IMG/VR virus record: IMGVR_UViG_3300032284_001716
Coordinates: 1 to 64,000 of that record
Length of the DNA stretch: 64,000 bases
Source of the DNA: a virus
Strand: one strand, 5' to 3'
A program made the position numbers and the translations under genes. Shown here one piece after another: positions 1-64,000 of the stretch. The notes under the pieces are model-generated. The model searched no databases. It was not told the origin of the DNA and saw only the letters and a list, made by a program, of their open reading frames with translations. Positions within the stretch are counted from its first letter, which is position 1. Each line of letters opens with the position of its first letter.

Positions 1-870
1 GCACCAACAGCGGCATTTGGACCTATTTGTTCATTACCTGAACTCGAAACCTGGATCACAACTTGGGCTTTTTCAGAAACCATACACTCTAGATCATATA
101 CACACATCATACGAAACATATATTCCAACCCTTCTAAAATTTTCGACGAAATTACTGACATCCCAGAGATCATAGAATGTGCAGGTGATATTAGTAAGTA
201 TTATGATTATTTGATTGCTTATAACAATGCATATGCTGATGGTTCATATCATACATTTATGGGCAGTGATATGACTGAAAATAGCATGTTATATGATATG
301 CATCATAAAGAACACAAGAAGGCTCTTTGGCTTGCATTGATGTCTGTTAACGTACTTGAAGGAGTTAGATTCTATGTCTCGTTTGCGTGCAGTTGGGCTT
401 TCGCAGAAGTTAAAAGAATGGAGGGAAATGCCAAGATCATCAAGCTTATTGCCCGTGACGAGAACCTTCATCTTGCTGGAACACAACAGCTACTCAAGGC
501 GCTTCAGAAAGAAGATGAGGACTTTGCCGCAATTGCTCAAGAAACGAAAGATGAATGCATCCAACTTTTTGTTAGTGCTGTTGATCAAGAGAAAGCTTGG
601 GCGAGTTATCTATTCAGAGATGGGTCGATGGTTGGTTTGAATGAAGCCCTGCTGAACGAATATATAGAATGGATTGCTAATAAGCGTATGACAGCTGTTG
701 GCTTGCCTACGCCTTATAAGGGTGGAAGCAATCCACTACCGTGGACACAAAAGTGGATTTCTGGTTCAGAAGTTCAAGTGGCACCACAAGAAACTGAGAT
801 CACTAGTTATATTAATGGTGGTGTCAAAAAAGACGTTAATGAGAACACATTTAAAGGATTTAGCCTATGA
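1..870 (+). CDS. nrdB: Ribonucleotide reductase class Ia beta subunit (5' truncated by window)
   Basis: Frame 1 is open from base 1 (…WAFSETIHSRSYTHI…); LEGVRFYVSFACS, IARDENLH and C-terminal VAPQETEITSY are R2 motifs. Confidence 0.97.
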   Translation, partial: APTAAFGPICSLPELETWITTWAFSETIHSRSYTHIIRNIYSNPSKIFDEITDIPEIIECAGDISKYYDYLIAYNNAYADGSYHTFMGSDMTENSMLYDMHHKEHKKALWLALMSVNVLEGVRFYVSFACSWAFAEVKRMEGNAKIIKLIARDENLHLAGTQQLLKALQKEDEDFAAIAQETKDECIQLFVSAVDQEKAWASYLFRDGSMVGLNEALLNEYIEWIANKRMTAVGLPTPYKGGSNPLPWTQKWISGSEVQVAPQETEITSYINGGVKKDVNENTFKGFSL

Positions 871-1670
871 AATTATCAACATTAGTAGTTGCACTTCTAG
901 CAACAACAGGATCTGCTTATGCAGCAGATCCTCAAGCAGCCCCTAAGCCAGTTGCAGCATGTGCTGCGATGGTACCATATGGTGCACCATCCTCTAAGGC
1001 AGGTGAACCGGTTATCTGTCGCGCTGGATATATCCTAGAGCACAACAACACGGCCAAGATTCCTGGTTGGGTTGCTTGGACTCTTACACCTGAGCATGTT
1101 ATCAGCTGCCTACCACGTGATGATGCGTTTGCTGCTGACCAGTCGCTTGGTCCTAACTCTGCAAAGCCTACAGATTATGCAGGTTCTGGTTATGATCAGG
1201 GTCATCTTGCTAACAACGCTGACATGTCGTATGATGCAACGGTCGCTCGTGAGTCGTTCATCATGTCAAACATGAGCCCTCAGCTTCCTGGTGTCAATCG
1301 TGGTACATGGAAGAATCTAGAGTCTGCCGAGCGTGCCTGGGTATACTCTAACAAGGCTGCATATACTATCATCGCCGGTAACATCTGGTCTGCCTCTAGC
1401 AAGACTATCGGTGCTGATAAGGTTGTAGTTCCTGATGCACTCTATAAGATTCTTGTGAACAATGCAACCAAGCAATCTATCGCCTTCATCATTCCTAACA
1501 TTGCAGGAACCGATCAGGACTTCACTAAGTATCAGGTGACAGTTGCTGATGTTGAGAAGGCCTCAGGTTATGTGTTTGCTGTTCCTGATGCAAAGACCGC
1601 CAAGAACAAGATTCCAGCTGTTGATCTAAAGACCATTGCAGCTGATAAGAAGAATCAATGTAAGGCTTAA
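867..1670 (+). CDS. DNA/RNA non-specific endonuclease (NucA/EndA-like) with signal peptide
   Basis: YDQGHLA (DRGH-like) motif, SNMSPQ..NRGTW..LE; N-terminal Sec signal MKLSTLVVALLATTGSAYA. Confidence 0.9.
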   Translation: MKLSTLVVALLATTGSAYAADPQAAPKPVAACAAMVPYGAPSSKAGEPVICRAGYILEHNNTAKIPGWVAWTLTPEHVISCLPRDDAFAADQSLGPNSAKPTDYAGSGYDQGHLANNADMSYDATVARESFIMSNMSPQLPGVNRGTWKNLESAERAWVYSNKAAYTIIAGNIWSASSKTIGADKVVVPDALYKILVNNATKQSIAFIIPNIAGTDQDFTKYQVTVADVEKASGYVFAVPDAKTAKNKIPAVDLKTIAADKKNQCKA

Positions 1671-1672
1671 TC

Positions 1673-1825
1673 ATGGGGACCGATTATCTTTGTGAACAGT
1701 GCGATGCAGAGTATCAGGTCATCCATCGAGAGAAAGATCCGGTATCCTTCTGCCCCTTTTGTGGGTGGCAGAAGGATCTAGATGAAGAAACTGAGGAAGA
1801 CGAAGACCTCTGGGACGATGAGTAG
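1673..1825 (+). CDS. Small zinc-ribbon protein, 50 aa (not in ORF track)
   Basis: MGTDYLCEQCDAEY…CPFCGW…acidic tail; CxxC…CPxCG; fills the gap between neighbours exactly. Confidence 0.75.
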   Translation: MGTDYLCEQCDAEYQVIHREKDPVSFCPFCGWQKDLDEETEEDEDLWDDE

Positions 1826-2235
1826 TGTCCTATGAAAATCCGTGGACCTATGAAGGTAACTTAGTAGATGAAGAATTAGTGTACAATCATGTTGGTTTTG
1901 TGTATAATATAACCAACATGACGACAGGTAGACGCTACATTGGTAAGAAGCTCTTCACTAAGTCTAAGACTAGGCAGGTGAAGGGCAAGAAGAAACGTAC
2001 TAGAGTAGCGTCTGACTGGATGGAATACTATGGTTCTAATAAAGAGTTGCAGGCTGATGTTGAGCAACTAGGTATCCACAACTTCAAGAGAGAGATACTT
2101 AGACTATGCAAAACCAAAGGCGAGTGCAACTATTGGGAAGCTCGATACCAGTTCGACTATCGAGTTCTCGAGTCTAACGACTATTATAACTCGTGGATCA
2201 TGGTAAAAGTCCATAAAGCGCATCTGCCCACGTAG
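1825..2235 (+). CDS. GIY-YIG endonuclease (T4 endonuclease II/Seg-like)
   Basis: GFVYNITN…RRYIGKK, YYGS, FKREIL, YYNSWI. Confidence 0.85.
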   Translation: MSYENPWTYEGNLVDEELVYNHVGFVYNITNMTTGRRYIGKKLFTKSKTRQVKGKKKRTRVASDWMEYYGSNKELQADVEQLGIHNFKREILRLCKTKGECNYWEARYQFDYRVLESNDYYNSWIMVKVHKAHLPT

Positions 2236-2303
2236 GCCAACAGGTTAGAGTCAACGGACTTAAAATCCGTAAAGTGTCGGTTCGAATCCGACCGTGGGCA
2301 CCA
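2226..2303 (+). tRNA. tRNA-Leu(UAA), short variable arm
   Basis: Acceptor GCCCACG/CGTGGGC + A-CCA; anticodon arm ACGGA-CTTAAAA-TCCGT; T arm GTCGG-TTCGAAT-CCGAC. Confidence 0.92.
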
Positions 2304-2319
2304 TTAACAGAGAAAGACA

Positions 2320-2793
2320 ATGAGAAAGTTTGATCTTGATGAAGTGGTTGAATTTATCCTCAGTTCTTCGCCTTCCACCTCCATCTATATTGGAGCAGAT
2401 AGTGAACGTTACCGCGGTAGGGATGACAAGTGGTATGCTGACTATACAGTTGCCATTGTTATTCACATGGATTCTTCTAGAGGTTGTCGTGTCTTCGGAA
2501 AGATAGACACAGAACGTGACTTTGATAAGCGCCATGATCGACCAGCGTATCGTCTTATGAACGAGGTCTATCGTGCATCTCAGATGTACCTAGACTTGTT
2601 TGAAGCTATCGGCGATCGCCACTGTGAAGTTCATCTGGACATCAATCCTGATGAGATGCATGGTTCATCATGTGTCATTCAGCAGGCTACCGGCTATATT
2701 CGTGGCATGTGTGGTTTTACTCCTAAGGTAAAGCCAGAAGCTTTTGCTGCTTCTTATGCAGCCGATAGACTGAAGGAAATTCTGCACGCGTAG
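2320..2793 (+). CDS. RNase H-like YkuK (DUF458) family protein
   Basis: IYIGADSE, RLMNEV, EVHLDINPD, KVKPEAFAASYAADR. Confidence 0.85.
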   Translation: MRKFDLDEVVEFILSSSPSTSIYIGADSERYRGRDDKWYADYTVAIVIHMDSSRGCRVFGKIDTERDFDKRHDRPAYRLMNEVYRASQMYLDLFEAIGDRHCEVHLDINPDEMHGSSCVIQQATGYIRGMCGFTPKVKPEAFAASYAADRLKEILHA

Positions 2794-2859
2794 CTTAGCG
2801 TCTAAAGCCGGCCGCTCATAACGGTCTTATCGGGGGTTAGAGTCCCTCCGCGTGCACCA
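2784..2859 (+). tRNA. tRNA with CAU anticodon, most likely Ile2 (lysidine type)
   Basis: Acceptor GCACGCG/CGCGTGC + A-CCA; anticodon arm GGCCG-CTCATAA-CGGTC resembles proteobacterial Ile2; no initiator GGG/CCC stem or 1-72 mismatch. Confidence 0.88.
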
Positions 2860-2880
2860 ATTTTAACAAAGGAGTATATT

Positions 2881-2970
2881 ATGGCACATCCGCATAAAAA
2901 TCGTCCTCGCAAGGGTCGTCGTAAGATTGGCTCTAAGAAGCGGAAGCAGAGGAATAAGAGGAAGAGGTGA
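2881..2970 (+). CDS. 29-aa highly basic peptide MAHPHKNRPRKGRRKIGSKKRKQRNKRKR (not in ORF track)
   Basis: AAGGAG SD 6 nt upstream of ATG; stop overlaps GTG start of next gene (GTGA). Confidence 0.75.
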   Translation: MAHPHKNRPRKGRRKIGSKKRKQRNKRKR

Positions 2971-3326
2971 GACTCTTCCTCGCAGTCATGACCATGGTAT
3001 TCCCATTGTCAGCTACCGCAGCTGATATGAAAAGGGAATACCATGGCATTGCTTCTTGGTACCAGAGTGGGCATAAGACTGCAAGTGGTCAAAAATTCAA
3101 TGCTCATAAGTATTCTGTGGCACACAAGAATCTACCATTCGGTACTATGTTGCGTTTGACTAACATAAAGACTGGTGCCACGATCGACGCGGTCGTCAAC
3201 GATAGAGGGCCGTTTAAGAAGGATCGAGAGCTTGACGTATCAAAGGCTGGTGCAATATCTCTAGGGTTCTTCCATAGTGGTACGGCAAAACTTCTTATTG
3301 AGGTATTGTCTGACCTAAAGAAATAA
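2967..3326 (+). CDS. rlpA: RlpA-family lytic transglycosylase (DPBB domain) with signal peptide
   Basis: GIASWY…TASGQKF…AHKNLPFGT…VNDRGPF…R.LDVS. Confidence 0.92.
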   Translation: MRLFLAVMTMVFPLSATAADMKREYHGIASWYQSGHKTASGQKFNAHKYSVAHKNLPFGTMLRLTNIKTGATIDAVVNDRGPFKKDRELDVSKAGAISLGFFHSGTAKLLIEVLSDLKK

Positions 3327-3338
3327 TTGGAGAATGAT

Positions 3339-4250
3339 ATGTACAAGACACTTTTAACCGCAGGGGTAATGTTTGCCGCGGTCGCGTCAACACCCGCGGC
3401 CGCAAAGCCTTTTACACTGTCTGACCTTTTTTCTAGTCCACAACCAGAGGTTCAGCAACCAGTACAGCAACCGAAGAAGGTTGTTAAGAAGCGTACTAAA
3501 AAGCAAACAAAGCAGGTTAAGGCTCCTGTTAAAGTAGCACCTGAAAATAATGCATTCGTAAAGTGTGATTCATTATTTGGTATTGGTTGTGGCATGGTGG
3601 CCGCAGCACCTACTACTGCAGCTATTACGTATGGTGTTGGTATGTCTGCCCCCTCTACATCTTCAGAGGAGATGACGTCAGCACAGTATTGGGCAGAGGA
3701 AGCTAGACGTAATCAGAAGCAGCAACCTGCTGTTGCTCCTAGACAGTCGATTGCTACAAATCTAAAGACTCGTGAGGAACGTCGCCGCGAGCTAGTTATG
3801 AATTGTAGCTGGTTTACATGTACGCCGGGTTATGTAGAACCGGTGATGGAAGCCAAGAAGTGGGAAGGCAAGACTGCTAAGGGTAATAAGCGCGAGCTTC
3901 AAGCCCTATTCAAAGATGGTAAGGTTCCACCTATTGATCCAGCACGTATCCCATGGTGTGCTGCATTTGCGAATGCCATCCTATCAAGAGCTGGTTTCGA
4001 AACAACAGGCAGTCTACAAGCTAGAAGCTTCCTTCACTGGGGTACAAAGACAAAAGATCCCAAAGAAGGGGATATTGTTGTTCTAGCACGAGGCCACAAT
4101 GGTTGGTCAGGGCATGTTGGATTCTTCCAGGGCTTCGAAGATTTCGAAGGTGTTAAGTATGTTAAGGTACTTGCGGGTAATACGGACAAGGCAGTTCAGG
4201 TCGGCTATTTCCCAGTGAGTAAAGTTCTTGGATATAGAACAGCAGCCTAA
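3339..4250 (+). CDS. Exported TIGR02594/NlpC-P60-like peptidoglycan hydrolase
   Basis: Signal peptide; C-terminal PWCAAF…ARSFLHWG…GDIVV…GHVGF…VLAGN (Cys/His dyad). Confidence 0.85.
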   Translation: MYKTLLTAGVMFAAVASTPAAAKPFTLSDLFSSPQPEVQQPVQQPKKVVKKRTKKQTKQVKAPVKVAPENNAFVKCDSLFGIGCGMVAAAPTTAAITYGVGMSAPSTSSEEMTSAQYWAEEARRNQKQQPAVAPRQSIATNLKTREERRRELVMNCSWFTCTPGYVEPVMEAKKWEGKTAKGNKRELQALFKDGKVPPIDPARIPWCAAFANAILSRAGFETTGSLQARSFLHWGTKTKDPKEGDIVVLARGHNGWSGHVGFFQGFEDFEGVKYVKVLAGNTDKAVQVGYFPVSKVLGYRTAA

Positions 4251-4279
4251 CGATCGATATATAAGTTATAGAAAAATAA

Positions 4280-4311
4280 ACGGGCAGTATGTTATTCTCG
4301 ATACTGCCCGT
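4280..4311 (+). promoter_or_regulatory. 11-bp stem hairpin in intergenic leader
   Basis: ACGGGCAGTAT-N10-ATACTGCCCGT perfect inverted repeat, no U tract. Confidence 0.5.
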
Positions 4312-4372
4312 GATCAAATCTTACTGTTAACAATTGAGAAAAAAGTTTGCTTGTTTATCATGGAGATTTTGA

Positions 4373-4534
4373 ATGGCAGAGGTCGACCTAGTAAAGGTTG
4401 AGCTCGAGTGGTATAAACAAATCCTCGAGCATATCAATAAAGTTCTATCTAATCCGCAAATGACCAATGATGAAAAGGTCAGTTCAGCCGCGTGGCTTGT
4501 CAAACAGTTGAAGAAGAGTGATCGTGATGACTGA
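4373..4534 (+). CDS. Hypothetical protein, 53 aa (not in ORF track)
   Basis: GGAG SD; MAEVDLVKVELEWYKQILEH…; stop overlaps clpP start. Confidence 0.65.
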   Translation: MAEVDLVKVELEWYKQILEHINKVLSNPQMTNDEKVSSAAWLVKQLKKSDRDD

Positions 4535-5087
4535 TAAGAGTGATAAGAAGACTGAGATTCCGAGCATCGATGAACATCACTACTATATGTTTACTAAGGA
4601 GTTTGATGCTGACTCATCGTCTGATGCTATAGAGTTTATCCTAGAACGAAATCTTATGAAGATCAAGCCGAAGATGATGAAGATGATCATTAACTCGCCG
4701 GGTGGTGAGATTGCGGCTGCCTTCGCGCTCATCGATACAATGAAAGGGTCACGCGTGCCCATCTATACGTACGGGCTTGGTGAGATCGCCTCCTGCGGTC
4801 TTATGACGTTTATCGCCGGTGAAAAGGGTCATCGCTACATCACCCGTAATACTGCCATCCTCTCACATCAGTATAGCTGGGGATCCTTTGGTAAGGATCA
4901 TGAGCTCATGGCTCGTGTGAAGGAATTTAACAACACACATGCACGAATCCTCGAGCACTATAAGAAGTGCACAGGACTTTCCGAGAAAGATGTTAAGAAG
5001 TTCCTTCTTCCTCCTGAGGACGTGTGGCTGACGGCTAAAGAAGCTGTTAAGTATGGTATCGCTGACGAAGTGGTGGATTTTTACTGA
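4527..5087 (+). CDS. clpP: ClpP-family protease proteolytic subunit
   Basis: INSPGG, IASCG (Ser), SHQ (His), EDVWLTAKEAVKYGIAD (Asp). Confidence 0.95.
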   Translation: MTDKSDKKTEIPSIDEHHYYMFTKEFDADSSSDAIEFILERNLMKIKPKMMKMIINSPGGEIAAAFALIDTMKGSRVPIYTYGLGEIASCGLMTFIAGEKGHRYITRNTAILSHQYSWGSFGKDHELMARVKEFNNTHARILEHYKKCTGLSEKDVKKFLLPPEDVWLTAKEAVKYGIADEVVDFY

Positions 5088-5242
5088 TGTGGAGACTCTG
5101 GGCAAAAGCGCTTGGGGAAAAGGCGTCTGACGAAGACAAAGAGGCTGATCGTGTTGCTATCATTAGGACACTGATAATTATCAGCTACATCACAACAAAT
5201 TTGTTTATCGTAGCAGGTGTGATTAGGCATTGGAATGGGTAA
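5087..5242 (+). CDS. Small membrane protein, 51 aa, of the MWRLWAKALG type seen in T4-like phages
   Basis: TGATG overlap with clpP; MWRLWAKALGEKA…IVAGVIRHW; one TM helix. Confidence 0.75.
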   Translation: MWRLWAKALGEKASDEDKEADRVAIIRTLIIISYITTNLFIVAGVIRHWNG

Positions 5243-5468
5243 TAAATATAATTGGATTTTTTGGATGGAATGGTTATCAACCGCAGTGCTTATCTACGGT
5301 TGTGTAATGAATGCATTTAACATATATCCACTCAATATCTACCTATGTCTACTTGGTAATTTCGGTTGGGCCGTTGTTGCCTGGCAATGGCGTAAGTGGT
5401 CATTATTAGTCATCCAGGGTGTAGTGTCCGTTATCTACATATTTGGTGTTGCCGCGGTCCAAATGTAA
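5235..5468 (+). CDS. Small 3-TM membrane protein
   Basis: Three hydrophobic segments; N(I)YPLN motif. Confidence 0.7.
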   Translation: MGNKYNWIFWMEWLSTAVLIYGCVMNAFNIYPLNIYLCLLGNFGWAVVAWQWRKWSLLVIQGVVSVIYIFGVAAVQM

Positions 5469-6188
5469 ATGTTAAAAACAAAAGTTGAACACTTCTTTGG
5501 TTCTCAAGAGAGGCATGATCTGCAGATGGTGAAGTTGAGTCTTGATATTGATAATCTGGTAGAGCGTGAAGCTCTTGAGAATGGTTGGTTGATTGCTAAT
5601 GAACAGTGGTATCAGTGCCGCAGCGTTAGAATCAACATCGAAGAGTATACAGATAAATCAAAAGAACCAAAGATGCCTAAAACTCTGACATTCGAGTTCT
5701 TCTGGCGCTCACAGATTGATGATGATAACCGTGATCATATCAAAACGGTATTCAAACAGTTCTGTGAGTATAAAGGGTTCGACGATCAAGCATTTGACGT
5801 CTTCAAGGACTGGGATCGATCTGCATGGATTATCGTCTATGATGAGGGTGTTCCTGTTGCATTTACAAAGTTCATCAGATACGACAGTGATGTAGAGAGC
5901 CAGTTCACTGCATGGAACTATCATAAGCCAAAACTCTCTATCGGCAAAGCTCTCATCTGGTATGAGACTATCATTGCTACAGAGTTTATGGGTTCTGACA
6001 AGTACCTCTATATTGGTCAGGGATATGAAGAAGGTAGTGCGTACAAGGCTGACATTCCTGGCTTTGAGTGGTGGACCGGATCAGAATGGTCTAAAGATCG
6101 CGAAGAGTATAAAGCATTGTGTGCGCGTGATAGCTCTATAAATAGTCTACAAGAGTTGTCCAAGGTATACAATAATGGCGATCGGTAA
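5469..6188 (+). CDS. Putative aminoacyl-tRNA-protein transferase (ATE/Bpt-like GNAT)
   Basis: N-terminal GW…WYQCRSVRI; C-terminal KLSIGK…YE…KYLYIGQGY…AYKADIPGFEWW resembles the ATE_C SLG…Y.YLGY…YK pattern. Confidence 0.6.
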   Translation: MLKTKVEHFFGSQERHDLQMVKLSLDIDNLVEREALENGWLIANEQWYQCRSVRINIEEYTDKSKEPKMPKTLTFEFFWRSQIDDDNRDHIKTVFKQFCEYKGFDDQAFDVFKDWDRSAWIIVYDEGVPVAFTKFIRYDSDVESQFTAWNYHKPKLSIGKALIWYETIIATEFMGSDKYLYIGQGYEEGSAYKADIPGFEWWTGSEWSKDREEYKALCARDSSINSLQELSKVYNNGDR

Positions 6189-7416
6189 ACACCCATCTGG
6201 TAAGAGAACACGTCAGCGCCCTGTCCTCAGCGCTAAAGAGTTGGCTAAGGTCACTAATGACCCTGCCTTCCGTGCCCGTATGGCAAAAATCAATACTATT
6301 CCAATTATCAGAACATTTGATATTCCATATGTTGCTGGTTACTCGCAAGATGGTAAGCGTGTCTACTTTGACCGTCATTTTGATACAAAGTTTGATGGCA
6401 AGGACATCACAAACTTCATTCGTATCCACGAGGTTGTTGAGAAGTTCCTCCTAGATACACAGCATATGAAGTACCAACAGGCGCATCACTACGCTCTTCA
6501 CTTTGAGCGTGCAGCTGTTGAGAAGGCTGGTATTAACTGGAATAAGTATTGTGATCACATCGATCCATACATCAAGAAGATTGGCCATGAATCTATCACA
6601 AAAGTTCCTAAGGACTTAGATGATGAGCCATACGCCGATGAGAAAGATAAGAAGATCCTAAAGTCCCTTATGCAAAAGGAGGGTCGTAAGTCCATCAAGG
6701 AAGAGATTCTTAATGAGACGAAGATCAGCCTTGAGTATCATGAGATTTTGAATCCTGCACTGTGGGATGATGTACGACTAAAGCCGGATGTTAAGAAGAA
6801 GTTGCTGAACTTCGGTTACGCGTGGGCAGACTTTGCAAAGATTCCACGTGACATGATTCAAGATATTACCATGATCGGTGGTAATGCAAACTACAACTAC
6901 ACATCAAAGTCTGATATTGATGTGCATCTAATTATCGACAGGGATGCCTTCGCATCTGGTGCAAGTAGAGAGATCATCGATGAGTATCTACAGGATAAGA
7001 AGCTGCTCTGGACCCTCACGCATAAAATTAGTGTACTCGGCTACGCGATTGAGCCCTACGCCCAACACAGCGAAGACAAACCTGCCGCCAACCAGGGGGT
7101 GTATTCACTCCTCCACAGTAGATGGTTACAATTCCCTAATCGCGGAAGCTATAACTGGAAAAACGATCCAGCGCTTAAGCGAAAGGTGATGTTCTACAAG
7201 AAGTCCATTGACGAGATTATCAAGAACAAGATGGGTGGAGACGCCGTCAAGGACATGAAGCGAAAGATAAGAGAGATGCGAAATGCATCCATCGCCAGAG
7301 GTGGTGAGTTCAGCTTCGAAAATCTTGTGTTCAAAGAACTACGCAACCGCGGTTATCTAGACAGGATGAATCGCTACGAACAGTCCTTAAAGGATCAGGC
7401 GTTGAGCTTGAAATAA
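6175..7416 (+). CDS. Two-domain protein: HExxE domain + Pol-beta-superfamily nucleotidyltransferase
   Basis: C-half IGGNANYNYTSKSDIDVH (hG[GS]x8-10DhDh) and GEFSFENLVFKELR; N-half YVAGYS…HEVVE…AH. Confidence 0.75.
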   Translation: MAIGKHPSGKRTRQRPVLSAKELAKVTNDPAFRARMAKINTIPIIRTFDIPYVAGYSQDGKRVYFDRHFDTKFDGKDITNFIRIHEVVEKFLLDTQHMKYQQAHHYALHFERAAVEKAGINWNKYCDHIDPYIKKIGHESITKVPKDLDDEPYADEKDKKILKSLMQKEGRKSIKEEILNETKISLEYHEILNPALWDDVRLKPDVKKKLLNFGYAWADFAKIPRDMIQDITMIGGNANYNYTSKSDIDVHLIIDRDAFASGASREIIDEYLQDKKLLWTLTHKISVLGYAIEPYAQHSEDKPAANQGVYSLLHSRWLQFPNRGSYNWKNDPALKRKVMFYKKSIDEIIKNKMGGDAVKDMKRKIREMRNASIARGGEFSFENLVFKELRNRGYLDRMNRYEQSLKDQALSLK

Positions 7417-7419
7417 CAG

Positions 7420-7448
7420 TGTACAAACATAGAGATAGAAGATATAAT
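7420..7448 (+). promoter_or_regulatory. Early (sigma70-type) promoter
   Basis: TGTACA-N17-TATAAT, same consensus as seven other sites. Confidence 0.7.
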
Positions 7449-7533
7449 AAGGATAATGTAAAATTAGTCTTCGAAGACGGAAGGACCGTCTGGAAACTCT
7501 ACCGCTGTGGCAAGCTAATATACATAGGAGTAC

Positions 7534-7671
7534 ATGATGACAAAGTGGGACACGATGAGCGAACTAGAGAAAATGGTAGCTCAGGACATGATCCAAGCAG
7601 GGTATGATTATTTAGATCCTGCGGATATTCAAGAATTTTGGCGGGAGATTGTAGCCACATGGACAGAGTAG
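7534..7671 (+). CDS. Hypothetical protein, 45 aa (not in ORF track)
   Basis: AGGAG SD; MMTKWDTMSELEKMVAQDMIQAGYD…DIQEFW. Confidence 0.65.
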   Translation: MMTKWDTMSELEKMVAQDMIQAGYDYLDPADIQEFWREIVATWTE

Positions 7672-7919
7672 TAATATATAGTAGAGAAAATTGCGCCTAC
7701 TGCGCGTATGCTAAGAACCTTCTAGAGACTAAGAATATCCCATACATGGAGCTTAAGCTCGATGTGGATTTCTCTCGAGAGACTTTGCTAGAGAATTATC
7801 CAACAGCTAAGACTTTCCCTGTGATTACAGTCGATGGTTTCTACATTGGTGGTTACTCACAGCTAGCAGAGCGTATTAATACACAAGCAAGTGAAAATAC
7901 ACAACTTCTAACTGAATAG
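7659..7919 (+). CDS. Glutaredoxin
   Basis: CAYC active site, TFPVI, IGGY. Confidence 0.93.
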   Translation: MDRVVIYSRENCAYCAYAKNLLETKNIPYMELKLDVDFSRETLLENYPTAKTFPVITVDGFYIGGYSQLAERINTQASENTQLLTE

Positions 7920-7926
7920 GTGATAT

Positions 7927-8205
7927 ATGAATGTTAAGTATGATCGTGACACAGTCCTTAAGGATCTTCACGAAAATGTGGTTGAAGTTCATTTTACTAA
8001 GGTCAATGGAGAGACACGCGTTCTACGCTGTACTCTCGACCCTAAATACCTTCCGCCTAACTATGATGCCAAGCATCTCGAAGAGCAGCACAAGCGCAAG
8101 GAAAATCTTACGGTTGTCGCCGCATGGGACCTCAACAACCATGGTTGGCGTTCATTCCGTATTGACTCAATCCAGTATCTTCAGGTAATCGACGCAGGGT
8201 ATTGA
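7927..8205 (+). CDS. WYL_2/Sm-like SH3 barrel protein (DUF2693-like)
   Basis: FTKVNGETRVLRCTL…WDL…GWRSFR. Confidence 0.8.
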   Translation: MNVKYDRDTVLKDLHENVVEVHFTKVNGETRVLRCTLDPKYLPPNYDAKHLEEQHKRKENLTVVAAWDLNNHGWRSFRIDSIQYLQVIDAGY

Positions 8206-8206
8206 T

Positions 8207-8491
8207 ATGACTAAATTAGTTATGGTTGAAACTCTCTCACAGTTTCGACATAGATATGTGGTAGAACTGCCAGACAATGCTGAAAATAATTGGGCAGTTG
8301 AGGACGTCATTATCACGGGTGGCGTCGAAGAGTTTAGTCAGACTCACTTAGGTGAGCTTGACTTCTCACACCGTGAAATCACAAAGGAAGAGTATCTGCG
8401 CCTGTTCGATGAGGATGTATCCTACTGTAGGAATTGGTCTGAAGAGCAGAAGCTTAAATTTATCTATAAGTCGGAGGCACTTTCAAAATGA
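8207..8491 (+). CDS. Hypothetical protein
   Basis: Tightly packed ORF in operon. Confidence 0.7.
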   Translation: MTKLVMVETLSQFRHRYVVELPDNAENNWAVEDVIITGGVEEFSQTHLGELDFSHREITKEEYLRLFDEDVSYCRNWSEEQKLKFIYKSEALSK

Positions 8492-9060
8492 ACGTATATT
8501 TCCTTCTTGATCGTAGTGGCTCTATGAGCAGCCTGTGGGGCGAGGCTATCGGCTCCATCAACGCTTATGTAAATAAGCTTGAATCTGATACAAAGGTGGT
8601 TCTTGCTGCCTTCGATAATCAGTCGTATGATATTCTTCGTGACTCTAAAGTCAAGGATTGGAATATTGTAGAGCAGACTGAGTTGGCACCTCGTGGTATG
8701 ACACCACTGTATGACTCATGTGGTAAGCTCATGAATCGTGCACTTGAGGATAATGCTGAAAAGACAGTTCTTGTCGTCATGACTGACGGCGAGGAAAATT
8801 GCTCCAAGGAATATTCTAACAGAGCTATCAAATCAAAGATTAAAACATTTGAAGAGAAGGGCTGGGAGGTTATCTTCCTCGGCGCTAACTTTGATGTTAG
8901 TAAGCAGGCAAGCGATCTTAACGTGGCTTTATGGAAGACTGCTATGTATGAGCCTGGTAATTTTGCTGCATCCATGGATACTCTTGCAACTTCTACTCGT
9001 GCGTATGCATCTGGTATTGCAATGAATCTTACTAAAGACCAATTCAAAGGAACTAACTAA
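8488..9060 (+). CDS. von Willebrand factor A domain protein
   Basis: MIDAS motif DRSGSM, TPLYD, MTDGEEN. Confidence 0.9.
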   Translation: MNVYFLLDRSGSMSSLWGEAIGSINAYVNKLESDTKVVLAAFDNQSYDILRDSKVKDWNIVEQTELAPRGMTPLYDSCGKLMNRALEDNAEKTVLVVMTDGEENCSKEYSNRAIKSKIKTFEEKGWEVIFLGANFDVSKQASDLNVALWKTAMYEPGNFAASMDTLATSTRAYASGIAMNLTKDQFKGTN

Positions 9061-9428
9061 TGTCACACTATTGGGGTTATCATCTTATTCTCGACTGTGC
9101 TGATCTCGACAATGACGCGATCACCAGTTATGACAATGTCTATAACTTTGCTAAGCGCCTTGTAAGGGACATCGATATGGTTGCCTATGGCGAACCACAA
9201 ATCGTAAACTTTGGATCTGGCAACAAAGCTGGATTTACACTCGTTCAACTTATTGAGACTTCGAATATCTGTGCGCACTTTGTGCCTGATGATGGCAATG
9301 GTGGCAACGCCATGTATCTTGACGTCTTCTCTTGCAAGTCATATGATGATGAGGTCGTAATCGATCTTGTTCGTCAGTATTTCGGTGCAAAGTACATTCG
9401 CCCTAACTATCTAACTCGTCAAGCCTAA
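9060..9428 (+). CDS. speD: S-adenosylmethionine decarboxylase proenzyme
   Basis: GYHLILD…LIETSNICAHF…YLDVFSCK. Confidence 0.88.
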   Translation: MSHYWGYHLILDCADLDNDAITSYDNVYNFAKRLVRDIDMVAYGEPQIVNFGSGNKAGFTLVQLIETSNICAHFVPDDGNGGNAMYLDVFSCKSYDDEVVIDLVRQYFGAKYIRPNYLTRQA

Positions 9429-9437
9429 GGAGTTATT

Positions 9438-10046
9438 ATGACTGAAGATTATGATGATTGGTTTGTGCAGGATCATGCGAAACGTTCTAAGAAGCGTCTC
9501 GGTGAGGTGGTTCCTGCTGTTGAGTTTAAAGTTCGTGTTCTTGCTGGCACTGTTGATGGAAGCGATGTTTACCGTTGGGACACACTGACATCTTACGATC
9601 TGTTTGGTGGCAAGCGTGTTATCATCTTCTCTCTGCCTGGTGCATTTACTCCTACTTGTGATACATTCCAGCTTCCTGGTTTTGAGTTAATGTATCATAA
9701 CTTTAGGCTGTTGCATGGTATCGATGCAATCTATTGTATCTCAGTGAACGATGCATTTGTTATGAATGCATGGGCTAAGTCACAGGATATTAAGGATGTG
9801 ACGATGATTCCTGATGGCAACAACACATTCACCCAAAAGATGGGTATGCTTGTTGATAAAGAGAATATTGGCTTTGGTGCACGTAGCTGGCGTTATGCTG
9901 CAATCATCGACCAAGGTCGTATTGAAGCTTGGTTCGAAGAGCCTGGTTTTAGTAATAATGCTGAGGATGATCCGTATGGTGAAACAACTCCAGAAAAGGT
10001 CATGGAATATCTTAACGTTAAGTCTATTGAAAAGGAACGCGACTAA
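9438..10046 (+). CDS. Peroxiredoxin (Prx5/PGdx type)
   Basis: PGAFTPTC, SVNDAFVMNAW, GARSWRYA. Confidence 0.95.
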   Translation: MTEDYDDWFVQDHAKRSKKRLGEVVPAVEFKVRVLAGTVDGSDVYRWDTLTSYDLFGGKRVIIFSLPGAFTPTCDTFQLPGFELMYHNFRLLHGIDAIYCISVNDAFVMNAWAKSQDIKDVTMIPDGNNTFTQKMGMLVDKENIGFGARSWRYAAIIDQGRIEAWFEEPGFSNNAEDDPYGETTPEKVMEYLNVKSIEKERD

Positions 10047-10864
10047 TGAGTATTATCTTTTCTGATTTCGATCAGAGCTCTGAGATGTCGCAAAAGGCTC
10101 TTGAGGCCAAACGTGTTAATGGACCTGAGTACTGGCCTACTATGCGTGAGGTGTTTGCTCATGATGCTGAGACGCTTCCTTTCCCACGTTTTCGTATGTG
10201 GGCATCTTGTTGGAATGTTCCACTAATCACTACTGGACGTGTTGCTCGATTCCTTGGTGCTGCATTTGATGCAGCCTATAAGGATCCTGATATTAGCTAT
10301 GCGTTGACTGAGAACTGGGTCGGTGTGCCTGAAGGCATGGAACAGAACTTTAAGGTCGCCGATGATTTTGACACTAGCATGCAGCGAGTACAGGATGTTG
10401 CACATATTGTTATCTGTGGTTTCTCTCCTGAAGAGATCCGTAATTGCAAGAGCATTGTTGAGATTGGTGGTGGTTATGGTGATATGTGTTCTGTTATCCA
10501 TGATCTAGGATTCAAGGGTAAGTACACGATCTATGACTTTCCTGAAGTTCAGAAGATTCAGAACTATTATCTGACTTCTCAGGGTATCAATGCTAACTTT
10601 GTATCTGATCCAAAGGACCTAGAACCTGCTGAACTTGTTATTGCAACATGGTCACTCAGTGAGATTCCGATCGAGTTCCGTGACACTATCATGGAGAAGA
10701 TCGTCAGCTCTGATAAATGGTTGGTAATGTATCAACAGAAGATCTTTGGCACTATCGATAATTCTGAGTACTTCAAGAAGTGGTTTGCCGATCGCAATCC
10801 TGTCTTTATGAAGCATAATGTTACCGAAGCCGATGGTGATAACACTTATATGGTGATCAAATGA
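10046..10864 (+). CDS. Putative sugar O-methyltransferase
   Basis: SAM motif VEIGGGYG, YDFPEV, ATWSLSEIP. Confidence 0.75.
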   Translation: MSIIFSDFDQSSEMSQKALEAKRVNGPEYWPTMREVFAHDAETLPFPRFRMWASCWNVPLITTGRVARFLGAAFDAAYKDPDISYALTENWVGVPEGMEQNFKVADDFDTSMQRVQDVAHIVICGFSPEEIRNCKSIVEIGGGYGDMCSVIHDLGFKGKYTIYDFPEVQKIQNYYLTSQGINANFVSDPKDLEPAELVIATWSLSEIPIEFRDTIMEKIVSSDKWLVMYQQKIFGTIDNSEYFKKWFADRNPVFMKHNVTEADGDNTYMVIK

Positions 10865-11283
10865 GGCCACAGCTTCCACTAAGAGTCGGGTTTACATGTA
10901 GCGCATTTGACTTGCTACATCCGGGTCATATTGAGATGTTGAATGAGTGTAAGACTCAAGTTGACTGGTTGATTGTTGGTTTGCACTCTGATCCAACGAT
11001 TGATAGGCCTGATACGAAGAACAAGCCTATTCAGTCCTTGTATGAACGATTCGTTCAACTTCGTGCTGTTAAGTTTGTTGACGAGATTATTCCATATGAG
11101 TCAGAGTACGACCTTATCAACATCCTTGGTATTGAACCGATCACGCACCGATTTGTAGGCGTTGAGTACAAAGATACATATGTTGTTGGACAAGACATCT
11201 GCGAGAAGCGCGGAATCAATATTGTCTACAATTCCCGTGATCATCAATATAGCTCAACAGAGCTGAGGAGCCGTTTGAAATGA
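10861..11283 (+). CDS. HIGH-class sugar-phosphate nucleotidyltransferase (TagD/HldE C-terminal-like)
   Basis: AFDLLHPGH, LIVGL, KPIQSLYER, VDEII, YSSTELR. Confidence 0.9.
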   Translation: MRPQLPLRVGFTCSAFDLLHPGHIEMLNECKTQVDWLIVGLHSDPTIDRPDTKNKPIQSLYERFVQLRAVKFVDEIIPYESEYDLINILGIEPITHRFVGVEYKDTYVVGQDICEKRGINIVYNSRDHQYSSTELRSRLK

Positions 11284-11867
11284 GTTTTAGTGACCTGTAT
11301 TTTCGTGAAGTGATTGAAATTGCTGAAGCACTCAATAAAGAAAAGGTAGAGATCCTTGCTAACACCCTCGCATCTACTCGCGACCTCAGTGAAGGACGCG
11401 TATTTATTTTGGGAGTCGGCGGTTCCGCTGGCAATGCCTCTCATATGGTCAACGATCTACGTAAGCTCTGCGGCATCGAGGCTTACTGCCCTACAGATAA
11501 CGTGTCAGAGCTTACTGCTAGAACAAATGATGAAGGCTTCGACACCGTATTTGAAGGCTATCTCAAAGTCAGCCGGCTCAACCATAGAGACACCATCTTC
11601 ATTCTATCCGTCGGCGGAGGTGATGAAGACCGGAATGTGTCAGTAGGCCTTATTAAGGCCATTAAGTATGCACGCGAAGTTGATGCTACAGTTATCGGTA
11701 TCGTAGGCAAGAATGATGGTTACACTGCTATCAAGGCTGATGCAGTTGTAGTTGTACCACAGCTTGAACCATCTCGTATCACCCCTCACTCTGAAGCGTT
11801 TCAGGCTATCATATGGCACTGTCTGGTCTCTCATCCAAAGCTACAAATCAACGCTACGAAGTGGTAA
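11280..11867 (+). CDS. gmhA: Phosphoheptose isomerase (SIS)
   Basis: GVGGSAGNASH, TARTND; SIS fold; cluster context. Confidence 0.85.
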   Translation: MSFSDLYFREVIEIAEALNKEKVEILANTLASTRDLSEGRVFILGVGGSAGNASHMVNDLRKLCGIEAYCPTDNVSELTARTNDEGFDTVFEGYLKVSRLNHRDTIFILSVGGGDEDRNVSVGLIKAIKYAREVDATVIGIVGKNDGYTAIKADAVVVVPQLEPSRITPHSEAFQAIIWHCLVSHPKLQINATKW

Positions 11868-12403
11868 AGAAGGCAATCTTCTTTGATCGAGATGGCGTGC
11901 TTAATCATCTCGTCAACCATGATGGCCAGATGACTGCACCGTGGCATATTGATGAGTTTAGATTCATCGAAGGTGCTGCGGATGCAGTTGAACTAGCTAA
12001 TGATATGGGTTACCTATCACTGGTTGTCACTAATCAACCAGATGTTTATGATGGTAAATTGTCTATTCACCACCTTAAGATGATGATGAAGATGTGCATT
12101 CAGTGGCTTAATGCTGCTGATGCACTAGTAGCTTTTGAACGTGGTTCTGCATGGTACAAACCAAACAATGGTATGTTAGAGACGTTGATTCGTGGTTATA
12201 ATATCGACCGTGGACAATCATATATAATAGGTGACAGATGGAAAGACATCGTCGCCGGTCACAAGAGCAAGTTGACCACTATCTATGTGGGTCCAGAACC
12301 CTATAGCTCCCCAGAAAAATATCAACACATATATCCAGACCATATCGCAAGCAATGTATTAGAGGCTTGCTTTCTCATAGCGGAGATGAACCCAGATGAT
12401 TAA
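11861..12403 (+). CDS. gmhB: Heptose-1,7-bisphosphate phosphatase (HAD IIIA)
   Basis: FFDRDGVLN, VTNQPD, KPNNGML, IGDRWKD. Confidence 0.88.
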   Translation: MVKKAIFFDRDGVLNHLVNHDGQMTAPWHIDEFRFIEGAADAVELANDMGYLSLVVTNQPDVYDGKLSIHHLKMMMKMCIQWLNAADALVAFERGSAWYKPNNGMLETLIRGYNIDRGQSYIIGDRWKDIVAGHKSKLTTIYVGPEPYSSPEKYQHIYPDHIASNVLEACFLIAEMNPDD

Positions 12404-13127
12404 ACTATACGCCGATGGCGCTGATTGGAATGGCATCGTAGATGCTGCTAATGACCCAGATATTAAGGGTTTTACTACTAACCCAACTCTGATGCGTCAG
12501 GCTGGTGTGACTAACTATACTGACTTCTCTACGTTCGCTATCTCTTATCTTGCTAAAAATCGTCCTGACACAACGCTGAGCCTCGAGGTGTTTGCTGATA
12601 CTCCTTCGGAGATTATTCGTCAGGCACGAAAGATCAATGATTGGGGTGATGCAGCCGGTTATCCTGTCTATGTGAAGATTCCTGTTATGTACACTAATGG
12701 TGATTCAACAGGAGATCTTATCAAGCAGTTGAGTCATGAAGGTATCAAGCTGAATGTGACGGCTGTTTTCACTGAGCAACAGACTAGCGAGATTATAGAC
12801 AATCTGTTTATCGATACACCTAGCATTATCTCTATCTTTGCCGGCCGTATCGCTGATGCTGGTCAGGATCCAGAATCGATTGTTACCCGCTGTACGATGT
12901 TGTATGATGATGTTCGTGAGCTTGGTGGTAAGACTGAGTTCCTCTGGGCTTCCTCACGTGAGGCATATAATATTCATCACGCTGCGTGGTCTGGTTGTGA
13001 CATCATCACTATGACACCTGACTTGATTAAGAAGGTAAAAGCCTTCGGCAAGGATCTTACACAGTTCTCACGTGAGACTTGCCAAATGTTCTATAATGAT
13101 GCAGTGAAGAGTGGATTTGAACTATGA
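12396..13127 (+). CDS. talC: Transaldolase (short TalC/FSA type)
   Basis: GFTTNPTL, VYVKIP (Schiff-base Lys), NVTAVF, FAGRIAD, LWASSRE. Confidence 0.92.
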   Translation: MIKLYADGADWNGIVDAANDPDIKGFTTNPTLMRQAGVTNYTDFSTFAISYLAKNRPDTTLSLEVFADTPSEIIRQARKINDWGDAAGYPVYVKIPVMYTNGDSTGDLIKQLSHEGIKLNVTAVFTEQQTSEIIDNLFIDTPSIISIFAGRIADAGQDPESIVTRCTMLYDDVRELGGKTEFLWASSREAYNIHHAAWSGCDIITMTPDLIKKVKAFGKDLTQFSRETCQMFYNDAVKSGFEL

Positions 13128-14134
13128 GTTTTGAAGAGAATGAAGTTTCCATCAATGCAAACGGTGGTACAGAGATCGCCAAGCGTAAGCTAGCACAGAT
13201 TATCGATCCTGAACTACTTGATAACTTCCAGATTGTTAGCTCACGTGTGCGTGAGCTTGATCCTACAAAGATTCGTGTGTTCTGGGCCCATGACCTTGCT
13301 GAGGATCCTGAGTCAAAGAAGTTTCAAGATCGAAGCTTTCAATCAAGCTGGCACAAGTATGTGTTTATCTCTGATTGGCAGTATCAGCGTTATCAGCTAG
13401 TGCATGGTATTCCATACAATGCTAAATCGGCAGTGTTGGAGTCTGGTATTGAGCCGGCACTTGATGATGTGCTTGAGATGAAGAAGAGTGAAGATGGTAA
13501 GATCCATATCGTCTACACATCTACACCTCAACGTGGACTTGAGATTCTTCTTCCTGTATTTGAGAAGCTGACAGAACTGCATCCAGATATTCATCTTGAC
13601 GTGTTCTCATCGTTTAAGATCTATGGATGGGATGATGCTGATAAGCAGTTTGAACCTCTCTATGATCGTATTCGCAACAACCCTAATATGACATATCATG
13701 GGTTCGTTCCTAATGCAGACTTGAAGGCGCATCTCAATAAGTCACATATCTTCGCCTATCCTTCTATCTGGCTTGAGACATCATGCCGTGCAATGCTTGA
13801 AGCTATGTCGGCTGGACTAGTGTGTGTTCATCCTAACTTTGGCGCACTTGCTGAAACATCCGGTGGTTTGAACATCATGTATCAGGGCGACTTTGAAGAT
13901 AAGAACGCACATGCCAATATCTTCATCAACCATCTAAACTCTGCTATCAACTTCGTTCGTAATAATGATCACGGTCCGATGGCTAAGTTCAATAAGGCTT
14001 ATGTCGATGCACGATTTAACATCGAACGTGTTAAGAACCAATGGGAGCTTATGCTGCGCGGGCTACTAAGAGAATATCCTACTGTTGAGTCACGTGCAAT
14101 CAAGAAGCTTCCCGATATGGTTTACAGGACATGA
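13124..14134 (+). CDS. Glycosyltransferase (GT-B, GT4-like)
   Basis: GGTE, YTSTPQRGL, AYPSIWLETSCRAMLEAMSAG (Ex7E). Confidence 0.9.
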   Translation: MSFEENEVSINANGGTEIAKRKLAQIIDPELLDNFQIVSSRVRELDPTKIRVFWAHDLAEDPESKKFQDRSFQSSWHKYVFISDWQYQRYQLVHGIPYNAKSAVLESGIEPALDDVLEMKKSEDGKIHIVYTSTPQRGLEILLPVFEKLTELHPDIHLDVFSSFKIYGWDDADKQFEPLYDRIRNNPNMTYHGFVPNADLKAHLNKSHIFAYPSIWLETSCRAMLEAMSAGLVCVHPNFGALAETSGGLNIMYQGDFEDKNAHANIFINHLNSAINFVRNNDHGPMAKFNKAYVDARFNIERVKNQWELMLRGLLREYPTVESRAIKKLPDMVYRT

Positions 14135-15123
14135 TTGTAACAAGGACACCGTTACGAGTTAGTTTCTTCAGTGGCGGCAGCGACATGCCTAACTTCTTCG
14201 AGAAGGAGAAAGGCGCTGCGCTGTCTGTCACTATCGACAAGTACATCTACGTTATGGTGCATAAGACTCCTCACCTAGGCGTGAAGATCATGTATGACAC
14301 CATTGAGGAATTTCCTGATGTCGAACAGATGCAGCACGCCATCACACGTGAGAGCTTGAAGTTCTATGACATTGATAGAGAGATCACAATTGCATCTATC
14401 GCTGACATTCTAGCTAAGGGTTCTGGCTTGGGTTCATCATCAGCGTTCACTATTGGTTTGGTGAATGCTCTTGCAAACCCAGATCAACACGGCAGTCAGG
14501 TATCACGTGAGTATCTTGCACAGCAAGCATATCACATTGAGCGTGATTTGTGTAAATATCCTGTAGGTAAGCAGGACCAGTATGCATCAGCATATGGTGG
14601 TATGAATCTATTCGAGTTCCATACTGATGGTACGGTTGGTATCCAATCTCTAGCTTACAAGCGTGAGATGTGGAGTAAGCTAGAAGATAGACTTCTCTTA
14701 GTCTACTCTGGCAAGGGCCGTAATGCTAACTCGATTCTACAGAAGCAGGCTGCAGCTATGGATGATAGTGCTAAGTTTGCTCTAGTGCGCCAATCACGTG
14801 ACAAGGCATACATCGGTGCTAAGTTCATTGAGGATGGAAGACTAGACGACTTCGGTTCACTTCTCCATGATGCATGGATGGACAAGAAGGCAGTTGAAAC
14901 TTCGATTACGAATGAGTACTTCGACGAAATATATACTCGTGCTCTTACTGCAGGAGCTCTGGGAGGTAAGCTTCTTGGTGCTGGCGGCGGTGGCTTTTTT
15001 CTTTTCTACGTAGATCCATCTAAGAGAGCAGCCGTTATCAACTCGATTACTAGAGAGACACCATGCAAAGTCTATGACTTCAAGTTTGCCTTGAATGGCA
15101 GCCGCGTGTCGAGCTACAGTTAA
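14131..15123 (+). CDS. hddA: D-glycero-alpha-D-manno-heptose-7-phosphate kinase (GHMP)
   Basis: TPLRVSFFSGGSD, GSGLGSSSA, GKQDQYA, GKLLGAGGGGF. Confidence 0.88.
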   Translation: MIVTRTPLRVSFFSGGSDMPNFFEKEKGAALSVTIDKYIYVMVHKTPHLGVKIMYDTIEEFPDVEQMQHAITRESLKFYDIDREITIASIADILAKGSGLGSSSAFTIGLVNALANPDQHGSQVSREYLAQQAYHIERDLCKYPVGKQDQYASAYGGMNLFEFHTDGTVGIQSLAYKREMWSKLEDRLLLVYSGKGRNANSILQKQAAAMDDSAKFALVRQSRDKAYIGAKFIEDGRLDDFGSLLHDAWMDKKAVETSITNEYFDEIYTRALTAGALGGKLLGAGGGGFFLFYVDPSKRAAVINSITRETPCKVYDFKFALNGSRVSSYS

Positions 15124-15131
15124 TAAATAGA

Positions 15132-15159
15132 TGTACAATCCCACCAGAGATGGTATAAT
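15132..15159 (+). promoter_or_regulatory. Early promoter
   Basis: TGTACA-N16-TATAAT with extended -10 TGG. Confidence 0.65.
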
Positions 15160-15162
15160 TAC

Positions 15163-15543
15163 ATGATGCCAGCCAATAATGTAATAGAGTTCCCTAACAA
15201 GAAGCTACTCAGTAGTGAGCCTAAGGATATGATTGAGGTTGCTCTCAATGTCAATCAAATTAGGTTCAACCATATCAATGAGACTCTGCAAGCCGTAGTC
15301 CCTATGATCTTTAGTAATATCGAGTTAGCTGGGTTTGACTTCATCCCTAATGAGGATGATGAGGATCCAAACATCAAGGACGGAGCATTGCTTGTAGAGT
15401 GTCTACGGTCCATGCTTTGTAAGCACTACAATATCGAGCATCCTCTCCAGCGCGTAGCTGAGGAGCTGTTCATTAGACAAGATGACGACTCATTCACATT
15501 GGCTGACACTCTTGTTATAGACTTCGAGAAAGGAAACGGCTGA
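15163..15543 (+). CDS. Hypothetical protein
   Basis: NNVIEFP N-terminus; lies just upstream of rnh. Confidence 0.7.
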   Translation: MMPANNVIEFPNKKLLSSEPKDMIEVALNVNQIRFNHINETLQAVVPMIFSNIELAGFDFIPNEDDEDPNIKDGALLVECLRSMLCKHYNIEHPLQRVAEELFIRQDDDSFTLADTLVIDFEKGNG

Positions 15544-15555
15544 CGCCGCCATATC

Positions 15556-16404
15556 ATGATTATTGTTGACTTCAACCAAGTGGTACTATCAAATTTGATG
15601 ATGTCATTGGGCAACCACACCAATGCGCAGATTGAAGAGAATATGGTACGACACATGGTGCTGAATGCGCTACGTTCGTTTAAGGTAAAGTTTGGTGATG
15701 AGTTCGGTGAGCTTGTAGTCGCGTGTGACAACACGAATGTATGGCGCAAGCAAATCTATCCATACTATAAGGCTAATCGTAAGAAGAGCCAAGAGAAGTC
15801 CGAACTTGATTGGAAGAGCATCTTCGAGTGCCTCAACAAGATTCGCCAAGAGCTCAAGGATAACTTCCCCTATCGCATCATCGATGTTGAGTCTGCAGAG
15901 GCTGATGACGTCATTGCTACGCTTGTTAAGTACAAGCATGATGAGCAAAACATTCTAATCATGTCAGGTGATAAGGACTTCATCCAGCTTCATAAGTATG
16001 ATGGTGTTCAGCAGTACGATCCCGTACGTAAGCGCAAGATCGCACACGATAATCCTAAGCGTTATCTTATAGAGCACATCTTGAAAGGTGACTCGGGCGA
16101 TGGCATACCTAACGTACTTTCTCCTGATAATTGCTTTGTTGTCGGCGAGCGCCAAAAGCCGATGACTGCAAAGAAGATTGCTCAGTATCTTACTAGTGAT
16201 CCTTCTACTATTGAAGACCCTATTGTTCTGCGTAACTATCATAGGAATCAGCAGCTCATCGACTTGAGCTTCGTTCCTTCATATATAGAGGATAAGGTTC
16301 TAGAGCAATATGACACCCAAAAAGGTAAAGATCGCTCTAAGCTTATGAACTATTTTATCAACAACAAACTTAAAAACCTTATGGAACATATGTCGGAGTT
16401 TTGA
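15556..16404 (+). CDS. rnh: T4-type RNase H (5'-3' exonuclease)
   Basis: IIVDFNQ, YPYYKANR, EADDVIA, SGDKDFIQL, GDSGDGIPN. Confidence 0.95.
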   Translation: MIIVDFNQVVLSNLMMSLGNHTNAQIEENMVRHMVLNALRSFKVKFGDEFGELVVACDNTNVWRKQIYPYYKANRKKSQEKSELDWKSIFECLNKIRQELKDNFPYRIIDVESAEADDVIATLVKYKHDEQNILIMSGDKDFIQLHKYDGVQQYDPVRKRKIAHDNPKRYLIEHILKGDSGDGIPNVLSPDNCFVVGERQKPMTAKKIAQYLTSDPSTIEDPIVLRNYHRNQQLIDLSFVPSYIEDKVLEQYDTQKGKDRSKLMNYFINNKLKNLMEHMSEF

Positions 16405-16405
16405 A

Positions 16406-16843
16406 ATGGGTATGGTAATCGGCATGGCCGAGTTCTTAGAGAATGTATCGAAGCTAAAGAAGAAAGAAGAGAAGGTTGCAGCTCTTAAGCACAATGATAG
16501 TCTTCCTCTTCGTACAATTTTACAGGGTGCGCTGGACCCTAATGTTAAGTGGGCATTGCCTGAAGGTACCCCACCCTATACACCAAACACACTAACGGAT
16601 CAAGAGAGTGTGCTCATTCGCGATATGCGAAAGATTACTTACTTTATTCAAGGTTTCCATCCTAATCTCAAGCAGATCAAGCGTGAGGCTATGTTTATCG
16701 AGATGCTCGAGAATGTAGCACCAAAGGATGCATTACTTCTTTGTTCTATTAAGGACAAGAAATTGCCTTTTAAAGGTATCACTATCGACATTGTGAAAGA
16801 AGCACTTCCAGGATTGATCCCCGATGAGCAAGCAAACGTATAA
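16406..16843 (+). CDS. Conserved T4-like hypothetical protein
   Basis: WALPEGTPPY…KREAMFIEMLE; usual neighbour of rnh in T4-like phages. Confidence 0.75.
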   Translation: MGMVIGMAEFLENVSKLKKKEEKVAALKHNDSLPLRTILQGALDPNVKWALPEGTPPYTPNTLTDQESVLIRDMRKITYFIQGFHPNLKQIKREAMFIEMLENVAPKDALLLCSIKDKKLPFKGITIDIVKEALPGLIPDEQANV

Positions 16844-17054
16844 GTCTATGCGTAAATACGAATACGATGATGCACCTGTATCACGTGTTCGTACTGATAA
16901 GAGTAAAGACCGTAGGGTTGAGAGAGCTCTCAGAGTGAGGAGCATCGAAGAGCTTACGGAGATTGAAGATGAAGGCCTAGATCCCATCGATGTCGAAGAT
17001 GACATCTGGCTTGACGAAACATGGGGCGACTCCATCGATTGGAAAAAGAAATAA
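16824..17054 (+). CDS. Hypothetical protein
   Basis: Overlapping, translationally coupled ORF. Confidence 0.6.
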   Translation: MSKQTYKSMRKYEYDDAPVSRVRTDKSKDRRVERALRVRSIEELTEIEDEGLDPIDVEDDIWLDETWGDSIDWKKK

Positions 17055-17296
17055 TGCCAACCTATAAGTTTCTAAATAATGACACCGGCGAGGAGCACGA
17101 GGACTTTATGAGTATCTCGGCTCTAGATGTATATTTAAGTGAAAACCCTAATCTCACTCAACTTGTTAATGGCGCTCCACTTATCCACTCTGGCAGAGGT
17201 ATGGGTAAGCCTGATAGCAGTTTCCGTGATCTGTTAAAACACATCAAGAAGGGAAACTCCAAAGGATTTACGAGGAGCACTATTAACACTCATTGA
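17054..17296 (+). CDS. FmdB-like small protein
   Basis: MPTYKF…TGEE…; TAATG coupling; precedes phoH. Confidence 0.7.
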   Translation: MPTYKFLNNDTGEEHEDFMSISALDVYLSENPNLTQLVNGAPLIHSGRGMGKPDSSFRDLLKHIKKGNSKGFTRSTINTH

Positions 17297-17302
17297 AAAG
17301 AA

Positions 17303-18055
17303 GTGCAAATGGATCAGAAAGCAGCCGCAAGATTAACAAGAAAACAAAAACGCGTCATGCAGCAGGGAAACTTCAAGGAACCATCATTCAAATTAACATT
17401 TAGGTTAAAGGATGTACAACCTCTCACTGATAACCAAAGATTAACATTCGAATACTATGACACCGGAAAGAACCTCCTCCTCCATGGAATTGCAGGCACC
17501 GGCAAATCATTCCTCTCCATATACCTATCACTGCGCTCAATCCTGGCAGACCAATGTCGATATAAAAAGCTGGTCATCGTTAGGTCGGTTGTCCCAACAC
17601 GCGACATGGGTTTCTTGCCCGGGAACAACAAAGAGAAAGCAAAGGTATACGAAGCCCCATACCAAGCGATCTTCAATGAGCTCTTTGAAAGAGGTGATGC
17701 ATATGAGTTTCTCAAAAATAAAAATCTTGTCGATTTCATCAGTACTTCTTTCATACGTGGTATTACTCTCAATGACTGCATTATTGTTGTTGACGAGATA
17801 GCCAATATGACACTACACGAGTTGGACTCCGTCATCACTCGTGTAGGTAAGAATTGTAAGATAATCTTCTGTGGTGACTTTAGGCAGTCTGACTTCACAA
17901 AAGAACATGAACGTAGTGGCCTAAAAGACTTTATGAGAATCATCAACAAGATGGACTCATTTGAATTTGTTGATTTCGACGAGAACGATATTGTTCGCAG
18001 TCGAATGGTGAAGGAATATATCATTGCTAAGGACAGACTCAAGATCGTGGCTTAG
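17303..18055 (+). CDS. phoH: PhoH-family ATPase
   Basis: GIAGTGKS, GFLPG, FIRGITL, DEIAN, GDFRQSD. Confidence 0.95.
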   Translation: MQMDQKAAARLTRKQKRVMQQGNFKEPSFKLTFRLKDVQPLTDNQRLTFEYYDTGKNLLLHGIAGTGKSFLSIYLSLRSILADQCRYKKLVIVRSVVPTRDMGFLPGNNKEKAKVYEAPYQAIFNELFERGDAYEFLKNKNLVDFISTSFIRGITLNDCIIVVDEIANMTLHELDSVITRVGKNCKIIFCGDFRQSDFTKEHERSGLKDFMRIINKMDSFEFVDFDENDIVRSRMVKEYIIAKDRLKIVA

Positions 18056-18737
18056 GCCTAAGTTCGAGCGCGGAAAAACATTCGAGCACGACTTCCTGCA
18101 CTTTGAAGACTTTGAGGCAAAGATCATCGATGGAAAGCGTTACTATTTTGCCCCAGATGGCAACGCTTATCCATCGGTGACCTCTGTCCTCGGTGCAAAG
18201 AAGGACAAGACTCACCTAGACAAGTGGATTGCACGCGTCGGTGAGGAGCGAGCAGAGCAGATTAAGGTGCAGGCAGGAAATCGTGGTACTGCAATCCATA
18301 CCATCTGCGAAGAGTACATGCTCAACAAGGAACACTACCCCGAGAACGTCATGCCGGCAAACATCATGACGTTCAAGAACATCAAGCCTGTGCTTGATGC
18401 ACACATTGGTACGGTATATGCCATCGAGGCACCATTGTACTCTGCCGAACTTCATACAGCCGGACGAACAGACTGCATCGCAGAGTTCGATGGCTGCATG
18501 AGCATTGTGGACTTCAAGACATCGCTAAAGCCGAAGAAGGAGGAGTGGATTACCGACTACTTCCTTCAGGCCACATGCTATGGTGAGATGGCTTGTCAGC
18601 TATCCAACCGCTTGGAGATTCCTCAGATCGTTGTCATCATCTCTGTTGACGATCAGCCAGAACCTCAGGTGTTCATCAAGAACCGATACGACTATGTCAA
18701 ACAGATGCGCTCTGTGTTCGATGGAACCATTCGATGA
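18024..18737 (+). CDS. PD-(D/E)xK exonuclease
   Basis: YPSVTSVL, RGTAIH, AGRTDC…IVDFKTS, YFLQATCY. Confidence 0.9.
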   Translation: MLRTDSRSWLRPKFERGKTFEHDFLHFEDFEAKIIDGKRYYFAPDGNAYPSVTSVLGAKKDKTHLDKWIARVGEERAEQIKVQAGNRGTAIHTICEEYMLNKEHYPENVMPANIMTFKNIKPVLDAHIGTVYAIEAPLYSAELHTAGRTDCIAEFDGCMSIVDFKTSLKPKKEEWITDYFLQATCYGEMACQLSNRLEIPQIVVIISVDDQPEPQVFIKNRYDYVKQMRSVFDGTIR

Positions 18738-19411
18738 ATGTGGCTGTTATCACAGGTGCAAAGTCGTGGATCGCTATAGAGACTCAAAAGAAGCTTGAGG
18801 CGAACGGTTGGACTGTTGTCATGTGTGATCGTACCATCATGGACGTACAGGATCCAATGTCTGTACGGAAGGCCTTGAGCAAGATTCTAGCTGACCATGG
18901 ACGGATCAATGCCATGATCAATGTGGCAGGCGGTATCCGTATTCGTGGTGGTAGCGAGCTGCGTGGGAACTTCACCACACAGGCACCATCAGAGTTCGCA
19001 GAGATCATCGACAAGAACTTCATGAGTGTGGTGAACACAAGCCGAGAGGTGATCCCCTACCTTATGAACACACGTGGATCGATCGTCAACGTTGTGTCTA
19101 CTGCGGCTCTGAAGGGGATCCCTCGAATGTCTGCATACTCGGCTGCTAAGGGGGCGGTTCTTGCCTTCAGCAGAGCCTTGGCACAGGAACTAGGCAGCTG
19201 GCAGGTCCGAGTGAACTGTGTATTACCCGGTGTTACAACCAGCCAGTGGAATCCTCATGGCCGGAATCCGATCAATACCGAGCTATCTCCCCTAGGCCGT
19301 ATAACCTCACCGGTGGACGTGGCAGGTGCCATTGCATATCTGGTGTCCGATGATGCCAGCCATACCACAGGCGCGTGTGTGGATGTGTCCGGTGGAGTTG
19401 CCCTGCACTAG
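18734..19411 (+). CDS. Short-chain dehydrogenase/reductase
   Basis: NVAG, YSAAK catalytic motif, VRVNCVLPG, VSGG. Confidence 0.88.
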   Translation: MNVAVITGAKSWIAIETQKKLEANGWTVVMCDRTIMDVQDPMSVRKALSKILADHGRINAMINVAGGIRIRGGSELRGNFTTQAPSEFAEIIDKNFMSVVNTSREVIPYLMNTRGSIVNVVSTAALKGIPRMSAYSAAKGAVLAFSRALAQELGSWQVRVNCVLPGVTTSQWNPHGRNPINTELSPLGRITSPVDVAGAIAYLVSDDASHTTGACVDVSGGVALH

Positions 19412-19423
19412 CTAGAATCCAAC

Positions 19424-19441
19424 TGTGACAAATATGTCACA
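19424..19441. promoter_or_regulatory. Palindromic operator, copy 1
   Basis: TGTGAC-AAATAT-GTCACA, 36 bp upstream of -35. Confidence 0.7.
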
Positions 19442-19476
19442 CGGCCCAGAGAAGTGTCTCTGGGCCGCATTTTTTT
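19442..19476 (+). terminator. Intrinsic terminator after SDR gene
   Basis: CGGCCCAGAGA-AGTG-TCTCTGGGCCG followed by CA-T7. Confidence 0.8.
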
Positions 19477-19477
19477 A

Positions 19478-19506
19478 TGTACTTGCCTATAGATATATCG
19501 TATGAT
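19478..19506 (+). promoter_or_regulatory. Early promoter
   Basis: TGTACT-N17-TATGAT. Confidence 0.7.
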
Positions 19507-19532
19507 CAGAGAGTCAACAACGGAGTGACAAA

Positions 19533-19682
19533 ATGACTATCCAAGACATCTTTTCGGATTTCAAAAACCTTGTAACGGATTCTGAAAAAGTTAAGTATCT
19601 GCAATCGTTACAATCCCTTAACCTTCCTTTCGAAATTAATTACGAAAATCTGATCAATTTTTATCAGAAACGTAACAAATAA
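19533..19682 (+). CDS. Small early protein, 49 aa (not in ORF track)
   Basis: GGAG SD; MTIQDIFSDFKNLVTDSEKVKYLQSL…. Confidence 0.7.
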   Translation: MTIQDIFSDFKNLVTDSEKVKYLQSLQSLNLPFEINYENLINFYQKRNK

Positions 19683-19697
19683 CGAAACAATTAGCAC

Positions 19698-19715
19698 TGT
19701 GACATAAAAGTCACA
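19698..19715. promoter_or_regulatory. Palindromic operator, copy 2
   Basis: TGTGAC-ATAAAA-GTCACA (palindrome extends 19691-19722), 36 bp upstream of -35. Confidence 0.7.
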
Positions 19716-19751
19716 GTGCTAAGTAATAGCTCGGGGGACCGCATTTTCTAG

Positions 19752-19780
19752 TGTACTTACCCCTCAGAACTTCGTATAAT
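19752..19780 (+). promoter_or_regulatory. Early promoter
   Basis: TGTACT-N17-TATAAT. Confidence 0.75.
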
Positions 19781-19813
19781 GATTAGGTTAGATGAGATCA
19801 GGAGCTAAGCAAT

Positions 19814-19972
19814 ATGATGTACATTCGCCAAATCGAGACTCTTCTGGGCTGTGACCGTGCCACTGCTGTGGCTGTGTTTGACCTCATGTACGACCTCGAC
19901 TGCTCTGAGTGCTCGGACCGTCAGTTCAATAAGGCTGCCCGTCAGGCATATGCCGAGCTTCTGGCACAGTGA
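19814..19972 (+). CDS. Small early protein, 52 aa (not in ORF track)
   Basis: AGGAG SD; MMYIRQIETLLGCDRATAVAVFDLM…. Confidence 0.7.
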   Translation: MMYIRQIETLLGCDRATAVAVFDLMYDLDCSECSDRQFNKAARQAYAELLAQ

Positions 19973-19985
19973 CATATATGTCACA
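19968..19985. promoter_or_regulatory. Palindromic operator, copy 3
   Basis: AGTGAC-ATATAT-GTCACA, 36 bp upstream of -35. Confidence 0.65.
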
Positions 19986-20021
19986 CCGCCTGGGAATGTT
20001 ATTGCCAAGCGAAAATAACTA

Positions 20022-20050
20022 TGTACGATGGCCTCGGAACTTCGTATAAT
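20022..20050 (+). promoter_or_regulatory. Early promoter
   Basis: TGTACG-N17-TATAAT. Confidence 0.72.
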
Positions 20051-20094
20051 GATCAAGTTGAATGGTTGAAACCAACTCGAATGGAGACTACATA

Positions 20095-20601
20095 ATGGCT
20101 AAGCGTGGACAAAAGACTGCAACGACTATCTCCGTCATGGAAGCTAACCGTGGCAAGTCGTATGACGAAATCGGTGCTCTGATTGCCGAAGCTCTCGGTG
20201 CTCAGAACGGTACCGGCCGCCTCTACTACCGCTACATGGTTGAGGCCGGTAAGGTCCAGGGTTTCCCTGCTCCTTGGATGGATGGAACTGCCACTAAGGC
20301 GCCTAAGGTTGCCAAGGCACCTCGTGCCAAGACTGCCAAGGTTGCTAAGGTCAAGAACACTGTGACTGCTACGGTCAAGTCTGTCGACGAGATCGAAGCT
20401 ATCAAGCAGAAGAACCTTGAGACGATGCTAGCTGTGAGCGCCAAGCTCTCTCGCGTCCGTGACTTCTCCAAGCCTGTCAAGGAAGAGGAAGTCAAGGACG
20501 GTGAGTACTCGCCGCACCTTGACCGCGAAGAGGAGCTCAACGTCCTCCGCGCTGAAGGTCTGATCGATCAGGTTCCTCAGTATTCCCACCTTGAAGGCTA
20601 A
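20095..20601 (+). CDS. Early protein with Lys/Ala/Pro-rich linker, possibly DNA-binding
   Basis: GGAG SD; TKAPKVAKAPRAKTAKVAKVK segment. Confidence 0.75.
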   Translation: MAKRGQKTATTISVMEANRGKSYDEIGALIAEALGAQNGTGRLYYRYMVEAGKVQGFPAPWMDGTATKAPKVAKAPRAKTAKVAKVKNTVTATVKSVDEIEAIKQKNLETMLAVSAKLSRVRDFSKPVKEEEVKDGEYSPHLDREEELNVLRAEGLIDQVPQYSHLEG

Positions 20602-20607
20602 TCGGTA

Positions 20608-20629
20608 GAGGGCAGCTTCGGCTGCCCTC
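20608..20629 (+). terminator. UUCG tetraloop hairpin (terminator or stabiliser)
   Basis: GAGGGCAGC-TTCG-GCTGCCCTC; no U tract. Confidence 0.55.
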
Positions 20630-20673
20630 CATCACGGACACATCTCGGTGTGCCTCTGATGGAGGGTATGACT

Positions 20674-20913
20674 ATGGAACCTGAAAATCTTACATTCGAG
20701 CACCTGACTCTCGACGAGGCTCGCGCTCAAGCTATTGTGATGCTTCGCTCTCTTGTCAAGGTGAAGGTATCGAAGATCAATAATCTGATCCGCGATATCG
20801 AGCGTGCCAAGAACTCTCGCGAGGTTCAACGTATCATGTGGAATGCCTATATGGCCGGCACCGGCTTCGGTGTGTCTGGTTCCGATTGGCAGAAGTTTCA
20901 TAAGGGAGTCTGA
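20674..20913 (+). CDS. Hypothetical early protein
   Basis: GGAGG SD; phage-like codon usage. Confidence 0.7.
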   Translation: MEPENLTFEHLTLDEARAQAIVMLRSLVKVKVSKINNLIRDIERAKNSREVQRIMWNAYMAGTGFGVSGSDWQKFHKGV

Positions 20914-20914
20914 C

Positions 20915-21178
20915 ATGGTTATCAAGCCTATTAGCAAAGCTGGCCAGTCGAAGACTGGTGTTCTCTACGACATCACGGTCACCGCTATAGCCGAAGTCCT
21001 TGGATTTCCGCCCAACATTGAGGACGATCCGGACAAGGTGGAGAACTCTTGGGGGTTCGAGATCGATGGCAAGCAGTTTGGCATTTGGGACTATAAGGGT
21101 TCTCACCACATGGGCCAGTTCTCGACCTATGGTGATAGCTCTGTCCTAGCTAAGCTCTTCCCCGCCCATTACGTGTGA
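20915..21178 (+). CDS. Hypothetical early protein
   Basis: GGGAG SD; DDPDKV…WGF…IWDYKG. Confidence 0.7.
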   Translation: MVIKPISKAGQSKTGVLYDITVTAIAEVLGFPPNIEDDPDKVENSWGFEIDGKQFGIWDYKGSHHMGQFSTYGDSSVLAKLFPAHYV

Positions 21179-21185
21179 AATGAGT

Positions 21186-21249
21186 GATGTACAACCACCG
21201 TACTTCGTGGTATAATTATCCTATCAAATGAGGAAAGGAACTTAGCATG
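21186..21249 (+). repeat. Promoter-leader-RBS module, copy A
   Basis: TGTACA-N17-TATAAT…GAAAGGAAC…ATG; 57/64 identical to 21523-21586. Confidence 0.85.
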
Positions 21250-21516
21250 TCGTTGTCTTTTACGAAGTTGCTCCAGTCGATCCATCAGCTCGACAATGGT
21301 GAGCTTAACACTGTCATCGAGCACATCAAGGCTCGCCGGGCGGAACTGGCCACTCGCAACCGCCTGACCTTGAAGGTCGGTGATACCGTGACCTTTACCG
21401 GCCGTGGCAAGTCCCATGTCGGCAAGATCGAGGCCATCAAGGTCAAGAACGCTGTTGTCCGTGAGGGTAACATCAGCTGGCGTGTTCCTCTGAATCTGCT
21501 GGCTTCTGCCGCATGA
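21247..21516 (+). CDS. Hypothetical early protein (SH3/KOW-like C-terminus)
   Basis: LKVGDTVTF…GKIEAIKVK…WRVP. Confidence 0.75.
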   Translation: MSLSFTKLLQSIHQLDNGELNTVIEHIKARRAELATRNRLTLKVGDTVTFTGRGKSHVGKIEAIKVKNAVVREGNISWRVPLNLLASAA

Positions 21517-21522
21517 TTTAGA

Positions 21523-21586
21523 GATGTACAATCTCGCTACTTCGTGGTATAATTATCCTATCAAATGGTGAAAGGAACATAGCATG
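21523..21586 (+). repeat. Promoter-leader-RBS module, copy B
   Basis: Near-identical to 21186-21249. Confidence 0.85.
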
Positions 21587-22510
21587 GCACATATGGTTGA
21601 GACGATGGCCTACGCCGGTGAAACACCTTGGCATGGTCTTGGGTACAAAGTTCCTGCGGATCTGACTCCTGCTCAGATGCTGGAAGCTGCAAAGCTTGAT
21701 TGGACGGTTTCGAAGGTTCCTGCTTACGCAGAGATCAACGGCATCCAGACACCAATCGGTCGTTCTGCTCTCGTGCGTTCGTCTGATAGCTCGATGCTCG
21801 ATGTTGTGTCTGACGACTGGAATCCTATCCAGAACCAAGAGGCCTTTGAGTTCTTCAATGAGTTCATCGCTGCTGGTGACATGGAGATGCATACGGCTGG
21901 TTCGCTCCGTGATGGCCAGATCGTGTGGGGTCTTGCTAAGGTGCGTGATTCCTTCGAGCTCTTCAAGGGCGATCAGGTTGACTCCTACCTTCTCTTCTCG
22001 AACTTCCACCGCTACGGCTTCAGCACTGACGTGCGCTTCACTCCTATCCGTGTCGTGTGCAACAACACACTGACTCTGTCGCTCAACTCCAAGGTTGAGA
22101 ACTTCGTGAAGATCAGCCATCGTTCGAAGTTCGATGCTGACACCACCAAGGAGATGCTCGGCATCGCGAAGGAGAAGCTTGCGCAATACAAGGACATGGC
22201 TTCATTCCTTGGCTCTAAGATGGCCAAGACTGAGAACATCGTCGAGTACTTCAACAGCATCTTCCCTGCGACCGGCAAGAAGGATGCAAGCCGCAACGCA
22301 GAGCGTGCGATGGAAGTGCTTCACACACAGCCCGGTGCAAACTTCGCCGAGGGTACATGGTGGCAGCCTTTCAATGCGGTCACCTACCTGACCGACCATG
22401 AGCTTGGTCGTACCGCTGATAGCCGCCTTGCTGCTGCATGGTATGGCTACAACAAGTCCCTCAAGACCAAGGCTCTTGAGGTTGCGGTTGAGATGGCGGA
22501 AGCAGCTTAA
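21584..22510 (+). CDS. DUF932 (LGT_TIGR03299) family protein
   Basis: MAHMVETMAYAGETPWHGLG…TPIRVVCNNTL…NAVT. Confidence 0.92.
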   Translation: MAHMVETMAYAGETPWHGLGYKVPADLTPAQMLEAAKLDWTVSKVPAYAEINGIQTPIGRSALVRSSDSSMLDVVSDDWNPIQNQEAFEFFNEFIAAGDMEMHTAGSLRDGQIVWGLAKVRDSFELFKGDQVDSYLLFSNFHRYGFSTDVRFTPIRVVCNNTLTLSLNSKVENFVKISHRSKFDADTTKEMLGIAKEKLAQYKDMASFLGSKMAKTENIVEYFNSIFPATGKKDASRNAERAMEVLHTQPGANFAEGTWWQPFNAVTYLTDHELGRTADSRLAAAWYGYNKSLKTKALEVAVEMAEAA

Positions 22511-22519
22511 GCTGCTTCC
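22498..22519 (+). terminator. Hairpin spanning DUF932 stop codon
   Basis: GGAAGCAGC-TTAA-GCTGCTTCC perfect palindrome. Confidence 0.5.
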
Positions 22520-22545
22520 CCTTATATGTAATCCCAAAATGGAGA

Positions 22546-23676
22546 ATGTTAATGGCAGCTCGTCGCCCCGCTAGCTTGTTGAAGGCTAAGTCTAAGGATA
22601 GGAAGCCTCGTGTTTCACGATCCGAAGCTTACCGGATCAATGTTAAGTATATGGGCGAGGAGCCTGTCTTTACGAAGCCATTGACGCCGAGTGAGTACGG
22701 TAATGCCTTGAACTGGTATAACTGTATGGCTGACAAGGATGAGGCGCGTGAGTACACGTACACGTACCTGAAAAACGAAGGCAGGCTTGAGGAGCTGAAG
22801 GCACTGAAGCGTGTGCCTGATACGTGGCTCAACCTCTCGTGCGCGTGGGTGTGCCGTATGCTCACACTTGGGTATGTGCTTCCTGGCAATCCCAAGGAGT
22901 ACATCGACATTCGTCTTCAGGAGCAGTTGCTCAAGGCGAAGAAGGAAGAGCCTGAAGTTGCCAAGCCTTCTATTCAGGATCGTACGCGTGAGAAGGCTCA
23001 TGACATCATCGGTGAGATTGAGGAGATGATCGACAAGGAGACGATCTTCAGCATGTACGATTGGCTGAAGGCTCGCAGTGTTCCTGCGATGTATGCTCCT
23101 ATGATCATCGCCCATTATGCTCCATGGTTGTGTGAGTTGATTGAGGCATATGAAGGCAAGGATCCTCAGCTCAAGGAGGCCTATAGCTATCTGACGAAGA
23201 AGCAGTTGGCAGACCGTATCAAGTTCTTCCATGCGCTTATCTCTGATGCTGAGAAGTATGCTGGTGTTGCGAAGAAGACTCGTGCTCCTCGTAAGCCACG
23301 TCCTGTATCAAAGGAGAAGCTACTGAAGAACCTCAAGTTCCAGAAGGAGGATGCAGACTTCAAGATTGCATCCGTCAATCCTGAGAAGATCCTTGGCGCA
23401 CAGGAACTGTGGTGCTTCAATACGAAGTACAAGGTGCTCACTGTGTTCCGTGCATTGGATCGTGGTGGACTTCAGGTCAAGCGCTCTAGCATCATCGGCT
23501 TCGATGAGAAGACGAGCATGAGCCGTGGGTGTGGTCGATCGGCTGACAAGATTGTACAATCAGTACTGACAGCCGGCAAGATCACTCTTCGCAAGGTGAT
23601 GGATGATCTGAAGACCGTAAGGGTACTTCAAGAACGCATGAATGAGAACACAATTCTATTAAAGGTGGTGATGTAA
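22546..23676 (+). CDS. Conserved hypothetical phage protein
   Basis: 376-aa ORF with GGAG SD; no family recognised. Confidence 0.75.
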   Translation: MLMAARRPASLLKAKSKDRKPRVSRSEAYRINVKYMGEEPVFTKPLTPSEYGNALNWYNCMADKDEAREYTYTYLKNEGRLEELKALKRVPDTWLNLSCAWVCRMLTLGYVLPGNPKEYIDIRLQEQLLKAKKEEPEVAKPSIQDRTREKAHDIIGEIEEMIDKETIFSMYDWLKARSVPAMYAPMIIAHYAPWLCELIEAYEGKDPQLKEAYSYLTKKQLADRIKFFHALISDAEKYAGVAKKTRAPRKPRPVSKEKLLKNLKFQKEDADFKIASVNPEKILGAQELWCFNTKYKVLTVFRALDRGGLQVKRSSIIGFDEKTSMSRGCGRSADKIVQSVLTAGKITLRKVMDDLKTVRVLQERMNENTILLKVVM

Positions 23677-23888
23677 TGGGCAAAAAGTATCGGATCCATG
23701 TCATGGAGTCTGAACGTGGTTGGGGTCAGGATCGTTGGACCGAAACGTTTGACACGTACAGTGAAGCGCTAGCTCGGATCAACTCTATTAATGCTCAGAA
23801 TACTGCGCGCAATGCACCCGATTGGTATCAGGTAGCTTATGGAAAGATCGACGTTATCGATGATGGAGTACCAGATGAAAATTCTTAA
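23676..23888 (+). CDS. Hypothetical protein
   Basis: TAATG coupling; ESERGWG…APDWY. Confidence 0.7.
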   Translation: MGKKYRIHVMESERGWGQDRWTETFDTYSEALARINSINAQNTARNAPDWYQVAYGKIDVIDDGVPDENS

Positions 23889-24309
23889 TGAGTGTTCGTT
23901 CCTCACAGACGCTGGTATCAGCAAGATCGAAGAGAAGTATAACGCAAAGTACGTCCTAGAGGCTTGCATCAAGGATGCTAATGGTCAATGGGCAAATATG
24001 CCGTGTGCTATCTTCTACAGTGAGACGGCGCACCCACAAGGCTCAAACTACTTTGCATTGTACTACAGCTCACGCCATAATACATACATGATCACTGATG
24101 GTCTGTCTGCTGTGGATGGTGTTGTGTTTAATGGTATCGAGTGCGAGGATGAGGTAGTCTACTCTCGCTATCGTCATGACTTCCGTAAGCACAAGAATGG
24201 TGCGTTCATCGATGGTGGGCGTGACTATGGTCGCTTCGGCGGTGACGCTTTCGAAGACTACAATCATGTAAAGTTCATCGTAAACAAGGATCGCTTAGAG
24301 ATAATCTGA
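23875..24309 (+). CDS. Hypothetical protein
   Basis: GGAG SD; YSRYRHDF…IDGGRDY. Confidence 0.7.
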   Translation: MKILNECSFLTDAGISKIEEKYNAKYVLEACIKDANGQWANMPCAIFYSETAHPQGSNYFALYYSSRHNTYMITDGLSAVDGVVFNGIECEDEVVYSRYRHDFRKHKNGAFIDGGRDYGRFGGDAFEDYNHVKFIVNKDRLEII

Positions 24310-24349
24310 TACCTCTAAAGCCTCAAAACAGCGCAGAAGGGATAATATA

Positions 24350-24610
24350 ATGTTCATTGAAATCGACGAAGAGCTTATCGACCGTATCATCAAGCAGCGC
24401 CTCGAGGAGGACTGGGTCCATGCTAACAAGGAAATCATGATCCTTGAGAGTGAGGATCGCCGCGGTGAACTCAAGCCTTATCAGCGTGAGGATCTTGAGA
24501 TGTACCGTAGGTTGATTCCTGCAATGCGCGTCATGGCAACATGGCACTTCACAAAGTTTGAGCAGGAAGAAATCTTTGGTGTACAAGACGATGACGATGT
24601 GATAGAATAA
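24350..24610 (+). CDS. Hypothetical protein
   Basis: AAGGGA SD, 86 aa. Confidence 0.65.
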   Translation: MFIEIDEELIDRIIKQRLEEDWVHANKEIMILESEDRRGELKPYQREDLEMYRRLIPAMRVMATWHFTKFEQEEIFGVQDDDDVIE

Positions 24611-24616
24611 ATACAG

Positions 24617-24908
24617 TTGCAAAGGTTGTTGATGCGTAAGGAATAGACGTTCTGGACCCGGGGGCGGTACCCGGCGCCTCCACCATAGATACATCGACAC
24701 GGACTACATGGGTAAACCTTATGAATGTAAGTAAGTCCCAACCGAAACACAGCGGTGTATCTTTGATGGGGGCGAAATAGGATCGACAGGATGCAGTAAA
24801 GGTACGAGTAGACCAATGCAAACGTTAGATGCAAACGATAATGCACCTCTAGTTATGGCACTTGCTGCCTAACATGCGTCCGGGGGAACGTGGAAACAGA
24901 ATCCCCCA
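24617..24908 (+). ncRNA. ssrA: Circularly permuted (two-piece) tmRNA, alphaproteobacterial type; tag (A)ANDNAPLVMALAA
   Basis: Acceptor piece ends CCGGG-GGCGGTA-CCCGG-CGCCTCC-A-CCA (24685); 82-nt intervening segment; coding piece starts GGGGGCG (24768) giving G3-U70; tag frame 24831-24872; 3' hairpin. Outer ends approximate. Confidence 0.93.
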
Positions 24909-24917
24909 TCTATCTAC

Positions 24918-24994
24918 GGTCACTTAGCTCAGCTGGATAGAGCATCAGACTTCTAATCTGAGGGTCGATGGTTCGAGTCCATCAGTGATCGCCA
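24918..24994 (+). tRNA. tRNA-Arg(UCU)
   Basis: Acceptor GGTCACT/AGTGATC + G-CCA; TCAGA-CTTCTAA-TCTGA; GATGG-TTCGAGT-CCATC. Confidence 0.95.
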
Positions 24995-25033
24995 GCATAT
25001 ATAGTGTGTCCGAAACTGACTGAAGGAGTCAAC

Positions 25034-26395
25034 ATGATTAAGCAACTGGCCGCAATCGGAATGGCCTTAACAACCTCTACAGTAGCTCTTGCTACCGATC
25101 TTCCGTCAAAGCGAGCTGCTCCTGCATCCTATGTTAAGATTTGTGATGCGTATGGTGCAGGTTTCTTTGCTATTCCTGGAACCGACACGTGTGTCCATAT
25201 TGGTGGTATGGTTCGTTATGATACGTTCTATGTTCCATCTCAGGACGTCTATAAGATTACATCCGGCGCTAAGGCAATTGCAACCGCTAAGGATGTAGAG
25301 AATACTCTTGGTAATGAGGTTCGTGGCCGTATCGATCTTGATGCGCGCACCGCAACCGACTATGGCACTCTCCAGACTGTCGTGAGCTCACGTCTTGGTC
25401 GTACGAGTGGTGCTCTTGCTGATCTTGGTGCACCTACTGGTGCTACTCAGTCTGCAACAACGACTACCCCTATTATGGAAGCTGCCTACATGCGTTGGGC
25501 TGGTTTCACTGCGGGTATCGCACGTGATAACTTCCAGTATATGCCTGTTGTTACCTACACAGGTAACCAGCACTGGGCATCATTCTCAAACGGTGCAAAG
25601 CAGCTTGCTTACACTGCTGTGATCGGTGGCACTGGATTGTCAGCGACTGTAGCTATTCAGGATCCTACTGATACCGCAATCGCTCCTGTTGGTATCACAT
25701 CTCTTGCCACTGTTTACTCAGTCAATCGTACTCCACAGGTTAACGGTCGCATTGACTATGATCAGTCGTGGGGTGGTGTAGCTGTGATGGGTGCAACCCG
25801 TCAGGCAAATGGTATCGATCCAACTGGTGCAGTCTATGACAAGACTGCAAACGTTTGGGCGGCTGGCGCTGGTGCAAAGATCAATCTGCCATTCCTCGGT
25901 AATGGTGATGCGATCTATTTTACGGCTAACTATGCTAACGGTATGACTGAATATACCGACTCGTATGGTTCTAATAAGGCGTCTGCAAACGTCAAGCGTG
26001 ATGTTGGTGGATATGCTTTGAACCAGCCTAGTGTTGTGTATGGAGCAAACGGTCTTGAGCTTGTTAAGTCATGGAACGTAGGCAGCGCGCTTACCCATAA
26101 CTGGAATGATAAGTGGAAGTCGAACGTGTTTGGTTCCTACGGCACTATCACTGCGCCTGCTACCTCTGCTGCACTCGTGTGGGATGGTAAGGTTGGATTC
26201 GGTGATGCCAAGATGTGGAGTGCAGGTACTAACCTGACTTTCAGCCCTGTCAAGGACTTTGATATTGGTGTTGAGGGTATCTACTCTAACATGAAGCAGG
26301 ATGTTCGTTATACACTGGCTAGCTCGACTAATATCGTCACTAGCGAGTCACAGAATAACTGGACAGCGCGCGCTCGAGTTGAACGCCGCTTCTAA
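25034..26395 (+). CDS. Alphaproteobacterial outer-membrane porin (Omp2/RopA, Porin_2 family)
   Basis: Signal peptide, DLPS…YVKICDAYGAGFFAIPGTDTC…GG.VR, LDART.TDYGTL, C-terminal Phe (ERRF). Confidence 0.92.
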   Translation: MIKQLAAIGMALTTSTVALATDLPSKRAAPASYVKICDAYGAGFFAIPGTDTCVHIGGMVRYDTFYVPSQDVYKITSGAKAIATAKDVENTLGNEVRGRIDLDARTATDYGTLQTVVSSRLGRTSGALADLGAPTGATQSATTTTPIMEAAYMRWAGFTAGIARDNFQYMPVVTYTGNQHWASFSNGAKQLAYTAVIGGTGLSATVAIQDPTDTAIAPVGITSLATVYSVNRTPQVNGRIDYDQSWGGVAVMGATRQANGIDPTGAVYDKTANVWAAGAGAKINLPFLGNGDAIYFTANYANGMTEYTDSYGSNKASANVKRDVGGYALNQPSVVYGANGLELVKSWNVGSALTHNWNDKWKSNVFGSYGTITAPATSAALVWDGKVGFGDAKMWSAGTNLTFSPVKDFDIGVEGIYSNMKQDVRYTLASSTNIVTSESQNNWTARARVERRF

Positions 26396-27519
26396 TGATC
26401 TCTCTTACGCCTGACAAGTTCGGGTACTATCAAGTAGGCGATCGCTCTACCTATAGTAAACTCGAGGCTATCGAATGGGCAAGAGCAACAACTGCAAAGA
26501 CGGAGTGGAACTTTAACCGCTCCGTCTTTGACGCTTTGGAATGGACAAAGGAACCAGAGACCGACCTCTGGACGATGTACAAACTAAGAGCGAGGCAGAT
26601 ACGTGAAAGCTACGATTATATTGTACTATGGTATAGCGGCGGCTCTGATAGTCACAATATTCTCCATGCTTGGCTAGATGCTGGTCTTAAGATAGACGAG
26701 ATAGCTACCACGTGGAACTATCAAGCCACAGGCGATATGCAGAACCACTACAACGCTGAGATTACCAACGTTGTACTACCAGACATTAAAGCTTTAAAGG
26801 ATGCTGGTCATGAGTTCGAATTTAGGCTCGTAGACATTTCTCAGTTCTGCATCGACCTGTTCTCTGTATGGGGATCAGAGTATGAGTACAATGTCAACTT
26901 TCACCTGAGCCCAAACAATCCTGCAAAGCATCTCTTCCGTCATAAGATCGAAGACTATAAGAATATGATTGCAGCAGGTAAGAAGGTTTGCTTCGTATGG
27001 GGAAAAGAGAAACCCATACTTCAACATGATGGCAGACACTATATTCAATTCACAGATAACATCGACAATACAGTCGGTCCATACGTACAGCGAAAGTATT
27101 ATCAAGGATGGTATGATGAATTATTCTACTGGACTCCTGACTTCCCATTACTGGCTGTAAAGCAAGCTCATGTGTTGAAGAATTATGTTGAGTCGTGTAA
27201 TGATTCCTCACAGTTCGAATCATACAACCCAAAGAAATTTCAAATAGGTGGATACTCAAAAACGTTTGATGGGTATCTAAAGGATCAGTTTGTAAAGACT
27301 GCTATATATCCAAGATGGTCAAATGACATCTTCTGCAACGGCAAAGCCGGATCATTCGTGTACTCATTGAGAGATGATTGGTTTCTACACGGGAATGTGG
27401 ATGTTCGCGGTAAATATATGCAGATGGTTGATTCCATCTTTATTAATATTGAGCATGATGCAAGTGAAGGGCGACGAAACATCATGCCGCATTATAGCCC
27501 TCGGTACTATTTAGAATGA
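26395..27519 (+). CDS. PP-loop (adenine nucleotide alpha-hydrolase) protein
   Basis: LWYSGGSDS motif. Confidence 0.7.
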   Translation: MISLTPDKFGYYQVGDRSTYSKLEAIEWARATTAKTEWNFNRSVFDALEWTKEPETDLWTMYKLRARQIRESYDYIVLWYSGGSDSHNILHAWLDAGLKIDEIATTWNYQATGDMQNHYNAEITNVVLPDIKALKDAGHEFEFRLVDISQFCIDLFSVWGSEYEYNVNFHLSPNNPAKHLFRHKIEDYKNMIAAGKKVCFVWGKEKPILQHDGRHYIQFTDNIDNTVGPYVQRKYYQGWYDELFYWTPDFPLLAVKQAHVLKNYVESCNDSSQFESYNPKKFQIGGYSKTFDGYLKDQFVKTAIYPRWSNDIFCNGKAGSFVYSLRDDWFLHGNVDVRGKYMQMVDSIFINIEHDASEGRRNIMPHYSPRYYLE

Positions 27520-27743
27520 TTACCTTCTACGAAACTCAGATGCGTACCATCGCCAAGATCATCACATGGCGCGTGCTACTTACTATCGTCAACTTCACAT
27601 ACACATATGTTGTCACTGGAGATTGGAAAGCAGGATTGGCTGTTGCCGGACTTGCTGCTATCTTTAACTCGTTCATCTACTGGAGTCACGAACGAGTATG
27701 GAACAGTGTCCTTTGGGGTAAGAAAGAAAAAGATGTTCAATAA
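27516..27743 (+). CDS. DUF2061 membrane protein
   Basis: RTIAKIITWR…YWSHERVWN..WG. Confidence 0.85.
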   Translation: MITFYETQMRTIAKIITWRVLLTIVNFTYTYVVTGDWKAGLAVAGLAAIFNSFIYWSHERVWNSVLWGKKEKDVQ

Positions 27744-29094
27744 GAAATCCTTCTGCACTATGCCATGGTCGTCGATCATGATCTTGCCTACTGGTGATTT
27801 CAAGATATGCTGCTTTACCGGCCATAGGCATAATAACATCGAGACGCACGGTGTTGCGGTAGATGATGATGGCAACTCTATGAACGTGTTGACCCACGAC
27901 ATTATGGAAGCTATGAATAGCAAATGGCATAAGGAGTTGCGTCTTGCCCAATCAAAGGGTGAGCGTCATGAGATTTGCCGTGTGTGCTGGGATCGTGATG
28001 ATGCTGCAGAGCGTCAGGGTGAAATCTCTACCTCACTCCGTGTAGTTCGTTCATACTATCAAAACCTTGAAGGCAAAGAGGATCGCCCGGGTGGATTCCC
28101 TATGAAGGGATCTATGACGTGGGATCAGGCTGATAAGTGGATGGATGAAGATGGGTCTATCAAGACCATGCCTCTATCGCTTGACATGCGCTTCAGCAAT
28201 CTTTGCAACTCTAAGTGCATCATGTGCGAACCTCTCTACAGCAATCTGTGGTATGAGGAGCAGCTGACAATTCATAAGAAGGACTACTTCGATGTCGGTC
28301 CTAAGCAATATAAGATCAACAAGAAGATCGGTGGCTCACGCGCTACATACTCTGCTGATATGCCTGATTGGAATGATGATCCACGCTGGTGGGCACAGTT
28401 TGATAAGATGGCACCACACCTTCGCCACATCTACATCACCGGTGGTGAACCGTTTGTCCAGCCTGTTCATGATGTGTTCATTCAGAAGCTTGTTGATCGT
28501 GGGTTTGCGAAAGACATTGTCATTGAGTATGACACCAACCTGACCGTGTTGAATCCGAAGATCCTTACTATGCTAAAGGAGTTCAAGGATATTATCATTC
28601 GCGTGTCGCTCGACGGTGTTGGTGAGCAGTACAACCTTATCAGATTCCCCGCAAAGTTCGATCGTGTCGTAGCTAACATGGAGCTACTCGAGCAGTATGG
28701 TCTGAAAGACAAGATCGTCAACATCACCTGCTGCATTGGTATCTATTCTATCTTCTCACCGATCGAGCATGATAAGTTCTTCAGACCACGCGGATACACT
28801 CAGTTCCAGAATCGTCTGCTAAGGTCACCACCTCAGGTCGACATTATCAATCTTCCCCGTAAGATTAAGGAACAGGTAATCAAGATCTACGAAGATAGCG
28901 GACTAGAAGGCATGGATTCTAAGCATGTGGTTGGCTATCTAAAGAATAATCTAGATGCTCTTACCGATGAGCAGTGTCGTCCTAAGATGCTGCAGTTCTT
29001 ATCATACATGAACGCACTAGATCGTTCTAGAGGAACTAACTGGGCAGCTACGTTCCCAGAAATCTATAAGCTAATTGCTGAGTTCTACAACTAG
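27733..29094 (+). CDS. Radical SAM protein with N-terminal twitch/SPASM-like domain
   Basis: CTMPW…CC…CRVC; CNSKCIMC (CxxxCxxC); ITGGEP; YDTN; SLDG. Confidence 0.9.
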   Translation: MFNKKSFCTMPWSSIMILPTGDFKICCFTGHRHNNIETHGVAVDDDGNSMNVLTHDIMEAMNSKWHKELRLAQSKGERHEICRVCWDRDDAAERQGEISTSLRVVRSYYQNLEGKEDRPGGFPMKGSMTWDQADKWMDEDGSIKTMPLSLDMRFSNLCNSKCIMCEPLYSNLWYEEQLTIHKKDYFDVGPKQYKINKKIGGSRATYSADMPDWNDDPRWWAQFDKMAPHLRHIYITGGEPFVQPVHDVFIQKLVDRGFAKDIVIEYDTNLTVLNPKILTMLKEFKDIIIRVSLDGVGEQYNLIRFPAKFDRVVANMELLEQYGLKDKIVNITCCIGIYSIFSPIEHDKFFRPRGYTQFQNRLLRSPPQVDIINLPRKIKEQVIKIYEDSGLEGMDSKHVVGYLKNNLDALTDEQCRPKMLQFLSYMNALDRSRGTNWAATFPEIYKLIAEFYN

Positions 29095-29097
29095 TTG

Positions 29098-29126
29098 TGT
29101 ACAACACCTGAAGCTTGTGGTATAAT
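29098..29126 (+). promoter_or_regulatory. Early promoter
   Basis: TGTACA-N17-TATAAT, GTGG extended -10. Confidence 0.72.
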
Positions 29127-29132
29127 AGGTCC

Positions 29133-29342
29133 ATGATGAAAAAAGTAATCCATACAGACAAACTAGTAGGCACTATCTGCATCTTGCTATCCCTGATAGC
29201 TATGACGTACGGCTACGGCCTTGTCAATATCGATGGCCTGACATGGTTTATCTTAGTCCTGTGCTTCATAGCCTGGGATCGTCTCATGTCAATTGGTATT
29301 GCCATACTCCTAGGCGTAGAACTTGAGGAACAAAATGATTAG
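29133..29342 (+). CDS. Small membrane protein
   Basis: Two hydrophobic helices. Confidence 0.6.
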   Translation: MMKKVIHTDKLVGTICILLSLIAMTYGYGLVNIDGLTWFILVLCFIAWDRLMSIGIAILLGVELEEQND

Positions 29343-29565
29343 TGCCATTACGGCTGCAAATACATTCAATGATGAGATCGAGAAGTTACGTAAGACTAAG
29401 AATCTTGAGTACATCGATGCAGTTATCTACTGGTGTGAAACCAACAAGATTGAGGTCGAGTTTGCAGCCGGCCTAATCAAGAAGGATCCAGTATTCAAAT
29501 CAAAAGTTCAAATTGAAGCTGAAAATCTTAATATCTTGAAAAGGGGAGCTCGACTCCCTATATAA
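29335..29565 (+). CDS. gp33: Late transcription coactivator gp33
   Basis: YIDAVIYWCETNKIEVE…K.KVQIEAENLN; synteny with gp59 and gp32. Confidence 0.88.
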   Translation: MISAITAANTFNDEIEKLRKTKNLEYIDAVIYWCETNKIEVEFAAGLIKKDPVFKSKVQIEAENLNILKRGARLPI

Positions 29566-29568
29566 ATA
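29561..29568 (+). promoter_or_regulatory. T4-type late promoter
   Basis: TATAAATA. Confidence 0.7.
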
Positions 29569-29580
29569 GGATAACAGCAG

Positions 29581-30039
29581 GTGAGATCTATGTACCTAAA
29601 AATCAAAGGTAAGCCTCTCAGACTCCCGAAGCAGCTCTGTAAACAGGCTGCTAAACACTATGCCCTAAAACTATTAGGCCCACGCCTTTATCATCTAGTT
29701 GAAGTAGAGATTGAGTTCTCGTCAGATGACATGAGCTCAGATGTCTATGCTTATTGTGACTGGAATGATACCAACTACAGGGCTAGGGACTTCACAATCA
29801 CACTCCGACCAAACTTAAGTAAGAAGCAGACACTACTTGCACTGGCACATGAGATGGTTCACGTAAAGCAGTATGCTAAGGGTGAGCTACGCGACTATGT
29901 GCGTACTAGACGTTGTAAGTGGCGTGGTGAGATATTCGATGAGCGCATCAGCTATTGGGATGCACCATGGGAGATCGAGGCACACGGCCGTGAGAAAGGC
30001 CTCTACATTAGTTTCATTAATGATCAGCGAGCTAAGTGA
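29581..30039 (+). CDS. HExxH zinc metallopeptidase-like protein
   Basis: LAHEMVHVKQY…PWEIEA. Confidence 0.8.
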   Translation: MRSMYLKIKGKPLRLPKQLCKQAAKHYALKLLGPRLYHLVEVEIEFSSDDMSSDVYAYCDWNDTNYRARDFTITLRPNLSKKQTLLALAHEMVHVKQYAKGELRDYVRTRRCKWRGEIFDERISYWDAPWEIEAHGREKGLYISFINDQRAK

Positions 30040-30317
30040 TGGTATATCGTAGCACAAGAAAAACAGCATGTGTAGAGGTTGATGTAGACTTTGACCTTGA
30101 TGACTTCGATGAATCAGACCTAATCGATTACATCGAAGATAAAGGTTATACTGTTATCGAAGGTAAGGTAAGTACAAAGTACGAAACCTTCGAACAGCTT
30201 GATAAGCAACTATGGCAGCTCTATCTTATCTACACATCTGATAAAGGTGCAGGTCCCGAGATGGACCGAGCACTCGGTAATTTCTTTGCTGACTACTATA
30301 ACAAAGTCAGTGTTTAA
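30036..30317 (+). CDS. Hypothetical protein
   Basis: Coupled ORF. Confidence 0.65.
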   Translation: MMVYRSTRKTACVEVDVDFDLDDFDESDLIDYIEDKGYTVIEGKVSTKYETFEQLDKQLWQLYLIYTSDKGAGPEMDRALGNFFADYYNKVSV

Positions 30318-30344
30318 CTGTTTACATACCAGTAGAAACGTGAT

Positions 30345-30929
30345 ATGATGTCTGCATTCGATTGTTACAAAGAGTATGTTGCTCTTAAGAATCACTTCAC
30401 TAAGCCTGGATACGACTACTTCAAGTACAACGGAAAGATGAAGCTCAACTACGCCTCATTTGAGAAGCGTAATGATAAGCTGTTCTTTCAGAAGTTGGCA
30501 AAGCACGAGGATCCTCAGGGCCTAATTGTGTCCAACCTTCTGCGTGATAAGAAGCTGTGGATCCGTGACCTGGCTTACTCAGAGGTATCTGAGAAAACGT
30601 TTCAAGAGTGGCAGCGCCGAAAGCAGTCACTAACCTATACGTTCAAGCAGGAGCTTGAACAGCTATTGCCAAACTTTGATGCTAACTTCAAAGTATCTGG
30701 CAATCACCCACATCTTATGAAGCTTTACTTTGCAAAGAAGGTAAGCATCGAGACGTTGGTGATTTTGGTTGATCTTGTCAGGTGCTCTAAGCACTGGTAC
30801 GATCAGCTTCAATACGACCCTGTCGCTGATGAGGTTCTCAACACAATTGTGAAATATAGACCATTCCTAGATTATGACCGTGAGAAAGTGAAAAATATTG
30901 TGGTTGAGAAGTTTTCTGCGACAGGGTAA
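30345..30929 (+). CDS. gp59: Helicase loader gp59
   Basis: YVALKNHF…YDYFKYNGK…FEKRND..FF.KLA; upstream of gp32. Confidence 0.92.
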   Translation: MMSAFDCYKEYVALKNHFTKPGYDYFKYNGKMKLNYASFEKRNDKLFFQKLAKHEDPQGLIVSNLLRDKKLWIRDLAYSEVSEKTFQEWQRRKQSLTYTFKQELEQLLPNFDANFKVSGNHPHLMKLYFAKKVSIETLVILVDLVRCSKHWYDQLQYDPVADEVLNTIVKYRPFLDYDREKVKNIVVEKFSATG

Positions 30930-30939
30930 GATAAATATG

Positions 30940-31009
30940 ATTATACACAAAAATACGAATTTGTGTATAATGAAAAATACGAAAAATACAATCAATACGG
31001 AGAATACAC
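30940..31009 (+). promoter_or_regulatory. Putative gene 32 translational autoregulation leader
   Basis: 11-bp hairpin 30940-30971, then AATAC at 9-nt period up to the start codon. Confidence 0.6.
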
Positions 31010-31930
31010 ATGGTAGACTTTTCTAAGCTTAAGCAGATGTCGGGTAGTGCGTCACTTTCTAAGTTGACCTCTGAGGTTAACAAGATCAATGGTGGCGGTG
31101 AGCAGTCCGGTAAGGACGATCGCTTCTGGTATCCCAACGTCGATAAGGCCGGCAACGGCTATGCGGTTATCCGCTTCCTTCCCCCTCCTCCCGATGAAGA
31201 TATGCCCTTCATCCGTATGTTCTCTCATGGCTTCAAGGGTCCGACCGGCTCTTGGTACATTGAGAACTCTTTGACGACACTTGGTAAGCAGGATCCTGTC
31301 GGCGAGCTTAACTCGCAGCTGTGGAATTCTGGTATTGAGTCTGATAAGGAAGTTGCACGTGCGCAGAAGCGCCGTCTTAACTTCATCAGCAATGTGTACG
31401 TCATCACTGATCAGCAGAATCCTGAAAATGAAGGTAAGGTGTTCTTGTTTAAGTATGGCAAGAAGATCTTCGACAAGCTGAATGATGCCATGAACCCTCA
31501 GTTCCCTGGCGACGTTCCCATGAACCCGTTCGACTTCTGGACTGGCGCTAACTTCAAGATCAAGATTCGTAACGTCGAAGGCTATCGTAACTACGACAAG
31601 TCTGAGTTCGGTGAAGCTGGTCCGTTGTCGAAGGACGACGAGGAGATGGAGAAGGTCTGGAAGAAGGAATACTCTCTGCAAGAGTTCCTTGCTCCGTCTA
31701 ACTTTAAGTCATATGATGAGTTGAAGGAGAAGCTGCATCGAGTCCTCGGACTTGACGGTTCGACTAATGGTCGTACCCCCGCAGCAGCTCGTGCAGTTGC
31801 AAAGACTGATGAAGATGCTCCTTGGAATGAGGCGCCGAAGTTTAAGGCGACTCCTGCTCCAGCTATTGCCCAGGCAGCAGACGATGAGGATGATGAGTCC
31901 CTCGAGTTCTTCAAGAAGCTCGCTGGCTAA
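31010..31930 (+). CDS. gp32: Single-stranded DNA-binding protein gp32
   Basis: DDRFW…GNGYAVIRFLP…WYIENSLTT…NEGKVFLFKYGKKIFDK; acidic tail. Confidence 0.97.
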   Translation: MVDFSKLKQMSGSASLSKLTSEVNKINGGGEQSGKDDRFWYPNVDKAGNGYAVIRFLPPPPDEDMPFIRMFSHGFKGPTGSWYIENSLTTLGKQDPVGELNSQLWNSGIESDKEVARAQKRRLNFISNVYVITDQQNPENEGKVFLFKYGKKIFDKLNDAMNPQFPGDVPMNPFDFWTGANFKIKIRNVEGYRNYDKSEFGEAGPLSKDDEEMEKVWKKEYSLQEFLAPSNFKSYDELKEKLHRVLGLDGSTNGRTPAAARAVAKTDEDAPWNEAPKFKATPAPAIAQAADDEDDESLEFFKKLAG

Positions 31931-31936
31931 GAGATT

Positions 31937-31965
31937 GAGGGGGAGAAATCCCCCTCTTTTTATTT
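31937..31965 (+). terminator. Intrinsic terminator between convergent genes
   Basis: GAGGGGGA-GAAA-TCCCCCTC + T tract. Confidence 0.85.
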
Positions 31966-32523
31966 GTTAATCTTCTCTTGTGTACGACCGTAGGCAGTCA
32001 CACCGAGAATAGCACCGAATGAAAGATGGATCAAACCACCATTCGATAGTGTCAACGACTGCCATGCAACGTACGGCATCTTTGTGATGATGGGTACGAA
32101 GATTGAGATAATAGGGAATGCGACAAAGTCGCAGAAGCACATAAGCATATACAGCCATCCCATTGCAGGACGCCAGTATGCCTTCATCCAGTGTTCGTCT
32201 TCTTTCTTTAGCTGCTGATCAAGAAGTTCCTTATCAAGATTAACCTCAGCTGTACCGACCTGCGCTTGAGCTTGAACCTGTGCGGTCTGCATCTGCATCT
32301 GTACGGTAGCTTGAGCCATTTGTGAATTACCACCATTGTTATTATCAATGATGGTGACTTGCGGCGGAGGCACGTATGCCGGTGCCGGCGGCGGAGGCAC
32401 GTATGCCGGTGTTGGTGTGGGATCTGGTGTTGGTGCTGGAGCTATAGCAACTGGTTTAGGTGGAACCACTCTCTCAACCGGAGGAGCTGGTTCGTCATCC
32501 ACTGATTTCCCGAATTTAGCCAT
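31960..32523 (-). CDS. Holin (GTA 3TM-type) with Pro-rich N-terminus
   Basis: WRPAMGWLY…GAILGVTAYGRTQEK. Confidence 0.75.
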   Translation of the reverse strand: MAKFGKSVDDEPAPPVERVVPPKPVAIAPAPTPDPTPTPAYVPPPPAPAYVPPPQVTIIDNNNGGNSQMAQATVQMQMQTAQVQAQAQVGTAEVNLDKELLDQQLKKEDEHWMKAYWRPAMGWLYMLMCFCDFVAFPIISIFVPIITKMPYVAWQSLTLSNGGLIHLSFGAILGVTAYGRTQEKINK

Positions 32524-32537
32524 TATTTTCTTCCTTA

Positions 32538-34853
32538 TTAATTGCCGGGGTGGAACATCTTTAGTAGTTCACCTGATGATGTTTCAGTTGGTGTTGAATT
32601 ATTATTTTTCTTTGTGTTCTTTTTATCATCTTTATTGCTTGATCCACCTTGTGTTTTGTTTGAAGTATGGTCTGTTTTTTTATTAGAGTTTGCTTGGCTT
32701 TTAGTCGGCTGAGGTGCAGGTATAGTTTTAGGAGGTGTCTGTTCAGGTATCACTTTATCGATAGCATAGTCTGCTGCTATACCACCCACAGCTCTTACAA
32801 TACCACCACCAGGCACTGCACCTATTGCAGCTTTTGCTGCTTTCTTATAGTCACCTTGAACACCATAATATGCAGCCTCTGCACCTGCAGCCACTTGACC
32901 AGCGATAGGCACAAACGATATAGCAGTTTTTGCTAAACTTAAACCCATATCCATTAGATCATCATTATCATTGTGTGGCTCAACACGGGCACCTTTAGGA
33001 AGGTTTACTTTAGTTGGGCCATTAGGAGTCTTATAAGTTTTACCACCTGCTTTAATTTTCTCAGACCCCTTTTCACCAACTATAGCTTTACCACCTGGTG
33101 CATATGGTGTTCCCTTTTCGTATCGCGGTGTCTGTGGAGTTTGTTCCTGTCTTCCATTATTCATGTGTTGCTGCAGCGCTGGACGTGACCAAGCCGGTTC
33201 AGAACCACTATGATATGATGGGCCCCAATATCTGCGTGATCCAGTATCAATATGAACTAAACCAGGCCTATATACACCTATGCCGCCAGCTCCTATTCTA
33301 GAAGCTGCTAAGACGAACTTATTAGTTCTGTCCGGATCACCCTGGAATTGAATATCAACAGCTTTTCCCTGAAGATGCATTGAGCCGCCGGCGCCTCCAG
33401 CTCTTGCGTTACGTGCTGCGTCACGATACCCAGAAGTGATGACCATATCCGGAAATAGTTCCATCATCGATTTAGCTTTACCAGCTATATCTGATTGAAT
33501 ACGAGTGTCGACGCCAGGAGCCCATTTTAATCCAAACGCATTAGCGCCGCCGGCGCTTGCAGGTGGACCAGCACCTTCATCATGACGATCTGCTGCTGCA
33601 CCACCTGGTGCGCTAGGCGAACCTGGAGCAGATGGTGTGCTTGGTGAACTAGGTGAAGATGGTGTAACCGATGAGCTCTGTGAAGGTGTCGTATTCCCAA
33701 GAGCACCGGTTAAACCGGTAATATCGCCAAGAAGTATAACTTCATTGGCCTTAAGCTCCATTGTTCCTGCAATGAACTTAATCTCATCAGAAGCATTAAA
33801 GGTCAGTGACTCTCTCATGATAACAGAAGTTTCAGATCGATCAGGATTAATTGTCAACTCACGAATAATTTCAGCGCCTTCTACTCCCGGTGTAGGTGCG
33901 GTAATAGAATCAGCGCCATTTGCCGGTTTTTTAAGATCTTCGATCTCTTTATCAGAGAGCTGAAAGGCTGCCCTAACGATGTAAGCAACAAAATCATCAA
34001 CACTAGCACCAATGGCTTCTAGTGCAAAATAACCGCCTGCAAAACCAACTATGAATCCAGGTATGGCGCCTATTTCGAAATTCCACGATCCAGCTAGCTG
34101 TGATGCTATAGCACCAGCTATCATACCACCAACTATAGCAACACCAAACTCGGCTACAATTTTTGACCATATAACAGTAGCTTCTCTCCAAAAATTTGGA
34201 TTTCCGGAACGATATAATGCGATAGTATCCGTTAGTCCACCGAAAACAGCAACTGCAACAAAATATAGATTGGCCCCTTTAGCGCCAATTGATTCTACTG
34301 CATCTACTGCTGCTTTACCGGCTCCCTTAATTCGTTCCCATGCACTTTTACTTGCTGGCGCTGATTCGGTTACGCTTGGTCTGCTAACTGGTTCAGCACT
34401 TTTATTTTCAGTTGATGTCTCTGAAGTTTTTTCTTCTTGTGCCTTTTTAGCGCTCTCTTCTTCGGCTTTAGCTTTTTCTTCTTGTGCCTTTTTAGCAGCT
34501 TCACTTTTACGTCTCATCCATGGTTGTAACCCACCACCATTACCGTTACCAAGCGAATTTAGAATATCCCTAAGAATCTCATTCTGCTCTTGCTGAAGAG
34601 CGAGTGATTGTGTCAGAATCTCATTCGTAAGCATATTAGTCTGGGTTAGTTCACCCAAAGATTCTGCTACTGGCGATGGATTACCATCTGCAGCCGGTTC
34701 ATTTTTAGTTTTCCTGAATTTTTGTGCAAATGCGTACTGCGTTGGAAAAGCAGTAGCTAACAGCTCTTTACCAAGTTTACCCTGCTTGTACGCAGATACA
34801 AACTTAGCCTGATTAGGAAACGCGATAGAACCAATTGTCCCCAATACAGTCAT
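32538..34853 (-). CDS. Large tail/hub protein with TM region and Peptidase M15 domain
   Basis: ITSGYRD…NA..GGA..SMHLQGKAVDI…GIGVY…VHIDTG. Confidence 0.8.
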   Translation of the reverse strand: MTVLGTIGSIAFPNQAKFVSAYKQGKLGKELLATAFPTQYAFAQKFRKTKNEPAADGNPSPVAESLGELTQTNMLTNEILTQSLALQQEQNEILRDILNSLGNGNGGGLQPWMRRKSEAAKKAQEEKAKAEEESAKKAQEEKTSETSTENKSAEPVSRPSVTESAPASKSAWERIKGAGKAAVDAVESIGAKGANLYFVAVAVFGGLTDTIALYRSGNPNFWREATVIWSKIVAEFGVAIVGGMIAGAIASQLAGSWNFEIGAIPGFIVGFAGGYFALEAIGASVDDFVAYIVRAAFQLSDKEIEDLKKPANGADSITAPTPGVEGAEIIRELTINPDRSETSVIMRESLTFNASDEIKFIAGTMELKANEVILLGDITGLTGALGNTTPSQSSSVTPSSPSSPSTPSAPGSPSAPGGAAADRHDEGAGPPASAGGANAFGLKWAPGVDTRIQSDIAGKAKSMMELFPDMVITSGYRDAARNARAGGAGGSMHLQGKAVDIQFQGDPDRTNKFVLAASRIGAGGIGVYRPGLVHIDTGSRRYWGPSYHSGSEPAWSRPALQQHMNNGRQEQTPQTPRYEKGTPYAPGGKAIVGEKGSEKIKAGGKTYKTPNGPTKVNLPKGARVEPHNDNDDLMDMGLSLAKTAISFVPIAGQVAAGAEAAYYGVQGDYKKAAKAAIGAVPGGGIVRAVGGIAADYAIDKVIPEQTPPKTIPAPQPTKSQANSNKKTDHTSNKTQGGSSNKDDKKNTKKNNNSTPTETSSGELLKMFHPGN

Positions 34854-37738
34854 TATCTACCTCCAACAGATAAGCCAGAAGTTTCTTTACCAAATAGATA
34901 TGGAAAATATTTCCCCATCCAACCACCGTCATCAGGATTTGTAGTTTCACTACTCTGTTTCTTTTCAGTAGTCTTTGGTGCGTACGCGTCGACTTGATAG
35001 TTACGCGCGTCGGAAGCCGCCTGCGCTGCCTCTGCAGAAGCTTCTGGTCCCTGTATAGCGAGAGCAGCATTTCTTGGAGTCAGCGCTCTTCCAGTAGTAG
35101 TGCCGTCTGGCTTCGGTACCGGAGGTCCGATCTGCGAGATCGTTTCGCCGGCTTGCTGTATGATGTCGTTGGTGCGAGTCGTCTCTAGCTGATGTCTCTC
35201 TGCGGCTACCTTTGGTCCGGACGTGTCGCGAGTGTCTTGATCCAGCATGTCTGCAGTACGAAGCGCTTGGTCTCTCTCCGCGTTCTTTTCTACCTGAGCT
35301 CTGAAAGCAGTAGCAGCAGCGGCCCCCTCTTGCGCTTGTTCTGCTGCCGGATCTTTGCCTGCCCACAAGCTGTTTCCTACTGTAGGAGCTAGTATGTCTG
35401 GCACGCGCGGCGGCATCGCCTTGACTGGCTTCGGCTTCGGCTTCGGAGCAGCTACGGTGATCGTCTTCTTGATCTTCGGTGGAGACATAGACAGCTCTAG
35501 CTGACGCTGCTTGTCTGCAGCAAAGAACATTGCTGATGTGCCCGAGTCACCACGACGTTCTGCATCCTGATGAGCTTGGAACATCGCACGTGACTTGGCG
35601 TGACGATCCCAGTTAGGATCATCAACCTCAATTGTCTTAGTCTGTGGTTTTGGCTTTACAACCTTTTCAGGAGCCGGCGTTGCGGCTGCTTTACGCGCAG
35701 CTACTTCTGCCGCACCGTCACCTCTACCACTACCAATAAATTCTTGGTGTCGTAGGGCAGGTACAGTAACGTTACCCATAGCATCAAACTGTGCTGCTTC
35801 ATCCTCAATTGTCTTAGTCTGTGGCTTTTTAGCATCAGCAGCTTCAGCTGCTTCTTTTGCAGCTACCATCTTTGCCATTGGATTAGTTATGGCATTGGCA
35901 TTTGCGGCTGCTGTCATCTGCGCACCTTGCGCCATATCATCTCTATCTGCTGCTTCCCATCTTGCATTGCTACTCTGGACACCAGTAGCTGCAGCTTGAG
36001 GTCCAGCTACACTACTTCCACTTAGTCTGACTGCAGAACCCGGTGCACCATTTTGTCGCGCGTCTGCATTAGTACCACCTGGGACAATGTCTTCGACTTT
36101 TAATTTACTTAAATGACCTAGGCGCTTTGCGGTATCAAGATCTGGGCGCGCCGGCGCCTCAAATCCCTTAACGACAGAATACAATCTGGCCTGGGTAGAC
36201 AACTCTTCATTATTTAGATCGGCCCAAGCTTTTTTATAATGAGTCTTCATTTCCCAGGCAAATGCTTTTGACTGTTCAGCAACAGTCATCTCATTAGGCA
36301 TTTTACCAAATTGTTTTCTAATTCGTTCAGAACGAGGGCCATCCCATTGAGCTATGCCATGAGCTCTTTGATTTGGATTGCTTCTTGAAGGATCCGCATG
36401 AGTATCATTTGGTTTATGAAGTGCTTCACCTGATAAATTAGCGACGGCTATTCTAGCAGCGGAATCAGATAAACCTTCTGCTCTTAAAGCTGTATAAGCT
36501 TCTTGTTGATTTGCTGCTAAATTTCTATTCGGTGCGCCGACTCGTTGAGCGGTCGAACTAAGCGCTTCTAAACCAGGTCCAGCCGAACCAGCAGATGGTG
36601 TGTTTCCATAGATATTTGTTCCCGGGGCATTATTTAATCTAGCGTTAGCACCACTTCCACTTCCTGATGGTGTGCCACCTATACCATTGCCCTGTCCGTT
36701 TCCACCTGTTCCTTGCCCACCCTGCGAACTTCCTTGACTATTTGTAGAAGCTGATACCGCTGCGGCGGATGACTGCTGGATCTGGGCTATCTCACTTTTT
36801 TTTACACTTTTTGCATCGATAGTAAGTGTTTGAACTTCAAACTTTAACTTATTAGTAGTGAATGTGAGAGTCTTACTATCAAATTTCAGATCTCCTTTCA
36901 GTTTTTTAGCACCACCTCTGTTCTGAGCTTCCTGTATAGCTGGAGTAGAGCGTGCGCCACCGCTATTTCCACCGCCGCTAGGAGCTGGCGGTGGTATACT
37001 AGTATTAGATCCACTAGCTGCCGGTGTAGATGACTGATGATCAGTCATTGCGACTGTAGCGGCAGCTGCACCAACAGCGCCTGTCGTTATAGCTGTACGG
37101 TTTGACTTACTAGGTGTAGTTGGGCCTGGGTTGGCTCTAGGAGTCTGTGTTGGTGATGGCCCGCTACTACGACCACCCATGTTTTTAACTGCTGAAGCTA
37201 TCTCTTGCAGGATAGTTATAGATCGTGTCTGCAATTGAATCTGCTCTCTGATAAGCAGATTGTTCTCACGAGTTATACCGGTTGAAGCTTCAACACCAAA
37301 CCTGGTTTCTGTAGCTTCACGCTTATAATCATTTGCTAAATTTTCATTAACTTGACTATTGCTAGAGGATTGAGAAGTAGCAGAAGTAGCTGTACGCTGC
37401 TTTTCCTTCTCAGCGTTATCATACATCTCCTTGAAAGCTTCCTTTAGAAGCTTTTTTTCATTTGATTTGCGCTTGTTCTCAGCCTTTGTATAAAGATCGT
37501 CAAAGATTTCCTTGACGTCTTTCTTGGTAAGAATGCTCCTGCGAGTTTTCTTACTCTCTTCTTTTTCAGCATTGACTTCGTCTTTTAAAGCTTTCTGCTC
37601 AGCTTCAAGCTTATCTTGATCAGCTTGCTGTGCAGCTATAGCTGCAGCAATTTGCTCCTGCGCTCGGCCAGCACCCTTGCCGCCCTCGCGCATAAGTTGA
37701 GCAAGAATCTCTTCGCCTGATTGTGCTTTGCCCGCCAT
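34853..37738 (-). CDS. Tape-measure/gp29-like protein with phage tail lysozyme domain
   Basis: Coiled-coil N-terminus; GLSDSAARIAVANLSGE…AHGIAQW.G.R…FEAP; directly downstream of gp26/gp51. Confidence 0.7.
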   Translation of the reverse strand: MAGKAQSGEEILAQLMREGGKGAGRAQEQIAAAIAAQQADQDKLEAEQKALKDEVNAEKEESKKTRRSILTKKDVKEIFDDLYTKAENKRKSNEKKLLKEAFKEMYDNAEKEKQRTATSATSQSSSNSQVNENLANDYKREATETRFGVEASTGITRENNLLIREQIQLQTRSITILQEIASAVKNMGGRSSGPSPTQTPRANPGPTTPSKSNRTAITTGAVGAAAATVAMTDHQSSTPAASGSNTSIPPPAPSGGGNSGGARSTPAIQEAQNRGGAKKLKGDLKFDSKTLTFTTNKLKFEVQTLTIDAKSVKKSEIAQIQQSSAAAVSASTNSQGSSQGGQGTGGNGQGNGIGGTPSGSGSGANARLNNAPGTNIYGNTPSAGSAGPGLEALSSTAQRVGAPNRNLAANQQEAYTALRAEGLSDSAARIAVANLSGEALHKPNDTHADPSRSNPNQRAHGIAQWDGPRSERIRKQFGKMPNEMTVAEQSKAFAWEMKTHYKKAWADLNNEELSTQARLYSVVKGFEAPARPDLDTAKRLGHLSKLKVEDIVPGGTNADARQNGAPGSAVRLSGSSVAGPQAAATGVQSSNARWEAADRDDMAQGAQMTAAANANAITNPMAKMVAAKEAAEAADAKKPQTKTIEDEAAQFDAMGNVTVPALRHQEFIGSGRGDGAAEVAARKAAATPAPEKVVKPKPQTKTIEVDDPNWDRHAKSRAMFQAHQDAERRGDSGTSAMFFAADKQRQLELSMSPPKIKKTITVAAPKPKPKPVKAMPPRVPDILAPTVGNSLWAGKDPAAEQAQEGAAAATAFRAQVEKNAERDQALRTADMLDQDTRDTSGPKVAAERHQLETTRTNDIIQQAGETISQIGPPVPKPDGTTTGRALTPRNAALAIQGPEASAEAAQAASDARNYQVDAYAPKTTEKKQSSETTNPDDGGWMGKYFPYLFGKETSGLSVGGR

Positions 37739-37741
37739 CTA

Positions 37742-37921
37742 CTAACCCATTCTTTGACGTTCTTCTTGCTCTTTGATAAAGTTAATCAACAGCTCAACGT
37801 AAATATCTCGTTCGAAGACTACTAAGTTCTCGATCTCCGATATTTGATATTTATGATGCTGAGCCAGGGAGAAGATAGTCTGATAGTAGTTGTCTAGATT
37901 GTTGTGACTCAGCGCAAGGTA
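37742..37921 (-). CDS. gp51: gp51-like baseplate hub assembly segment without canonical start (probable -1 frameshift extension of gp26)
   Basis: -1 frame reads YLALSHNNLDNYYQTIFSLAQHHKYQISEIENLVVFERDIYVELL…; TGA directly precedes the T7 run. Confidence 0.8.
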   Translation of the reverse strand, partial: YLALSHNNLDNYYQTIFSLAQHHKYQISEIENLVVFERDIYVELLINFIKEQEERQRMG

Positions 37922-38622
37922 AAAAAATCAGATAACGTTGTAAGTTCGATCGTCTTATCCGCCCCTGTTGCATTCTTGTACTCTAACTTATAGTACAGCG
38001 AAGGGAGGTTCGACATAAACTCACGTACAAGTTCGAAGCTCTTGATGTCCATAAGTTCTAGGAACTCAAGAAGGTCGTCCTCACTAAAGTCCCTGCCCTC
38101 ATATACATTATCTACATCATAGATCTGGCCGATACAACGAACGACAAGACGATAGAATGTCTCATCACCCTCTGATTTGAGGAAGACTTTATCATCGTAG
38201 ATATAAGCCGGCGGATATTGCATAACCAAACCAGACTTATCGGTGATTGCAATCTTTGTATCCTGCTTATCGGGATACTTAATTTCGACCTTCTTCAGGT
38301 CGACCTCAAAGTCATATACCTGCTGATCTTCAATGTCACGATATGATACCTTAATTTGATCGCCAATCGAGAAACCACGAAGACGAACAAACAAATACTC
38401 GAGGGCAAACAGTGGAATCTTATCGATGTTGAACGTTGGGTCCATGCTGCAATTGTTGACGACCTGCTTTATAGCAGTCAGCATATCAGTTTGATCCTCA
38501 CTCACTTTAGCCATAAGTAGAAGCTTCTCTTCCTTCACTAACATTGGTCTAAACATATAAGACTTACTGTCAGGTGGGATGCTGATAGAGATCGTAGGAT
38601 ACGAAATTTTAGGTAGTGCCAT
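37909..38622 (-). CDS. gp26: Baseplate hub assembly protein gp26
   Basis: MALPKI…FRPMLVKEEKLLLMA…EYLFVRLRGFSIG…LSDFF. Confidence 0.88.
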   Translation of the reverse strand: MALPKISYPTISISIPPDSKSYMFRPMLVKEEKLLLMAKVSEDQTDMLTAIKQVVNNCSMDPTFNIDKIPLFALEYLFVRLRGFSIGDQIKVSYRDIEDQQVYDFEVDLKKVEIKYPDKQDTKIAITDKSGLVMQYPPAYIYDDKVFLKSEGDETFYRLVVRCIGQIYDVDNVYEGRDFSEDDLLEFLELMDIKSFELVREFMSNLPSLYYKLEYKNATGADKTIELTTLSDFFTLR

Positions 38623-38641
38623 TTTATACTCCAGTTGTTAA

Positions 38642-39388
38642 TTATGCAGTCATCGATGATTGCGGTGCTCTTAAGACCGCGCTATTATTAGGTTGATTAA
38701 GCGGCGAAGATTGAAAAGATTGAATTGGCGCATTTAGATCTAATGTTGTACCAAAGTCATCCAGTGACCACTCGGTAAAGCTAAACTTAGCTGTTACTTT
38801 TAACAAACCATTTTGCTGTTCCCATGAAACAGGAATATCATTAAGCGCAATCGGGAAAGCCCTATATAAGTTATAAGTGATAGAAGGTAGTCCAGCTGTG
38901 TCATATACAACTATCTGAATATTTCCAGCATAGTTATCTTTATATTCAGTAGTATAAAACTTTCTGCCATCTAACTGTGCTATTCCGCCTGTTCGTGCGT
39001 AACCAGGTGGTGTAGCCCCGTTTGTCGTAAAGATATAGTTCAGCCATGTATATAAGAAAGCGTGAGTCATTCCAAATCGATCACAGATAAATGTCAAATC
39101 TACATCTGTAAAGTTGCTACTAAATGGCATCTTCTCTTGAACACCAACACCATATCTAGCACTATCAACGGTTCTTAGAGCTACACCAGGTAGACTAGCA
39201 CTTACACAACGATACTGTAGATCATCCAGGATCTTTGACGTTGGAACTGGGCCATTAACTAGTGTTGTAACTGCTGTACCATTCATTGCTGAATTGACGC
39301 CAAATGAAATTTGTACAGCGTACTTATTAGTCTGGAGGATGCCTCGTTGGCCGATTCTACCTCTAAATTCTTCGATATTAAATGCCAT
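38642..39388 (-). CDS. gp54: Baseplate tail-tube initiator (gp54-like)
   Basis: NKYAV, C.SASLPG, EYKDNY, AFPIAL; position next to gp2. Confidence 0.65.
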   Translation of the reverse strand: MAFNIEEFRGRIGQRGILQTNKYAVQISFGVNSAMNGTAVTTLVNGPVPTSKILDDLQYRCVSASLPGVALRTVDSARYGVGVQEKMPFSSNFTDVDLTFICDRFGMTHAFLYTWLNYIFTTNGATPPGYARTGGIAQLDGRKFYTTEYKDNYAGNIQIVVYDTAGLPSITYNLYRAFPIALNDIPVSWEQQNGLLKVTAKFSFTEWSLDDFGTTLDLNAPIQSFQSSPLNQPNNSAVLRAPQSSMTA

Positions 39389-40074
39389 TAGATCCTCGTA
39401 AGTGATTCTTTCCAGACGTCTGATTTGCGTTTTCCTTGGAACCTATCGATAGGTAGCATCAAAGCAACATCCCATTCGTCTGGAGCTATATAAAGAAACG
39501 GCGACCTAACATGATCAATAAGGTATCTCTTCACACAAGGTTTAAACGGACCAAACTTAGAAGCACCTTGTAGGATTCTATACGAGATTTTAAGTTGTGT
39601 CTTCTCATCGTAAGTATCCTCAATGGCTATTGCCTTTGATACAAACTTACCAGTAGCTACCTCAGTATATTTTCCAGGCGATACTTCCTTATAGCCTTCT
39701 TTTATCTTAGTCCTTTTATTTATAGTGCTGTAGAGAGCATCCATCAATTTAGCTCTCATCACAGGAGGTAGATAGTGCATATTGATACCAAGAAATCCAT
39801 CTGAGTAGATCTCGATTGGGAATATCAACGGGTACATATCATAGTATGGAAGGACTTCCTTCAGCTTTGGATCGTACTGGAAGGTGTACATCTTGCCAAT
39901 AGAATCTTCGTCAATCTTTCCCTTACGGTTGACAATTGCAGCCTTATTGATGATATTACCGGGCTTTACAGAACGGATAGATAAAGCCTTCTCACGAAAC
40001 CAGTCTACAGACTTTTTCGGATCTAAGCCGGCGGCTTTACCTTTATTCAGGATGTTTTGAAATGTTGTCGCCAT
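39388..40074 (-). CDS. gp2: DNA end protector gp2
   Basis: GKMYTFQYDPK…LPYYD.YPL…GINMHYLP…KPCVKRYL. Confidence 0.92.
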   Translation of the reverse strand: MATTFQNILNKGKAAGLDPKKSVDWFREKALSIRSVKPGNIINKAAIVNRKGKIDEDSIGKMYTFQYDPKLKEVLPYYDMYPLIFPIEIYSDGFLGINMHYLPPVMRAKLMDALYSTINKRTKIKEGYKEVSPGKYTEVATGKFVSKAIAIEDTYDEKTQLKISYRILQGASKFGPFKPCVKRYLIDHVRSPFLYIAPDEWDVALMLPIDRFQGKRKSDVWKESLTRI

Positions 40075-40523
40075 TAGAAGGTCAACCCTAACTCTTTCTC
40101 GGTTATAATGATAAACTCGTATCCACGATCTTTGCAGTATTCACGTGCGGCTTTCCACTTTGCATCATTTACACCCCACGTCATAACCTCGTTAATATAC
40201 CTGCGGTTCTTAGAACCACCCTTCTGGACAGTCGGAGGTTTTGTCTGAGCTAATGGCTTAACCTCTACGATCGCCGTCTTTATCTTTCCATCAGCTGTAC
40301 GCATGTTTACCGTAAAGTCAGTGAAATATCTATGATACCTACCGTCAATCGGCGAACGGTATGGAATGATAGTTTCTTCACTCTGCCACCAAATCACATT
40401 AGGATCACCGTCAAAACGGTTCATCACGATGAGTTCCCACCTTGAGCGATACACAATATTTGTAGGATCACCCTTGTACTTCTGAGGATTTTTAGGCTTA
40501 AAGTAACCCTTATATGTAGCCAT
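40074..40523 (-). CDS. gp4: Head completion nuclease gp4
   Basis: YKGYFKPKNPQKYKGDP..IVYRSRWE…EVKP..QT…NDAKWKAA. Confidence 0.95.
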   Translation of the reverse strand: MATYKGYFKPKNPQKYKGDPTNIVYRSRWELIVMNRFDGDPNVIWWQSEETIIPYRSPIDGRYHRYFTDFTVNMRTADGKIKTAIVEVKPLAQTKPPTVQKGGSKNRRYINEVMTWGVNDAKWKAAREYCKDRGYEFIIITEKELGLTF

Positions 40524-40539
40524 GGGCTCCTACAAAAAC

Positions 40540-40564
40540 GATAAATAACTTAAAGGTATTTATA
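40540..40564. promoter_or_regulatory. Overlapping divergent late promoters
   Basis: GATAAATA on + (40540-47) and TATAAATA on - (40557-64) between gp4 and gp48. Confidence 0.7.
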
Positions 40565-40573
40565 GGGATTCTA

Positions 40574-41521
40574 ATGGTAGATACAACAGTTAATATACAA
40601 GCAAGCTTACCATCGAGCGTTAGTAGTATTGCAGCGGCTACAGACCCAAGTCAAGGTAATTTACAGCTTCAGAACAGCGTATCTAACGGTGTAATGCCGG
40701 TATCACAATCGATATGTTTTCCTCAAGGTTTAGAAGCCCAAGACTTCTGGATGTCATTTAGCTTCTATCAATACCAACGCCCGACATTTTCTAATAATCC
40801 CGTTCTTAAAGATGCTGGCACGATTAGGCTTCCATTAGCCAACGGCTTAGTTGACTCTCAGGGTGTTTCTTATTCTGTAAAACCATTGGATCCTGGCCTT
40901 GGTGCTGCTTTGAATGAAGTATCTGGTGGTAGAGGCGGTTCTAATCCAATGGATGCTATAAGTAATGCGGCAGAGAGCGGCATCCGTGGCGCGCTGGGCG
41001 GCGGCGCACAAAAGATTGCAGCAGCAGCATTAGGTCAAAATGCACCTCAAGCTTTACTTGGATTAGCAGGTGTAACACAAAACCCATGGCTAACTGTTAT
41101 GTTTGATGCTCCTCAGTATAAAAAACATGCGTTATCTTGGACACTACTTCCATCTAATGAAACGGAATCACTTGCTATTGCCCAGATGATTACGACATTT
41201 AAGTTTAACATGCTTCCTGATTCATCTGGCGCGCTTGGTGGTTCGCTATTGACGTATCCTAATATTGTTCAAGTTACTGTTAATAATGCTCAGGGAGCAT
41301 TTTGGAACTATATCTTTAAACCAGCGGTCATCGAGACATTTTCAGTTAACTATGCGCCTACTGGACAGCCATCAATGTTTGGAAAAACTAAAGCCCCCAC
41401 TGCAGTACAGCTTTCCTTGAATCTTCAAGAAATTGAGTTCTTCCTACAGAGGGATTATGGTGCTCCAAATAGTGCTGGTAACTCCAACCTCGATGCGCTC
41501 GAAAAATGGTTTAATAGCTAA
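40574..41521 (+). CDS. gp48: Baseplate tail-tube cap gp48
   Basis: IRLPL, NPWL.VMF..P, W.L.P.N..E, YP, L.LQEIE; precedes gp53. Confidence 0.75.
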   Translation: MVDTTVNIQASLPSSVSSIAAATDPSQGNLQLQNSVSNGVMPVSQSICFPQGLEAQDFWMSFSFYQYQRPTFSNNPVLKDAGTIRLPLANGLVDSQGVSYSVKPLDPGLGAALNEVSGGRGGSNPMDAISNAAESGIRGALGGGAQKIAAAALGQNAPQALLGLAGVTQNPWLTVMFDAPQYKKHALSWTLLPSNETESLAIAQMITTFKFNMLPDSSGALGGSLLTYPNIVQVTVNNAQGAFWNYIFKPAVIETFSVNYAPTGQPSMFGKTKAPTAVQLSLNLQEIEFFLQRDYGAPNSAGNSNLDALEKWFNS

Positions 41522-42402
41522 TGTCAGAATCATACTTTAAGAATTTTAATATAGTATCTTATGGGGGCGCTTACGCGGTTGATATAACAGAGCGCGTTGT
41601 TGAGCTGAAGAATACATTAAAGAATCCATATATTTTCTATCCTATGAACATCGTTCAGGGTGTTAGACCAGATCAACTAGCATATGCTAATTATGAAGAT
41701 CCATATACTAGCTGGATCATGTATATCACTAACGATGTACTAGATCCATATTTCGAATGGTATCTAACAGACTATCAGATGACTCAGTTCATCAAGGATA
41801 AGTACGGTAACATGCAGCGTGCAATGGATAGAGTTGCCTACTATCGAAATGACTATAGCGATAAAAACAGTATTGGTGTAGCCGCATTTAATGCTCTAAC
41901 ACCAGGTCAGATGCAGTATTGGGAACCGGTATATGGTGTTGGTTCTTATGTTATTGAGTTTCGTAGAAAGGCATTAGAACTAAAGGCATCAACCAATTTT
42001 ATTCTTAGCGTTGGATATACCGGTAATGCCGCTGGATTTGTTAGGGATGAAGTCTTAAATATTAAGTACTCAAGAACTACAACTGGAACGGCTCAGTTCA
42101 TTCAGGCCAACTCTACAAACATGTTGATTCAGCATATTGATGGTGATGCATTTCCACATGACGATGTGGTTATTACTGCGAACAGCTATATATATGGTGT
42201 AGAAAGCTCATCAAATGTTAATATTACAAGCTGCGAGTTCATCTCAAATAACATTCCAGCTGATGTCTATGCATATTGGGCCCCAGTCTACTATTATGAC
42301 ATAGAGATTGAGAAGAATGAAGGCAATAAGACGATTCGCCTTTTACAAGCACAGTATGTTCCCGATTTTCTAAGAAACTTCAAAACACTATTGAGTCAAT
42401 AA
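41521..42402 (+). CDS. gp53: Baseplate wedge gp53
   Basis: YFKNF…RPDQLA…Y…W…NDVLDPYFEW…E.EKNE.NK.IRLL. Confidence 0.85.
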   Translation: MSESYFKNFNIVSYGGAYAVDITERVVELKNTLKNPYIFYPMNIVQGVRPDQLAYANYEDPYTSWIMYITNDVLDPYFEWYLTDYQMTQFIKDKYGNMQRAMDRVAYYRNDYSDKNSIGVAAFNALTPGQMQYWEPVYGVGSYVIEFRRKALELKASTNFILSVGYTGNAAGFVRDEVLNIKYSRTTTGTAQFIQANSTNMLIQHIDGDAFPHDDVVITANSYIYGVESSSNVNITSCEFISNNIPADVYAYWAPVYYYDIEIEKNEGNKTIRLLQAQYVPDFLRNFKTLLSQ

Positions 42403-42403
42403 A

Positions 42404-43630
42404 ATGGCAGGTTTTAATCCAGGTGACGTCTTTATAGATGCGGTATCAGTGACATCACCTCGCGGTGGTAGCAGGAATCTAGCTCGTCAGTTCCTATCGG
42501 CCGATGTCACTGAAACTATATTCACGCCTGGCTGTTTAGTACAGATTAGAGTTATCGACTTTGACGACTATCTAGGCACATTTGGTAAGCTTACAGGTGA
42601 CGAGACTGTCACTTTTACTTTCCGTAAGCCTAATGGAGGATCGGCAACCTATAATCTACATCTAAACTCGGTTAAAGAAGTTGAGGATTCCGGTTCAACA
42701 AAGTCTAAAACCTACGTGCTTGATTGTATATCTGAAGAAGTTTTTTATGGTCAGGCAAAGCATGTCCAGAAGGGATATAATACTACTATTGATGGAATAG
42801 TCCAAGATGTGTTTGGTGAGCTAGGAAGTAAGTCACGTATTAATGCTGAGCCTACAAAAGGCAAGCGTAATATTAAACTAGCCAATCAACCGGTCTTTCA
42901 TGCTATCGAGATGCTAAGAAAAGAAGCTGTGTCCGAAAAGAATAAATCATCTAACTTTATGTTCTGGCAGACACACAGTGGATTTAACTTCAAGAGCATT
43001 GAGGAGATGATGAGTGGTGGTGATGTTAAGACTTTTAGAAGAGATAATACGGTTGGGCATAATCAAAATAGTAATTTTGACGTAAATGCTATTGCGTTTA
43101 AGGTGCTGCACTCTATGGATGCTATTAATCGTATTCATTCAGGAGCTATGAATCAAAGAGTGGCTACTTTTAATACCCATACAAATACGTTTACCTGGAA
43201 GGATATTAAACCGAAGGGTAGCGACCTAAATTCTTTAGGTCAAGGTATTATTATGACAGCTAATTTTATTAATGCTTTTTCTAGTGGCATGAGGGCTGTA
43301 ATGAGAATGGTCAATCACAACGATGATGTTAATATTGATAAGTCACATGTGCCGGAGACGATCCCACATAAGATGATGGACCTTGCAAGAATGCAAGAGC
43401 AGACTATGCATATGACAGTCATGGGTGATACAGTTCTTGAAGCCGGGAAGACTATTAATAATCAATTTCCAAAGATTACATCAGAGCCAAATAACAAAGA
43501 TCCAGATGCGCAAGCAAGTGGAAGATGGATCATATCAAAAGTTAAACATGAAATTAGGGGTCCTGATGCAAGACCTAGATGGGTTTCACATCTAGAGTGT
43601 CTAAAGGGCGCATATGAGGAGAGTGTCTAA
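42404..43630 (+). CDS. Baseplate hub (gp27-like)
   Basis: ETIF, FMFWQT..GFNFKSIE, GDTVLEAG, SGRWIISKVKH; precedes gp5. Confidence 0.7.
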   Translation: MAGFNPGDVFIDAVSVTSPRGGSRNLARQFLSADVTETIFTPGCLVQIRVIDFDDYLGTFGKLTGDETVTFTFRKPNGGSATYNLHLNSVKEVEDSGSTKSKTYVLDCISEEVFYGQAKHVQKGYNTTIDGIVQDVFGELGSKSRINAEPTKGKRNIKLANQPVFHAIEMLRKEAVSEKNKSSNFMFWQTHSGFNFKSIEEMMSGGDVKTFRRDNTVGHNQNSNFDVNAIAFKVLHSMDAINRIHSGAMNQRVATFNTHTNTFTWKDIKPKGSDLNSLGQGIIMTANFINAFSSGMRAVMRMVNHNDDVNIDKSHVPETIPHKMMDLARMQEQTMHMTVMGDTVLEAGKTINNQFPKITSEPNNKDPDAQASGRWIISKVKHEIRGPDARPRWVSHLECLKGAYEESV

Positions 43631-43941
43631 TGACTAAACAATCAAAAGGTATGCATTTCTTCGTTGCGGATGTTCGTAATATCGAGGATCCAAATGAAGG
43701 TGGTAAGATTCAAATTTGTGTGCACGGGCATCATAACATTGGGCCAAAACCTATTCCCGATAAAGATCTTCCATGGGCACATTGCATTATGAACAATAGT
43801 CCATCAATTAATGGTATTGGTGAATCAGTTGGCTATATTGCACAAAGCACTGTTGTGGGATTCTGGTTAGATGGCGATAGAAAACAGATTCCATATATCA
43901 TCGGTAGTGTGCACCGTGGCGCACAACCAAAGGGCAAGTAA
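43630..43941 (+). CDS. Stand-alone gp5 N-terminal OB-fold
   Basis: DPNEGGKIQICVHGHH…DLPWA…VVGFWLDG…Q.P.IIGS. Confidence 0.8.
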   Translation: MTKQSKGMHFFVADVRNIEDPNEGGKIQICVHGHHNIGPKPIPDKDLPWAHCIMNNSPSINGIGESVGYIAQSTVVGFWLDGDRKQIPYIIGSVHRGAQPKGK

Positions 43942-45659
43942 TGGCTATTGGTAAAGATACAATATCAAGCGGATTAGGTAAAATAACCGGTCTCGGTGGT
44001 GTACAAGGTGAAGATCTTGAAGCACCCGCAGCTACGACCGGTAATAAAGGTGCATCTACACCAACTACTGATGCACCTAATCCTGGCCACATTCAACAGA
44101 ATGGTAAAAAGCCACCAACAACTAGTGCTGCTGATATTCTTAAAGCCGCTAGCCAAGGAGTGTATGGTCAATCAGCCATTGGTGTTAAAAAGCCTAGAGA
44201 AGAATTAACGAAAGACGATAACGCTGTCAAGAGCGTTAAGGATAAACACACTGAAGACAATAAAGGTAAACCTACAGAGCCAAAGAATCCTACAGCTGGT
44301 GCATCAGTGGCTGCTAAAATTCATGATGCTCTACTAGAGGTCGACCCGGATCAGATTGCTGCACCATTGAAGATGGCATTGCAATCAATGAATATGATTC
44401 GCATGATGGATAATATGACATCTCCTGCTGGTATTCTGGCTATGGCATCTGGTGGTATCGGTGGTGCACTCGGTGGACTGGCTGGTGCAGTCGGTCTTGG
44501 TGGTGTTCAGAATGCACTTAACGGCGCGATGGGTGGATTAAGTGCAATTGCCGGCGTAACTAGTACTATGCAGAATGCACTTCAAGGCGGTATGATGGGT
44601 ATGATCAGTGGTGCAGCACAAGGTGTGTTTCATCCCGCCGAACTTGCGCAGACTATTGAGTCTGCGTCGATCCTTCATACAGCAATGAATGAGATTGCAG
44701 CAGGTAGCGCATACGCAATTGATGCTGTCGCACAGTTTGGTGGTCCCGCATTTGGTTTAACACCCGGTTCGCTCGAGGCAAAGATTGCATTGCTTGGTCC
44801 TGGTGGCCAAATGACGCATACTCAGATCATTAATGGTGTTCGTGTAAATACATATATTCAGACATCCTCTATTCCTATGAATAATCACTATATGCCAAAG
44901 CTTAATGGGCTTGAGCATGTTGCAATTGCAGCTGGTGCTATCAGCGATATTGCTGGTTCATTATCAGATTTGATGGGAGTTGATAATCCAATTGGTGATG
45001 CGCTTGGTAAAGCATCTGATGCTCTTGGTGATGTAGCTGATGTTGCAGGTATTGCCGGTGGAATTGGTCATATCGGTGGTATGGTTAATGGATTAATGGG
45101 TGGTGGACCAGCTAGTATTGCTGGTGGGTTAGCTCTTGCCGGTACAGCCGCAAACGTTCTTGGTGGCGCTGCTAATGCACTAAGTGCCGGCGGATTAGCT
45201 GGTGCATTAACCGGTGGTATTGCTGGTATTGTCGATGGTGGGTTGAATAAAATTCTCGGTGGTCCGCTTGGCGGATTAATGGATATGGCCAGTAATTTAA
45301 TACCTAGTGTCGGCGGATCTATTATGGATATTGTTAAAAAAGAAGTACCTGGTATTGCAGCAATTGGTGGTAAGATGCCTAAGTTAGGTGAGACTATGAC
45401 TGATTCTGTAAAGGTACTTGCGCTTAGTAAAAAAGGTGCTGATGCTGCGCGTAATATATTCGAAGCACCACAGGCTGCAGCTATTGGTGAATTAGTTGGC
45501 ATGACTGCTGGCCTTGCGGCTGCTGTCGGTTCGTTTAAAGCTATTACACCATTTGGTGATATTGTGCACTCTGTTGCTGCTGGTGCTGCTATTGGCACAG
45601 TTGCTGGTTCAGCTATTGGATCAGTTGCACAGGGTCTTGGTTCTATTCTTAAGGGTTAA
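43941..45659 (+). CDS. Gly/Ala-rich virion protein between gp5 halves
   Basis: Long GxxxG-rich hydrophobic stretches; TAATG coupling. Confidence 0.7.
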   Translation: MAIGKDTISSGLGKITGLGGVQGEDLEAPAATTGNKGASTPTTDAPNPGHIQQNGKKPPTTSAADILKAASQGVYGQSAIGVKKPREELTKDDNAVKSVKDKHTEDNKGKPTEPKNPTAGASVAAKIHDALLEVDPDQIAAPLKMALQSMNMIRMMDNMTSPAGILAMASGGIGGALGGLAGAVGLGGVQNALNGAMGGLSAIAGVTSTMQNALQGGMMGMISGAAQGVFHPAELAQTIESASILHTAMNEIAAGSAYAIDAVAQFGGPAFGLTPGSLEAKIALLGPGGQMTHTQIINGVRVNTYIQTSSIPMNNHYMPKLNGLEHVAIAAGAISDIAGSLSDLMGVDNPIGDALGKASDALGDVADVAGIAGGIGHIGGMVNGLMGGGPASIAGGLALAGTAANVLGGAANALSAGGLAGALTGGIAGIVDGGLNKILGGPLGGLMDMASNLIPSVGGSIMDIVKKEVPGIAAIGGKMPKLGETMTDSVKVLALSKKGADAARNIFEAPQAAAIGELVGMTAGLAAAVGSFKAITPFGDIVHSVAAGAAIGTVAGSAIGSVAQGLGSILKG

Positions 45660-45661
45660 AC

Positions 45662-46384
45662 ATGGCAAAGCCACCAAATAATCGATTTCCGGATCATCCA
45701 CCCACACCGAAACAATACCTAAGTCACGTATCGACACGTGTCGATGGAAGCTATCGTGCTCACTCGATTGATCCAAGTAATCGTATGAGAACCGTTGGAT
45801 TCCTAACAGCAGCAGGTGTATTTTTAGCACATGTTATCGATGCTGCAGGACATGAGAGCTCGGCTACACCTGGTGGTACAAAACGATTCTCTCAGAGTGA
45901 TACTAAGACCACTACTAATCATGCTGATGCATCAGCTGGTGGCGGTAAGAGTGATAAGACAGCCGGCGGTGGTGATACACAGCATGGAGCCGATAAAACA
46001 GACTCTGTAAAGGGTGCCAAACTAGCTGCATCAAAGCAGTCTGCAAAGAACTTTGCTTCAGGTGGTAATGGTCGTCACGTAATGAAGGGTGATCAATCTA
46101 ATGTCGTTGAAGAAGGTGGTATGCACTTTGATATTTCAAAGGGATATACACTTACTACTAAAGATGGATCGGTAGCATTAAAAAGCACAGGCGGTGACAT
46201 CAATGTTTCTGCACCAGCAGGTAACTATGCTATTACAACTGCTGGTAATCAGACGCACATTGCATCAGATGACATGATATTTTCTAGTACAACACGAATA
46301 ATTTTATCAGTTGGTGCATCATATATTGAGATTACACCAAGCAAGATTACTATTAAATCTGCTAAGGTTGATATTAACCCATGA
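45662..46384 (+). CDS. gp5 C-terminal beta-helix spike-like protein
   Basis: Beta-rich repeats ending ILSVGASYIEITPSKITIKSAKVDINP (VgrG/gp5 tip-like); upstream of PAAR. Confidence 0.65.
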   Translation: MAKPPNNRFPDHPPTPKQYLSHVSTRVDGSYRAHSIDPSNRMRTVGFLTAAGVFLAHVIDAAGHESSATPGGTKRFSQSDTKTTTNHADASAGGGKSDKTAGGGDTQHGADKTDSVKGAKLAASKQSAKNFASGGNGRHVMKGDQSNVVEEGGMHFDISKGYTLTTKDGSVALKSTGGDINVSAPAGNYAITTAGNQTHIASDDMIFSSTTRIILSVGASYIEITPSKITIKSAKVDINP

Positions 46385-46593
46385 GCCACAAGTTTACCAT
46401 TCTAAAAGATGGCGTTCTTATAGACTACGATAAATATGAAGATATACCTGATTCTTTTGAACACGTAATTGCATTTCTACCTGAGATTCCTGATGGTCCA
46501 CATACTGAGGATCAACATGATGAGATTGAGCAATGGAATGATAAACTTCAAGCATTAATGAAGAAGGAACGAGAGAATGCCAGCAGTAACTAG
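46381..46593 (+). CDS. Conserved small protein upstream of PAAR
   Basis: YEDIP..FEHVIAF.P.IP.GPHT..QH. Confidence 0.7.
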   Translation: MSHKFTILKDGVLIDYDKYEDIPDSFEHVIAFLPEIPDGPHTEDQHDEIEQWNDKLQALMKKERENASSN

Positions 46594-46867
46594 AAAAGGT
46601 GATGCTGATGTTTCTCACTGTAGTGGTATGACTAGAGATGGTTGTTCACCAGATGTTTATGTGAATGGTATTGCAGTTAGTAGACAGGGTGATAATAATA
46701 CATCTCATCTATTACCTGGAGCACCATGTCCTTCCCATGCAGCGCCAATAGCTACTGGTTCATCGACAGTGTTTGTTAATGGTAAGGGTATTGGAAGAGT
46801 TGGAGATGCATTAAGTGGCTGCACATCAGTTGCAGCTGGTTCACCAAACGTATTTGCAGGCGGGTAA
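46577..46867 (+). CDS. PAAR spike tip protein (gp5.4)
   Basis: MPAVTRKGD…HC…GSSTVFVNG…RVGD…GSPNVFAG. Confidence 0.93.
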   Translation: MPAVTRKGDADVSHCSGMTRDGCSPDVYVNGIAVSRQGDNNTSHLLPGAPCPSHAAPIATGSSTVFVNGKGIGRVGDALSGCTSVAAGSPNVFAGG

Positions 46868-46868
46868 C

Positions 46869-47291
46869 ATGGTTAGCAGAGCAGACAGTATCGGACAACT
46901 ATATTATAAGGCAGATACCTACTCTGACTTCTCAAATGCGTTCACAAAGCATCCAGTGACCAACGAGTTAGTAGTGTTAAAGAATGAGGATTCCGTAAAG
47001 CAGGCCGTTAAAAATCTGATCTTAACAAGTGTTGGTGAAAGGCTTTTCGATCCATTTTTTGGATCAGACATCAATAGAACCTTATTTGAGAACTTTACAC
47101 CATTTACGGCTGAAGATTTAGTTAAGTACATTAATAAATCAATCAGACTATATGAGCCCAGAGTTAATCAAATACAGATTACTCCATTAGATGATCGTGA
47201 TCGTAACGGTATCACAATTAACATTCTTTTCACACTAATAAATAAGCCAGATCCGGTTCAACTAAGCATCTTCTTAAAAAGAGTCAGGTAA
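46869..47291 (+). CDS. gp25: Baseplate wedge gp25
   Basis: YSDF…HPVT…VKNLILT..GERLFDP.FGS…YEPRV. Confidence 0.93.
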   Translation: MVSRADSIGQLYYKADTYSDFSNAFTKHPVTNELVVLKNEDSVKQAVKNLILTSVGERLFDPFFGSDINRTLFENFTPFTAEDLVKYINKSIRLYEPRVNQIQITPLDDRDRNGITINILFTLINKPDPVQLSIFLKRVR

Positions 47292-49124
47292 ATGGCAGCC
47301 AATACATCACTATCACTGACATCACTAGATTTTGATACCTTAAAGACTAACTTTAAAGGCTTTCTGACATCTCAGCCTCAGTTCAAAGATTTCAACTTCG
47401 AAGGCTCAAACATGAACGTCCTCCTGGACGTCATGTCATATAACACCTATCTGAACTCTTTCTACCTGAATATGGTATCATCCGAGATGTTCATGGACAC
47501 AGCACAGAAATATGATTCTGTCGTGTCTCATGCTAAAGAGTTGAACTACCTTCCAAAGTCCGCCAAGTCTTCACTGGCTACTGTTTATTTTGATGCATCA
47601 ACAATTGGTATCTCGCCTCCTTTCTCTATTCCTAAAGGGGTGACGTTTAGTGGTACCAATTCAAATGGTGTATTTACATTCTCAACTAATCAGCTTCATA
47701 ACTATCAGTCGGCAAACTCTACCTACACTGTAACAGGCTTAAACCTGTACGAGGGTGTGTATACAACTGACGTTTTTGTGGTTGACTATACAGTAGAGTC
47801 TCAAAAATTCCTTCTTACTAACGAGAATATTGACATTGATAGTTTAACTGTTACTGTTAGTGAGTCTGGTAACGATACTGTTTTTGCACGTGTTCAAACA
47901 CTGTTTGGATTAAGTGAAGTATCAAACGTCTACTTCCTTCAGGGTGCACAAAACGGTCTTTACGAGGTTGTATTTGGCGACGGTCTGTTTGGCCGTAAGC
48001 CAGACAACTTAGCAATCATATCTGTTGAATATCGCGTATGCAGTGGTCCTGCGGCCGATGGCATCGACTCATTCCTATGTACGATGGATCTTGGCCAAAT
48101 TAATGGTGGTACTGCATCAATCTCAACACCAGTTGCATCTGCTATCTCTGCGGGTGGTGCAGACCCTGAATCGATTGAGTCTATTAGATTCTCTGCTCCT
48201 CGCTACTTTGCTACACAGCAAAGAGCTCTAGCATCTGACGACTACTCATCTCTTGTTCTGGATAACTATGGCGGACAGATTGATGCTGTTAGTGTGTATG
48301 GTGGTGAGACTCTTGAGCCTAAACAATATGGTCGTGTGGTTGTTTCTCTAAAGCCTATGGGTGGTACAGTTACACCTGATTATCTGAAGAATGAGATTTC
48401 ATCATTCCTTAAGGCATATACATCTCTACCTACACGTATTATCATTGCTGATCCAGAGTATTTTTATCTAGGTGTCGATACAACTGTACAGTATGAGAAG
48501 GTCGCAACCACAAAGCTAGTAACCGAACTTCAATCATTGATTGTTAACTCTATCTCAACATGGGGACAGAATAATCTTGGGCAGTTTGGTACTGACTTTA
48601 GATATAGTAAGTTTGTTGCTGCTATTGATGCGGTAGATACATCCATCACAAGTAATAATACAGACATCTATATGATTAAGCGTTTGTCACCACTTCTTGG
48701 ATATGCTTCCGGATTCTCAATCTCATTTAATAACTCTGCAGATATTGAGCAGACATCACCGGGTTATACAAAGAATAAGCCGTTTCATGATGAGCCTGTC
48801 CTCACATCGACAAAGTTTACCTATATGGATGCTGATGATAATATATGGGAAAATTGCTTTTTCAGGGATAATAATCTAGGCACTATTGTCATCTATTCTG
48901 TTATTAATGGTGAATTCACTATCATTAATCCATTAATTGGCACTATCAATTATGTCACAGGCCGTGTTGACATTCAGAAATTTATCACTACATATTATGA
49001 CCAATACATAGCAATTAAATATAAGACTCTGAATAAGGATGTTATCATCGGGCAGAATGCTATTGCTCTGATCGACATCAACAGCTATGATGTGAATGTT
49101 TCCGTTATAGAGACATTAAAGTAA
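47292..49124 (+). CDS. gp6: Baseplate wedge gp6
   Basis: LDFDTLK…FKDFNFEGS…SVVSHAKELNY.P…FGDG…ESIESIRF.AP. Confidence 0.95.
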   Translation: MAANTSLSLTSLDFDTLKTNFKGFLTSQPQFKDFNFEGSNMNVLLDVMSYNTYLNSFYLNMVSSEMFMDTAQKYDSVVSHAKELNYLPKSAKSSLATVYFDASTIGISPPFSIPKGVTFSGTNSNGVFTFSTNQLHNYQSANSTYTVTGLNLYEGVYTTDVFVVDYTVESQKFLLTNENIDIDSLTVTVSESGNDTVFARVQTLFGLSEVSNVYFLQGAQNGLYEVVFGDGLFGRKPDNLAIISVEYRVCSGPAADGIDSFLCTMDLGQINGGTASISTPVASAISAGGADPESIESIRFSAPRYFATQQRALASDDYSSLVLDNYGGQIDAVSVYGGETLEPKQYGRVVVSLKPMGGTVTPDYLKNEISSFLKAYTSLPTRIIIADPEYFYLGVDTTVQYEKVATTKLVTELQSLIVNSISTWGQNNLGQFGTDFRYSKFVAAIDAVDTSITSNNTDIYMIKRLSPLLGYASGFSISFNNSADIEQTSPGYTKNKPFHDEPVLTSTKFTYMDADDNIWENCFFRDNNLGTIVIYSVINGEFTIINPLIGTINYVTGRVDIQKFITTYYDQYIAIKYKTLNKDVIIGQNAIALIDINSYDVNVSVIETLK

Positions 49125-51382
49125 TGGAATTTTCAGTAGAGAAAAAGATCTCTAGCTTTGTTGAATCCCAGTTCCCTCAATTCTATCTGGATGAGGGTCC
49201 AAACTTTGTAGCATTCGTCAAAGCCTATTACGAGTGGATGGAGTCAGAGGGTGGCGCAATATATGGTGCTAGAAATATCTTTGATTTCAGAGATATTGAC
49301 AACACCCCTGATACTATGCCGTGGAATGATTCTAGCCTTAATGGATTCCTAGAACATTTCCAGCGTAAGTATCTCTACAGTATTCCATTCAACGTTATCG
49401 TCAATAAGCGATTCCTTCTTAAGCACATTCTTGATGTATATCGTTCTAAAGGTACGATCAGCTGCTATAAGCTTCTATTCCGCCTCATCTATAATGAGGA
49501 TGTTGATGTTTATCTTCCCGGCGTTAATGTACTACGTTTATCGGATGGTAAGTGGAATCAACCATTATACCTCGAGGTATCTGATAGTACTATTAGTCCA
49601 AGTTTTGTTGGCAAACGTATTATTGGTCTAGGCTCACGCACTACAGCTACTGTGGAAAACTATAGTAGAGAGCCTATTAATGAGAATCTAATTTGTACAT
49701 TATCATTGACTTCTATCCTACCAAAAGGTGGCACATTCACTAATGGTGAGAAAGTAATTGTCGTTGAAGATGCAACTAATGGAACACGTGTAGATTTAGC
49801 ACCTGTTATCATCGGCTCTCTTGATTCACTTGACATTATTAACGGCGGCCAAGACTATCAGGTTGGCGATGTCGTTAAGATTGCCCATCGTGATATTGTC
49901 ACCGGTGCTTTAACATCATATGGTGTTGATGGAACACTTCGCGTTGCTGAGACTGCAACATCACAGGGCTCTATCCACTATAATATTAAGAGCGGTGGTT
50001 TTGGTATCTCGATTGCCCAGGGCGCTCATATCTTTCAGTATAAGGGTAATGCTGATGGCGCCGGCGCCACATTCCAGATTGGTGCATTATCATATACCAT
50101 TCCAGTAGTCTATAACACTGATATTATCAGTGACTTTTTAGATGTTCAACTTGATGCAACATCATACGGGTTTGCTGCAAATGCAGCCGCAAATGCTAGT
50201 AGTGTTATTGGCCCATCAGATATTGAGTCCACACTATCATATGATATGAAAGTATTCGGATCTCTTGCAGCGCTGACTAACCAATATGGTGGCAATGGAT
50301 ACTCATCAAATCTGAATATCTTTATCCGCAATACGATGGAAGCTGGCCAGTATTTAAGTGGTAATATCAGCTATAATACCACATCAAATACTATTACCGG
50401 TACTAACACTACATTCCAAAGATACTTCTCAGCAAATGACGTCATATGGCTTCAGGCTAATACAGCTAATAATCTAACAAAAGAATACGCTGTTATTAAG
50501 TCAGTCGATAGTAACACAAGTATCACACTTTATGGTGCACCATCTATTAACTCGACAGCATCTGCAAAGCATAAAGTATCAACGGTTATTCTACCATCGC
50601 AGTTTGCCACGTATGAACCCATTGTAGCAACTAAAGATGGTTCTATTGCCGGCCTTAACTCAATCGTTGAAGGCGTACCTGCTGTAGGCTCTGGTGTTAT
50701 CTCTCGCCTTGATGCTGTTAACTCTGGTAAAGGTTATGTTGATACGGAGTATGTATCCGCATACCTATATGCCGGCTTAAGCTCAATTACTATCTACAAT
50801 GGTGGTATATTATACGCTAACGGTGAAGTTATTGTTTTTGCCGGCGATACTGAAGGAACTAGGGCCACCGGTTATGTCACAACAAATGCCAATGGTACAA
50901 TTCTTGCAGCTACTCTAACAAATGCTGGTTCAGGCTATAAAGGTGCACCTAGACTAATCGTACGTACACAGTACGGCACCGGCGCTGTGCTTGCAACCAC
51001 AGTTAATGAGTTTAATCCACTCAGTAAAATCACAGGGCGTGTTAAAAAGACTGGACTAGGTAAGACTGCAGGTTTCTGGAATACAGACGATGGCTTCTTG
51101 GATTCGAATAAATATATCCAGGATAGCTTCTTCTATCAAGACTTCTCATACCAACTCAAGACTGCTGCAACACTTGATAAGTATAAGAACATCTTGTATC
51201 AGACATTTCATACATCTGGTGCAGAACTGTTCGGTGAATATTCTAAGACGATTATTGATGGTGTACAAGCATCTATCTTGCAGGAAACTACGACGCCGTT
51301 ATATGTATTGCCAGAGTATATTACTATTGACGATACAACAAGATCAATTGATACAACACACTATACGGCAGACCAACTCTAA
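49124..51382 (+). CDS. gp7: Baseplate wedge initiator gp7
   Basis: QFPQF…FVKAYYEW…YRSKGT…LFR; C-terminal IQDSFFYQDFSY…H.SG. Confidence 0.85.
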   Translation: MEFSVEKKISSFVESQFPQFYLDEGPNFVAFVKAYYEWMESEGGAIYGARNIFDFRDIDNTPDTMPWNDSSLNGFLEHFQRKYLYSIPFNVIVNKRFLLKHILDVYRSKGTISCYKLLFRLIYNEDVDVYLPGVNVLRLSDGKWNQPLYLEVSDSTISPSFVGKRIIGLGSRTTATVENYSREPINENLICTLSLTSILPKGGTFTNGEKVIVVEDATNGTRVDLAPVIIGSLDSLDIINGGQDYQVGDVVKIAHRDIVTGALTSYGVDGTLRVAETATSQGSIHYNIKSGGFGISIAQGAHIFQYKGNADGAGATFQIGALSYTIPVVYNTDIISDFLDVQLDATSYGFAANAAANASSVIGPSDIESTLSYDMKVFGSLAALTNQYGGNGYSSNLNIFIRNTMEAGQYLSGNISYNTTSNTITGTNTTFQRYFSANDVIWLQANTANNLTKEYAVIKSVDSNTSITLYGAPSINSTASAKHKVSTVILPSQFATYEPIVATKDGSIAGLNSIVEGVPAVGSGVISRLDAVNSGKGYVDTEYVSAYLYAGLSSITIYNGGILYANGEVIVFAGDTEGTRATGYVTTNANGTILAATLTNAGSGYKGAPRLIVRTQYGTGAVLATTVNEFNPLSKITGRVKKTGLGKTAGFWNTDDGFLDSNKYIQDSFFYQDFSYQLKTAATLDKYKNILYQTFHTSGAELFGEYSKTIIDGVQASILQETTTPLYVLPEYITIDDTTRSIDTTHYTADQL

Positions 51383-51394
51383 GGAATATAGGCA

Positions 51395-52498
51395 GTGGCT
51401 CAACAGAATCTAAACGTAGGATTAGCGATTAACGACGGTACCGGTGACGTACTGCGCACTGCTTTTATCAAGATCCAAAATAACTTCTCTGACGTTTACA
51501 CAAACTATGTTTCCAATACCCAGTTAATTGCCAATCTAGCATTATATCAGACACTATCAGGACTTCAATCTAATATTGCACCAATGTCCGTTAATACGGC
51601 AAGCTATATTGGAAGTCTTCCAGCAGCTAACGTCGTTTCAAATGCACAGTTGATTGCTAACCTAAGCAATTATGTGGCAAGCAATACTTTAGCAGGTCTT
51701 ACACTTCAGAATACAGCAAACAACACAAATTATGTTGGTCCTATCCCAGCATCTAATGTTGTTTCATCTGCTATCCTATCTGGTAATCTAGCGGCCTATC
51801 TAACACTTACTGGTGTTGCTGCTAACGTTCTTCAGGTCACAGCAAACAACTCTAACTATTTTAATAGTCAGAATGCTGCGTATTACACCAATGCTTCAAA
51901 TTATCAGACAGGTACTTTACCGTGGGCACAAGCACCAACTGGTACAGTAAATACTTCGGCTGCATTTACATTTGCAAATACGATCACATTCTCTTCTAAT
52001 ATTGTTGCCAATAGAATTTCTGCAAATGGCGGACTTGGTAATAATCAGATACTGGCTGCTAACTCTACAGGTGGTCTTTATTGGTATACACCATCAGCGT
52101 TTGATACAACTGCTCAATATACCTTCACGAATGCTATCTCATTCAGCAGCAATGTAAACTTTACCGGAACTATCAGTGCTGCTGGCGCAAATACACTATC
52201 TCAACTATTGACCGATACTAGTGTTATCACATGGAACATGGCACAAGGTCAGATTGCTAAGGTAACTCTTGGTGGTAATAGACAAATGGCTAATCCAACT
52301 AATATGAAAGTTGGAACGTATATCTTGTATGTTTATCAAGATGGAACTGGCAGCAGAACGCTGACATGGGGCACTGCATTCAAGTGGACTGCAGGTGTAG
52401 CTCCAGTATTATCAACAGCTAATGGTGCGCTTGATATGTTTACGTTTGCATCAGACGGAACAAATCTTTACGGCTCATACATGCCGAATCTTAAGTAG
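51395..52498 (+). CDS. Baseplate-attached fibre protein (gp9/gp10-like N-terminus)
   Basis: NVG…NDGTGD.LR.AF.KI..NF; C-terminal QDGTGSRTLTW domain. Confidence 0.75.
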   Translation: MAQQNLNVGLAINDGTGDVLRTAFIKIQNNFSDVYTNYVSNTQLIANLALYQTLSGLQSNIAPMSVNTASYIGSLPAANVVSNAQLIANLSNYVASNTLAGLTLQNTANNTNYVGPIPASNVVSSAILSGNLAAYLTLTGVAANVLQVTANNSNYFNSQNAAYYTNASNYQTGTLPWAQAPTGTVNTSAAFTFANTITFSSNIVANRISANGGLGNNQILAANSTGGLYWYTPSAFDTTAQYTFTNAISFSSNVNFTGTISAAGANTLSQLLTDTSVITWNMAQGQIAKVTLGGNRQMANPTNMKVGTYILYVYQDGTGSRTLTWGTAFKWTAGVAPVLSTANGALDMFTFASDGTNLYGSYMPNLK

Positions 52499-52509
52499 GA
52501 TAGAATTTT

Positions 52510-54057
52510 ATGGGAAAGCTGCTACCTGGTTTCAGAAAATCACTTGTTGATGAGATTCAAATTGGTATTCAAGCCAATACATCTCACTACTATGCTTTCG
52601 CTGCAAACCCCGTTCCATTCACCGGCACAATACCTACTACAAAGGGTGATGATTATGACTCTGTTTTTGGTAGTGATTGGAAGATGGTATTTGGCAAAAA
52701 GCTAAATGCTAATAATATCTTTGCTATGATTAAGAGATATGATTGGACATCTAATACGGTGTATCAATTCTATGATGATAAAAAGGATCTAAGTAACTCA
52801 CAGTTTTATGTGATTACAACACCTACTTCATCAGTCGGTTATTATAACATCTACAAGTGTATCGACAATGCTAATGGTGCACCTTCCACATCACAGCCCG
52901 ATCTAGTTCAGCCACAAAGCTTTCAGAAGTCTGACGGATATATCTGGAGATATATCAGCTCGATCGATTACGTAACATATGCCAGATATACTACAACAAT
53001 GTTCGTCCCAATTACATCAAATGCCACAATTGTAGCTAGTGCTTCTAATTATACTGGTGTTGAGAAGATTGTTGTTACCAATGCTGGTTCTGGTTATGAA
53101 ACGTGGCATAATGGTGCCATCAACGGTGTGCTTGATAGCTTTACCATTCAGATTGCAAATAATGCAGCTACAGTTGATAACTACTATACAAATAATAGCA
53201 TCTACATCTATGATGTTAACGGTGGAACGGCACAGCTTAGAAACATTGTTGCTTATAATTCAACAATTGGTCAGGGTAACTTTATTACAGTTGATGCTGC
53301 AGTTAACACCACTCTTATTACTGCCGGCTCTACACAGTATAAAATTTCTCCACAAGTATACTTTGAAACTGATGCATCTTCGAAGCCTAAGGCATATAGC
53401 ACAATAACACCGGGTAACAATACAATTGGTGCTATTACTATTGTTGATACAGGTTCAGGTCTAAGTTGGGCCAATGCACGAATCATCAGTAACTCTTCAT
53501 ATGGTACTGGCGCAACACTTCGTCCTATTGCTCCGCCCGCGGGTGGCCATGGCCGCGCACCTTCAGCTGAACTTCAATCCGCTGGTATTGGTTACTCATT
53601 TACATTCTCAAATACTGAGCTTAATACTATTTCTACTGACTTAACATACAATCAGATTGGTATCATCAGAAATCCAACATCACTTCTTCAAGATGGATCT
53701 GGTGATAGCAACGGTGTGTTCTGGTTAGCTAACACATTCAATCAAATTTTGAAGGCAAACATTAATCCAACTGGTGTTCTTTATACAGTTGGTGAGACTG
53801 TAAAAGGTAGGACTTCAAATGCCACTGGCATTGTTGTCTTCTCTAATAGTTCAGTTCTTTATCTTGCTGGCGATAAATATTTCTCAAATTTAGAGATGGT
53901 TACATCTAGTGATGGAATTAGATCCACAGCAATCACTATAAATACGTATGGGGACATCTATGCTACCGACGTATATCCGCTGTACGTCCAGAACATTGAT
54001 AACGTAACGCGCTCCAATACCCAGTCTGAGACTTTCAAGCTGATCATACAGGTTTAA
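52510..54057 (+). CDS. gp8: Baseplate wedge gp8
   Basis: RYDWTSNTVY..YDD…FYV…YKCIDN…DGYIWRY…GGHG…R…Q.E.FKLII. Confidence 0.88.
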   Translation: MGKLLPGFRKSLVDEIQIGIQANTSHYYAFAANPVPFTGTIPTTKGDDYDSVFGSDWKMVFGKKLNANNIFAMIKRYDWTSNTVYQFYDDKKDLSNSQFYVITTPTSSVGYYNIYKCIDNANGAPSTSQPDLVQPQSFQKSDGYIWRYISSIDYVTYARYTTTMFVPITSNATIVASASNYTGVEKIVVTNAGSGYETWHNGAINGVLDSFTIQIANNAATVDNYYTNNSIYIYDVNGGTAQLRNIVAYNSTIGQGNFITVDAAVNTTLITAGSTQYKISPQVYFETDASSKPKAYSTITPGNNTIGAITIVDTGSGLSWANARIISNSSYGTGATLRPIAPPAGGHGRAPSAELQSAGIGYSFTFSNTELNTISTDLTYNQIGIIRNPTSLLQDGSGDSNGVFWLANTFNQILKANINPTGVLYTVGETVKGRTSNATGIVVFSNSSVLYLAGDKYFSNLEMVTSSDGIRSTAITINTYGDIYATDVYPLYVQNIDNVTRSNTQSETFKLIIQV

Positions 54058-54066
54058 GGATAGAAG

Positions 54067-57000
54067 ATGCCGATTAATACAGACTTAAATGTCGCCCCAT
54101 TTTTTGATGACTATGATGCAAACAATCAGTACTATCGTGTTCTGTTCCGCCCGGGCACTGCTCTTCAGGCGCGTGAGCTAACACAGATCCAGTCTATCCT
54201 ACAGAATCAGGTTGAGAGCTTTGGTAATTGGGCATTCAAGAATGGTGACATTGTTACCGGCTGTGCTATTACAGATCAGCCAGTTATTCCTTATGTCCGA
54301 CTAGCTGATAGACAAACTAACAGTTATAGTATTACGCCAGCAAATCTTGCTAATACGCGTCTAGTTAGTGCATCATCAAATCTTCAAGCTCGTATCATTC
54401 TAGGCAATCCTGGACTTGTTGGTAACTATCCTAATACTAATATCCTGTATATCCAGTATCTCAATACCGGTACTGCAAATCAGGCAACGTTCTTACCAAA
54501 TGAAACACTGAACATCTATACGATCCCTTCAAATGGGACGATTATTGCAACTGTTAACACATTCTCAAATACTACATCTAACACATATACCACTGGCAAT
54601 GCGCATGGTATCGCCGTTAGTGAAGGTATTGTGTATCTGAATGGTACGTTTGTCAAGGTTCTAAATCCTACATATGGTATTGTCAATGCCTACGGCACGT
54701 CTGCCGGTAATAACTTTGTTGGATTCCAGCTTGTCGAAACTGTTGTTACTGAGAATCAGGATCCATCACTTCTTGATAATGCGCTTGGCTATCCAAACGA
54801 GAATGCACCCGGTGCGTATCGTTTAATGTTGCAGCCAACGCTTGTTGCGATGGATCAGGCAACTGCTGCAAATACAGACGGTTTTAATCCTATTGCACAG
54901 TATAGCTTTGGTAAGCTTGTCAGTAAGCAGCAGACATTAGTAGATCTTCATTCGATCGTTGATGACGCTATCTCAACACGTATCTATGAAGAAGCCGGCA
55001 ACTACGTAGTTAACCCATTTGTTGTTGACACTATCTCTAATGCAGCAGCTCCCGATGCAGCTAATGCTGCAAACGGCTCATCTGATGCAACAAAGGTCCT
55101 TGCTCGTGTCAATCCTGGTGTAGGATATGCCCAGGGCCATAGAGTTGAACTTATCGCAACTCGCTATGCACCTGTTCGTCGTGGTAATGATACGGTATCC
55201 TATAAGTCACAGCAGATTACGTTTAACTACGGTAGCTACTTTGTACTTAATGAAGTATCTGGTGCATTCGCTTTCAGCACGGGTCAAACAGTTGACCTCT
55301 ATAATACAGTTCAACAGTCTGTTACGAATAGAACATTCGGAGGCCTATCTGTTGCGGGTACTAAGATTGGTACAGCACAGGTTCGTTGCTTCACATACAA
55401 CGCCGGCATTCCTGGTCTTAAGGATGCAACATATATCCTTCACGTATTCAACGTTCAGATGATCGCTGGTTATAATACTAACCAAGTCGTCTCCGTGTAT
55501 CTGAATGGTACACCAAAGGCTGTTGGTGACGTTGTCGGTACCGGTCTTCAGTCTGCAAGTACGAAGGATCAACTATACTCAGTTGGTGCAGTTGGCCTAA
55601 AGAATCTTAGAGACTCTGCAAATAACAATAACACTCAGTATGTGTATAGAAGCCAGAACACATCTGCAACTATGCTATCTAATGGTTATATCTCTGTCAC
55701 TATCCCTGCATCTGCAACTGGTGGTACAGACATCCTATCATATGGTAATACCGGTTCAGCCACTCTTCCATCAGTTGATGGTGCTTCTTTCATCGTCATG
55801 TCACAGGCTAATAATCAGTCTGCATCACTGACAGGTACAGTTAACGTCAGCACATCATCAAACGTTGTGACTGCATCTTCACCTATCCTATCAACAACAT
55901 TCTATCAGGGTGATCAGGTTAAGGTAGGCACTGAAATTAGAACTGTTATAACAGTTTCAAACTCAACATCGATGGTTGTTGATGCTCCTTGGTCAGTTGC
56001 AAATGCCGCTGCTAACTACTATAAGTTTATTGCAGCCGGTAAGATCATCCCCGTATATCAGGCTGGTTCAACGGGTGGTGTGTACATCATTAACACAACA
56101 AGCTTTGCGGTTGCAACTAACCTAGCGCTTGCTGGTTCAAGCGGTGTAACAGTCACTTATGATACACAAAGAACAAGCACTATACCTGCTCAAAAGGTTA
56201 TTAAGAAGAATCGCTTTGTCAAGATTCAGGCTAACACGAATCCGGCTGGTCCTCAGGGTCCATACTGCCTTGGTGTTGCCGACGTTCATCAAGTTAGTGC
56301 AATCTACGGTTCAGCTGATGGTTCATATACAACAAGCGGTGTTAACTTAACATCTGCTTTTGCATGGGACCATGGTCAGAAGGACACTCACTATGACTAT
56401 GGTAAGATTATTCCTACCGGTGGTTATAGCCCTTCAACATATCCTTATCTACTAGTTCAGCTTGACTACTTTGTTCCGAATACAACACCAGGTTCTGGCT
56501 TCTTCACTGTAGAGTCGTACGCAATCGATGATTCGAACTCTTCTAATAATAATGCAATTCAAACTAAAGATATTCCTGTCTATGTTGACGAGGGTGGTAC
56601 TACACGCTGGCTGAGAGACTATATCGATTTCCGTATCCCTGCAAACAACGTTTCAGCAGATACCGGTTCAATCGATAGCAGCAATGCTACCCAAGTTACA
56701 ACTGCAATTGCCCTAGCAACTGTCAATCCATCTAATACACTGACGCTGGCTACCGGTTCTGGCTTGATGACACCTGCTTACGGTAAGAATATGAGCGTAG
56801 ATTATACGATCTATCTGCCGCGCCAAGATCTTGTCATGATTACTGCTGACACAACGATCAAGATTAAAGAAGGTCTATCAACCGCTGCGCCACAAACTCC
56901 ATTGTCACCTGACAATGCAATGACACTTGCAGTTCTTAACATTCCTCCATATCCTTCGCTGACAACAGACCAGGTTGATTCTAACCGCCTGAATAATCAG

Positions 57001-57828
57001 CGTTCTATCAATATGGTTCGTGACACCTCAACGGCTATTACTGTTAACCTAGTTATGAACCGTCGCTATACAATGAAGGATATTGGTAAGCTTGATAATC
57101 GTATCGGCAACCTAGAGTACTATACATCTCTATCTCTTCTTGAGCAGAAGGCAAAGTCAACAAGCGTCACCGATCAGAATGGTTTAGACCGCTTTAAGAA
57201 TGGTATCTTTGTCGATCCATTTACAGACTTCAAGAATAGTGATGTAACAAACCCAGAGTATAGCATTGCCATTGATCAAAATAGAGGTCTTGCGCGTCCT
57301 AAGTTCATCACTGAGGTTATTAAGTTTGACTTCAATGCTGGGTCATCTACAAATATCCAGAAGACTTCACGCCTTCTAACACTTCCATATACCTCTAACT
57401 CGTTCATTAACCAGCCATACGCTACAAAGTATAGATCATCGGCACACGTTGCGTCTGCGTGGAACGGTACTCTGGTTCTTGCACCTGCCTATAGCAACCA
57501 TATAGATACTAACAATACAGCTTCTGTTGGTATCACTATAGATAATGCAACACCATGGCAGCAATTTGCTAACTCACCTATGGGTTCAGCGTGGGGTAGT
57601 TGGCAGACTACTTCTAATGTATCAAGCTATAGCGTACAGACAGGTACACAAGACGTCTTGAAGGTTGAGCTTGGTTATCAGTATGTGCAGAGTACTGCTC
57701 AGCAGGCTATCGATAGAGCGATTGGTCAATATCAGGCTCAAGGTTATCAGATTGGTGGAACATCAACTACATTTACCTCTGGCCATGGTGGTATTGGTTC
57801 GAACGCGTCGATAACAAAAATTAATTAA
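54067..57828 (+). CDS. Large structural protein DUF4815/VrlC-like, N-terminal part
   Basis: NVAPFFDDY…VLFRPG..LQARELTQ.QSILQ; APGAYR; RRYTMKDIG.L..RI.NLEYYTSLSLLE; RFKNGIFVD. Confidence 0.85.
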   Translation: MPINTDLNVAPFFDDYDANNQYYRVLFRPGTALQARELTQIQSILQNQVESFGNWAFKNGDIVTGCAITDQPVIPYVRLADRQTNSYSITPANLANTRLVSASSNLQARIILGNPGLVGNYPNTNILYIQYLNTGTANQATFLPNETLNIYTIPSNGTIIATVNTFSNTTSNTYTTGNAHGIAVSEGIVYLNGTFVKVLNPTYGIVNAYGTSAGNNFVGFQLVETVVTENQDPSLLDNALGYPNENAPGAYRLMLQPTLVAMDQATAANTDGFNPIAQYSFGKLVSKQQTLVDLHSIVDDAISTRIYEEAGNYVVNPFVVDTISNAAAPDAANAANGSSDATKVLARVNPGVGYAQGHRVELIATRYAPVRRGNDTVSYKSQQITFNYGSYFVLNEVSGAFAFSTGQTVDLYNTVQQSVTNRTFGGLSVAGTKIGTAQVRCFTYNAGIPGLKDATYILHVFNVQMIAGYNTNQVVSVYLNGTPKAVGDVVGTGLQSASTKDQLYSVGAVGLKNLRDSANNNNTQYVYRSQNTSATMLSNGYISVTIPASATGGTDILSYGNTGSATLPSVDGASFIVMSQANNQSASLTGTVNVSTSSNVVTASSPILSTTFYQGDQVKVGTEIRTVITVSNSTSMVVDAPWSVANAAANYYKFIAAGKIIPVYQAGSTGGVYIINTTSFAVATNLALAGSSGVTVTYDTQRTSTIPAQKVIKKNRFVKIQANTNPAGPQGPYCLGVADVHQVSAIYGSADGSYTTSGVNLTSAFAWDHGQKDTHYDYGKIIPTGGYSPSTYPYLLVQLDYFVPNTTPGSGFFTVESYAIDDSNSSNNNAIQTKDIPVYVDEGGTTRWLRDYIDFRIPANNVSADTGSIDSSNATQVTTAIALATVNPSNTLTLATGSGLMTPAYGKNMSVDYTIYLPRQDLVMITADTTIKIKEGLSTAAPQTPLSPDNAMTLAVLNIPPYPSLTTDQVDSNRLNNQRSINMVRDTSTAITVNLVMNRRYTMKDIGKLDNRIGNLEYYTSLSLLEQKAKSTSVTDQNGLDRFKNGIFVDPFTDFKNSDVTNPEYSIAIDQNRGLARPKFITEVIKFDFNAGSSTNIQKTSRLLTLPYTSNSFINQPYATKYRSSAHVASAWNGTLVLAPAYSNHIDTNNTASVGITIDNATPWQQFANSPMGSAWGSWQTTSNVSSYSVQTGTQDVLKVELGYQYVQSTAQQAIDRAIGQYQAQGYQIGGTSTTFTSGHGGIGSNASITKIN

Positions 57829-57842
57829 GTTGGAGATATAAA

Positions 57843-60524
57843 TTGAGCGCAGTTTTAAGCACATACACTACAGATGTTGAGACCTCTACTCGTAGTGGCC
57901 AACAGGTGGTTGTGGATACAAACACAACTAAGCAAAATATCGGTAATTTTGTTACTGATATTTCTCTGCAGCCATACATGGCAGCGGAGGTTATCTCCTT
58001 CTATGCTTACAATATTCGCCCAGGTGCCCGTGTCCACTGCTTCTTTGATAGTGTCAATGTTGATGCTTACTGCGCGCCGGGCGTCACATCAGTGGCTAAC
58101 ACAACATCTATCGATACCTCAACAAACGCGTCTATCGTAAAGACTGCAGACTGGGGTACTGCAATCTATGCAGACTCAGCAGGTCATGTGTTTGGTCAGT
58201 TTGCTATTCCTGGCGGAACGTTTAAGACAGGTGACCGTACATTCACAATTGCTGATACTGCTAACCTGATCCTTGGTGCCGATGCTCTTACAACTAAAGC
58301 TGCAGCAACATTCACTGCATCTAATCTAAGTGTTACTAAACAGACTGTAACACTGACGACAGTTAACCCAATTGTGTCGGTTGTCCCTGTATCACAAACA
58401 GTTGTAAACACAACCTATTCGAACACATCAATTAATCTTCCTGACATCGTTTATATCGATGCTCAGTGGGAGCCTATTGCTCAGACACTTTCTATTAACA
58501 CACCTAACGGTGAAGCTGGTGTTTATGCAGTATCACTTGACCTATACTTTAAGCAGAAGTCATCTCTTGGTAACCATGGTGTAACTGTATATCTCTGTGA
58601 GATCGCCAACGGTTATCCTGATGGCAAAAAGATTCTGCCGTTCTCAACAGTGCACTTAAATGACGCTGACATCAATATTAGCGAGGATGCATCGGTTAAG
58701 ACTACATTCGTATTTGAAGCTCCTGTTTTCCTAAACAATGGAATAGAATACGCCTTTATCTGTAAGCCTGATGCTAACGATCCGGACATTTGGGTTTATA
58801 GTGCTGCACTAGGCGACATCGATATTAAATCTGGTATTCAGGTATACAGCCAGCCAGTTCAAGGCACAGCATTCTTCGGTGCCACTATGACAGAGTGGAC
58901 CGCACTACAAACAGAATATATCAAACATACACTCAATATTGCTGTATTCACTCAGGCAAGAGGCGATGTTTATTTTAACAATTCTAACACTGACTATCTG
59001 ACAATTCAGAATATTGCTTTTAATAACTCTAATACGACGATTCTTCCGGGTGATACAGTATATCAGTCAGGCAACAGCACAGTCACAACAGTTAATACCT
59101 CAATTAAGGGAACTGTTCATGGATATGATAATACACGAAACATCCTTCGTGTTTCCGATTCTGGTGCAAACTTCTCAAATAATGCATACATCCAAGTACA
59201 TCGTTTTGCCAACTCAACACTAAGATCATCACCCGGACCCAACACATCTACACTAGTAGCTTTCGGTAATACCGGTGCAATATACAATCCTGTTGTAGAC
59301 TCTATCGTTGGTCAGTTTGCTACGATCACTCCTGCAGGTACAAGCGTAAGCTTTGACTATAAGGGTGCCAGCAACACATACCTGATTGATACTGGCAACT
59401 CAATTCCGATTACCCCTGGTATCGAAACAGATATGTTCGATAAGGAAAGAATTGTAGGTAGCGTATCGAACGAAGCATCAGCCGGTACCGGTAAGACACT
59501 GACAATGCATGCGCGCATGCAATCTGACTCTGCTCTTCTTTCACCGGTCATTGATCTTGTCAAGGCTAATAGTTTAGTTATTGCGAATCAGGTCGACCCT
59601 GTAGGTTTCATTTATAATGAGTACTATAACAATGGTACATCAAAGACAAAGTATATCTCTCAACTTGTCACTCTAGCCGCTGGTCAGGATGCACAGGATC
59701 TGCAGATCCATCTAACAGCACACCGTCCGGTCGGTACCGATATTCAGGTTTATGTTAAGTTCCTTAATAGCCAAGATCCTGAACCAATGGTTAATAAGAC
59801 TTGGACACCAATGGTTAACCTCGGTTGGAATATCTATGGCGATCCGGGCAATCCAAATGCATCCAATGAATATGTATTCCAGACATTCCCTTACTATGGT
59901 CTAACACCTACAACCGGCACTATTACTGCTAACAGCGTATTGGCTAATACAGTAACTGGCGTCAGTACTCTGTTTGGTACAGAGGTTAAGGTTGGCCAGT
60001 GGATTAACATGGCTGCAAACACAACGTACTCTGAAAATGCACGTCAGGTTGTTGCAATTGCAAGTAACACCTCAATGACTCTGAGCGCACCATTTGGTAC
60101 TAACTATGCTGCTGGTTCTTCATACTATATTGTGCCACCACCTACTACGGCTTGGAACTCAACGACATTCTCGACACTTCAGACTGGTAATATCGCTGCA
60201 AATACGACGACAAATATCATTACCGGTACAGGTACAAACTTCCTATCACTTCTACCTGGACAAACCATTAGTTTTGCACAGGATAGTGATATTATCGTTA
60301 GTATCACTAACTCTACATCTTTGGCGGTACGTACTCCGTGGTCATCAACGGTATCTGGTGCTAACATGTATCTGGTAAGCACTGGTGGTGTTTCTTATCT
60401 GAACTCTAAGAATAGCCTATACACAACATTTAATAGATTCCAAATTAAGGTTATCCTTCAATCAAACGATAGCTCTAAAGTCCCACTTATCAATGACTTA
60501 CGAGCATTGGCTATGCAGCTCTAA
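57843..60524 (+). CDS. Large structural protein DUF4815/VrlC-like, C-terminal part
   Basis: PYM…FFD…F.IP…FKTGDR; PIAQT…LDLYF..K; LSPVID; KYIS..V.L; P.INDLRALA; TTG start with GGAG SD. Confidence 0.8.
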   Translation: MSAVLSTYTTDVETSTRSGQQVVVDTNTTKQNIGNFVTDISLQPYMAAEVISFYAYNIRPGARVHCFFDSVNVDAYCAPGVTSVANTTSIDTSTNASIVKTADWGTAIYADSAGHVFGQFAIPGGTFKTGDRTFTIADTANLILGADALTTKAAATFTASNLSVTKQTVTLTTVNPIVSVVPVSQTVVNTTYSNTSINLPDIVYIDAQWEPIAQTLSINTPNGEAGVYAVSLDLYFKQKSSLGNHGVTVYLCEIANGYPDGKKILPFSTVHLNDADINISEDASVKTTFVFEAPVFLNNGIEYAFICKPDANDPDIWVYSAALGDIDIKSGIQVYSQPVQGTAFFGATMTEWTALQTEYIKHTLNIAVFTQARGDVYFNNSNTDYLTIQNIAFNNSNTTILPGDTVYQSGNSTVTTVNTSIKGTVHGYDNTRNILRVSDSGANFSNNAYIQVHRFANSTLRSSPGPNTSTLVAFGNTGAIYNPVVDSIVGQFATITPAGTSVSFDYKGASNTYLIDTGNSIPITPGIETDMFDKERIVGSVSNEASAGTGKTLTMHARMQSDSALLSPVIDLVKANSLVIANQVDPVGFIYNEYYNNGTSKTKYISQLVTLAAGQDAQDLQIHLTAHRPVGTDIQVYVKFLNSQDPEPMVNKTWTPMVNLGWNIYGDPGNPNASNEYVFQTFPYYGLTPTTGTITANSVLANTVTGVSTLFGTEVKVGQWINMAANTTYSENARQVVAIASNTSMTLSAPFGTNYAAGSSYYIVPPPTTAWNSTTFSTLQTGNIAANTTTNIITGTGTNFLSLLPGQTISFAQDSDIIVSITNSTSLAVRTPWSSTVSGANMYLVSTGGVSYLNSKNSLYTTFNRFQIKVILQSNDSSKVPLINDLRALAMQL

Positions 60525-60525
60525 A

Positions 60526-60738
60526 ATGTCTAATAAATATGTAAAGACTGATGTTGAAGGTTTAGTTAGAGATATGCATTCAGGAGCAATCCTAAATGTG
60601 GACTACGCTGGACTCTCAGCTTATAAGAAACAAAAGAAGGCGTTTGAGACGACTCAGAATATGTCTGAAAGACTGGATAAGTTAGAAGGCGATATGGATG
60701 AGATTAAACAGATGCTACAACTGCTATTAAAAAGATAG
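60526..60738 (+). CDS. Small coiled-coil protein typical downstream of VrlC-like genes
   Basis: LVRD..SGAILN…DEIKQMLQLLL. Confidence 0.75.
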   Translation: MSNKYVKTDVEGLVRDMHSGAILNVDYAGLSAYKKQKKAFETTQNMSERLDKLEGDMDEIKQMLQLLLKR

Positions 60739-60744
60739 GCTTAA

Positions 60745-61320
60745 ATGACAGTCACAGTTCAAAATACTACGGTCACTAGTACGTTCGACTTCTGGCGAAA
60801 TCGTACTAACGAACTTGCAACTGCGATGTCGACAGTGGCTGTCACGGTCAACTCTAATACAGCTGCAGGTAATGCTGCTATCTCCGGAACGTTTACTGCT
60901 AACGTAATTAACGTTTCTAATGGTTCTAGCAATATCGTCATCTCATCACCAACCACTGCCCAGAAGACAAGTGGTCAGTATGCTCTGAATGCCAATAACT
61001 CTTGGACTTATAATCCAACGAGTAATGGTTCATTCACAACAAATGGCCCATTGATTCAGAATGTCGATAGTTTTGCTATGACCTTCAATGCTGCTGAATA
61101 TTTAATTAGTGTTGTTGATAATACAGCCAATAATTTCTATGCCTCAAAGCTTCTAGTCACCCACAATACCGGCAATAGTTTTGTGACAGAGTATGGTAGC
61201 ATCACTACTAATACAGCACTTGGTACTTTTAGCTCTGGATCTAACTCAACAGCTGTTATCCTTAGATTCACACCAACCTCTTCGAATACCACTGTTAAAT
61301 TTGCAAGGACACTTATCTAA
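60745..61320 (+). CDS. Virion structural/fibre protein
   Basis: TFDFWR.RTNE N-terminus; AEYLI…LVTH…TEYG beta-sandwich. Confidence 0.7.
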   Translation: MTVTVQNTTVTSTFDFWRNRTNELATAMSTVAVTVNSNTAAGNAAISGTFTANVINVSNGSSNIVISSPTTAQKTSGQYALNANNSWTYNPTSNGSFTTNGPLIQNVDSFAMTFNAAEYLISVVDNTANNFYASKLLVTHNTGNSFVTEYGSITTNTALGTFSSGSNSTAVILRFTPTSSNTTVKFARTLI

Positions 61321-61652
61321 TGGCCACTAAGGCTAATTTAGTCATTGATCAGGGGGCCACTTATAGTACTGACATCTATCTACTAGATGATAATGGCGAT
61401 TCGTTGATGCTTGGAAATTATACTGTGGCTTCTCAGATGAGAAAGTCATACACATCTTCAAACGCTATTAGCTTTTCCTGCAGTACCAACGTTATTGAAG
61501 GAACTATTACATTATCATTAACAGCTGCACAAACCGGCGCTATTACACCAGGACGTTTTGTATATGATGTAGAACTAACGGACACATATTCAAACACGGT
61601 TTCCCGTGTGGTGGAAGGTATTGTCACGGTAACACCTCAAGTAACGAGGTAA
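61320..61652 (+). CDS. Fibre adaptor-like structural protein
   Basis: NLVIDQGA…QMRKSY…L.AAQT…YDVE…RVVEG.VTVTP.VTR. Confidence 0.75.
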   Translation: MATKANLVIDQGATYSTDIYLLDDNGDSLMLGNYTVASQMRKSYTSSNAISFSCSTNVIEGTITLSLTAAQTGAITPGRFVYDVELTDTYSNTVSRVVEGIVTVTPQVTR

Positions 61653-61654
61653 AT

Positions 61655-61894
61655 ATGTCCAACATAATTGTAGCCAAGGTCAATAACGGTGGTGTGATAA
61701 ACAGTCAGACACCAGTGACCATCAAGAATACTCCTACCCTGATTAGCGGTAACGCTCATCTTAGGGTTGAGCAACTAACCAATGTAGATTCAACCGGGGA
61801 AGTAGACGGGGGAACACTAATTTATAATGCTAATACGGGAACATGGTCTATACAACAGATCATAGTTACGTTCTTTGATGGTGGATCTTTCTAA
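61655..61894 (+). CDS. Small structural protein
   Basis: Ends DGGSF; L.NVD…G.LIYN. Confidence 0.7.
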   Translation: MSNIIVAKVNNGGVINSQTPVTIKNTPTLISGNAHLRVEQLTNVDSTGEVDGGTLIYNANTGTWSIQQIIVTFFDGGSF

Positions 61895-61904
61895 TCCTAA
61901 ATCT

Positions 61905-61912
61905 TATAAATA
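61905..61912 (+). promoter_or_regulatory. T4-type late promoter
   Basis: TATAAATA upstream of fibre gene. Confidence 0.75.
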
Positions 61913-61941
61913 TAAGAAAATAACAAAGAGGACCACCAGTA

Positions 61942-63915
61942 ATGGCAAACCTAATTCAGATCAAAAGAAGTAATACTGCTGCTACACCGGCAAACACGCT
62001 GAATGGTGGTGAGCTTGCATATTCGTATAACAGTAACTCACTCTTCATGGGTGCACAGACAGGTATATCAGCTGCTGGCTTTAAGATCGGTGGTTGGAAG
62101 TACAACTACCTTGATCAGGCTGGTAACCCTGGTGTCCTAACAGCCAACGCTGTCGTTATTGTCGACAATAACGGTTTCCATAACAACGTATATACTCAGG
62201 GTCTTACTGTTCAGACCTCAGGTGCTATCACAGCACCAACTATCACGTCAGTTTCAAACACAGCTAACTCTACACAGCTTGGTGCTGGTGGTTCAGGCCT
62301 AGGTACAGAGCTTGCTACAACAGCAGCTATTGTCACCTACGTTGCTGGTAGAACTGGTGCAGCGGTTGGTGCTAATGGTCAGCTACTATTCAACAACTCA
62401 GGTATCGTCACAAGTACGTCGACAATCGCGTACGACTATACGACCGGCGCTATCACTATTGGTAACACGACTGTAAACGTACAGATTGGTTACGTTTCTG
62501 GCGGCGGTCAGCAGATGCAACATTGGCATGGTAATGCCAATACATATATGCAAGTTCAGATGACTAACGCTAATACCGGTACATCTGCTTCTACAGACTA
62601 TATTGTAAACGCCGATAACTATACCGATACAACTAACTACGTCGACCTTGGTATCAACGGTTCTGGCTGGTCAAACACACAGTGGACAATTAACGGCGCT
62701 GATGACGGTTATCTGTATGCCGCTAACGGCACGATGGCTATCGGTACTGCGTCTGCTAAGGCAGTTCAGTTCTTCTCAAACGGTACACTTGCTACTAACG
62801 AAGTTATGCGCATCGATGCTGGTGCAAACGTTGGTATTGGTAACACAAACCCGAATGCTAAGCTTCAGGTAACTGGTACTGCTAACGTCTCCGGCGCAGC
62901 TCGTCTTGGAAGCACACTGACTGTTGATGGTGTCACAAACCTTAACGGTAACCTGACGATCTCTGCAACCTCAGGTCTTTCTGTAAACGGTTCGTACGGT
63001 ACATCTGGTCAGGTTCTTGTTTCGAACGGTTCTGCTCTATATTGGGGTACAGGCACTTCAGGTGCTAATACACAGGTTCAGTTCAACGATAACGGTGTTG
63101 CTAACGCCTCTGCCGCGTTTACCTTCAACAAGGTATCTAATACACTTACAGTTGCTAACCTTGTAACAACATCTTCAGCTAACGTTGTTAACACAACTCT
63201 ATCTGGCACATTCACAAACGTAACATCGACAACTACATCGATCGGTGGTACTACAACGACTCTGTCTTCGAATGTCACCATTACTGGTGCAAACATTCAG
63301 GCTACATCGTCAACGTTCAATATTCAGAACGTTAACGTCTCTGGTAACCTTGTCGTCAGCGGTACACTAACTGCGATTGACTCTACAATCATCCAGACTA
63401 AAGACAACATCATTCAGTTTGCTGATCAGCAAGCTAATACAGCAACATTCCTTGATGCTGTCGACACTGGTTTCTATGTTCAGACTGGTAACACGTCAAC
63501 TTCATTCTATTCAGGTCTAGTTCGTGTTGCGGCAGGTTCTACTAATACTAACCCGCTGTTCAAGTTGTTCTCGACAGGCACATCTGTTAATACTACTATT
63601 ATCGATACTGCTGCAACACTTGGTACATTGCAGGCTTACCTGTCATCAAGTGCCCTAACAACAAACAGCACGGTTGTCAATATCACAGCTAACTCTACAG
63701 TTTCTGTAGCTCTAGTTGCTAACTCGCTGTCACTATCGACCGCTCTTCCTGCTACATCAGGCGGTACCGGTACGGGCACATATACATCTGGTGATATTCT
63801 AGTGGCTAACACCGGTAACGTACTAAATAAGTTAAGCCTTGGTACTTCTGGCTATGTACTTCAATCAAACGGCACTGCACTAGTCTATTCAACACTAGAC
63901 GGTGGTACATTCTAA
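61942..63915 (+). CDS. Tail fibre protein
   Basis: IQIKRS…P…L..GELAYS N-terminus; Thr/Asn/Gly-rich; ends LDGGTF. Confidence 0.8.
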   Translation: MANLIQIKRSNTAATPANTLNGGELAYSYNSNSLFMGAQTGISAAGFKIGGWKYNYLDQAGNPGVLTANAVVIVDNNGFHNNVYTQGLTVQTSGAITAPTITSVSNTANSTQLGAGGSGLGTELATTAAIVTYVAGRTGAAVGANGQLLFNNSGIVTSTSTIAYDYTTGAITIGNTTVNVQIGYVSGGGQQMQHWHGNANTYMQVQMTNANTGTSASTDYIVNADNYTDTTNYVDLGINGSGWSNTQWTINGADDGYLYAANGTMAIGTASAKAVQFFSNGTLATNEVMRIDAGANVGIGNTNPNAKLQVTGTANVSGAARLGSTLTVDGVTNLNGNLTISATSGLSVNGSYGTSGQVLVSNGSALYWGTGTSGANTQVQFNDNGVANASAAFTFNKVSNTLTVANLVTTSSANVVNTTLSGTFTNVTSTTTSIGGTTTTLSSNVTITGANIQATSSTFNIQNVNVSGNLVVSGTLTAIDSTIIQTKDNIIQFADQQANTATFLDAVDTGFYVQTGNTSTSFYSGLVRVAAGSTNTNPLFKLFSTGTSVNTTIIDTAATLGTLQAYLSSSALTTNSTVVNITANSTVSVALVANSLSLSTALPATSGGTGTGTYTSGDILVANTGNVLNKLSLGTSGYVLQSNGTALVYSTLDGGTF

Positions 63916-63942
63916 CGTTAACATTAATGGATCTATTATATC

Positions 63943-64000
63943 ATGAATTCAGACCTTGTAAACCTTTATATTGAAAAACTACTATCTGAAGTAACTGAGT
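63943..64000 (+). CDS. Start of hypothetical protein (3' truncated)
   Basis: MNSDLVNLYIEKLLSEVTE… open to window end. Confidence 0.5.
   Translation, partial: MNSDLVNLYIEKLLSEVTE

Follow-up and report, generated by a model that had tools for sequence, protein, structure and literature searches.

A tmRNA, a ClpP-like peptidase and an ATE1/Bpt-like transferase in a freshwater T4-like phage are probably separate accessories

Both tmRNAs and Clp genes are known from other phages, and the ones described here are further examples. In an earlier release of the isolate phage collection, 402 isolates carried a tmRNA. Two-piece tmRNAs are known from pelagimyophages and from phages resembling Melnitz, where 17 of 47 related contigs have one, and a tag-and-degrade role has previously been speculated for them (PMC9004378). 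For aminoacyl transferases, klAte1 has a catalytic Tyr-Lys pair (Y303, K304) and an acidic donor-pocket residue, E277 (PMC9351520).

The window analyzed here, a stretch of 64,000 nucleotides, derives from an uncultured freshwater T4-like myophage, and the part shown probably belongs to its accessory-gene arm. The phage's own record is 99.5 kb long and only ~58% complete. An earlier note had proposed that this DNA encodes one tagging-and-proteolysis system, supplying both degron routes plus the protease core. The features concerned are as follows.

1825..2235, + strand: GIY-YIG (SegE-like) nuclease-domain gene (Pfam SegE_GIY-YIG, 9e-38)
2226..2303, + strand: tRNA-Leu(UAA) (ARAGORN and Rfam)
2320..2793, + strand: RNaseH_like (PF04308) gene, a variable cassette (Pfam, 7.9e-17)
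2784..2859, + strand: tRNA with CAU anticodon, Met by ARAGORN (ARAGORN and Rfam)
4527..5087 (alternative start 4518), + strand: divergent ClpP-family (S14) serine peptidase (Pfam CLP_protease, 106.5 bits)
5087..5468, + strand: genes for two short proteins with predicted membrane location (51 aa; DUF6552, 77 aa), directly adjoining the ATE-like gene
5469..6188, + strand: predicted ATE1/Bpt-like aminoacyl-tRNA-dependent transferase, 239 aa (transitive homology, profile search and fold)
6175..7416, + strand: partner gene with an N-terminal metal-site domain and a C-terminal nucleotidyltransferase-like domain
24544..24910, + strand: permuted (two-piece) alpha-type tmRNA, tag ANDNAPLVMALAA (ARAGORN and Rfam)
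24918..24994, + strand: tRNA-Arg(UCU), directly 3' of the tmRNA (ARAGORN and Rfam)

A two-piece tmRNA with an LAA-ending tag had been claimed for the window, and it was recovered by both programs. It matches the Rfam model RF01849 (alpha_tmRNA) over positions 1-355, the full length of the model, scoring 111.6 bits where the gathering threshold is 50, and it matches RF04321 (tmRNA_permuted) at 106.6 bits. ARAGORN places the acceptor piece 5' of the coding piece, the permuted order, and reads the tag ORF as ANDNAPLVMALAA*, with the hydrophobic LAA ending followed by the stop. The acceptor stem, as read from the sequence, is formed by GGGGGCG and CGCCUCC, the latter followed by ACCA, and this pairing yields a G3:U70 of Ala type. 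The tag of G018, the closest complete relative, is identical, the tmRNAs of five further phage records have LAA or IAA tag endings, and the pairing of tmRNA with tRNA-Arg is common to the related records G001, G002 and G018. No SmpB was found in the phage's own record or in five related records (one complete), so the tmRNA would need host SmpB, as do other phage tmRNAs. The lack of SmpB, ClpX/A and ClpS noticed earlier in the window extends to the 99.5-kb record (~58% complete), which gave no match to SmpB, ClpS, AAA_2 (ClpX/A) or ATE_C, and SmpB, ClpX/A and ClpS were also not found in G001 (85% complete). Most likely, the phage tmRNA supplements trans-translation in the host via host SmpB, AlaRS and EF-Tu; it would free ribosomes stalled on broken mRNAs in infection and tag the products for host proteases.

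The tRNA-Leu and tRNA-Arg are both present, as listed earlier, and codon supply explains them: AGA makes up 28% of Arg codons, and TTA and TTG together make up 25% of Leu codons. The phage tRNAs would supply codons that the phage uses heavily. The tRNA-Met(CAU) at 2784..2859 is missing from the earlier list.

Two nuclease-like ORFs were said to overlap tRNAs, and in both the TAG stop indeed coincides with tRNA bases 8-10, giving an overlap of 10 nt. The GIY-YIG/tRNA-Leu overlap is kept across moderately divergent phages, at 10 nt in seven related loci and 18 nt in one more, and is also seen in G018. The 10-nt RNaseH-like/tRNA-Met overlap, by contrast, is unique to the window. The position of the RNaseH-like stop varies among relatives, between 1 nt within the tRNA and 22 nt short of it, the gene is missing from the complete G018, and DNA contigs of run X3 connect position 2303 to 2868/2896, identifying the gene as an indel. 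Tight gene packing may let an upstream ORF extend into a tRNA and terminate at U8-A9-G10, which is near-universal.

The ClpP-like peptidase, listed earlier as an intact ClpP, retains the catalytic triad, since the Ser of IASCG, the His of SHQ and the Asp of PEDVW align with the triad residues of solved ClpPs, although it is divergent. Among the NCBIfam ClpP models it reaches at most 92.8 bits, where the cut-off is 249 (all ClpP cut-offs are at least 228), and alignments begin at residue 24-52, leaving its first 25-50 residues unaligned. The protein therefore falls below equivalog level, including the N-terminal axial region that serves unfoldase coupling. A role as prohead (head-maturation) protease was considered and rejected (Clp_rel_HeadMat, 62.8 bits against a cut-off of 120). 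In G001, a syntenic relative, a T4 gp21-type protease sits next to gp23 and at a distance from the ClpP-like gene; the ClpP-like protein is therefore taken to be an accessory and not the prohead protease. The family is present in 363 IMG/VR contigs. It probably serves as an extra non-structural protease, and the unfoldase, if needed, would come from the host. The genes from the ClpP-like through the ATE-like one are contiguous, abutting or overlapping, which is consistent with co-transcription and with the ATE-like gene's proposed place in a clpP operon; DUF6552 lies upstream of ATE-like genes in 15 of 80 loci.

Direct searches with the ATE-like protein of the window gave no sequence match in Pfam, NCBIfam or PDB. 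Family evidence supports the transferase assignment made earlier: 22 of 31 homologues match ATE_C (PF04377), the family profile finds ATE1 as its sole match in PDB (E 3.4e-4), and an AF2 model (pLDDT 93.7) has ATE1 as its top Foldseek match (E 8e-8, TMq 0.53), followed by MprF and FemX. Together, profile and model identify the protein as a predicted remote ATE1/Bpt-like aminoacyl-tRNA transferase. Its invariant E166, Y192 and K193 align to klAte1 E277, Y303 and K304, and the transferase probably has an acidic, Arg-type donor pocket; the positions of klAte1 S273 and Y289 are hydrophobic (Leu/Ile and Leu, respectively). In klAte1, R80, Y25 and Y87 form a basic pocket that recognizes N-terminal Asp or Glu; in the ATE-like family R51 and R54 are invariant, and sequence alignment to ATE1 spans the C domain alone. 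None of the 31 members matches ATE_N (PF04376), and the N-terminal half of the ATE-like set A1 lacks an invariant Cys. The family occurs in 332 IMG/VR contigs and was seen here solely in uncultured viral contigs: two family queries against 50,697 records of isolate phages had no hit, and no ATE-like match came from isolates that carry tmRNA, ClpP, ClpA or ClpS.

The constant neighbor of the ATE-like gene is the partner, which overlaps it by 14 nt and whose domain lies directly downstream of it in 48 near-clade loci. The ATE-like protein probably works together with this partner. Residues ~16-170 of the partner form a weakly zincin-like N domain with invariant H85-E86-x-x-E89, H68, H104 and E111. 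Its best folds are the minimal zincin peptidases selecase and abylysin, at scores in the noise range (Z 4.5-4.7, Foldseek E 0.17), and its motif is HExxE, not HExxH.

Components of a single system are expected to be gained and lost together, and independent distribution across related phages had been named beforehand as evidence against one. Such independence was found for ClpP-like versus ATE-like genes and for the nuclease overlaps. Of the 80 ATE-like loci, only 14 have an adjoining ClpP-like gene, which is absent from three otherwise syntenic loci (L008, L013 and L050). Five ClpP-like records reach a completeness of at least 90%, and not one of them carries an ATE-like gene in full. In G018, which shows 80-99% protein identity across the region, the ClpP-like gene and the tmRNA tag are kept, the ATE-like ORF is degenerate and the partner has lost its N domain; the ATE-like gene and its partner are thus lost or changed together in this genome. 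The complete jumbo phage G003 has ATE-like and tmRNA genes without ClpP, G008 (89% complete) has ATE-like and ClpP-like genes with no tmRNA above cut-off, and G030 (93% complete) has the ClpP-like gene without a tmRNA. All pairwise combinations of presence and absence are seen, complete genomes included. The parts are therefore gained and lost independently, probably as separate accessories and not as one tagging-and-destruction machine.

It follows that a single system, in which the tmRNA (C-degron) and the ATE-like enzyme (N-degron) both serve the ClpP-like protease and are partly fed by tRNA-processed non-stop nuclease mRNAs, is very improbable. All parts do lie on one strand within 23 kb, their order is retained in an independent lake study (X4 and X5 contigs), and related phage tmRNA tags all retain the LAA/IAA ending. 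Besides the independent variation, however, this reading has to accommodate a window-only RNaseH-like overlap, the lack of SmpB, ClpX/A and ClpS matches in the record (~58% complete) and in G001 (85% complete), and an ATE-like family without conserved N-terminal cysteines. Cooperation of the tmRNA and the ClpP-like protein alone, raising tagging and degradation capacity with the ATE-like gene unrelated, is a tentative idea that we consider unlikely. The two genes co-occur in the window, G001, G018, G021, G024 and the isolates Phosso and BUCT-ZZ01; a tmRNA passes the cut-off in three of the five ClpP-like records at least 90% complete and is present in both isolates with the closest ClpP-like genes. 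Across all records, many of them fragments, it is found in 7/16 with ClpP-like and 6/17 with ATE-like genes. This frequency leaves room for a loose functional link between tmRNA and the Clp pathway. However, tmRNAs are common in this phage group anyway (the 17 of 47 Melnitz-like contigs; PMC9004378), the counts are small and the phages mutually related, the exceptions G030, G008 and G003 occur in both directions, the genes lie 19 kb apart, and the ClpP-like protein is far under equivalog cut-offs, with its N-terminal region unaligned.

The conserved pairing of the ATE-like gene with its partner, and their joint change in G018, could also reflect a joint mechanism: the zincin-like partner would cut a target protein, the ATE-like enzyme would place Arg or a different residue on the N-terminus so exposed, and degradation by host ClpS-ClpAP would follow. 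The retained equivalents of klAte1 E277, Y303 and K304 and the partner's weak zincin folds are in line with this, but the HExxE motif and the noise-range fold matches are not, and MprF and FemX, the next folds of the ATE-like protein, act on lipid or peptidoglycan precursors. More distant ATE-like clades have other neighbors (DUF6614, a weak DUF1415-like match, Rnl1 and GGACT), and the ATE-like gene sits beside membrane-protein and lysis genes. We regard this reading as quite unlikely. ClpA-like and ClpS genes are likewise present in some jumbo phages with an ATE-like gene (the distance between ClpS and the tmRNA is ~740 nt in G006), which would fit such cutting and addition. The broader idea of a virus-specific device that writes N-degrons on chosen host proteins, for example defense proteins, for host or phage Clp machinery, with tmRNA and ClpP-like protein as optional boosters, is highly doubtful. 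The reading that we favor as probable is that these are several host-takeover genes, separately acquired and dispensable. The earlier interpretation is thus partly supported: its parts list and family calls hold, and its single system is unsupported.

The result is mostly negative, since a system of both degrons plus protease dissolves when relatives are compared. The remaining interest lies in the ATE1/Bpt-like family, tied here to an uncharacterized metal-site protein. Should the ATE-like enzyme act on proteins, it would be the first one from a virus to attach a charged-tRNA amino acid to a protein terminus; with a lipid, a cell-wall precursor or a metabolite as acceptor, the reaction would be a tRNA-dependent tailoring step new to phage infection.

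Compared with known systems, the tmRNA resembles those of pelagimyophages and the OM43 phage Melnitz (PMC9004378): in each case an aquatic T4-like myophage has a permuted alpha-type ssrA beside phage tRNA genes (Arg, Leu) and without phage SmpB. It differs in its lineage-specific tag and in that the Rfam scan reported no glutamine riboswitch. The ClpP-like protein shares the S14 fold and Ser-His-Asp triad with bacterial ClpP and large-phage ClpP-like genes, and is 36-50% identical to those of Sinorhizobium phage Phosso, Synechococcus phage BUCT-ZZ01 and Ralstonia phage RsoM2USA, whereas its scores far under the NCBIfam cut-offs and its unaligned N-terminal region set it apart from bacterial ClpP. 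Phosso encodes ClpA and ClpS too, whereas no phage unfoldase was found in the window's record (~58% complete). The partner N domain weakly resembles selecase, abylysin/jannalysin and the IrrE/PprI type in a three-strand sheet and two helices that carry invariant His/Glu residues, and departs from minimal zincins in its motif and weak fold scores. With ATE1 (klAte1 7WFX/7WG1, yeast 7TIF/8E3S, human 8TZV), its top match by both profile and fold, and with bacterial Bpt, the ATE-like protein shares the GNAT-type ATE_C core, including conserved equivalents of klAte1 S255, W260, E277, Y303 and K304. Unlike these enzymes, it has only 239 aa, no Pfam ATE_N match and no conserved N-terminal cysteines, and it is seen here in viral contigs alone, paired with a metal-site protein; like Bpt, it is hydrophobic at the S273 and Y289 pocket positions.

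The earlier note had read a tmRNA, a ClpP-like gene, an ATE-like transferase gene, tRNA-Leu, tRNA-Arg and two nuclease overlaps as one phage tagging-and-proteolysis system. Each of these features is confirmed in the sequence. Taken as a list of parts, the interpretation has partial support; as a system it is not supported. The features concerned are as follows.

1825-2235, GIY-YIG ORF; its stop TAG is bases 8-10 of the tRNA
2226-2303, tRNA-Leu(UAA); ARAGORN and Rfam agree
2320-2793, RNaseH_like ORF; its stop TAG is bases 8-10 of the tRNA
2784-2859, tRNA(CAU); ARAGORN and Rfam agree
5469-6188, ATE-like gene (239 aa); assigned via family alignment and fold model
6175-7416, partner gene; 14-nt overlap with the ATE-like gene
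24544-24910, permuted tmRNA; ARAGORN and Rfam (alpha_tmRNA 111.6 bits, tmRNA_permuted 106.6 bits)
24918-24994, tRNA-Arg(UCU); ARAGORN and Rfam agree
7060-8297 of locus L198 (G018:158000-167756, in the related record G018), degenerate ATE-like gene with partner remnant

The window makes up the first 64 kb of an IMG/VR record that is 99.5 kb long, with an estimated completeness of 58%. T4-type baseplate proteins (gp6-like and gp9/10-like) are encoded in the window, T4 gp23 and gp21 prohead protease are present in the syntenic relative G001 (85% complete) and in more distant ATE-bearing records, and lake/aquatic metagenomes of several studies contain DNA near-identical to the window. This identifies the phage as a T4-like myophage from freshwater, as yet uncultured. 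RNR, PhoH and numerous auxiliary genes are also encoded. The host is probably alphaproteobacterial, because the tmRNA is of the alpha type and a Porin_2 gene is present. This gene (463 aa, 25004-26395; 1.4e-45 to an alphaproteobacterial porin family) comes immediately behind tRNA-Arg, in what is a lytic T4-like phage, and the complete relative G018 has it with 88% conservation. A Twitch-domain radical SAM protein (N_Twi_rSAM, 294 bits) is encoded at 27607-29094, next to an unannotated 374-aa gene. Small auxiliary genes at 7638-10046, after the ATE-like pair, encode a glutaredoxin, a WYL_2 domain, a VWA protein, S-adenosylmethionine decarboxylase and a peroxiredoxin, a run that is syntenic in many relatives.

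Both detection methods bear out the claimed two-piece tmRNA. Its tag is ANDNAPLVMALAA (ARAGORN/Rfam), and inspection of the sequence shows a G3:U70 pair in the acceptor stem, which ends in CCA. An origin as a prophage integration remnant was judged unlikely, given the full-length model match, the identical tag in G018 and the T4-like nature of the phages. Of the 17 records with an ATE-like gene, 6 have a tmRNA, as do 7 of the 16 with a ClpP-like gene; many of these records are fragments. Aquatic myophages with two-piece tmRNAs have already been described, with tagging of host proteins speculated there, and 17 of 47 Melnitz-like contigs carry one (PMC9004378). tmRNA is simply frequent in phages of this kind. 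The claim of an intact ClpP holds for the catalytic residues: the ORF matches CLP_protease at 106.5 bits, and in alignments with solved ClpPs the triad positions are occupied by its Ser, His and Asp. Against the NCBIfam ClpP model it scores 92.8, far under the cut-off of 249. A role as prohead protease was rejected, since the score against the ClpP-related head-maturation model is 62.8 (cut-off 120) and a gp21 prohead protease exists in G001.

Processing of the tRNAs had been proposed to make the two nuclease mRNAs non-stop. Both ORFs do end at tRNA bases 8-10, and going by what is established for RNase P and for trans-translation, RNase P cleavage would leave the upstream fragment stop-less. 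However, the overlap pattern is explained by tight packing, because U8-A9-G10 (or U8-G9-A10) is a stop for any ORF running into a tRNA in the right frame. The 10-nt GIY-YIG/tRNA-Leu overlap is seen again in seven loci and G018, with 18 nt in one further locus, and was not found in loci L009 and L014. The RNaseH-like/tRNA-Met overlap occurs in the window only; the relatives' stop ranges in position between 22 nt short of the tRNA and 1 nt into it, and the RNaseH-like gene was not found in G018. DNA contigs of metagenome run X3 link 2303 (the tRNA-Leu end) straight to 2868/2896, past tRNA-Met, and thus represent DNA variants without the RNaseH-like gene and tRNA-Met. Among natural populations this segment (2303-2896) therefore acts as an insertion/deletion cassette. 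As for the suggestion that tRNA-Leu and tRNA-Arg serve as donors for an ATE/Bpt enzyme, codon supply is a sufficient explanation of both, with AGA making up 28% of phage Arg codons and TTA plus TTG 25% of Leu codons. Arg and Leu tRNAs are also reported in Melnitz (PMC9004378).

Co-occurrence of the components across related phages, the yardstick named in the earlier note itself, served as the central test. ATE-like relatives are encoded by 332 IMG/VR contigs, and in the best 80 loci of these a ClpP-like gene is near the ATE-like gene in only 14; none was found in the otherwise syntenic loci L008, L013 and L050. A search in the opposite direction gave 363 contigs with the ClpP-like protein, and a full ATE-like gene is present in only 2 of 16 long ClpP-like records (with a weak match in one) and in none of the five that are at least 90% complete. 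The closest complete relative, G018 (167.8 kb, terminal repeats, 80-99% protein identity across the region), keeps the gene order, the ClpP-like protein (89% identical) and a tmRNA whose tag is the same. What stands in for the ATE-like gene there is a degenerate ORF (138-161 aa by start codon, 35% identical) that has lost Y192 and G159; with the N domain deleted, all that is left of the partner is the nucleotidyltransferase-like domain, in a 242-aa gene of its own. The complete 338-kb genome G003 has the ATE-like gene and tmRNA without ClpP, and record G008 (89% complete) has the ATE-like gene and two ClpP genes without a tmRNA above cut-off. Among isolates, tblastn with two ATE-like family members gave no match in 50,697 phage records; two-piece tmRNAs are present in Phosso and BUCT-ZZ01, whose ClpP-like genes are the closest among isolates. 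Relatives sought via the gp6-like protein yielded only seven loci, too few for a clean control set without all three genes. The components are thus found in separate combinations, including in complete genomes, and their independent presence speaks against a single system.

A weaker link is still conceivable, in which tmRNA and Clp-pathway genes would be loosely associated in large phages. Among jumbo ATE-bearing records, G003 and G004 encode ClpA-like proteins (L105, L106; 838-879 bits to TIGR02639), and two have a ClpS gene, which in G006 (L107, G006:169331-172567) precedes the tmRNA by about 740 nt and in G003 (L108, G003:327634-330867) adjoins an IbpA-like small heat-shock gene. However, ClpA and ClpS are widespread in isolated jumbo phages, where two ATE-like queries gave no match, and Sinorhizobium phage Phosso has ClpP-like, ClpA, ClpS and tmRNA genes, yet no ATE-like match. 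Phosso (PV764938.1; L095/L109) is a 469-kb isolate with an alpha-type tmRNA and a ClpP-like protein 50% identical to that of the window, and offers a cultivable model for phage Clp and tmRNA genes together.

Direct searches of Pfam, NCBIfam, PHROGs and PDB sequences gave no match to the 239-aa ATE-like protein, so only the alignment of its family and its modeled fold tie it to ATE. Several of 94 homologues have precomputed ATE_C matches or a JGI arginyltransferase name, and 22 of 31 aligned members match PF04377. ATE1 chains are the only PDB matches of the family profile (E 3.4e-4), and the top Foldseek matches of the AF2 model (pLDDT 93.7) are ATE1 from three species (E 8e-8), followed by MprF/aaPGS and FemX. 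All of these are aminoacyl-tRNA-dependent GNAT transferases. Residues were mapped using the family-profile/PDB alignment and the functional residues of the ATE1 reference klAte1 (PMC9351520). Catalytic Y303-K304 (Y192-K193 in the ATE-like protein) and Arg-pocket Glu277 (E166) are invariant, and the equivalents of S255 (S144) and W260 (W149) are kept; positions S273 and Y289 are hydrophobic, as they also are in Bpt. No member matches the ATE_N domain, and no N-terminal cysteine is conserved. The protein is therefore predicted to work like ATE/Bpt, in line with the earlier note's family call, but it is not a full member of that family. By homology, the leading idea is that protein N-termini would be the acceptor. 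Lipid or cell-wall acceptors are also conceivable, because membrane-protein and lysis genes flank the gene and the fold matches MprF and FemX. No relevant work on a phage arginyl- or leucyl-transferase turned up in the literature searched; such an enzyme may still exist.

The N-terminal ~150 residues of the partner are encoded directly downstream of the ATE-like gene in 48 nearer-clade loci, often stand-alone (150-177 aa). H68, H85-E86-x-x-E89, H104 and E111 are invariant. The domain is confidently modeled (pLDDT 82.6) and in fold comes closest, though only weakly, to minimal zincin peptidases and to IrrE/PprI (Foldseek E 0.17; VIA Z 4.5-4.7); its profile finds only weak DtxR/IdeR metal-site helices in the PDB (E 0.05). 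Complex predictions with the ATE-like protein disagree between runs (0.55, 0.00, 0.00). Fusion to the C-terminal domain is confined to close relatives, and in G018 this domain is separate. It is called nucleotidyltransferase-like from a GG...DIDVH motif and from an Atlas lead, in which 21-53% of the nearest clusters' members have PF01909; a PDB sequence search with it gave no match. ATE-like genes of the more distant clade have other neighbors, namely DUF6614, a weak DUF1415-like protein, a T4 Rnl1-type RNA ligase and GGACT. The ligase, a tRNA-repair enzyme, lies 1-3 kb downstream of the ATE-like gene in eight distant-clade loci (L052, L054-L056, L058-L059, L062-L063).

The ATE-like protein and its partner merit biochemical study. 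The tmRNA and ClpP-like gene add to the phage accessories already on record; the ATE-like protein with its partner is an enzyme of a kind already known, in a form that is new.

Follow-up and report, generated by a model that had tools for sequence, protein, structure and literature searches.

Two nuclease-type genes of an uncultured lake phage stop inside tRNA genes, probably through tight gene packing

Two neighbouring nuclease-type genes of a phage take their stop codons from within the tRNA genes that follow them, which raises the question of whether tRNA maturation is used to control the two proteins or whether the genes and tRNAs have simply been packed together. The window, that is, the whole 64,000-nt stretch analyzed here, corresponds to the initial 64 kb of an IMG/VR virus contig of 99.5 kb (IMGVR_UViG_3300032284_001716). 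Positions 1–3400 are occupied by densely packed genes, all in the same orientation, with the following features.

Up to 870, + strand: nrdB
867–1670, + strand: gene for a secreted non-specific endonuclease
1673–1825, + strand: zinc-ribbon ORF, 50 aa
1825–2235, + strand: GIY-YIG gene, 136 aa, domain only (PF19835 SegE_GIY-YIG, 9e-38)
2226–2303, + strand: tRNA-Leu(UAA) (ARAGORN and Rfam, 61.2 bits)
2226–2235, + strand: first overlap, 10 nt; the G of CTG (Leu134), CCC, ACG and TAG are tRNA-Leu positions 1–10
2320–2793, + strand: RNaseH-like/DUF458 (YkuK family) gene, 157 aa (PF04308, 8e-17; phrog_11311, 2e-56)
2784–2859, + strand: tRNA-Met(CAU), elongator-like (G1-C72) (ARAGORN and Rfam, 54.7 bits)
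2784–2793, + strand: second overlap, 10 nt; the G of CTG (Leu155), CAC, GCG and TAG are tRNA-Met positions 1–10
After tRNA-Met, + strand: a 29-aa basic ORF, then an RlpA-like gene

Direct reading of the sequence places the GIY-YIG stop (TAG, 2233–2235) at positions 8–10 of tRNA-Leu and the RNaseH-like stop (TAG, 2791–2793) at positions 8–10 of tRNA-Met, and TCT/G is found at both junctions (2223–2226 and 2781–2784). The final two codons and the stop of the GIY-YIG gene lie within tRNA-Leu, and its GTG start shares 1 nt with the stop of the upstream zinc-ribbon ORF. The RNaseH-like gene starts 16 nt past tRNA-Leu and overlaps tRNA-Met at its 3' end, so that it is bracketed by two tRNAs. Both tRNAs form canonical cloverleaves with an encoded CCA (Rfam cut-off, 29 bits), and IMG/VR holds 544 relatives of the GIY-YIG protein and 127 of the RNaseH-like protein. 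In a separate study, two lake metagenomes yielded contigs that cover positions 1600–3400 at ~96% identity, with one indel after 2860 (base differences listed to 2697). A search for RNA runs covering the stretch gave none. An artefact, in which miscalled tRNAs or ORFs or a mis-assembly would mimic the overlaps, draws on the metagenomic origin and nothing else, and it can be set aside as next to impossible because two programs give both tRNAs high scores, both ORFs match their families strongly right to their ends, the structure is found in the independent contigs of the other study and the GIY-YIG junction is common to many relatives. Both overlaps are genuine, and the anatomy given by the first-pass annotation (two nuclease-type genes stopping on TAG at tRNA positions 8–10, with 10-nt overlaps and TCT/G junctions) was confirmed by the sequence, ARAGORN, Rfam and Pfam.

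The GIY-YIG protein covers positions 1–123 of the 123-position PF19835 profile, the domain spanning residues 7–125 of 136. Homologues are encoded in all five near-complete relatives (G001–G005), so the gene has the distribution of a core gene rather than that of a mobile homing endonuclease. Assignment as a Seg-type homing endonuclease, considered for its GIY-YIG catalytic domain, was rejected because the added DNA-binding domain and the patchy distribution of such enzymes are missing. The label "NAD synthetase" given to this family as PHROG 447 is apparently a mis-annotation. The RNaseH-like protein, a putative nuclease, matches PF04308 with 62 bits against a cut-off of 25 over profile positions 5–143 of 145, and isolate proteins match it at no more than 53% identity. 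A PDB sequence search returned no match for either protein, and in a blastn search against the phage collection the tRNAs alone were matched, with no close annotated isolate. A DUF458/RNaseH-like gene also lies within the tRNA clusters of two distant isolates, Rhodobacter phage RcXuper (2498–2983), where it adjoins peptidyl-tRNA hydrolase, and Stenotrophomonas phage DLP_6 (2492–2974); this location may point to a function in the metabolism or processing of tRNAs.

How surprising two such stops are depends on the tRNAs themselves. TAG occupies positions 8–10 in about 19 of the 31 tRNAs of the closest complete relative (G001, 167.8 kb). Because TAG is so common there, an ORF that enters a tRNA in the matching frame (1 in 3) usually stops at this point, and two overlaps in one window are not improbable once genes abut tRNAs. 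The notable point is that genes abut tRNAs at all, rather than where they stop.

For comparison, 160 related IMG/VR loci were retrieved, and the stops and tRNAs were located in each. The 10-nt overlap of the RNaseH-like gene is present in none of its 80 relatives, the window alone having it, and the exact 18-mer of the RNaseH-like/tRNA-Met junction was found in no other IMG/VR contig. The commonest junction among these relatives is TAA followed by 6–8 nt and tRNA-Met; others show a gap of 0–1 nt, a 1-nt overlap (TA/G) or an overlap of 6 nt, in this case with tRNA-Phe, or have no tRNA in the vicinity. Where a gap of 0–8 nt is left, the stop is TAA or TAG. In one relative (L014), whose tRNA-Met has the same acceptor stem, the RNaseH-like stop lies 7 nt upstream of the tRNA, and the window is ~20 nt shorter. 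The GIY-YIG gene is linked to tRNA-Leu(UAA) in 45 distinct loci, with an overlap in 15 and a gap in 30. Fourteen of the 15 overlaps are of the 10-nt type, at protein identities from 97% down to 66%, and the remaining one (L022) is 18 nt long; in the gap loci, the stop precedes tRNA-Leu by 5–122 nt, with a mode of 17 nt. On the GIY-YIG tree, the 10-nt state requires from two changes, forced by well-supported branches, to five, that is, two to five lineages. In one lineage (L098–L100), the tRNA reads U8-G9-A10, and the GIY-YIG stop is accordingly TGA, still at positions 8–10. Protein length is kept at both junctions, where the C-termini read ...EILHA in the window versus ...EILAA in relatives for the RNaseH-like protein, and ...HLPT versus ...HIPK for the GIY-YIG protein. 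Conservation of the overlap in relatives, which the first-pass annotation had named as a check, was thus borne out at a third of the GIY-YIG/tRNA-Leu loci and at no RNaseH-like/tRNA-Met locus; by the same counts, the removal of the stop is not conserved among homologues in the manner of arfA-like programmed non-stop messages.

Overlaps of a single nucleotide, where tRNA position +1 is the G of TAG, recur from the GIY-YIG gene to tRNA-Ser (L108, L110–L113 and L115) and from the RNaseH-like gene to tRNA-Met (L024, L037, L122 and L136–L138). RNase P cleavage at these sites would leave a message ending in UA-3', comparable to the incomplete stop codons of mitochondria; in a setting of this kind, stop-codon completion by polyadenylation is not known. 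The tRNA-Leu(UAA) of the window has a class I shape with a 5-nt variable loop, a kind that is 76–78 nt long, and some relatives carry at the same locus a tRNA-Leu(UAA) of 82–83 nt with TGG at positions 8–10, so that two kinds of leucine tRNA occupy one locus across the group. The tRNA-Met of the window has a D loop without GG and an A instead of C at T-loop position 56, and its counterpart in the closest relative (L014, 3482–3557) has G19 and C56; the elbow pair looks to have undergone a compensatory change from G19-C56 to U19-A56.

The overlaps are not specific to nucleases. In G001 (also L170), three genes of other families end within tRNAs.

10243–11190 of G001: radical SAM gene, 315 aa, ending at positions 8–10 of tRNA-Gln (10-nt overlap)
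12578–13279 of G001: GATase/BPL_N-like gene, 233 aa, ending 15 nt into tRNA-Glu
14614–15099 of G001: 2OG-Fe(II) oxygenase gene, 161 aa, ending 15 nt into tRNA-Gly

Further loci have 10-nt overlaps at tRNA-His, tRNA-Ala and tRNA-Ile and overlaps of 1 or 6 nt at several tRNAs. In a set of 171 distinct junctions preceded by a long ORF, the overlap is 10 nt in 23, 1 nt in 10 and 6 nt in 4, and the others are mostly gaps of 0–17 nt; overlaps make up about a quarter of ORF-to-tRNA junctions in the phage group.

Tight gene packing without a dedicated regulatory role is the likely explanation of both junctions, and this simpler alternative of the first-pass annotation, compaction exploiting the conserved TAG, is the reading favoured by the relatives and by the overlaps at non-nuclease genes. 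The overlaps would be the end state of packing in a co-oriented early block running from nrdB through tRNA-Met. Short deletions upstream of tRNA-Leu (~37 nt) and of tRNA-Met (~20 nt), as judged from the nearest gap relatives, may have removed the spacers together with the last codons, and GCC and GC microhomology is present at the inferred deletion ends. In each tRNA, the 5' side of the acceptor stem would now code for the two C-terminal residues, while TAG would come from the near-universal U8-A9-G10, so that protein length is unchanged. A transcript that carries a full ORF and the tRNA could be either translated or cleaved by RNase P, never both at once. The cleaved message would end 2 nt into the codon for Leu134 or Leu155 and lack a stop, and would therefore be cleared by host rescue (tmRNA-SmpB, possibly with the phage tmRNA). 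Such stop loss probably lowers the yield of both proteins somewhat, plausibly as a side effect; the comparative data gave no sign that it is selected or specific to nucleases. One observation counts against pure packing: the persistence of the GIY-YIG overlap down to 66% identity and the TGA variant are compatible with selection for a stop at this place and hence with an arrangement that matters.

Packing would also have affected transcription. In the window, no space for a promoter or terminator is left at either gene/tRNA junction, and no terminator-like site was found on the + strand of positions 1–4000. In gap relatives, a near-consensus sigma70-type promoter (TTGAC[TA], 17 nt, TATAAT or a near variant) directly precedes tRNA-Leu and overlaps the 3' end of the GIY-YIG gene, its −35 box coinciding with the His-Leu-Thr/Pro codons of the C-terminus and its −10 box ending 8–13 nt upstream of tRNA position +1; in the 17-nt gap class, the GIY-YIG stop falls in the promoter spacer. 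With at least 10 of 12 matches and a −10 box ending 8–13 nt before tRNA +1 as the criterion, this junction promoter was found in 19 of 30 gap loci and in 0 of 15 overlap loci. Conversely, a promoter-like site 55–83 nt into the GIY-YIG gene was found in 12 of 15 overlap loci versus 0 of 30 gap loci. In the window, it is the following site.

1880–1908, + strand: GIY-internal promoter-like site (TGTACA, 17 nt, TATAAT), GIY-YIG codons 19–28

The −10 box of this internal site is formed by the Tyr-Asn codons of the GFVYN motif, and transcription is predicted to start near 1915. The pattern TGTAC(17–19 nt)TATRAT occurs at nine sites in the window, all on the + strand, versus 0.35 expected.

1880, 7420, 15132, 19478, 19752, 20022, 21188, 21525 and 29098, + strand: TGTAC-type sites

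A further site, with TAGAAT as the −10 box, lies at 24580, upstream of the tmRNA. G001 has 22 TGTAC-type sites in the forward and one in the reverse direction and no TTGAC-type site, and TTGAC-type sites are present in G006–G009. In relatives whose internal site reads TTGAC[AG], further sites of the TTGAC type occur on the coding strand. The −35 box of the internal site thus tracks the consensus of its own lineage (TGTACA here, TTGACA in others) even though amino acid changes are needed for this, which speaks for a working promoter. The −35 consensus itself differs between the lineage of the window (TGTACA) and its sister lineages (TTGACA); the switch might be due to another host sigma factor or to a factor of the phage. 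TTGAC-type sites are not enriched in the window, where the TGTAC pattern alone is informative; a generic sigma70 scan of positions 1–5000 gave 9 sites versus 9.1 in shuffles and is uninformative by itself because its count equals that of the shuffles. An extended −10 box spanning the RNaseH-like stop before tRNA-Met was also tried in relatives and dropped, as it fits some loci (e.g., CATAAT in L032) and not others.

The promoter of tRNA-Leu in overlap lineages therefore probably sits inside the GIY-YIG gene, judging from these motifs, and the site at 1880–1908 probably supplies tRNA-Leu, the RNaseH-like gene and tRNA-Met. Under packing, the junction promoter of tRNA-Leu would have been lost, with the internal site serving in its place. 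The raw counts of overlap against internal site were 11, 2, 3 and 62, but they represent only two to three phylogenetically independent contrasts, so that no significance is possible and shared ancestry could explain much of the link. A start near 1915 would yield a pre-tRNA-Leu with a ~310-nt leader without the GIY-YIG start codon; many tRNA transcripts would then lack a translatable GIY-YIG message. What is new here is the evidence for a tRNA-Leu promoter located either at the junction or within the upstream gene.

The first-pass annotation had proposed that tRNA maturation strips the stop codon from both nuclease messages and so couples them to tagging and degradation of the nucleases. As adaptive dosage control, this would mean that tmRNA rescues the stalled ribosomes and that the tagged proteins are degraded, limiting two potentially toxic enzymes. 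Its geometric premises hold: each gene and its tRNA have the same orientation, and an RNase P cut at +1 would fall 7 nt before each stop. Fifteen distinct loci retain the GIY-YIG overlap, at identities as low as 66% and, the 18-nt case apart, always with the stop at tRNA positions 8–10. A similar idea has been published (PMC2330249) for segB of T4 and the homing endonucleases of T5, and both a tmRNA and ClpP are encoded by the phage, the former as follows.

24544–24910, + strand: phage tmRNA of the permuted, two-piece alphaproteobacterial (alpha) type, tag ANDNAPLVMALAA (Rfam)

Both components would be compatible with a role in rescue or tagging. A device dedicated to removing the nucleases is nevertheless unlikely, and it does not stand up to most of the checks set out in the first-pass annotation, because the overlap of the RNaseH-like gene is private to the window, two thirds of the GIY-YIG loci stop before the tRNA, the radical SAM, oxygenase and GATase-like genes overlap tRNAs likewise, and tRNA-Leu probably has a separate promoter within the GIY-YIG gene. 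Nor does the presence of tmRNA track the overlap. An alpha-type tmRNA is found in five of five near-complete relatives, whether their GIY-YIG junction is overlapping, gapped or without a tRNA; the tmRNA is a group-wide gene that is not tied to the overlaps. ARAGORN calls the tmRNA at 24593–24963, overlapping tRNA-Arg(UCU), and Rfam places the two at 24544–24910 and 24918–24991; by the Rfam boundaries, tRNA-Arg(UCU) begins 7 nt after the tmRNA, and the same pair is present in G001.

A broader role for the tRNAs can be envisaged, in which they punctuate messages throughout the group, so that their excision frees the messages and routinely strips stops, and the tmRNA and ClpP of the group clear or exploit the resulting non-stop load. 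Many gene/tRNA pairs show overlaps of 1, 6, 10, 15 or 18 nt, the RNaseH-like gene sits between two tRNAs, and the occurrence of the tmRNA in all five near-complete relatives and of ClpP in the window would fit as well. Such punctuation is nonetheless quite unlikely, since the stop precedes the tRNA at most junctions and SmpB was found neither in the contig of the window nor in the five near-complete relatives; moreover, phage tmRNAs are also found in phages without such overlaps. Very unlikely, in turn, is a trans-translation timer run by the phage, in which tRNA excision would routinely strip the stops of early messages (those of nucleases and other enzymes) and the phage tmRNA, with host SmpB and phage ClpP, would be recruited to tag and remove the early proteins in step with tRNA processing.

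Genes that end in tRNAs are known from several other systems, with which the packed junctions of the window can be compared. In the T5 record (NC_005859), the annotated ends of hegD, hegC, T5.069 and T5.057 lie 23, 14, 24 and 6 nt inside the next tRNA. As in the window, same-strand genes that include two homing-type nucleases end in tRNAs, within a tRNA cluster containing small ORFs and nucleases. In contrast to the window, T5 is an unrelated phage, its overlap lengths differ and do not place the stops at positions 8–10, its nucleases are HNH rather than GIY-YIG enzymes, and no pattern of promoter relocation such as that of the window's group has been described. For T4 segB, processing of tRNA-Arg was proposed to cut the message at the stop codon and thereby lower SegB expression (Brok-Volchanskaya et al. 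2008, PMC2330249), and the same proposal is said there to exist for the T5 endonucleases. The first-pass annotation voices the same idea, and segB, which belongs to the T4 tRNA cluster, is likewise a GIY-YIG gene directly upstream of a tRNA; however, its TAA stop falls 5 nt short of the mature tRNA (T4 record) and not inside it. Furthermore, SegB, at 221 aa, includes a DNA-binding part and displays homing, whereas the 136-aa protein of the window is limited to the catalytic domain and has homologues in all five near-complete relatives.

In bacteria, 379 candidate same-orientation overlaps of a CDS with a tRNA or tmRNA were collected as sources of non-stop messages, including the smpB/ssrA overlap in Carsonella and representing few evolutionary events (Hudson, Lau and Williams 2014, PMC4131195). 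Once the overlapping tRNA or tmRNA matures, the message should be left without a stop, there as in the window, which has the same ingredients, namely genuine tRNAs and genuine same-strand, domain-bearing genes whose stop lies within the mature tRNA. The frequencies differ, as the overlap is very rare in bacteria (~1 in 15,000 mRNAs; PMC4131195) and, as counted above, common in the phage group. In animal mitochondria, messages set off by tRNAs are freed by RNase P and 3' processing in tRNA punctuation (Ojala, Montoya and Attardi 1981, as outlined in the review PMC4394434). Such punctuation would be the functional analogue of the phage case, where the RNaseH-like gene lies between two tRNAs and the TA/G junctions of relatives recall incomplete stop codons; unlike mitochondria, the phages have frequent promoters and a full stop codon at most junctions.

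In the literature searched, nothing specific was found on CDS/tRNA stop overlaps or tRNA punctuation in phages, a paper on jakobid mitochondria included, nor was a measurement of the cost in protein yield, an idea that goes back to the T4 segB work. As a by-product, closely related phages provide a natural series for one gene/tRNA pair, in which the stop precedes the tRNA, touches its edge or falls within it, and the tRNA promoter lies at the junction or in the upstream gene. Such a series would allow the protein-yield cost of an intra-tRNA stop to be measured, together with the competition between translation and RNase P on one RNA. The finding argues against reading a dedicated nuclease-control device into overlaps of this kind, and it extends the known cases of genes ending in tRNAs, which comprise T5, the T4 proposal and the rare bacterial examples, by an uncultured group of T4-like lake phages.

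Follow-up and report, generated by a model that had tools for sequence, protein, structure and literature searches.

A divergent viral variant of the ATE/Bpt aminoacyl-tRNA-protein transferase superfamily, with predicted activity, in a T4-like phage from lake water

Introduction

In the N-degron pathways of bacteria and eukaryotes, the degradation signal is written by aminoacyl-tRNA-protein transferases. Among described proteins, the closest to the one analysed here are bacterial Bpt (NCBIfam 'arginyltransferase' PRK01305 models), a chromosomally encoded leucyl-tRNA-protein transferase for N-terminal Asp/Glu, and the eukaryotic arginyltransferase ATE1, for which we used the structures 7wfx/7wg1, 7tif and 8tzv from the PDB. 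In KlAte1, residue R80 is essential for recognition of the acidic N-terminus (PMC9351520). Two further groups of enzymes, FemX/FemAB and the aa-PG synthase MprF, have the same GNAT-type core and the same catalytic-Lys logic. A literature search found no phage-encoded aminoacyl-tRNA-protein transferase.

Here we describe a 239-aa protein encoded by a T4-like phage from lake water, in a window of 64,000 nucleotides (the whole stretch of DNA that was analysed). The protein is truly homologous to the ATE1/Bpt aminoacyl-tRNA-protein transferases, although it has diverged from them, and in our view it represents a new viral variant of the superfamily, with predicted activity. It belongs to a subfamily that differs from Bpt and ATE1 by the loss of the four-Cys metal site and of the Arg pair that reads N-terminal Asp/Glu, and that has a conserved gene neighbour of its own.

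Results

Gene organisation of the locus

The genes surrounding the transferase gene form a continuous chain (Table 1). The stop codon of the 53-aa ORF overlaps the ATG of ClpP by 8 nt, ClpP and the 51-aa ORF overlap by 1 nt, the 51-aa and 77-aa ORFs by 8 nt, and the 239-aa and 413-aa ORFs by 14 nt; the 77-aa ORF directly abuts the 239-aa ORF with no gap. These coordinates, all on the + strand, agree with an earlier reading made from the nucleotide sequence (hereafter, the sequence-only reading), in which clpP, two small membrane proteins and the 239-aa gene were described as abutting or overlapping. No terminator-like site was found on the + strand between positions 4373 and 7416, and promoter-like sites in the same interval occur at chance level (13 observed versus 10.8 expected). 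Co-transcription of the genes in this interval is plausible. Nevertheless, tight packing is a general property of this part of the window: nearly all + strand genes from position 1 to ~15100 abut or overlap a neighbour, and hence co-transcription and adjacency tell little about shared function. To place the locus in a wider context, neighbouring genes were examined in 80 related loci; near-duplicates from the same lakes are among them, which makes counts over the 80 loci look more independent than they are.

Table 1 Features of the locus, with positions in the window
Feature	Positions	Strand	Remarks
53-aa ORF	4373-4534	+	Function not assigned; conservation limited to 2 of 80 related loci
ClpP-like serine protease subunit, 186 aa	4527-5087	+	ATG at 4527; in-frame GTG at 4518
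51-aa protein, one C-terminal hydrophobic segment	5087-5242	+	phrog_1679 match
77-aa multi-pass hydrophobic protein	5235-5468	+	Pfam DUF6552 match
239-aa ATE/Bpt-superfamily transferase (predicted), Cys-less viral subfamily	5469-6188	+	Homologues, profiles, predicted fold
413-aa ORF	6175-7416	+	Two domains
HExxE-type N-terminal domain of the 413-aa protein, ~170 aa	6175-6690	+	Putative metal site
C-terminal domain of the 413-aa protein	6697-7416	+	phrog_36119

The 239-aa protein is a divergent homologue of ATE1 and Bpt

Searched on its own, the 239-aa protein had no match in Pfam (E ≤ 1), NCBIfam or PHROG. Its homologues, 94 in number, include several that are labelled arginyltransferase by JGI or that carry PF04377, and ATE_C (PF04377) is matched by 27 of 37 aligned homologues, with a best E of 2.1e-10. 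The family profile matches K. lactis and yeast ATE1 chains (E 3.5e-4). Compared by hhalign with eight genuine Bpt sequences, the profile aligned over residues 49-213 with a probability of 97.5% and an E of 7.5e-12. The genuine Bpt were taken from a scan of proteobacterial genomes (18/41 there, which includes the unpublished genome G042); none of the eight sequences used came from G042.

The sequence-only reading had assigned the protein by eye to ATE/Bpt from the motif pieces SIGK, YE, YLYIG, GY and YKA. All of these are found, within residues 157-194, and they coincide with ATE_C motifs in the profile alignments, so the likeness is far beyond chance. The assignment is borne out by the Pfam matches of the homologues, by the hhalign comparison with Bpt, by the profile match to ATE1 and by fold searches in which ATE1 leads (see below). 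However, the protein is not a canonical Bpt or ATE1. A search with P0164, a more Bpt-like relative, did not reach genuine Bpt. Against NF002341-NF002347, the NCBIfam equivalog models for Bpt, the more Bpt-like relatives reach 35-61 bits, far below the cut-offs of 170-358 bits.

The predicted fold resembles ATE1 over its whole length

The AlphaFold2 model of the 239-aa protein has a pLDDT of 93.5. In a Foldseek search of the PDB with this model, the best 11 matches were all ATE1 (E ~3e-7). With VIA-align, human ATE1 ranked first (Z 14.6, rmsd 4.5 over 210 residues, model positions 2-223), and KlAte1 aligned across model positions 1-239 (Z 12.9, rmsd 5.3-5.4 over 218-220 residues). FemX/FemAB and MprF, at Z 12-13.6 (FemX 13.6; MprF/L-PGS 12.8-13.3), and acetyl-CoA GNATs such as VipF and MAB_4324 (Z 12.5-13.4) align with the core alone, at model positions 30/46-204; since ATE1, FemX, MprF and some acetyltransferases differ from one another by no more than ~2 Z units, fold alone cannot tell them apart. 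Over the N-terminal 45 residues of the model, only the ATE1 matches extend, and ATE1 is the sole structural match that spans the whole model. The model thus has an ATE1-like overall fold that includes the N-terminal part. The sequence-only reading had proposed a Foldseek and profile comparison with ATE, and had named a best match to an acetyl-CoA GNAT as the outcome that would speak against its call; ATE1 was the best match instead.

Given how close FemX and MprF come to ATE1 in these scores, we considered whether the protein might be an aminoacyl-tRNA-dependent enzyme with a non-protein acceptor, either a cell-wall precursor (FemX-like) or a lipid (MprF-like). A DPBB lytic-transglycosylase-like gene and a CHAP-domain gene lie a short way upstream, and cell-wall enzymes of this kind would suit such an acceptor; however, the two genes recur in 17 of 80 (DPBB) and 14 of 80 (CHAP) loci and so do not count as conserved neighbours. 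Acetyltransf_6, a FemAB-like GNAT family, is also matched, weakly, by 7 of the 37 homologues, and this is the one specific sequence-profile tie to the group; by comparison, the sequence homology described above is specific to ATE_C/Bpt. The loss of the acidic-N-terminus pocket (see below) is compatible with a non-protein acceptor, whereas the match of the N-terminal 45 residues to ATE1 alone is an argument against one. We consider this alternative quite unlikely.

Catalytic residues are retained but the metal site and other Bpt features are lost

The family alignment has a mean column identity of 44% and 15 invariant columns. Key residues of the 239-aa protein are G39 W40, W47, R51, R54, S144, E166, Y192, K193 and GFEWW at 198-202, and several of them correspond to active-site residues whose roles have been described for KlAte1 (PMC9351520). 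K193, the equivalent of KlAte1 Lys304, is conserved in 203 of 204 family members, and Y192, the equivalent of Tyr303, in 187 of 204; the two residues align with the YK pair found in 8/8 Bpt. The phage family therefore has the catalytic Lys (KlAte1 Lys304, FemX Lys305) with its adjoining Tyr. E166, conserved in 182 of 204 members, corresponds to Glu277 of the Arg-binding pocket, and S144 corresponds to ATE1 Ser255. At the positions of the ATE1 pocket residues Ser273 and Tyr289, the phage protein has L162 and L180, which are hydrophobic, as in Bpt. The position of E166 is occupied in the eight Bpt by Gln (four sequences; Gln189 in V. vulnificus Bpt), Glu (three) or Thr (one), and a Glu at this position is therefore not diagnostic of an Arg rather than a Leu donor.

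The phage protein resembles Bpt in size (239 versus 239-254 aa), in consisting of one polypeptide and in the order of its motifs: GF/GW, ...R(I/V), S..(Y/F)..W(D/N), SLG, YLG, YK and (P/G)xE...W. It differs from Bpt in three losses. Firstly, the Zn or Fe-S site that four Cys form in ATE_N (PF04376) is replaced by gaps or non-Cys residues; the sole Cys position in this part of the family is 50, with Cys in 71 of 204 members, whereas C16, C60, C63 and C66 are invariant in the eight Bpt. Secondly, positions 41/42, which follow G39 W40, are L/I and I/P/L in the family but RR in 8/8 Bpt, and we found no equivalent of the basic residue that reads Asp/Glu (R80 of KlAte1; the RR of GFRRSG in Bpt), in a region where the alignment is low-confidence. 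Thirdly, the region of the Bpt-invariant His117, with the RH...GGMD loop, is deleted. The phage family has, in addition, invariant W47 and R51 and a C-terminal GFEWWTGSEW motif, and the invariant R51 may be a spatial substitute for R80. Relative to ATE1, the phage protein is half the size, and it lacks both the Cys4 zinc/Fe-S site and the R80 equivalent. With the four-Cys site and the Asp/Glu-reading Arg pair lost, acceptor specificity is probably different or supplied otherwise.

The three losses listed above (Cys cluster, RR pair, His117 loop), together with the similarity of the model to GNATs of the VipF and MAB_4324 type, could also be explained if the protein, although of ATE/Bpt descent, were either a GNAT acetyltransferase that uses acyl-CoA or a protein without catalytic activity that has a structural or regulatory role. 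Yet the Lys on which ATE1 and FemX depend is almost invariant, the Tyr next to it and the Glu of the pocket are kept, and the column identity and invariant columns of the family argue for strong selection on the active site; we regard this explanation as very unlikely. The subfamily represents a natural minimal ATE/Bpt scaffold that has no metal site and for which a high-confidence model is available, and it could be used for dissecting donor and acceptor recognition.

The subfamily is almost wholly viral

We confirmed 387 loci of the transferase family in IMG/VR, as compared with 3 loci among 185,579 prokaryote genomes. The viral subfamily comprises 184 representative clusters at E ≤ 0.001. 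A cultured-phage collection searched with the DNA of the region and with the 239-aa protein gave no match. We conclude that the subfamily, as opposed to the chromosomal Bpt, is almost wholly viral and belongs to large, mostly T4-like phages.

ClpP is a variable neighbour of the transferase

The 186-aa protein matches Pfam CLP_protease, the profile of MEROPS family S14 (E 1.8e-30; 106.6 bits, cut-off 20.2 bits). Its predicted triad, consisting of Ser in IASCG, His in SHQ and Asp in PEDVW, aligns with that of solved ClpPs, whereas the first ~47 residues do not align with them. Judged from its sequence, the assignment as ClpP is solid. The top PHROG label is 'head maturation protease', but a role as prohead protease was rejected: a gp21-type Peptidase_S77 is present in all five large relatives, and the relative G044 carries both this protease and ClpP, so that ClpP is not the prohead protease of the lineage. 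Among the free-standing ClpP-like genes of large phages, ClpP has 50% identity to that of Sinorhizobium phage Phosso, 49% to that of Synechococcus phage BUCT-ZZ01 and 38% to that of Ralstonia phage RsoM2USA. Like the ClpPs of large cultured phages, it has a canonical triad and lies amid non-structural genes; the three cultured phages have no ATE-like gene.

In the sequence-only reading, this locus was taken to encode an N-degron writer next to its protease: the transferase would attach Leu or Arg to Asp/Glu at protein N-termini, and proteins marked in this way would be destroyed by the phage ClpP, co-transcribed with it. Several of the results described above are consistent with this proposal, since the ATE/Bpt homology is real, the ClpP triad is intact, ClpP is not a prohead protease and the genes form a chain with translational coupling. 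Moreover, the window contains a gene for a permuted tmRNA, the tag of which has the ending LAA, a classic Clp degron; a complete jumbo relative (G047) carries the transferase together with a homologue of the N-recognin ClpS (E 1.4e-24); and two further transferase-carrying records have a ClpP that is unlinked to the transferase. However, ClpP alone cannot read N-degrons: it works with a Clp AAA+ unfoldase (ClpX, ClpA or ClpC), joined by ClpS where N-degrons are concerned. A search of the 99.5-kb record (58% complete) gave no ClpS.

The distribution of ClpP also argues against such a unit. ClpP lies upstream of the transferase in just 10 of 64 informative loci, in all of which transferase identity is at least 50%, and three close relatives keep the membrane proteins without ClpP at the site. 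Among transferase-carrying records of at least 20 kb, 5 of 30 have ClpP, and it is missing from relatives that are 91% and 100% complete and keep the transferase. The phages with the closest cultured-phage ClpPs, Phosso and BUCT-ZZ01, have no transferase nearby. Given that, in addition, the basic residues that recognise Asp/Glu are not conserved and that adjacency carries little weight in a block that is packed tightly throughout, the writer and protease are not supported as a unit, and we consider the N-degron proposal unlikely. On the loci compared, ClpP and the two predicted membrane proteins are a variable insert of one sub-clade.

The conserved neighbour of the transferase is an HExxE domain

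In 60 of 75 informative loci, a gene for the HExxE domain starts between -60 and +200 nt of the transferase. These loci cover transferase identities of 38-64%, and their upstream neighbours are many and varied. We conclude that the conserved neighbour of the transferase is the HExxE domain, not ClpP. In most related loci the domain is a free-standing protein of 151-193 aa. Its invariant residues include D66, H68, H85, E86, E89, K90, H104 and E111. Profile searches indicate a weak likeness to the DtxR/IdeR metal domain, with an E of 0.3 against the PDB and, for 5 of 26 members, of 0.0084 or weaker against Pfam. Searches of a protein atlas and a word index returned unnamed clusters and metagenomic relatives only, and a single-sequence fold of the 413-aa protein (pLDDT 35.9) was unusable for the HExxE domain.

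Taking these data together, we favour the reading that the 239-aa protein is a divergent ATE1/Bpt homologue that transfers an aminoacyl group to the amino group of an acceptor and works with the HExxE protein, and we consider this joint reading probable. The transferase would take the aminoacyl group from a charged tRNA and join it to a free amino group of the acceptor, most likely a protein N-terminus, with K193, the equivalent of ATE1 Lys304, stabilising the reaction intermediate. From its conserved position we infer that the functional partner is most likely the downstream, putatively metal-binding HExxE-type protein rather than ClpP; this fixed neighbour would provide a concrete second component alongside the transferase. 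If the transferase is active, phages would edit protein N-termini during infection, which would be a new route to take over host proteolysis or protein function.

A more elaborate version of this reading, which we put forward tentatively and consider doubtful, is a two-part system for N-terminal aminoacylation of proteins, carried by large phages of freshwater and alphaproteobacterial hosts. The Cys-less transferase would act with an HExxE partner that supplies, in trans, either the choice of acceptor or the lost metal site, and the pair would put new tags, Arg perhaps, on proteins of the host or the phage; host Aat, ClpS and ClpAP, or a phage ClpP, might then recognise these tags as a signal for degradation.

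The 413-aa protein in the window is a long form in which the HExxE domain is followed by a second domain. This C-terminal domain occurs in long forms only and matches phrog_36119 with an E of 1.4e-67. Four long-form members weakly match NTP_transf_2 (best E 0.0058) and, with its GGNxNYNY...SDIDVH motif, the domain looks like a Pol-beta nucleotidyltransferase.

Family assignment of the 239-aa protein

The 239-aa protein itself had no match in Pfam, PHROGs or NCBIfam. A word-index search recovered 94 homologues, some with PF04377 and some named arginyltransferase by JGI, and an exhaustive search gave 184 representative clusters for the family. ATE_C was matched by 27 of 37 aligned members (best E 2.1e-10), and Acetyltransf_6 (FemAB-like) was also matched by 7 of the 37. 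The family profile retrieved the K. lactis and yeast chains of ATE1, the eukaryotic arginyltransferase (E 3.5e-4), and the SLG, YLG and YK motifs noticed in the sequence-only reading lie within that alignment. Profile-profile alignment with eight genuine proteobacterial genes for Bpt, the bacterial leucyl-tRNA-protein transferase, covered residues 49-213 (probability 97.5%, E 7.5e-12).

With an AlphaFold2 model of the protein, built on the alignment (pLDDT 93.5), Foldseek returned ATE1 in all of its top 11 rows. A second fold scan, independent of Foldseek and covering 48,161 chains, ranked human ATE1 first (Z 14.6, 210 residues aligned), followed by FemX, MprF and KlAte1, the K. lactis ATE1. 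Matches over the full length of the model were confined to ATE1; all others, acetyl-CoA GNATs included, cover the core alone. In the sequence-only reading, an acetyl-CoA GNAT as the best structural match would have counted against the family call; the top match was ATE1 instead. Its by-eye ATE/Bpt call is supported at the superfamily level by the relatives' ATE_C matches, the Bpt profile alignment and the fold.

Residues retained, lost and gained

Residue roles established for KlAte1 served as the reference (PMC9351520). K193 corresponds to the catalytic Lys304 and is present in 203 of 204 family members, E166 to the donor-pocket Glu277 (182 of 204), Y192 to Tyr303 and S144 to Ser255. Compared with ATE1 and Bpt, the phage family lacks the four metal-site Cys, and compared with Bpt the His117/GGMD loop is deleted. 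A conserved GW aligns to the GF of the Bpt GFRRSG motif, and the positions that follow, an invariant RR in Bpt and the essential R80 in ATE1, are hydrophobic in the phage family. W47 and R51 are invariant and peculiar to this family, which has also gained a C-terminal GFEWWTGSEW motif. We conclude that the 239-aa protein is a Bpt/ATE1 homologue whose catalytic centre is intact, and which is neither a canonical Bpt nor a canonical ATE1.

The proposed specificity for N-terminal Asp/Glu is not supported: RR/R80 is replaced by hydrophobic residues, and the claim is therefore without its main support. The conserved E166 may indicate that the donor is basic, for instance Arg, but it is not decisive, because Glu occupies the equivalent position in three of the eight Bpt sequences as well.

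The virus and the distribution of the family

The IMG/VR virus record, of which the window forms the first 64 kb, is 99.5 kb long and has an estimated completeness of 58%. Strong matches to the baseplate wedge proteins gp6, gp7 and gp8 place the virus among the T4-superfamily myoviruses; its nearest cultured gp6 relatives are the Stenotrophomonas DLP_6, Caulobacter Cr30 and Sinorhizobium phiM12/phiN3 phages. Judging by the type of its tmRNA and by the relatives of its structural genes, the host is probably alphaproteobacterial. DNA runs with this stretch are aquatic or lake metagenomes. The transferase family is essentially viral, with 387 confirmed IMG/VR loci and three loci in 185,579 prokaryote genomes scanned (two on short MAG contigs, one partial).

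Gene order around the transferase gene

An overlapping or abutting chain around clpP and the 239-aa gene had been described, and ORF coordinates from 4373 to 7416 bear it out.

Genes of the chain containing the ClpP-like and transferase genes
Feature	Position	Strand	Junction
53-aa ORF	4373-4534	+	8-nt overlap with next gene
ClpP-like gene	4527-5087	+	1-nt overlap with next gene
51-aa single-pass hydrophobic protein	5087-5242	+	8-nt overlap with next gene
77-aa DUF6552 protein	5235-5468	+	abuts next gene
239-aa gene	5469-6188	+	14-nt overlap with next gene
413-aa gene	6175-7416	+	-

No terminator-like site was found on the + strand within this interval, promoter-like sites there are at chance level, and co-transcription is likely. 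Given that nearly all of the + strand block from 1 to ~15100 is packed equally tightly, adjacency and likely co-transcription carry little functional weight.

The 122-nt gap between a CHAP-domain gene and the small ORF heading the chain holds a 9-bp perfect hairpin (4282-4309; GGGCAGTAT ... ATACTGCCC) without a following T-run, and then a sigma-70-like site (4334-4361; TTGAGA, 16-nt spacer, TATCAT). An RlpA-like DPBB protein (E 1.2e-16) is encoded within 2967-4250 together with a CHAP-domain protein of 307 aa, whose C-terminus matches a baseplate-hub/tail-lysozyme PHROG; both genes are distant from those for the baseplate (42-60 kb). tRNA-Leu(TAA) (2226-2303) and tRNA-Met(CAT) (2784-2859), both called by ARAGORN and Rfam, flank an RNaseH-like gene (2320-2793) ~2.5 kb upstream of the transferase. 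By eye alone, 10861-12403 is a sugar-nucleotide run, with genes resembling those for a cytidylyl/adenylyl-transferase, the isomerase GmhA and the phosphatase GmhB.

The ClpP-like gene

The ClpP-like protein matches its Pfam family at E 1.8e-30 and has an intact triad. A role as prohead protease was ruled out: all five large relatives have a gp21-type protease, and one of them, G044, has both that protease and this ClpP.

A proteolysis theme is favoured by the window's permuted tmRNA, which is of alphaproteobacterial type and has an ...ALAA tag, and by a ClpS homologue in the complete jumbo relative G047. A coupled model, in which the transferase marks and ClpP degrades, we consider improbable. 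ClpP lies upstream of the transferase in only 10 of the 64 related loci that extend 2 kb or more in that direction, and in each of the 10 the transferase shares at least 50% identity with that of the window. Three close relatives retain the membrane proteins and are missing ClpP at the site. Any ClpP occurs in 5 of 30 transferase-carrying viral records of at least 20 kb, unlinked in two of the five, and none was found in a 91%-complete relative or in the complete 338-kb relative. The closest ClpP genes of cultured phages lie among unrelated genes, and the transferase was not found in those phages. We conclude that the link is lineage-specific; functional coupling is not supported, given the few loci with ClpP upstream and its absence from near-complete relatives.

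G047 (338-kb record, terminal repeats) carries its ATE-like gene at locus L077 and the ClpS homologue ~45 kb away (L095, G047:C1:329134-329367, E 1.4e-24); ClpP is absent. The window's tmRNA (24544-24994; Rfam alpha_tmRNA 111.6 bits, tmRNA_permuted 106.6 bits) has the ARAGORN tag ANDNAPLVMALAA and is directly followed by tRNA-Arg(TCT). Tags of this kind are read by Clp proteases.

The probable downstream partner and other neighbours

The constant neighbour of the transferase is the gene immediately downstream. A homologue of the first ~160 residues of the 413-aa protein lies directly 3' in 60 of 75 informative loci, and this adjacency persists behind many different upstream genes. The putative partner is either short and free-standing (151-193 aa) or, as in the window, long (400-416 aa), the extra length being a fused domain that resembles Pol-beta nucleotidyltransferases (phrog_36119; NTP_transf_2 matches weak). 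D66, H68, H85, E86, E89, K90, H104 and E111 are invariant in the N-terminal HExxE domain. Outside the family, this domain resembles only the metal-binding domain of DtxR/IdeR; the match is weak and, at E 0.3, no more than a lead. That alignment places His and Glu residues of the phage domain at the metal-ligand positions of IdeR. We infer that the domain may have a metal-dependent role. We conclude that the transferase represents a known kind of enzyme in a new viral form, accompanied by a conserved putative partner.

In 26 related loci (L027-L032, L038, L040, L046-L048, L051-L065), a GNAT acetyltransferase of ~149 aa (Pfam Acetyltransf_1, E 2.3e-9) lies directly upstream of the ATE-like gene, so that a second protein-modifying-type enzyme is a frequent neighbour. 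The most divergent loci (L069-L078) are without the HExxE partner; there the genes flanking the transferase encode a GGACT (gamma-glutamyl cyclotransferase-like) protein and an RNA ligase of the T4 Rnl1 type, with two unnamed families on the opposite strand.

What the first reader, a model, noticed from the sequence alone, without database searches (positions are those of the whole stretch)
24617..24908. Phage-encoded, compact circularly permuted tmRNA
Seen: acceptor piece (T loop GGCGGTA, CCA at 24683-85) precedes the coding piece (GGGGGCG at 24768; G3-U70), separated by an 82-nt segment with its own stem (AGATACATCG/CGGTGTATCT); CAGGATG pairs with CGTTCTG; tag ANDNAPLVMALAA begins only 63 nt into a coding piece of about 140 nt; AATAAATA late-promoter-like box at 24606. 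Known: permutation, GGCRGUA loop and ANDN…AA tags are alphaproteobacterial hallmarks; the well-known phage tmRNAs are one-piece. Inference: streamlined rescue RNA expressed late, perhaps backing up a host tmRNA cut by defences.
Basis: partly seen in the sequence, partly recalled or inferred. Interest (0 to 1): 0.85.

Follow-up and report, generated by a model that had tools for sequence, protein, structure and literature searches.

The report
Compact two-piece tmRNA in phage
This uncultured T4-like phage of an alphaproteobacterium carries a real, back-to-front (two-piece) gene for tmRNA, the RNA that frees stalled ribosomes; phage copies of this kind are already known and common, but this one belongs to a slimmed-down class, found here only in phages, that lacks the first pseudoknot.

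Summary
The contig is a T4-like phage: baseplate and tape-measure genes lie downstream, phage-family genes upstream.

The kind is not new. Two-piece phage tmRNAs are published (Buchholz 2022, PMC9004378). Cultured roseophages and Rhodobacter phages carry them. This scan has noted them in over a thousand genomes, including a near-twin of this locus on other DNA.

What is worth keeping is the anatomy. The resume codon lies 63 nt into the coding piece, against about 85 nt in bacteria, so there is no room for pseudoknot PK1. A covarying helix between the 5' end of the acceptor piece and the stretch before the resume codon takes its place. One pseudoknot after the tag is kept. This compact spacing occurs in at least 119 viral contigs and in 0 of 401 sampled Alphaproteobacteria; the standard spacing occurs in 138 of 401.

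A T4 late-promoter box sits at a fixed position upstream in 105 of 118 compact copies, which supports late expression. The idea that it backs up a host tmRNA cut by defences is untested. No experiment shows expression or tagging.

The parts
24606..24613 (+). AATAAATA box: one-mismatch variant of the T4 late promoter TATAAATA, ending 3 nt before the 5'-tail helix
   Evidence: A NATAAATA box lies 60-80 nt before the CCA in 105 of 118 compact viral tmRNAs: TATAAATA 91, AATAAATA 11, GATAAATA 3. Host-like copies lack it. Other NATAAATA boxes in the window sit 13-50 nt upstream of ORFs, including baseplate genes.
24580..24608 (+). Sigma-70-like TGTACA-17-(TG)TAGAAT overlapping the late box; a possible early or host-polymerase promoter
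   Evidence: Consensus scan. The region has no more such hits than shuffles give (3 found, 2.9 expected), so this is weak.
24617..24685 (+). Acceptor piece: 5' tail (helix strands 24617-21, 24624-27, 24635-38, 24648-54), T-arm 24658-24674 with loop GGCGGTA, acceptor 3' strand 24675-24681, discriminator A24682, encoded CCA 24683-85. The true 5' end is unknown, probably about 24618-24619.
   Evidence: Rfam alignments, sequence, co-folds and duplex tests.
24686..24767 (+). Intervening segment removed during maturation: conserved closing stem 24687-96 / 24753-62 around a lineage-variable insert, then UUGAU leader before G1
   Evidence: The closing stem TAGATACA..TGTATCTTTGAT is shared by relatives whose inserts are unrelated, 28-388 nt, median 88. 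A close DNA relative in run X2 differs exactly between 24687 and 24764. Fold z = -2.27.
24768..24917 (+). Coding piece: acceptor 5' strand 24768-74 (G3:U70), D-loop-like AAAUAGGAUCGA, helix-2 3' strands (24787-93, 24803-06, 24811-14, 24817-21), no PK1, frame-setting UAGAU 24826-30, tag ORF, helix-5-like hairpin 24852-73, 3' pseudoknot
   Evidence: The UAGAU|GCA spacing matches E. coli U85-A86 (PMC2481249).
24831..24872 (+). Tag reading frame ANDNAPLVMALAA plus UAA stop
   Evidence: ARAGORN. The same tag occurs in 5 viral loci. 117 of 120 compact loci give an in-frame tag ending in AA.
24876..24907 (+). 3' H-type pseudoknot: GCGU 24876-79 pairs with ACGU 24888-91; GGGGGA 24882-87 pairs with UCCCCC 24902-07; conserved loop GGAAACAGAA 24892-24901
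   Evidence: Five covarying tetramer pairs at a fixed position across host-like and phage copies. 85% of sequences pair, against 25% with the upstream stretch shuffled.
24918..24994 (+). tRNA-Arg(UCU), 10 nt after the pseudoknot; RNase P cleavage at its 5' end would set the 3' end of the coding piece
   Evidence: ARAGORN and Rfam. The same tRNA follows 7-12 nt after the pseudoknot in 16 of 113 compact loci. An RNA-library contig with 0 differences spans 24852-25002.

Best explanation
This is a working-looking two-piece (circularly permuted, alpha-type) tmRNA gene of an uncultured T4-like phage that infects an alphaproteobacterium.

Shown:
- The gene order is acceptor piece, spacer, coding piece.
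- The tRNA-like domain carries the alanine identity pair G3:U70 and an encoded CCA.
- A 13-codon tag ends in the ClpXP-type ALAA, behind the frame-setting UAGAU.
- One pseudoknot follows the tag.
- There is no room for PK1. A helix made in trans between the 5' end of the acceptor piece and the nucleotides just before the resume region takes its place.

Inferred:
- The gene is transcribed from the late-type box at 24606. The transcript start falls at or next to the first nucleotide of that helix, and transcription runs on into tRNA-Arg and the porin operon, since no terminator follows.
- Host RNase P cuts at G24768 and at the tRNA-Arg 5' end, and the stem-closed spacer is discarded.
- The two pieces stay base-paired, are charged by host AlaRS and work with host SmpB and EF-Tu, because no smpB is on the contig.
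- Late in infection the RNA frees ribosomes stalled on broken messages and tags the peptides for ClpXP.
For: Identity: ARAGORN tmRNA* with this tag. RF01849 111.6 bits and RF04321 106.6 bits.

Phage context: PHROG and Pfam hits on both sides, on an IMG/VR virus record.

Selection on function: 117 of 120 compact viral copies keep an in-frame ANDN...AA tag. UA(G/A)AU lies before the resume codon in 97 of 120, at the spacing that sets the frame in E. coli (PMC2481249).

No PK1: only 17 nt separate GACC (24811-14) from the resume codon. Rfam shows a gap over the PK1 sequence.

Replacement helix: 11 of 12 independent co-folds give it. Cognate duplexes average -9.9 against -5.6 kcal/mol, 0 of 20,000 permutations. 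In an independent set of 39 pairs the figures are -9.8 against -7.3, 0 of 5,000.

Phage-specific: compact spacing in 0 of 401 Alphaproteobacteria against standard spacing in 138 of 401, and in at least 119 viral contigs.

Late box.

Precedent: a stable hairpin can replace PK1 in E. coli (Tanner 2006, as cited in PMC3968760).
Against: There is no direct evidence of transcription, processing, charging or tagging. The only RNA hint is one low-depth contig from an RNA library, which could be DNA carry-over.

The window's box is AATAAATA, not the consensus. Exact TATAAATA is only weakly enriched in the window (6 found, 2.7 expected). A sigma-70-like promoter overlaps the box.

A T4-type start 5-6 nt after the box would trim 1-2 nt from the replacement helix.

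The window's own minimum-energy co-fold pairs its palindromic UGCA differently.

Related sequences inflate the permutation tests.

smpB could lie on the roughly 40% of the genome that is not assembled.

The 401 genomes are a sample, and the pattern is strict.
Confidence: 0.75

Rival explanations
1. Defence back-up. The phage tmRNA exists to replace host tmRNA that an anti-phage nuclease or the phage's own host shut-off has destroyed.
For: Late-type promoter. The phage also supplies tRNAs, which fits a general 'bring your own translation parts' strategy.
Against: No defence or tmRNA-cleaving nuclease is linked to the locus, and nothing here tests the idea. It is a refinement of the purpose, not of the mechanism.
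Confidence: 0.1
2. Decoy. The RNA mainly soaks up host SmpB or blocks host trans-translation, as proposed for the tRNA-like-domain-only tmRNA of mycobacteriophage DS6A.
For: Phage precedent in PMC4131195 and PMC11915505. No smpB on the contig. The structure is strongly reduced.
Against: The tag frame, its AA ending, the frame-setting UA and helix 5 are conserved across 91 distinct compact sequences. A pure decoy would not need them.
Confidence: 0.07
3. Proteolysis steering. The phage tag directs rescued peptides to a phage-controlled protease, to recycle amino acids or to degrade particular proteins.
For: A ClpP-family gene lies at 4518-5087 (PF00574, 106.5 bits). The tag ends in ALAA. Buchholz 2022 suggests amino-acid recycling.
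Against: The ClpP homologue is 20 kb away and also matches phage head-maturation protease families. No ClpX or SspB is on the contig. The tag hardly differs from host-type tags.
Confidence: 0.06
4. Host DNA. The tmRNA is bacterial sequence at a prophage boundary, or a mis-assembled or mis-binned fragment, since ssrA is a common integration site.
For: Some of the viral contigs found with the T-arm motif carry host-like tmRNAs with no late box and typical bacterial tags (L119, L022).
Against: Phage genes lie on both sides for tens of kilobases. The late box and the compact form were not found in 401 bacterial genomes. The Rfam score is 112 bits against 295 for a bacterial copy.
Confidence: 0.02

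Closest known systems
Two-piece (circularly permuted) tmRNA of Alphaproteobacteria (Rfam RF01849 alpha_tmRNA; Caulobacter, Keiler et al. 2000)
   Same: Gene order, T-loop GGCRGUA, G3:U70, encoded CCA, long helix 2 made between the two pieces, ANDN...LAA tag, frame-setting UA four nucleotides before the resume codon, and the 3' pseudoknot with loop GGMAACAGAA.
   Different: The conserved PK1 sequence is absent, and a further helix made by a 5-nt longer 5' tail stands in its place. About 45 nt between the stop codon and the 3' pseudoknot are missing. The spacer is 82 nt against about 23-30 nt. The upstream signal is a late-phage box, not a GC hairpin. The Rfam score is 112 bits against 295.
Published phage two-piece tmRNAs: OM43 phage Melnitz and pelagimyophages (Buchholz et al. 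2022, PMC9004378); roseophages DSS3_MAL1, DSS3P8 and MD18; Rhodobacter phages RcXuper and RcSimone-Hastad; Erythrobacter phage vB_EliS-L02
   Same: Phage-borne, permuted, alpha-type, with long stem-closed spacers of 97-109 nt in the four fetched, and next to tRNA genes.
   Different: The four cultured-phage copies examined keep PK1-length spacing (resume codon about +85) and have no TATAAATA box. Melnitz was reported behind an early promoter and with a glutamine riboswitch, which Rfam does not find here. I could not examine the Melnitz sequence itself.
E. coli tmRNA mutants in which PK1 is replaced by a stable hairpin (Tanner et al. 2006, as cited in PMC3968760)
   Same: A simple helix occupies the place of PK1 between helix 2 and the resume region, and the frame-setting sequence is kept.
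   Different: Those are engineered one-piece molecules shown to tag. Here the form is natural, the helix is intermolecular, and nothing is shown experimentally.
One-piece phage tmRNAs (mycobacteriophage Bxz1 group, Bacillus phage G) and the DS6A tRNA-like-domain-only form (PMC4131195)
   Same: Phage-encoded ssrA homologues that depend on host partners.
   Different: Those are not permuted and belong to other lineages. DS6A has no tag frame.

Membership tests
tmRNA (ssrA), permuted form (Rfam RF04321) | Covariance-model match above the curated gathering score | tested here: met
   106.6 bits against gathering 47, full model 1-213. ARAGORN also calls a permuted tmRNA.
tmRNA (ssrA), permuted form (Rfam RF04321) | The acceptor 3' half with CCA lies upstream of the 5' half, and the two can form a 7-bp acceptor stem with G3:U70 | tested here: met
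   CGCCUCC-A-CCA at 24675-85 and GGGGGCG at 24768-74; G3 pairs with U24679.
tmRNA (ssrA), permuted form (Rfam RF04321) | Tag reading frame that starts with an alanine codon, ends in hydrophobic ..AA and a stop, and has U-A at -5/-4 | tested here: met
   UAGAU|GCA ... GCC UAA, encoding ANDNAPLVMALAA. Spacing rule from PMC2481249.
tmRNA (ssrA), permuted form (Rfam RF04321) | Processed into two base-paired RNAs, charged with alanine, and tags proteins together with SmpB | not testable with these tools
   Only one 151-nt RNA-library contig covers 24852-25002. No smpB on the contig.
Alphaproteobacterial tmRNA (Rfam RF01849) | Covariance-model match above gathering; T-loop GGCRGUA; helix 2 formed between the 5' tail and the coding piece | tested here: met
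   111.6 bits against gathering 50. Helices supported by co-folds and covariation.
Alphaproteobacterial tmRNA (Rfam RF01849) | PK1 element between helix 2 and the resume codon (conserved CYCGGYAUGRUACCRCCGUUAUCGGGYC; resume codon about 85 nt from G1) | tested here: not met
   Rfam alignment gap over this element. Only 17 nt are available. The compact spacing occurs in 0 of 401 class genomes, against 138 of 401 for the standard spacing with the element visible.
Alphaproteobacterial tmRNA (Rfam RF01849) | 3' pseudoknot with loop GGMAACAGAA | tested here: met
   GCGU/ACGU and GGGGGA/UCCCCC; five covarying variants across the family.
T4-type late transcription unit | TATAAATA box a few nucleotides upstream of the transcript start | tested here: inconclusive
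   The window has AATAAATA. Relatives have TATAAATA at the same place in 91 of 118, and similar boxes precede baseplate genes. There is no transcript mapping, and gp55/gp33 were not searched.

The most novel reading that the evidence does not exclude
The compact form is a phage-only structural class of tmRNA that has naturally dispensed with PK1, the one pseudoknot thought to matter for tagging. It replaces PK1 with an intermolecular helix whose first nucleotide is the start of a late-promoter transcript. The class is present in at least 119 viral contigs and has not been described as such in the papers I could search. If it tags normally, it is a natural minimal tmRNA, and it shows that PK1 acts only as a structural spacer.
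Probability: 0.4. Interest if true: 0.55.

Novelty: new variant of a known kind. Interest (0 to 1): 0.38.

Why it matters
Phage tmRNAs are common but barely studied, and nobody has shown what they do for the phage.

This locus gives a well-defined natural minimal tmRNA: about 67 + 145 nt, one pseudoknot, no PK1. That speaks to an old question in trans-translation, namely whether PK1 does anything beyond holding the region between helix 2 and the resume codon in shape.

The fixed late-promoter box places the need for ribosome rescue in the late phase of infection. This differs from the early-promoter proposal made for phage Melnitz.

The stem-closed, freely exchangeable spacer and the tandem with tRNA-Arg show how a stable-RNA precursor is built into a phage operon.

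For annotation, the compact class scores low on standard models, and tmRNA genes go unannotated even in deposited phage genomes.

Tried and rejected
- **RNAalifold** on the MAFFT alignment A1 mis-assigned helix 2, because MAFFT shifted the short strands by one column. I therefore did not use the count of structure pairs on A1 and used alignment-free co-folds and duplex tests.
- **Near-relative search.** A first blastn of 24500-25000 listed only tRNA-Arg matches.
- **Sequencing runs.** The two metatranscriptome runs (X19, X20) mostly gave contigs of other organisms' tmRNAs and tRNAs over the conserved T-arm. They show no ends, and apart from one exact 151-nt contig they show no expression of this gene.
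- **Pf16 paper.** It turned out to have SspB but no tmRNA.
- **Other pathway genes.** SspB, ClpX and SmpB searches of the contig were negative, on a record only about 58% complete.
- **Spacer coding.** The spacer holds only an 8-codon ATG frame, so it is not a gene slot here.
- **Host from the porin.** The search gave a single bacterial relative, a Hyphomicrobiales MAG at 48% identity, which is too thin to name a host.
- **Unpublished genome.** The tally of 138 of 401 includes one unpublished genome (G041).

Full report
**1. Observation**

- An acceptor piece ends in CGCCUCC-A-CCA (24675-24685), behind a T-arm with loop GGCGGUA (24658-24674).
- An 82-nt segment follows (24686-24767), closed by a 10-bp stem (24687-96 / 24753-62).
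- The coding piece starts at GGGGGCG (24768-74). It completes a 7-bp acceptor stem with the alanine identity pair G3:U70.
- CGUUCUG (24648-54) pairs with CAGGAUG (24787-93).
- The tag frame GCA...GCC UAA (24831-24872) encodes ANDNAPLVMALAA.

ARAGORN calls a permuted tmRNA with exactly this tag. Rfam gives alpha_tmRNA 111.6 bits (E 1.3e-29) and tmRNA_permuted 106.6 bits (E 8.5e-20), both over the whole model. tRNA-Arg(UCU) starts at 24918.

**2. Context**

The window is the first 64 kb of a 99.5 kb IMG/VR virus record that CheckV rates about 58% complete.
- Downstream lie T4-type baseplate wedge proteins (47292-49124, phrog_219, E 1.5e-148; also 49124-51382 and 52510-54057), a tube cap, a tail protein and a tape measure.
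- Upstream and just downstream lie phage families and a helicase loader.
- The tmRNA is therefore inside a phage genome, not at a prophage edge.
- The next gene is a Porin_2 protein (PF02530, 156.7 bits). Its only bacterial relative found is in a Hyphomicrobiales MAG, at 48% identity.
- Together with the alpha-type tmRNA this points to an alphaproteobacterial host. It does not say which one.
- No smpB, sspB or clpX is on the contig. A ClpP-family gene lies at 4518-5087.

**3. Is a phage two-piece tmRNA new?**

No.
- Buchholz et al. 2022 (PMC9004378) describe one in OM43 phage Melnitz. They count 53 two-piece forms among 133 unique phage tmRNA structures, mostly from aquatic phages.
- The 2025 tmRNA database lists 79 phage sequences (PMC11915505).
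- Deposited roseophages, Rhodobacter phages and an Erythrobacter phage carry related permuted genes, mostly unannotated.
- Earlier notes of this scan report the same kind in over a thousand genomes, including a near-twin of this locus elsewhere. Those notes are unchecked leads.

**4. The compact anatomy**

*Spacing.* In the viral copies, the distance from G1 of the coding piece to the resume codon is bimodal. It is 61-66 nt in a compact class, with the window at 63. It is 80-96 nt in the rest, including host-like copies. The four cultured-phage copies I fetched are of the long type.

*No PK1.* In the window only 17 nt separate the last helix-2 strand (GACC, 24811-14) from the resume codon. The Rfam alignment shows a gap over the conserved PK1 sequence.

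*Replacement helix.* The compact class has a 5' tail about 5 nt longer than the standard class: the box-to-CCA distance is 71-74 nt against 66-67. That tail pairs with the stretch just before the resume region. In the window this is UUGCA 24617-21 with UGCAA 24817-21, stacked on GGUU 24624-27 with GACC 24811-14.
- Eleven of twelve independent two-strand folds give this layout. The window is the exception, because its UGCA is palindromic.
- The strands covary: UGCU/AGCA, UACUGA/UCAGUA, UACUAA/UUAGUA, UGUU/GACA.
- Cognate duplexes are stronger than swapped ones: -9.9 against -5.6 kcal/mol, 0 of 20,000 permutations.
- An independently collected set of 39 distinct pairs gives -9.8 against -7.3, 0 of 5,000.
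- Relatedness inflates such tests. Even so, the divergent lineages each keep the pairing.

*After the tag.* A helix-5-like hairpin holds the stop codon (24852-73). The 3' 'hairpin' is an H-type pseudoknot: GCGU 24876-79 with ACGU 24888-91, and GGGGGA 24882-87 with UCCCCC 24902-07. The tetramer pair covaries in five variants, in host-like and phage copies alike. 85% of sequences pair, against 25% after shuffling. About 45 nt that bacteria have between the stop codon and this pseudoknot are missing.

*Summary.* The mature RNA would be about 67 + 145 nt with one pseudoknot.

**5. Phage-only?**

- A strict pattern for the compact spacing matched 0 of 401 genomes sampled across the class of the Hyphomicrobiales MAG. 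The same pattern with standard spacing matched 138 of 401, each showing the PK1 sequence.
- The compact pattern matched at least 119 IMG/VR contigs, some of 95-183 kb.
- Of 120 compact loci, 118 are permuted. 117 give an in-frame tag ending in AA. UA(G/A)AU precedes the resume codon in 97.
- That motif places U and A where E. coli has the frame-setting U85-A86 (PMC2481249).
- No deposited phage matched the compact coding piece by blastn.
- The bacterial MAG's own tmRNA scores 295 bits on RF01849, against 112 for the window.
- These are samples. The correct wording is 'not found in those searched'.

**6. Expression signals**

- A NATAAATA box lies 60-80 nt before the CCA in 105 of 118 compact copies: TATAAATA 91, AATAAATA 11 (as in the window), GATAAATA 3. 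It is also present in most standard-spacing phage copies and absent from host-like ones.
- The helix begins 4-5 nt after the box in 31 of 39 distinct sequences. That is about where a T4-type late transcript would start (my knowledge of T4 late promoters, not tested here). The acceptor piece may therefore need no 5' trimming.
- In the window, similar boxes precede baseplate and other ORFs. Exact TATAAATA is only weakly enriched, at 6 found against 2.7 expected.
- A sigma-70-like promoter overlaps the box, at chance frequency.
- No terminator follows. tRNA-Arg, the porin and a radical-SAM operon lie downstream.
- tRNA-Arg(UCU) follows 7-12 nt after the pseudoknot in 16 of 113 compact loci (a 17th at 21 nt), and it is always that tRNA. 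RNase P could thus define the 3' end of the coding piece in this sub-lineage.
- One RNA-library contig with no differences spans 24852-25002. This is a weak hint of a joint precursor, and DNA carry-over is not excluded.

**7. The spacer**

- Its closing stem and the UUGAU leader are conserved. The inside differs completely between relatives, at 28-388 nt with a median of 88.
- A close relative in a DNA run differs exactly between 24687 and 24764.
- Here the spacer holds no gene; there is only an 8-codon frame.
- Earlier notes of this scan report genes in such spacers elsewhere. I did not test those.

**8. Mechanism and rivals**

*Best reading (0.75).* This is a functional tmRNA expressed late, matured by host RNase P and tRNA end-processing, and working with host SmpB, AlaRS and EF-Tu. 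It frees ribosomes and adds a ClpXP-type tag. PK1 is functionally replaced by the intermolecular helix, in line with the E. coli result that a stable hairpin can stand in for PK1 (Tanner 2006, cited in PMC3968760).

*Rivals.*
- The defence back-up idea (0.10) is untested.
- An SmpB decoy (0.07) is disfavoured by the conserved tag frame.
- Steering to a phage protease (0.06) is thin.
- Host DNA (0.02) is excluded by context.

**9. Verdict**

This is a real and ordinary kind of feature, a phage two-piece tmRNA. It belongs to a structurally reduced, apparently phage-specific variant that I did not find described in the papers searched. Nothing is shown experimentally. Interest is moderate.

Noticed in passing
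window 25004-26395: Full-length Porin_2 (PF02530, 156.7 bits) gene directly after the tmRNA and tRNA-Arg. Its only bacterial relative found is in a Hyphomicrobiales MAG at 48% identity. It is a phage-borne outer-membrane porin and a host clue.
   Followed up: partly
window 4518-5087: ClpP-family protease gene (PF00574, 106.5 bits). It also matches phage head-maturation protease families. No ClpX or SspB is on the contig. Any link to the ALAA tag is open.
   Followed up: partly
L016, L031, L064 and about 20 other viral loci: A still shorter tmRNA sub-class: resume codon 57-59 nt from G1, late box 66-67 nt before the CCA, tag ANDNFAPEMRLAA in 17 loci. Its structure between helix 2 and the tag was not analysed.
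   Followed up: no
L127-L130 (DSS3_MAL1, RcSimone-Hastad, RcXuper, vB_EliS-L02) and records: Most deposited alphaproteobacterial phage genomes with a permuted tmRNA do not annotate it. In RcRudolph a 'hypothetical protein' lies over the T-arm match.
   Followed up: partly
window 24686-24767; run X2 contigs: A close relative, about 96% identical upstream and 1 difference in 204 nt of the coding piece and the start of tRNA-Arg, has unrelated sequence exactly inside the spacer's closing stem. The spacer is a replacement hot spot.
   Followed up: partly
window 27607-29094 and 26395-27519: A radical SAM / SPASM protein (PF04055, PF13186) and an unassigned 374-aa gene follow the porin in the same orientation with no terminator. 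They probably share the tmRNA's transcription unit.
   Followed up: no
window 24918-24994 and 16 other compact loci: The tRNA that follows the compact tmRNA is always tRNA-Arg(UCU). In DSS3_MAL1 a tRNA-Arg lies just upstream instead. The reason for this pairing is unknown.
   Followed up: partly
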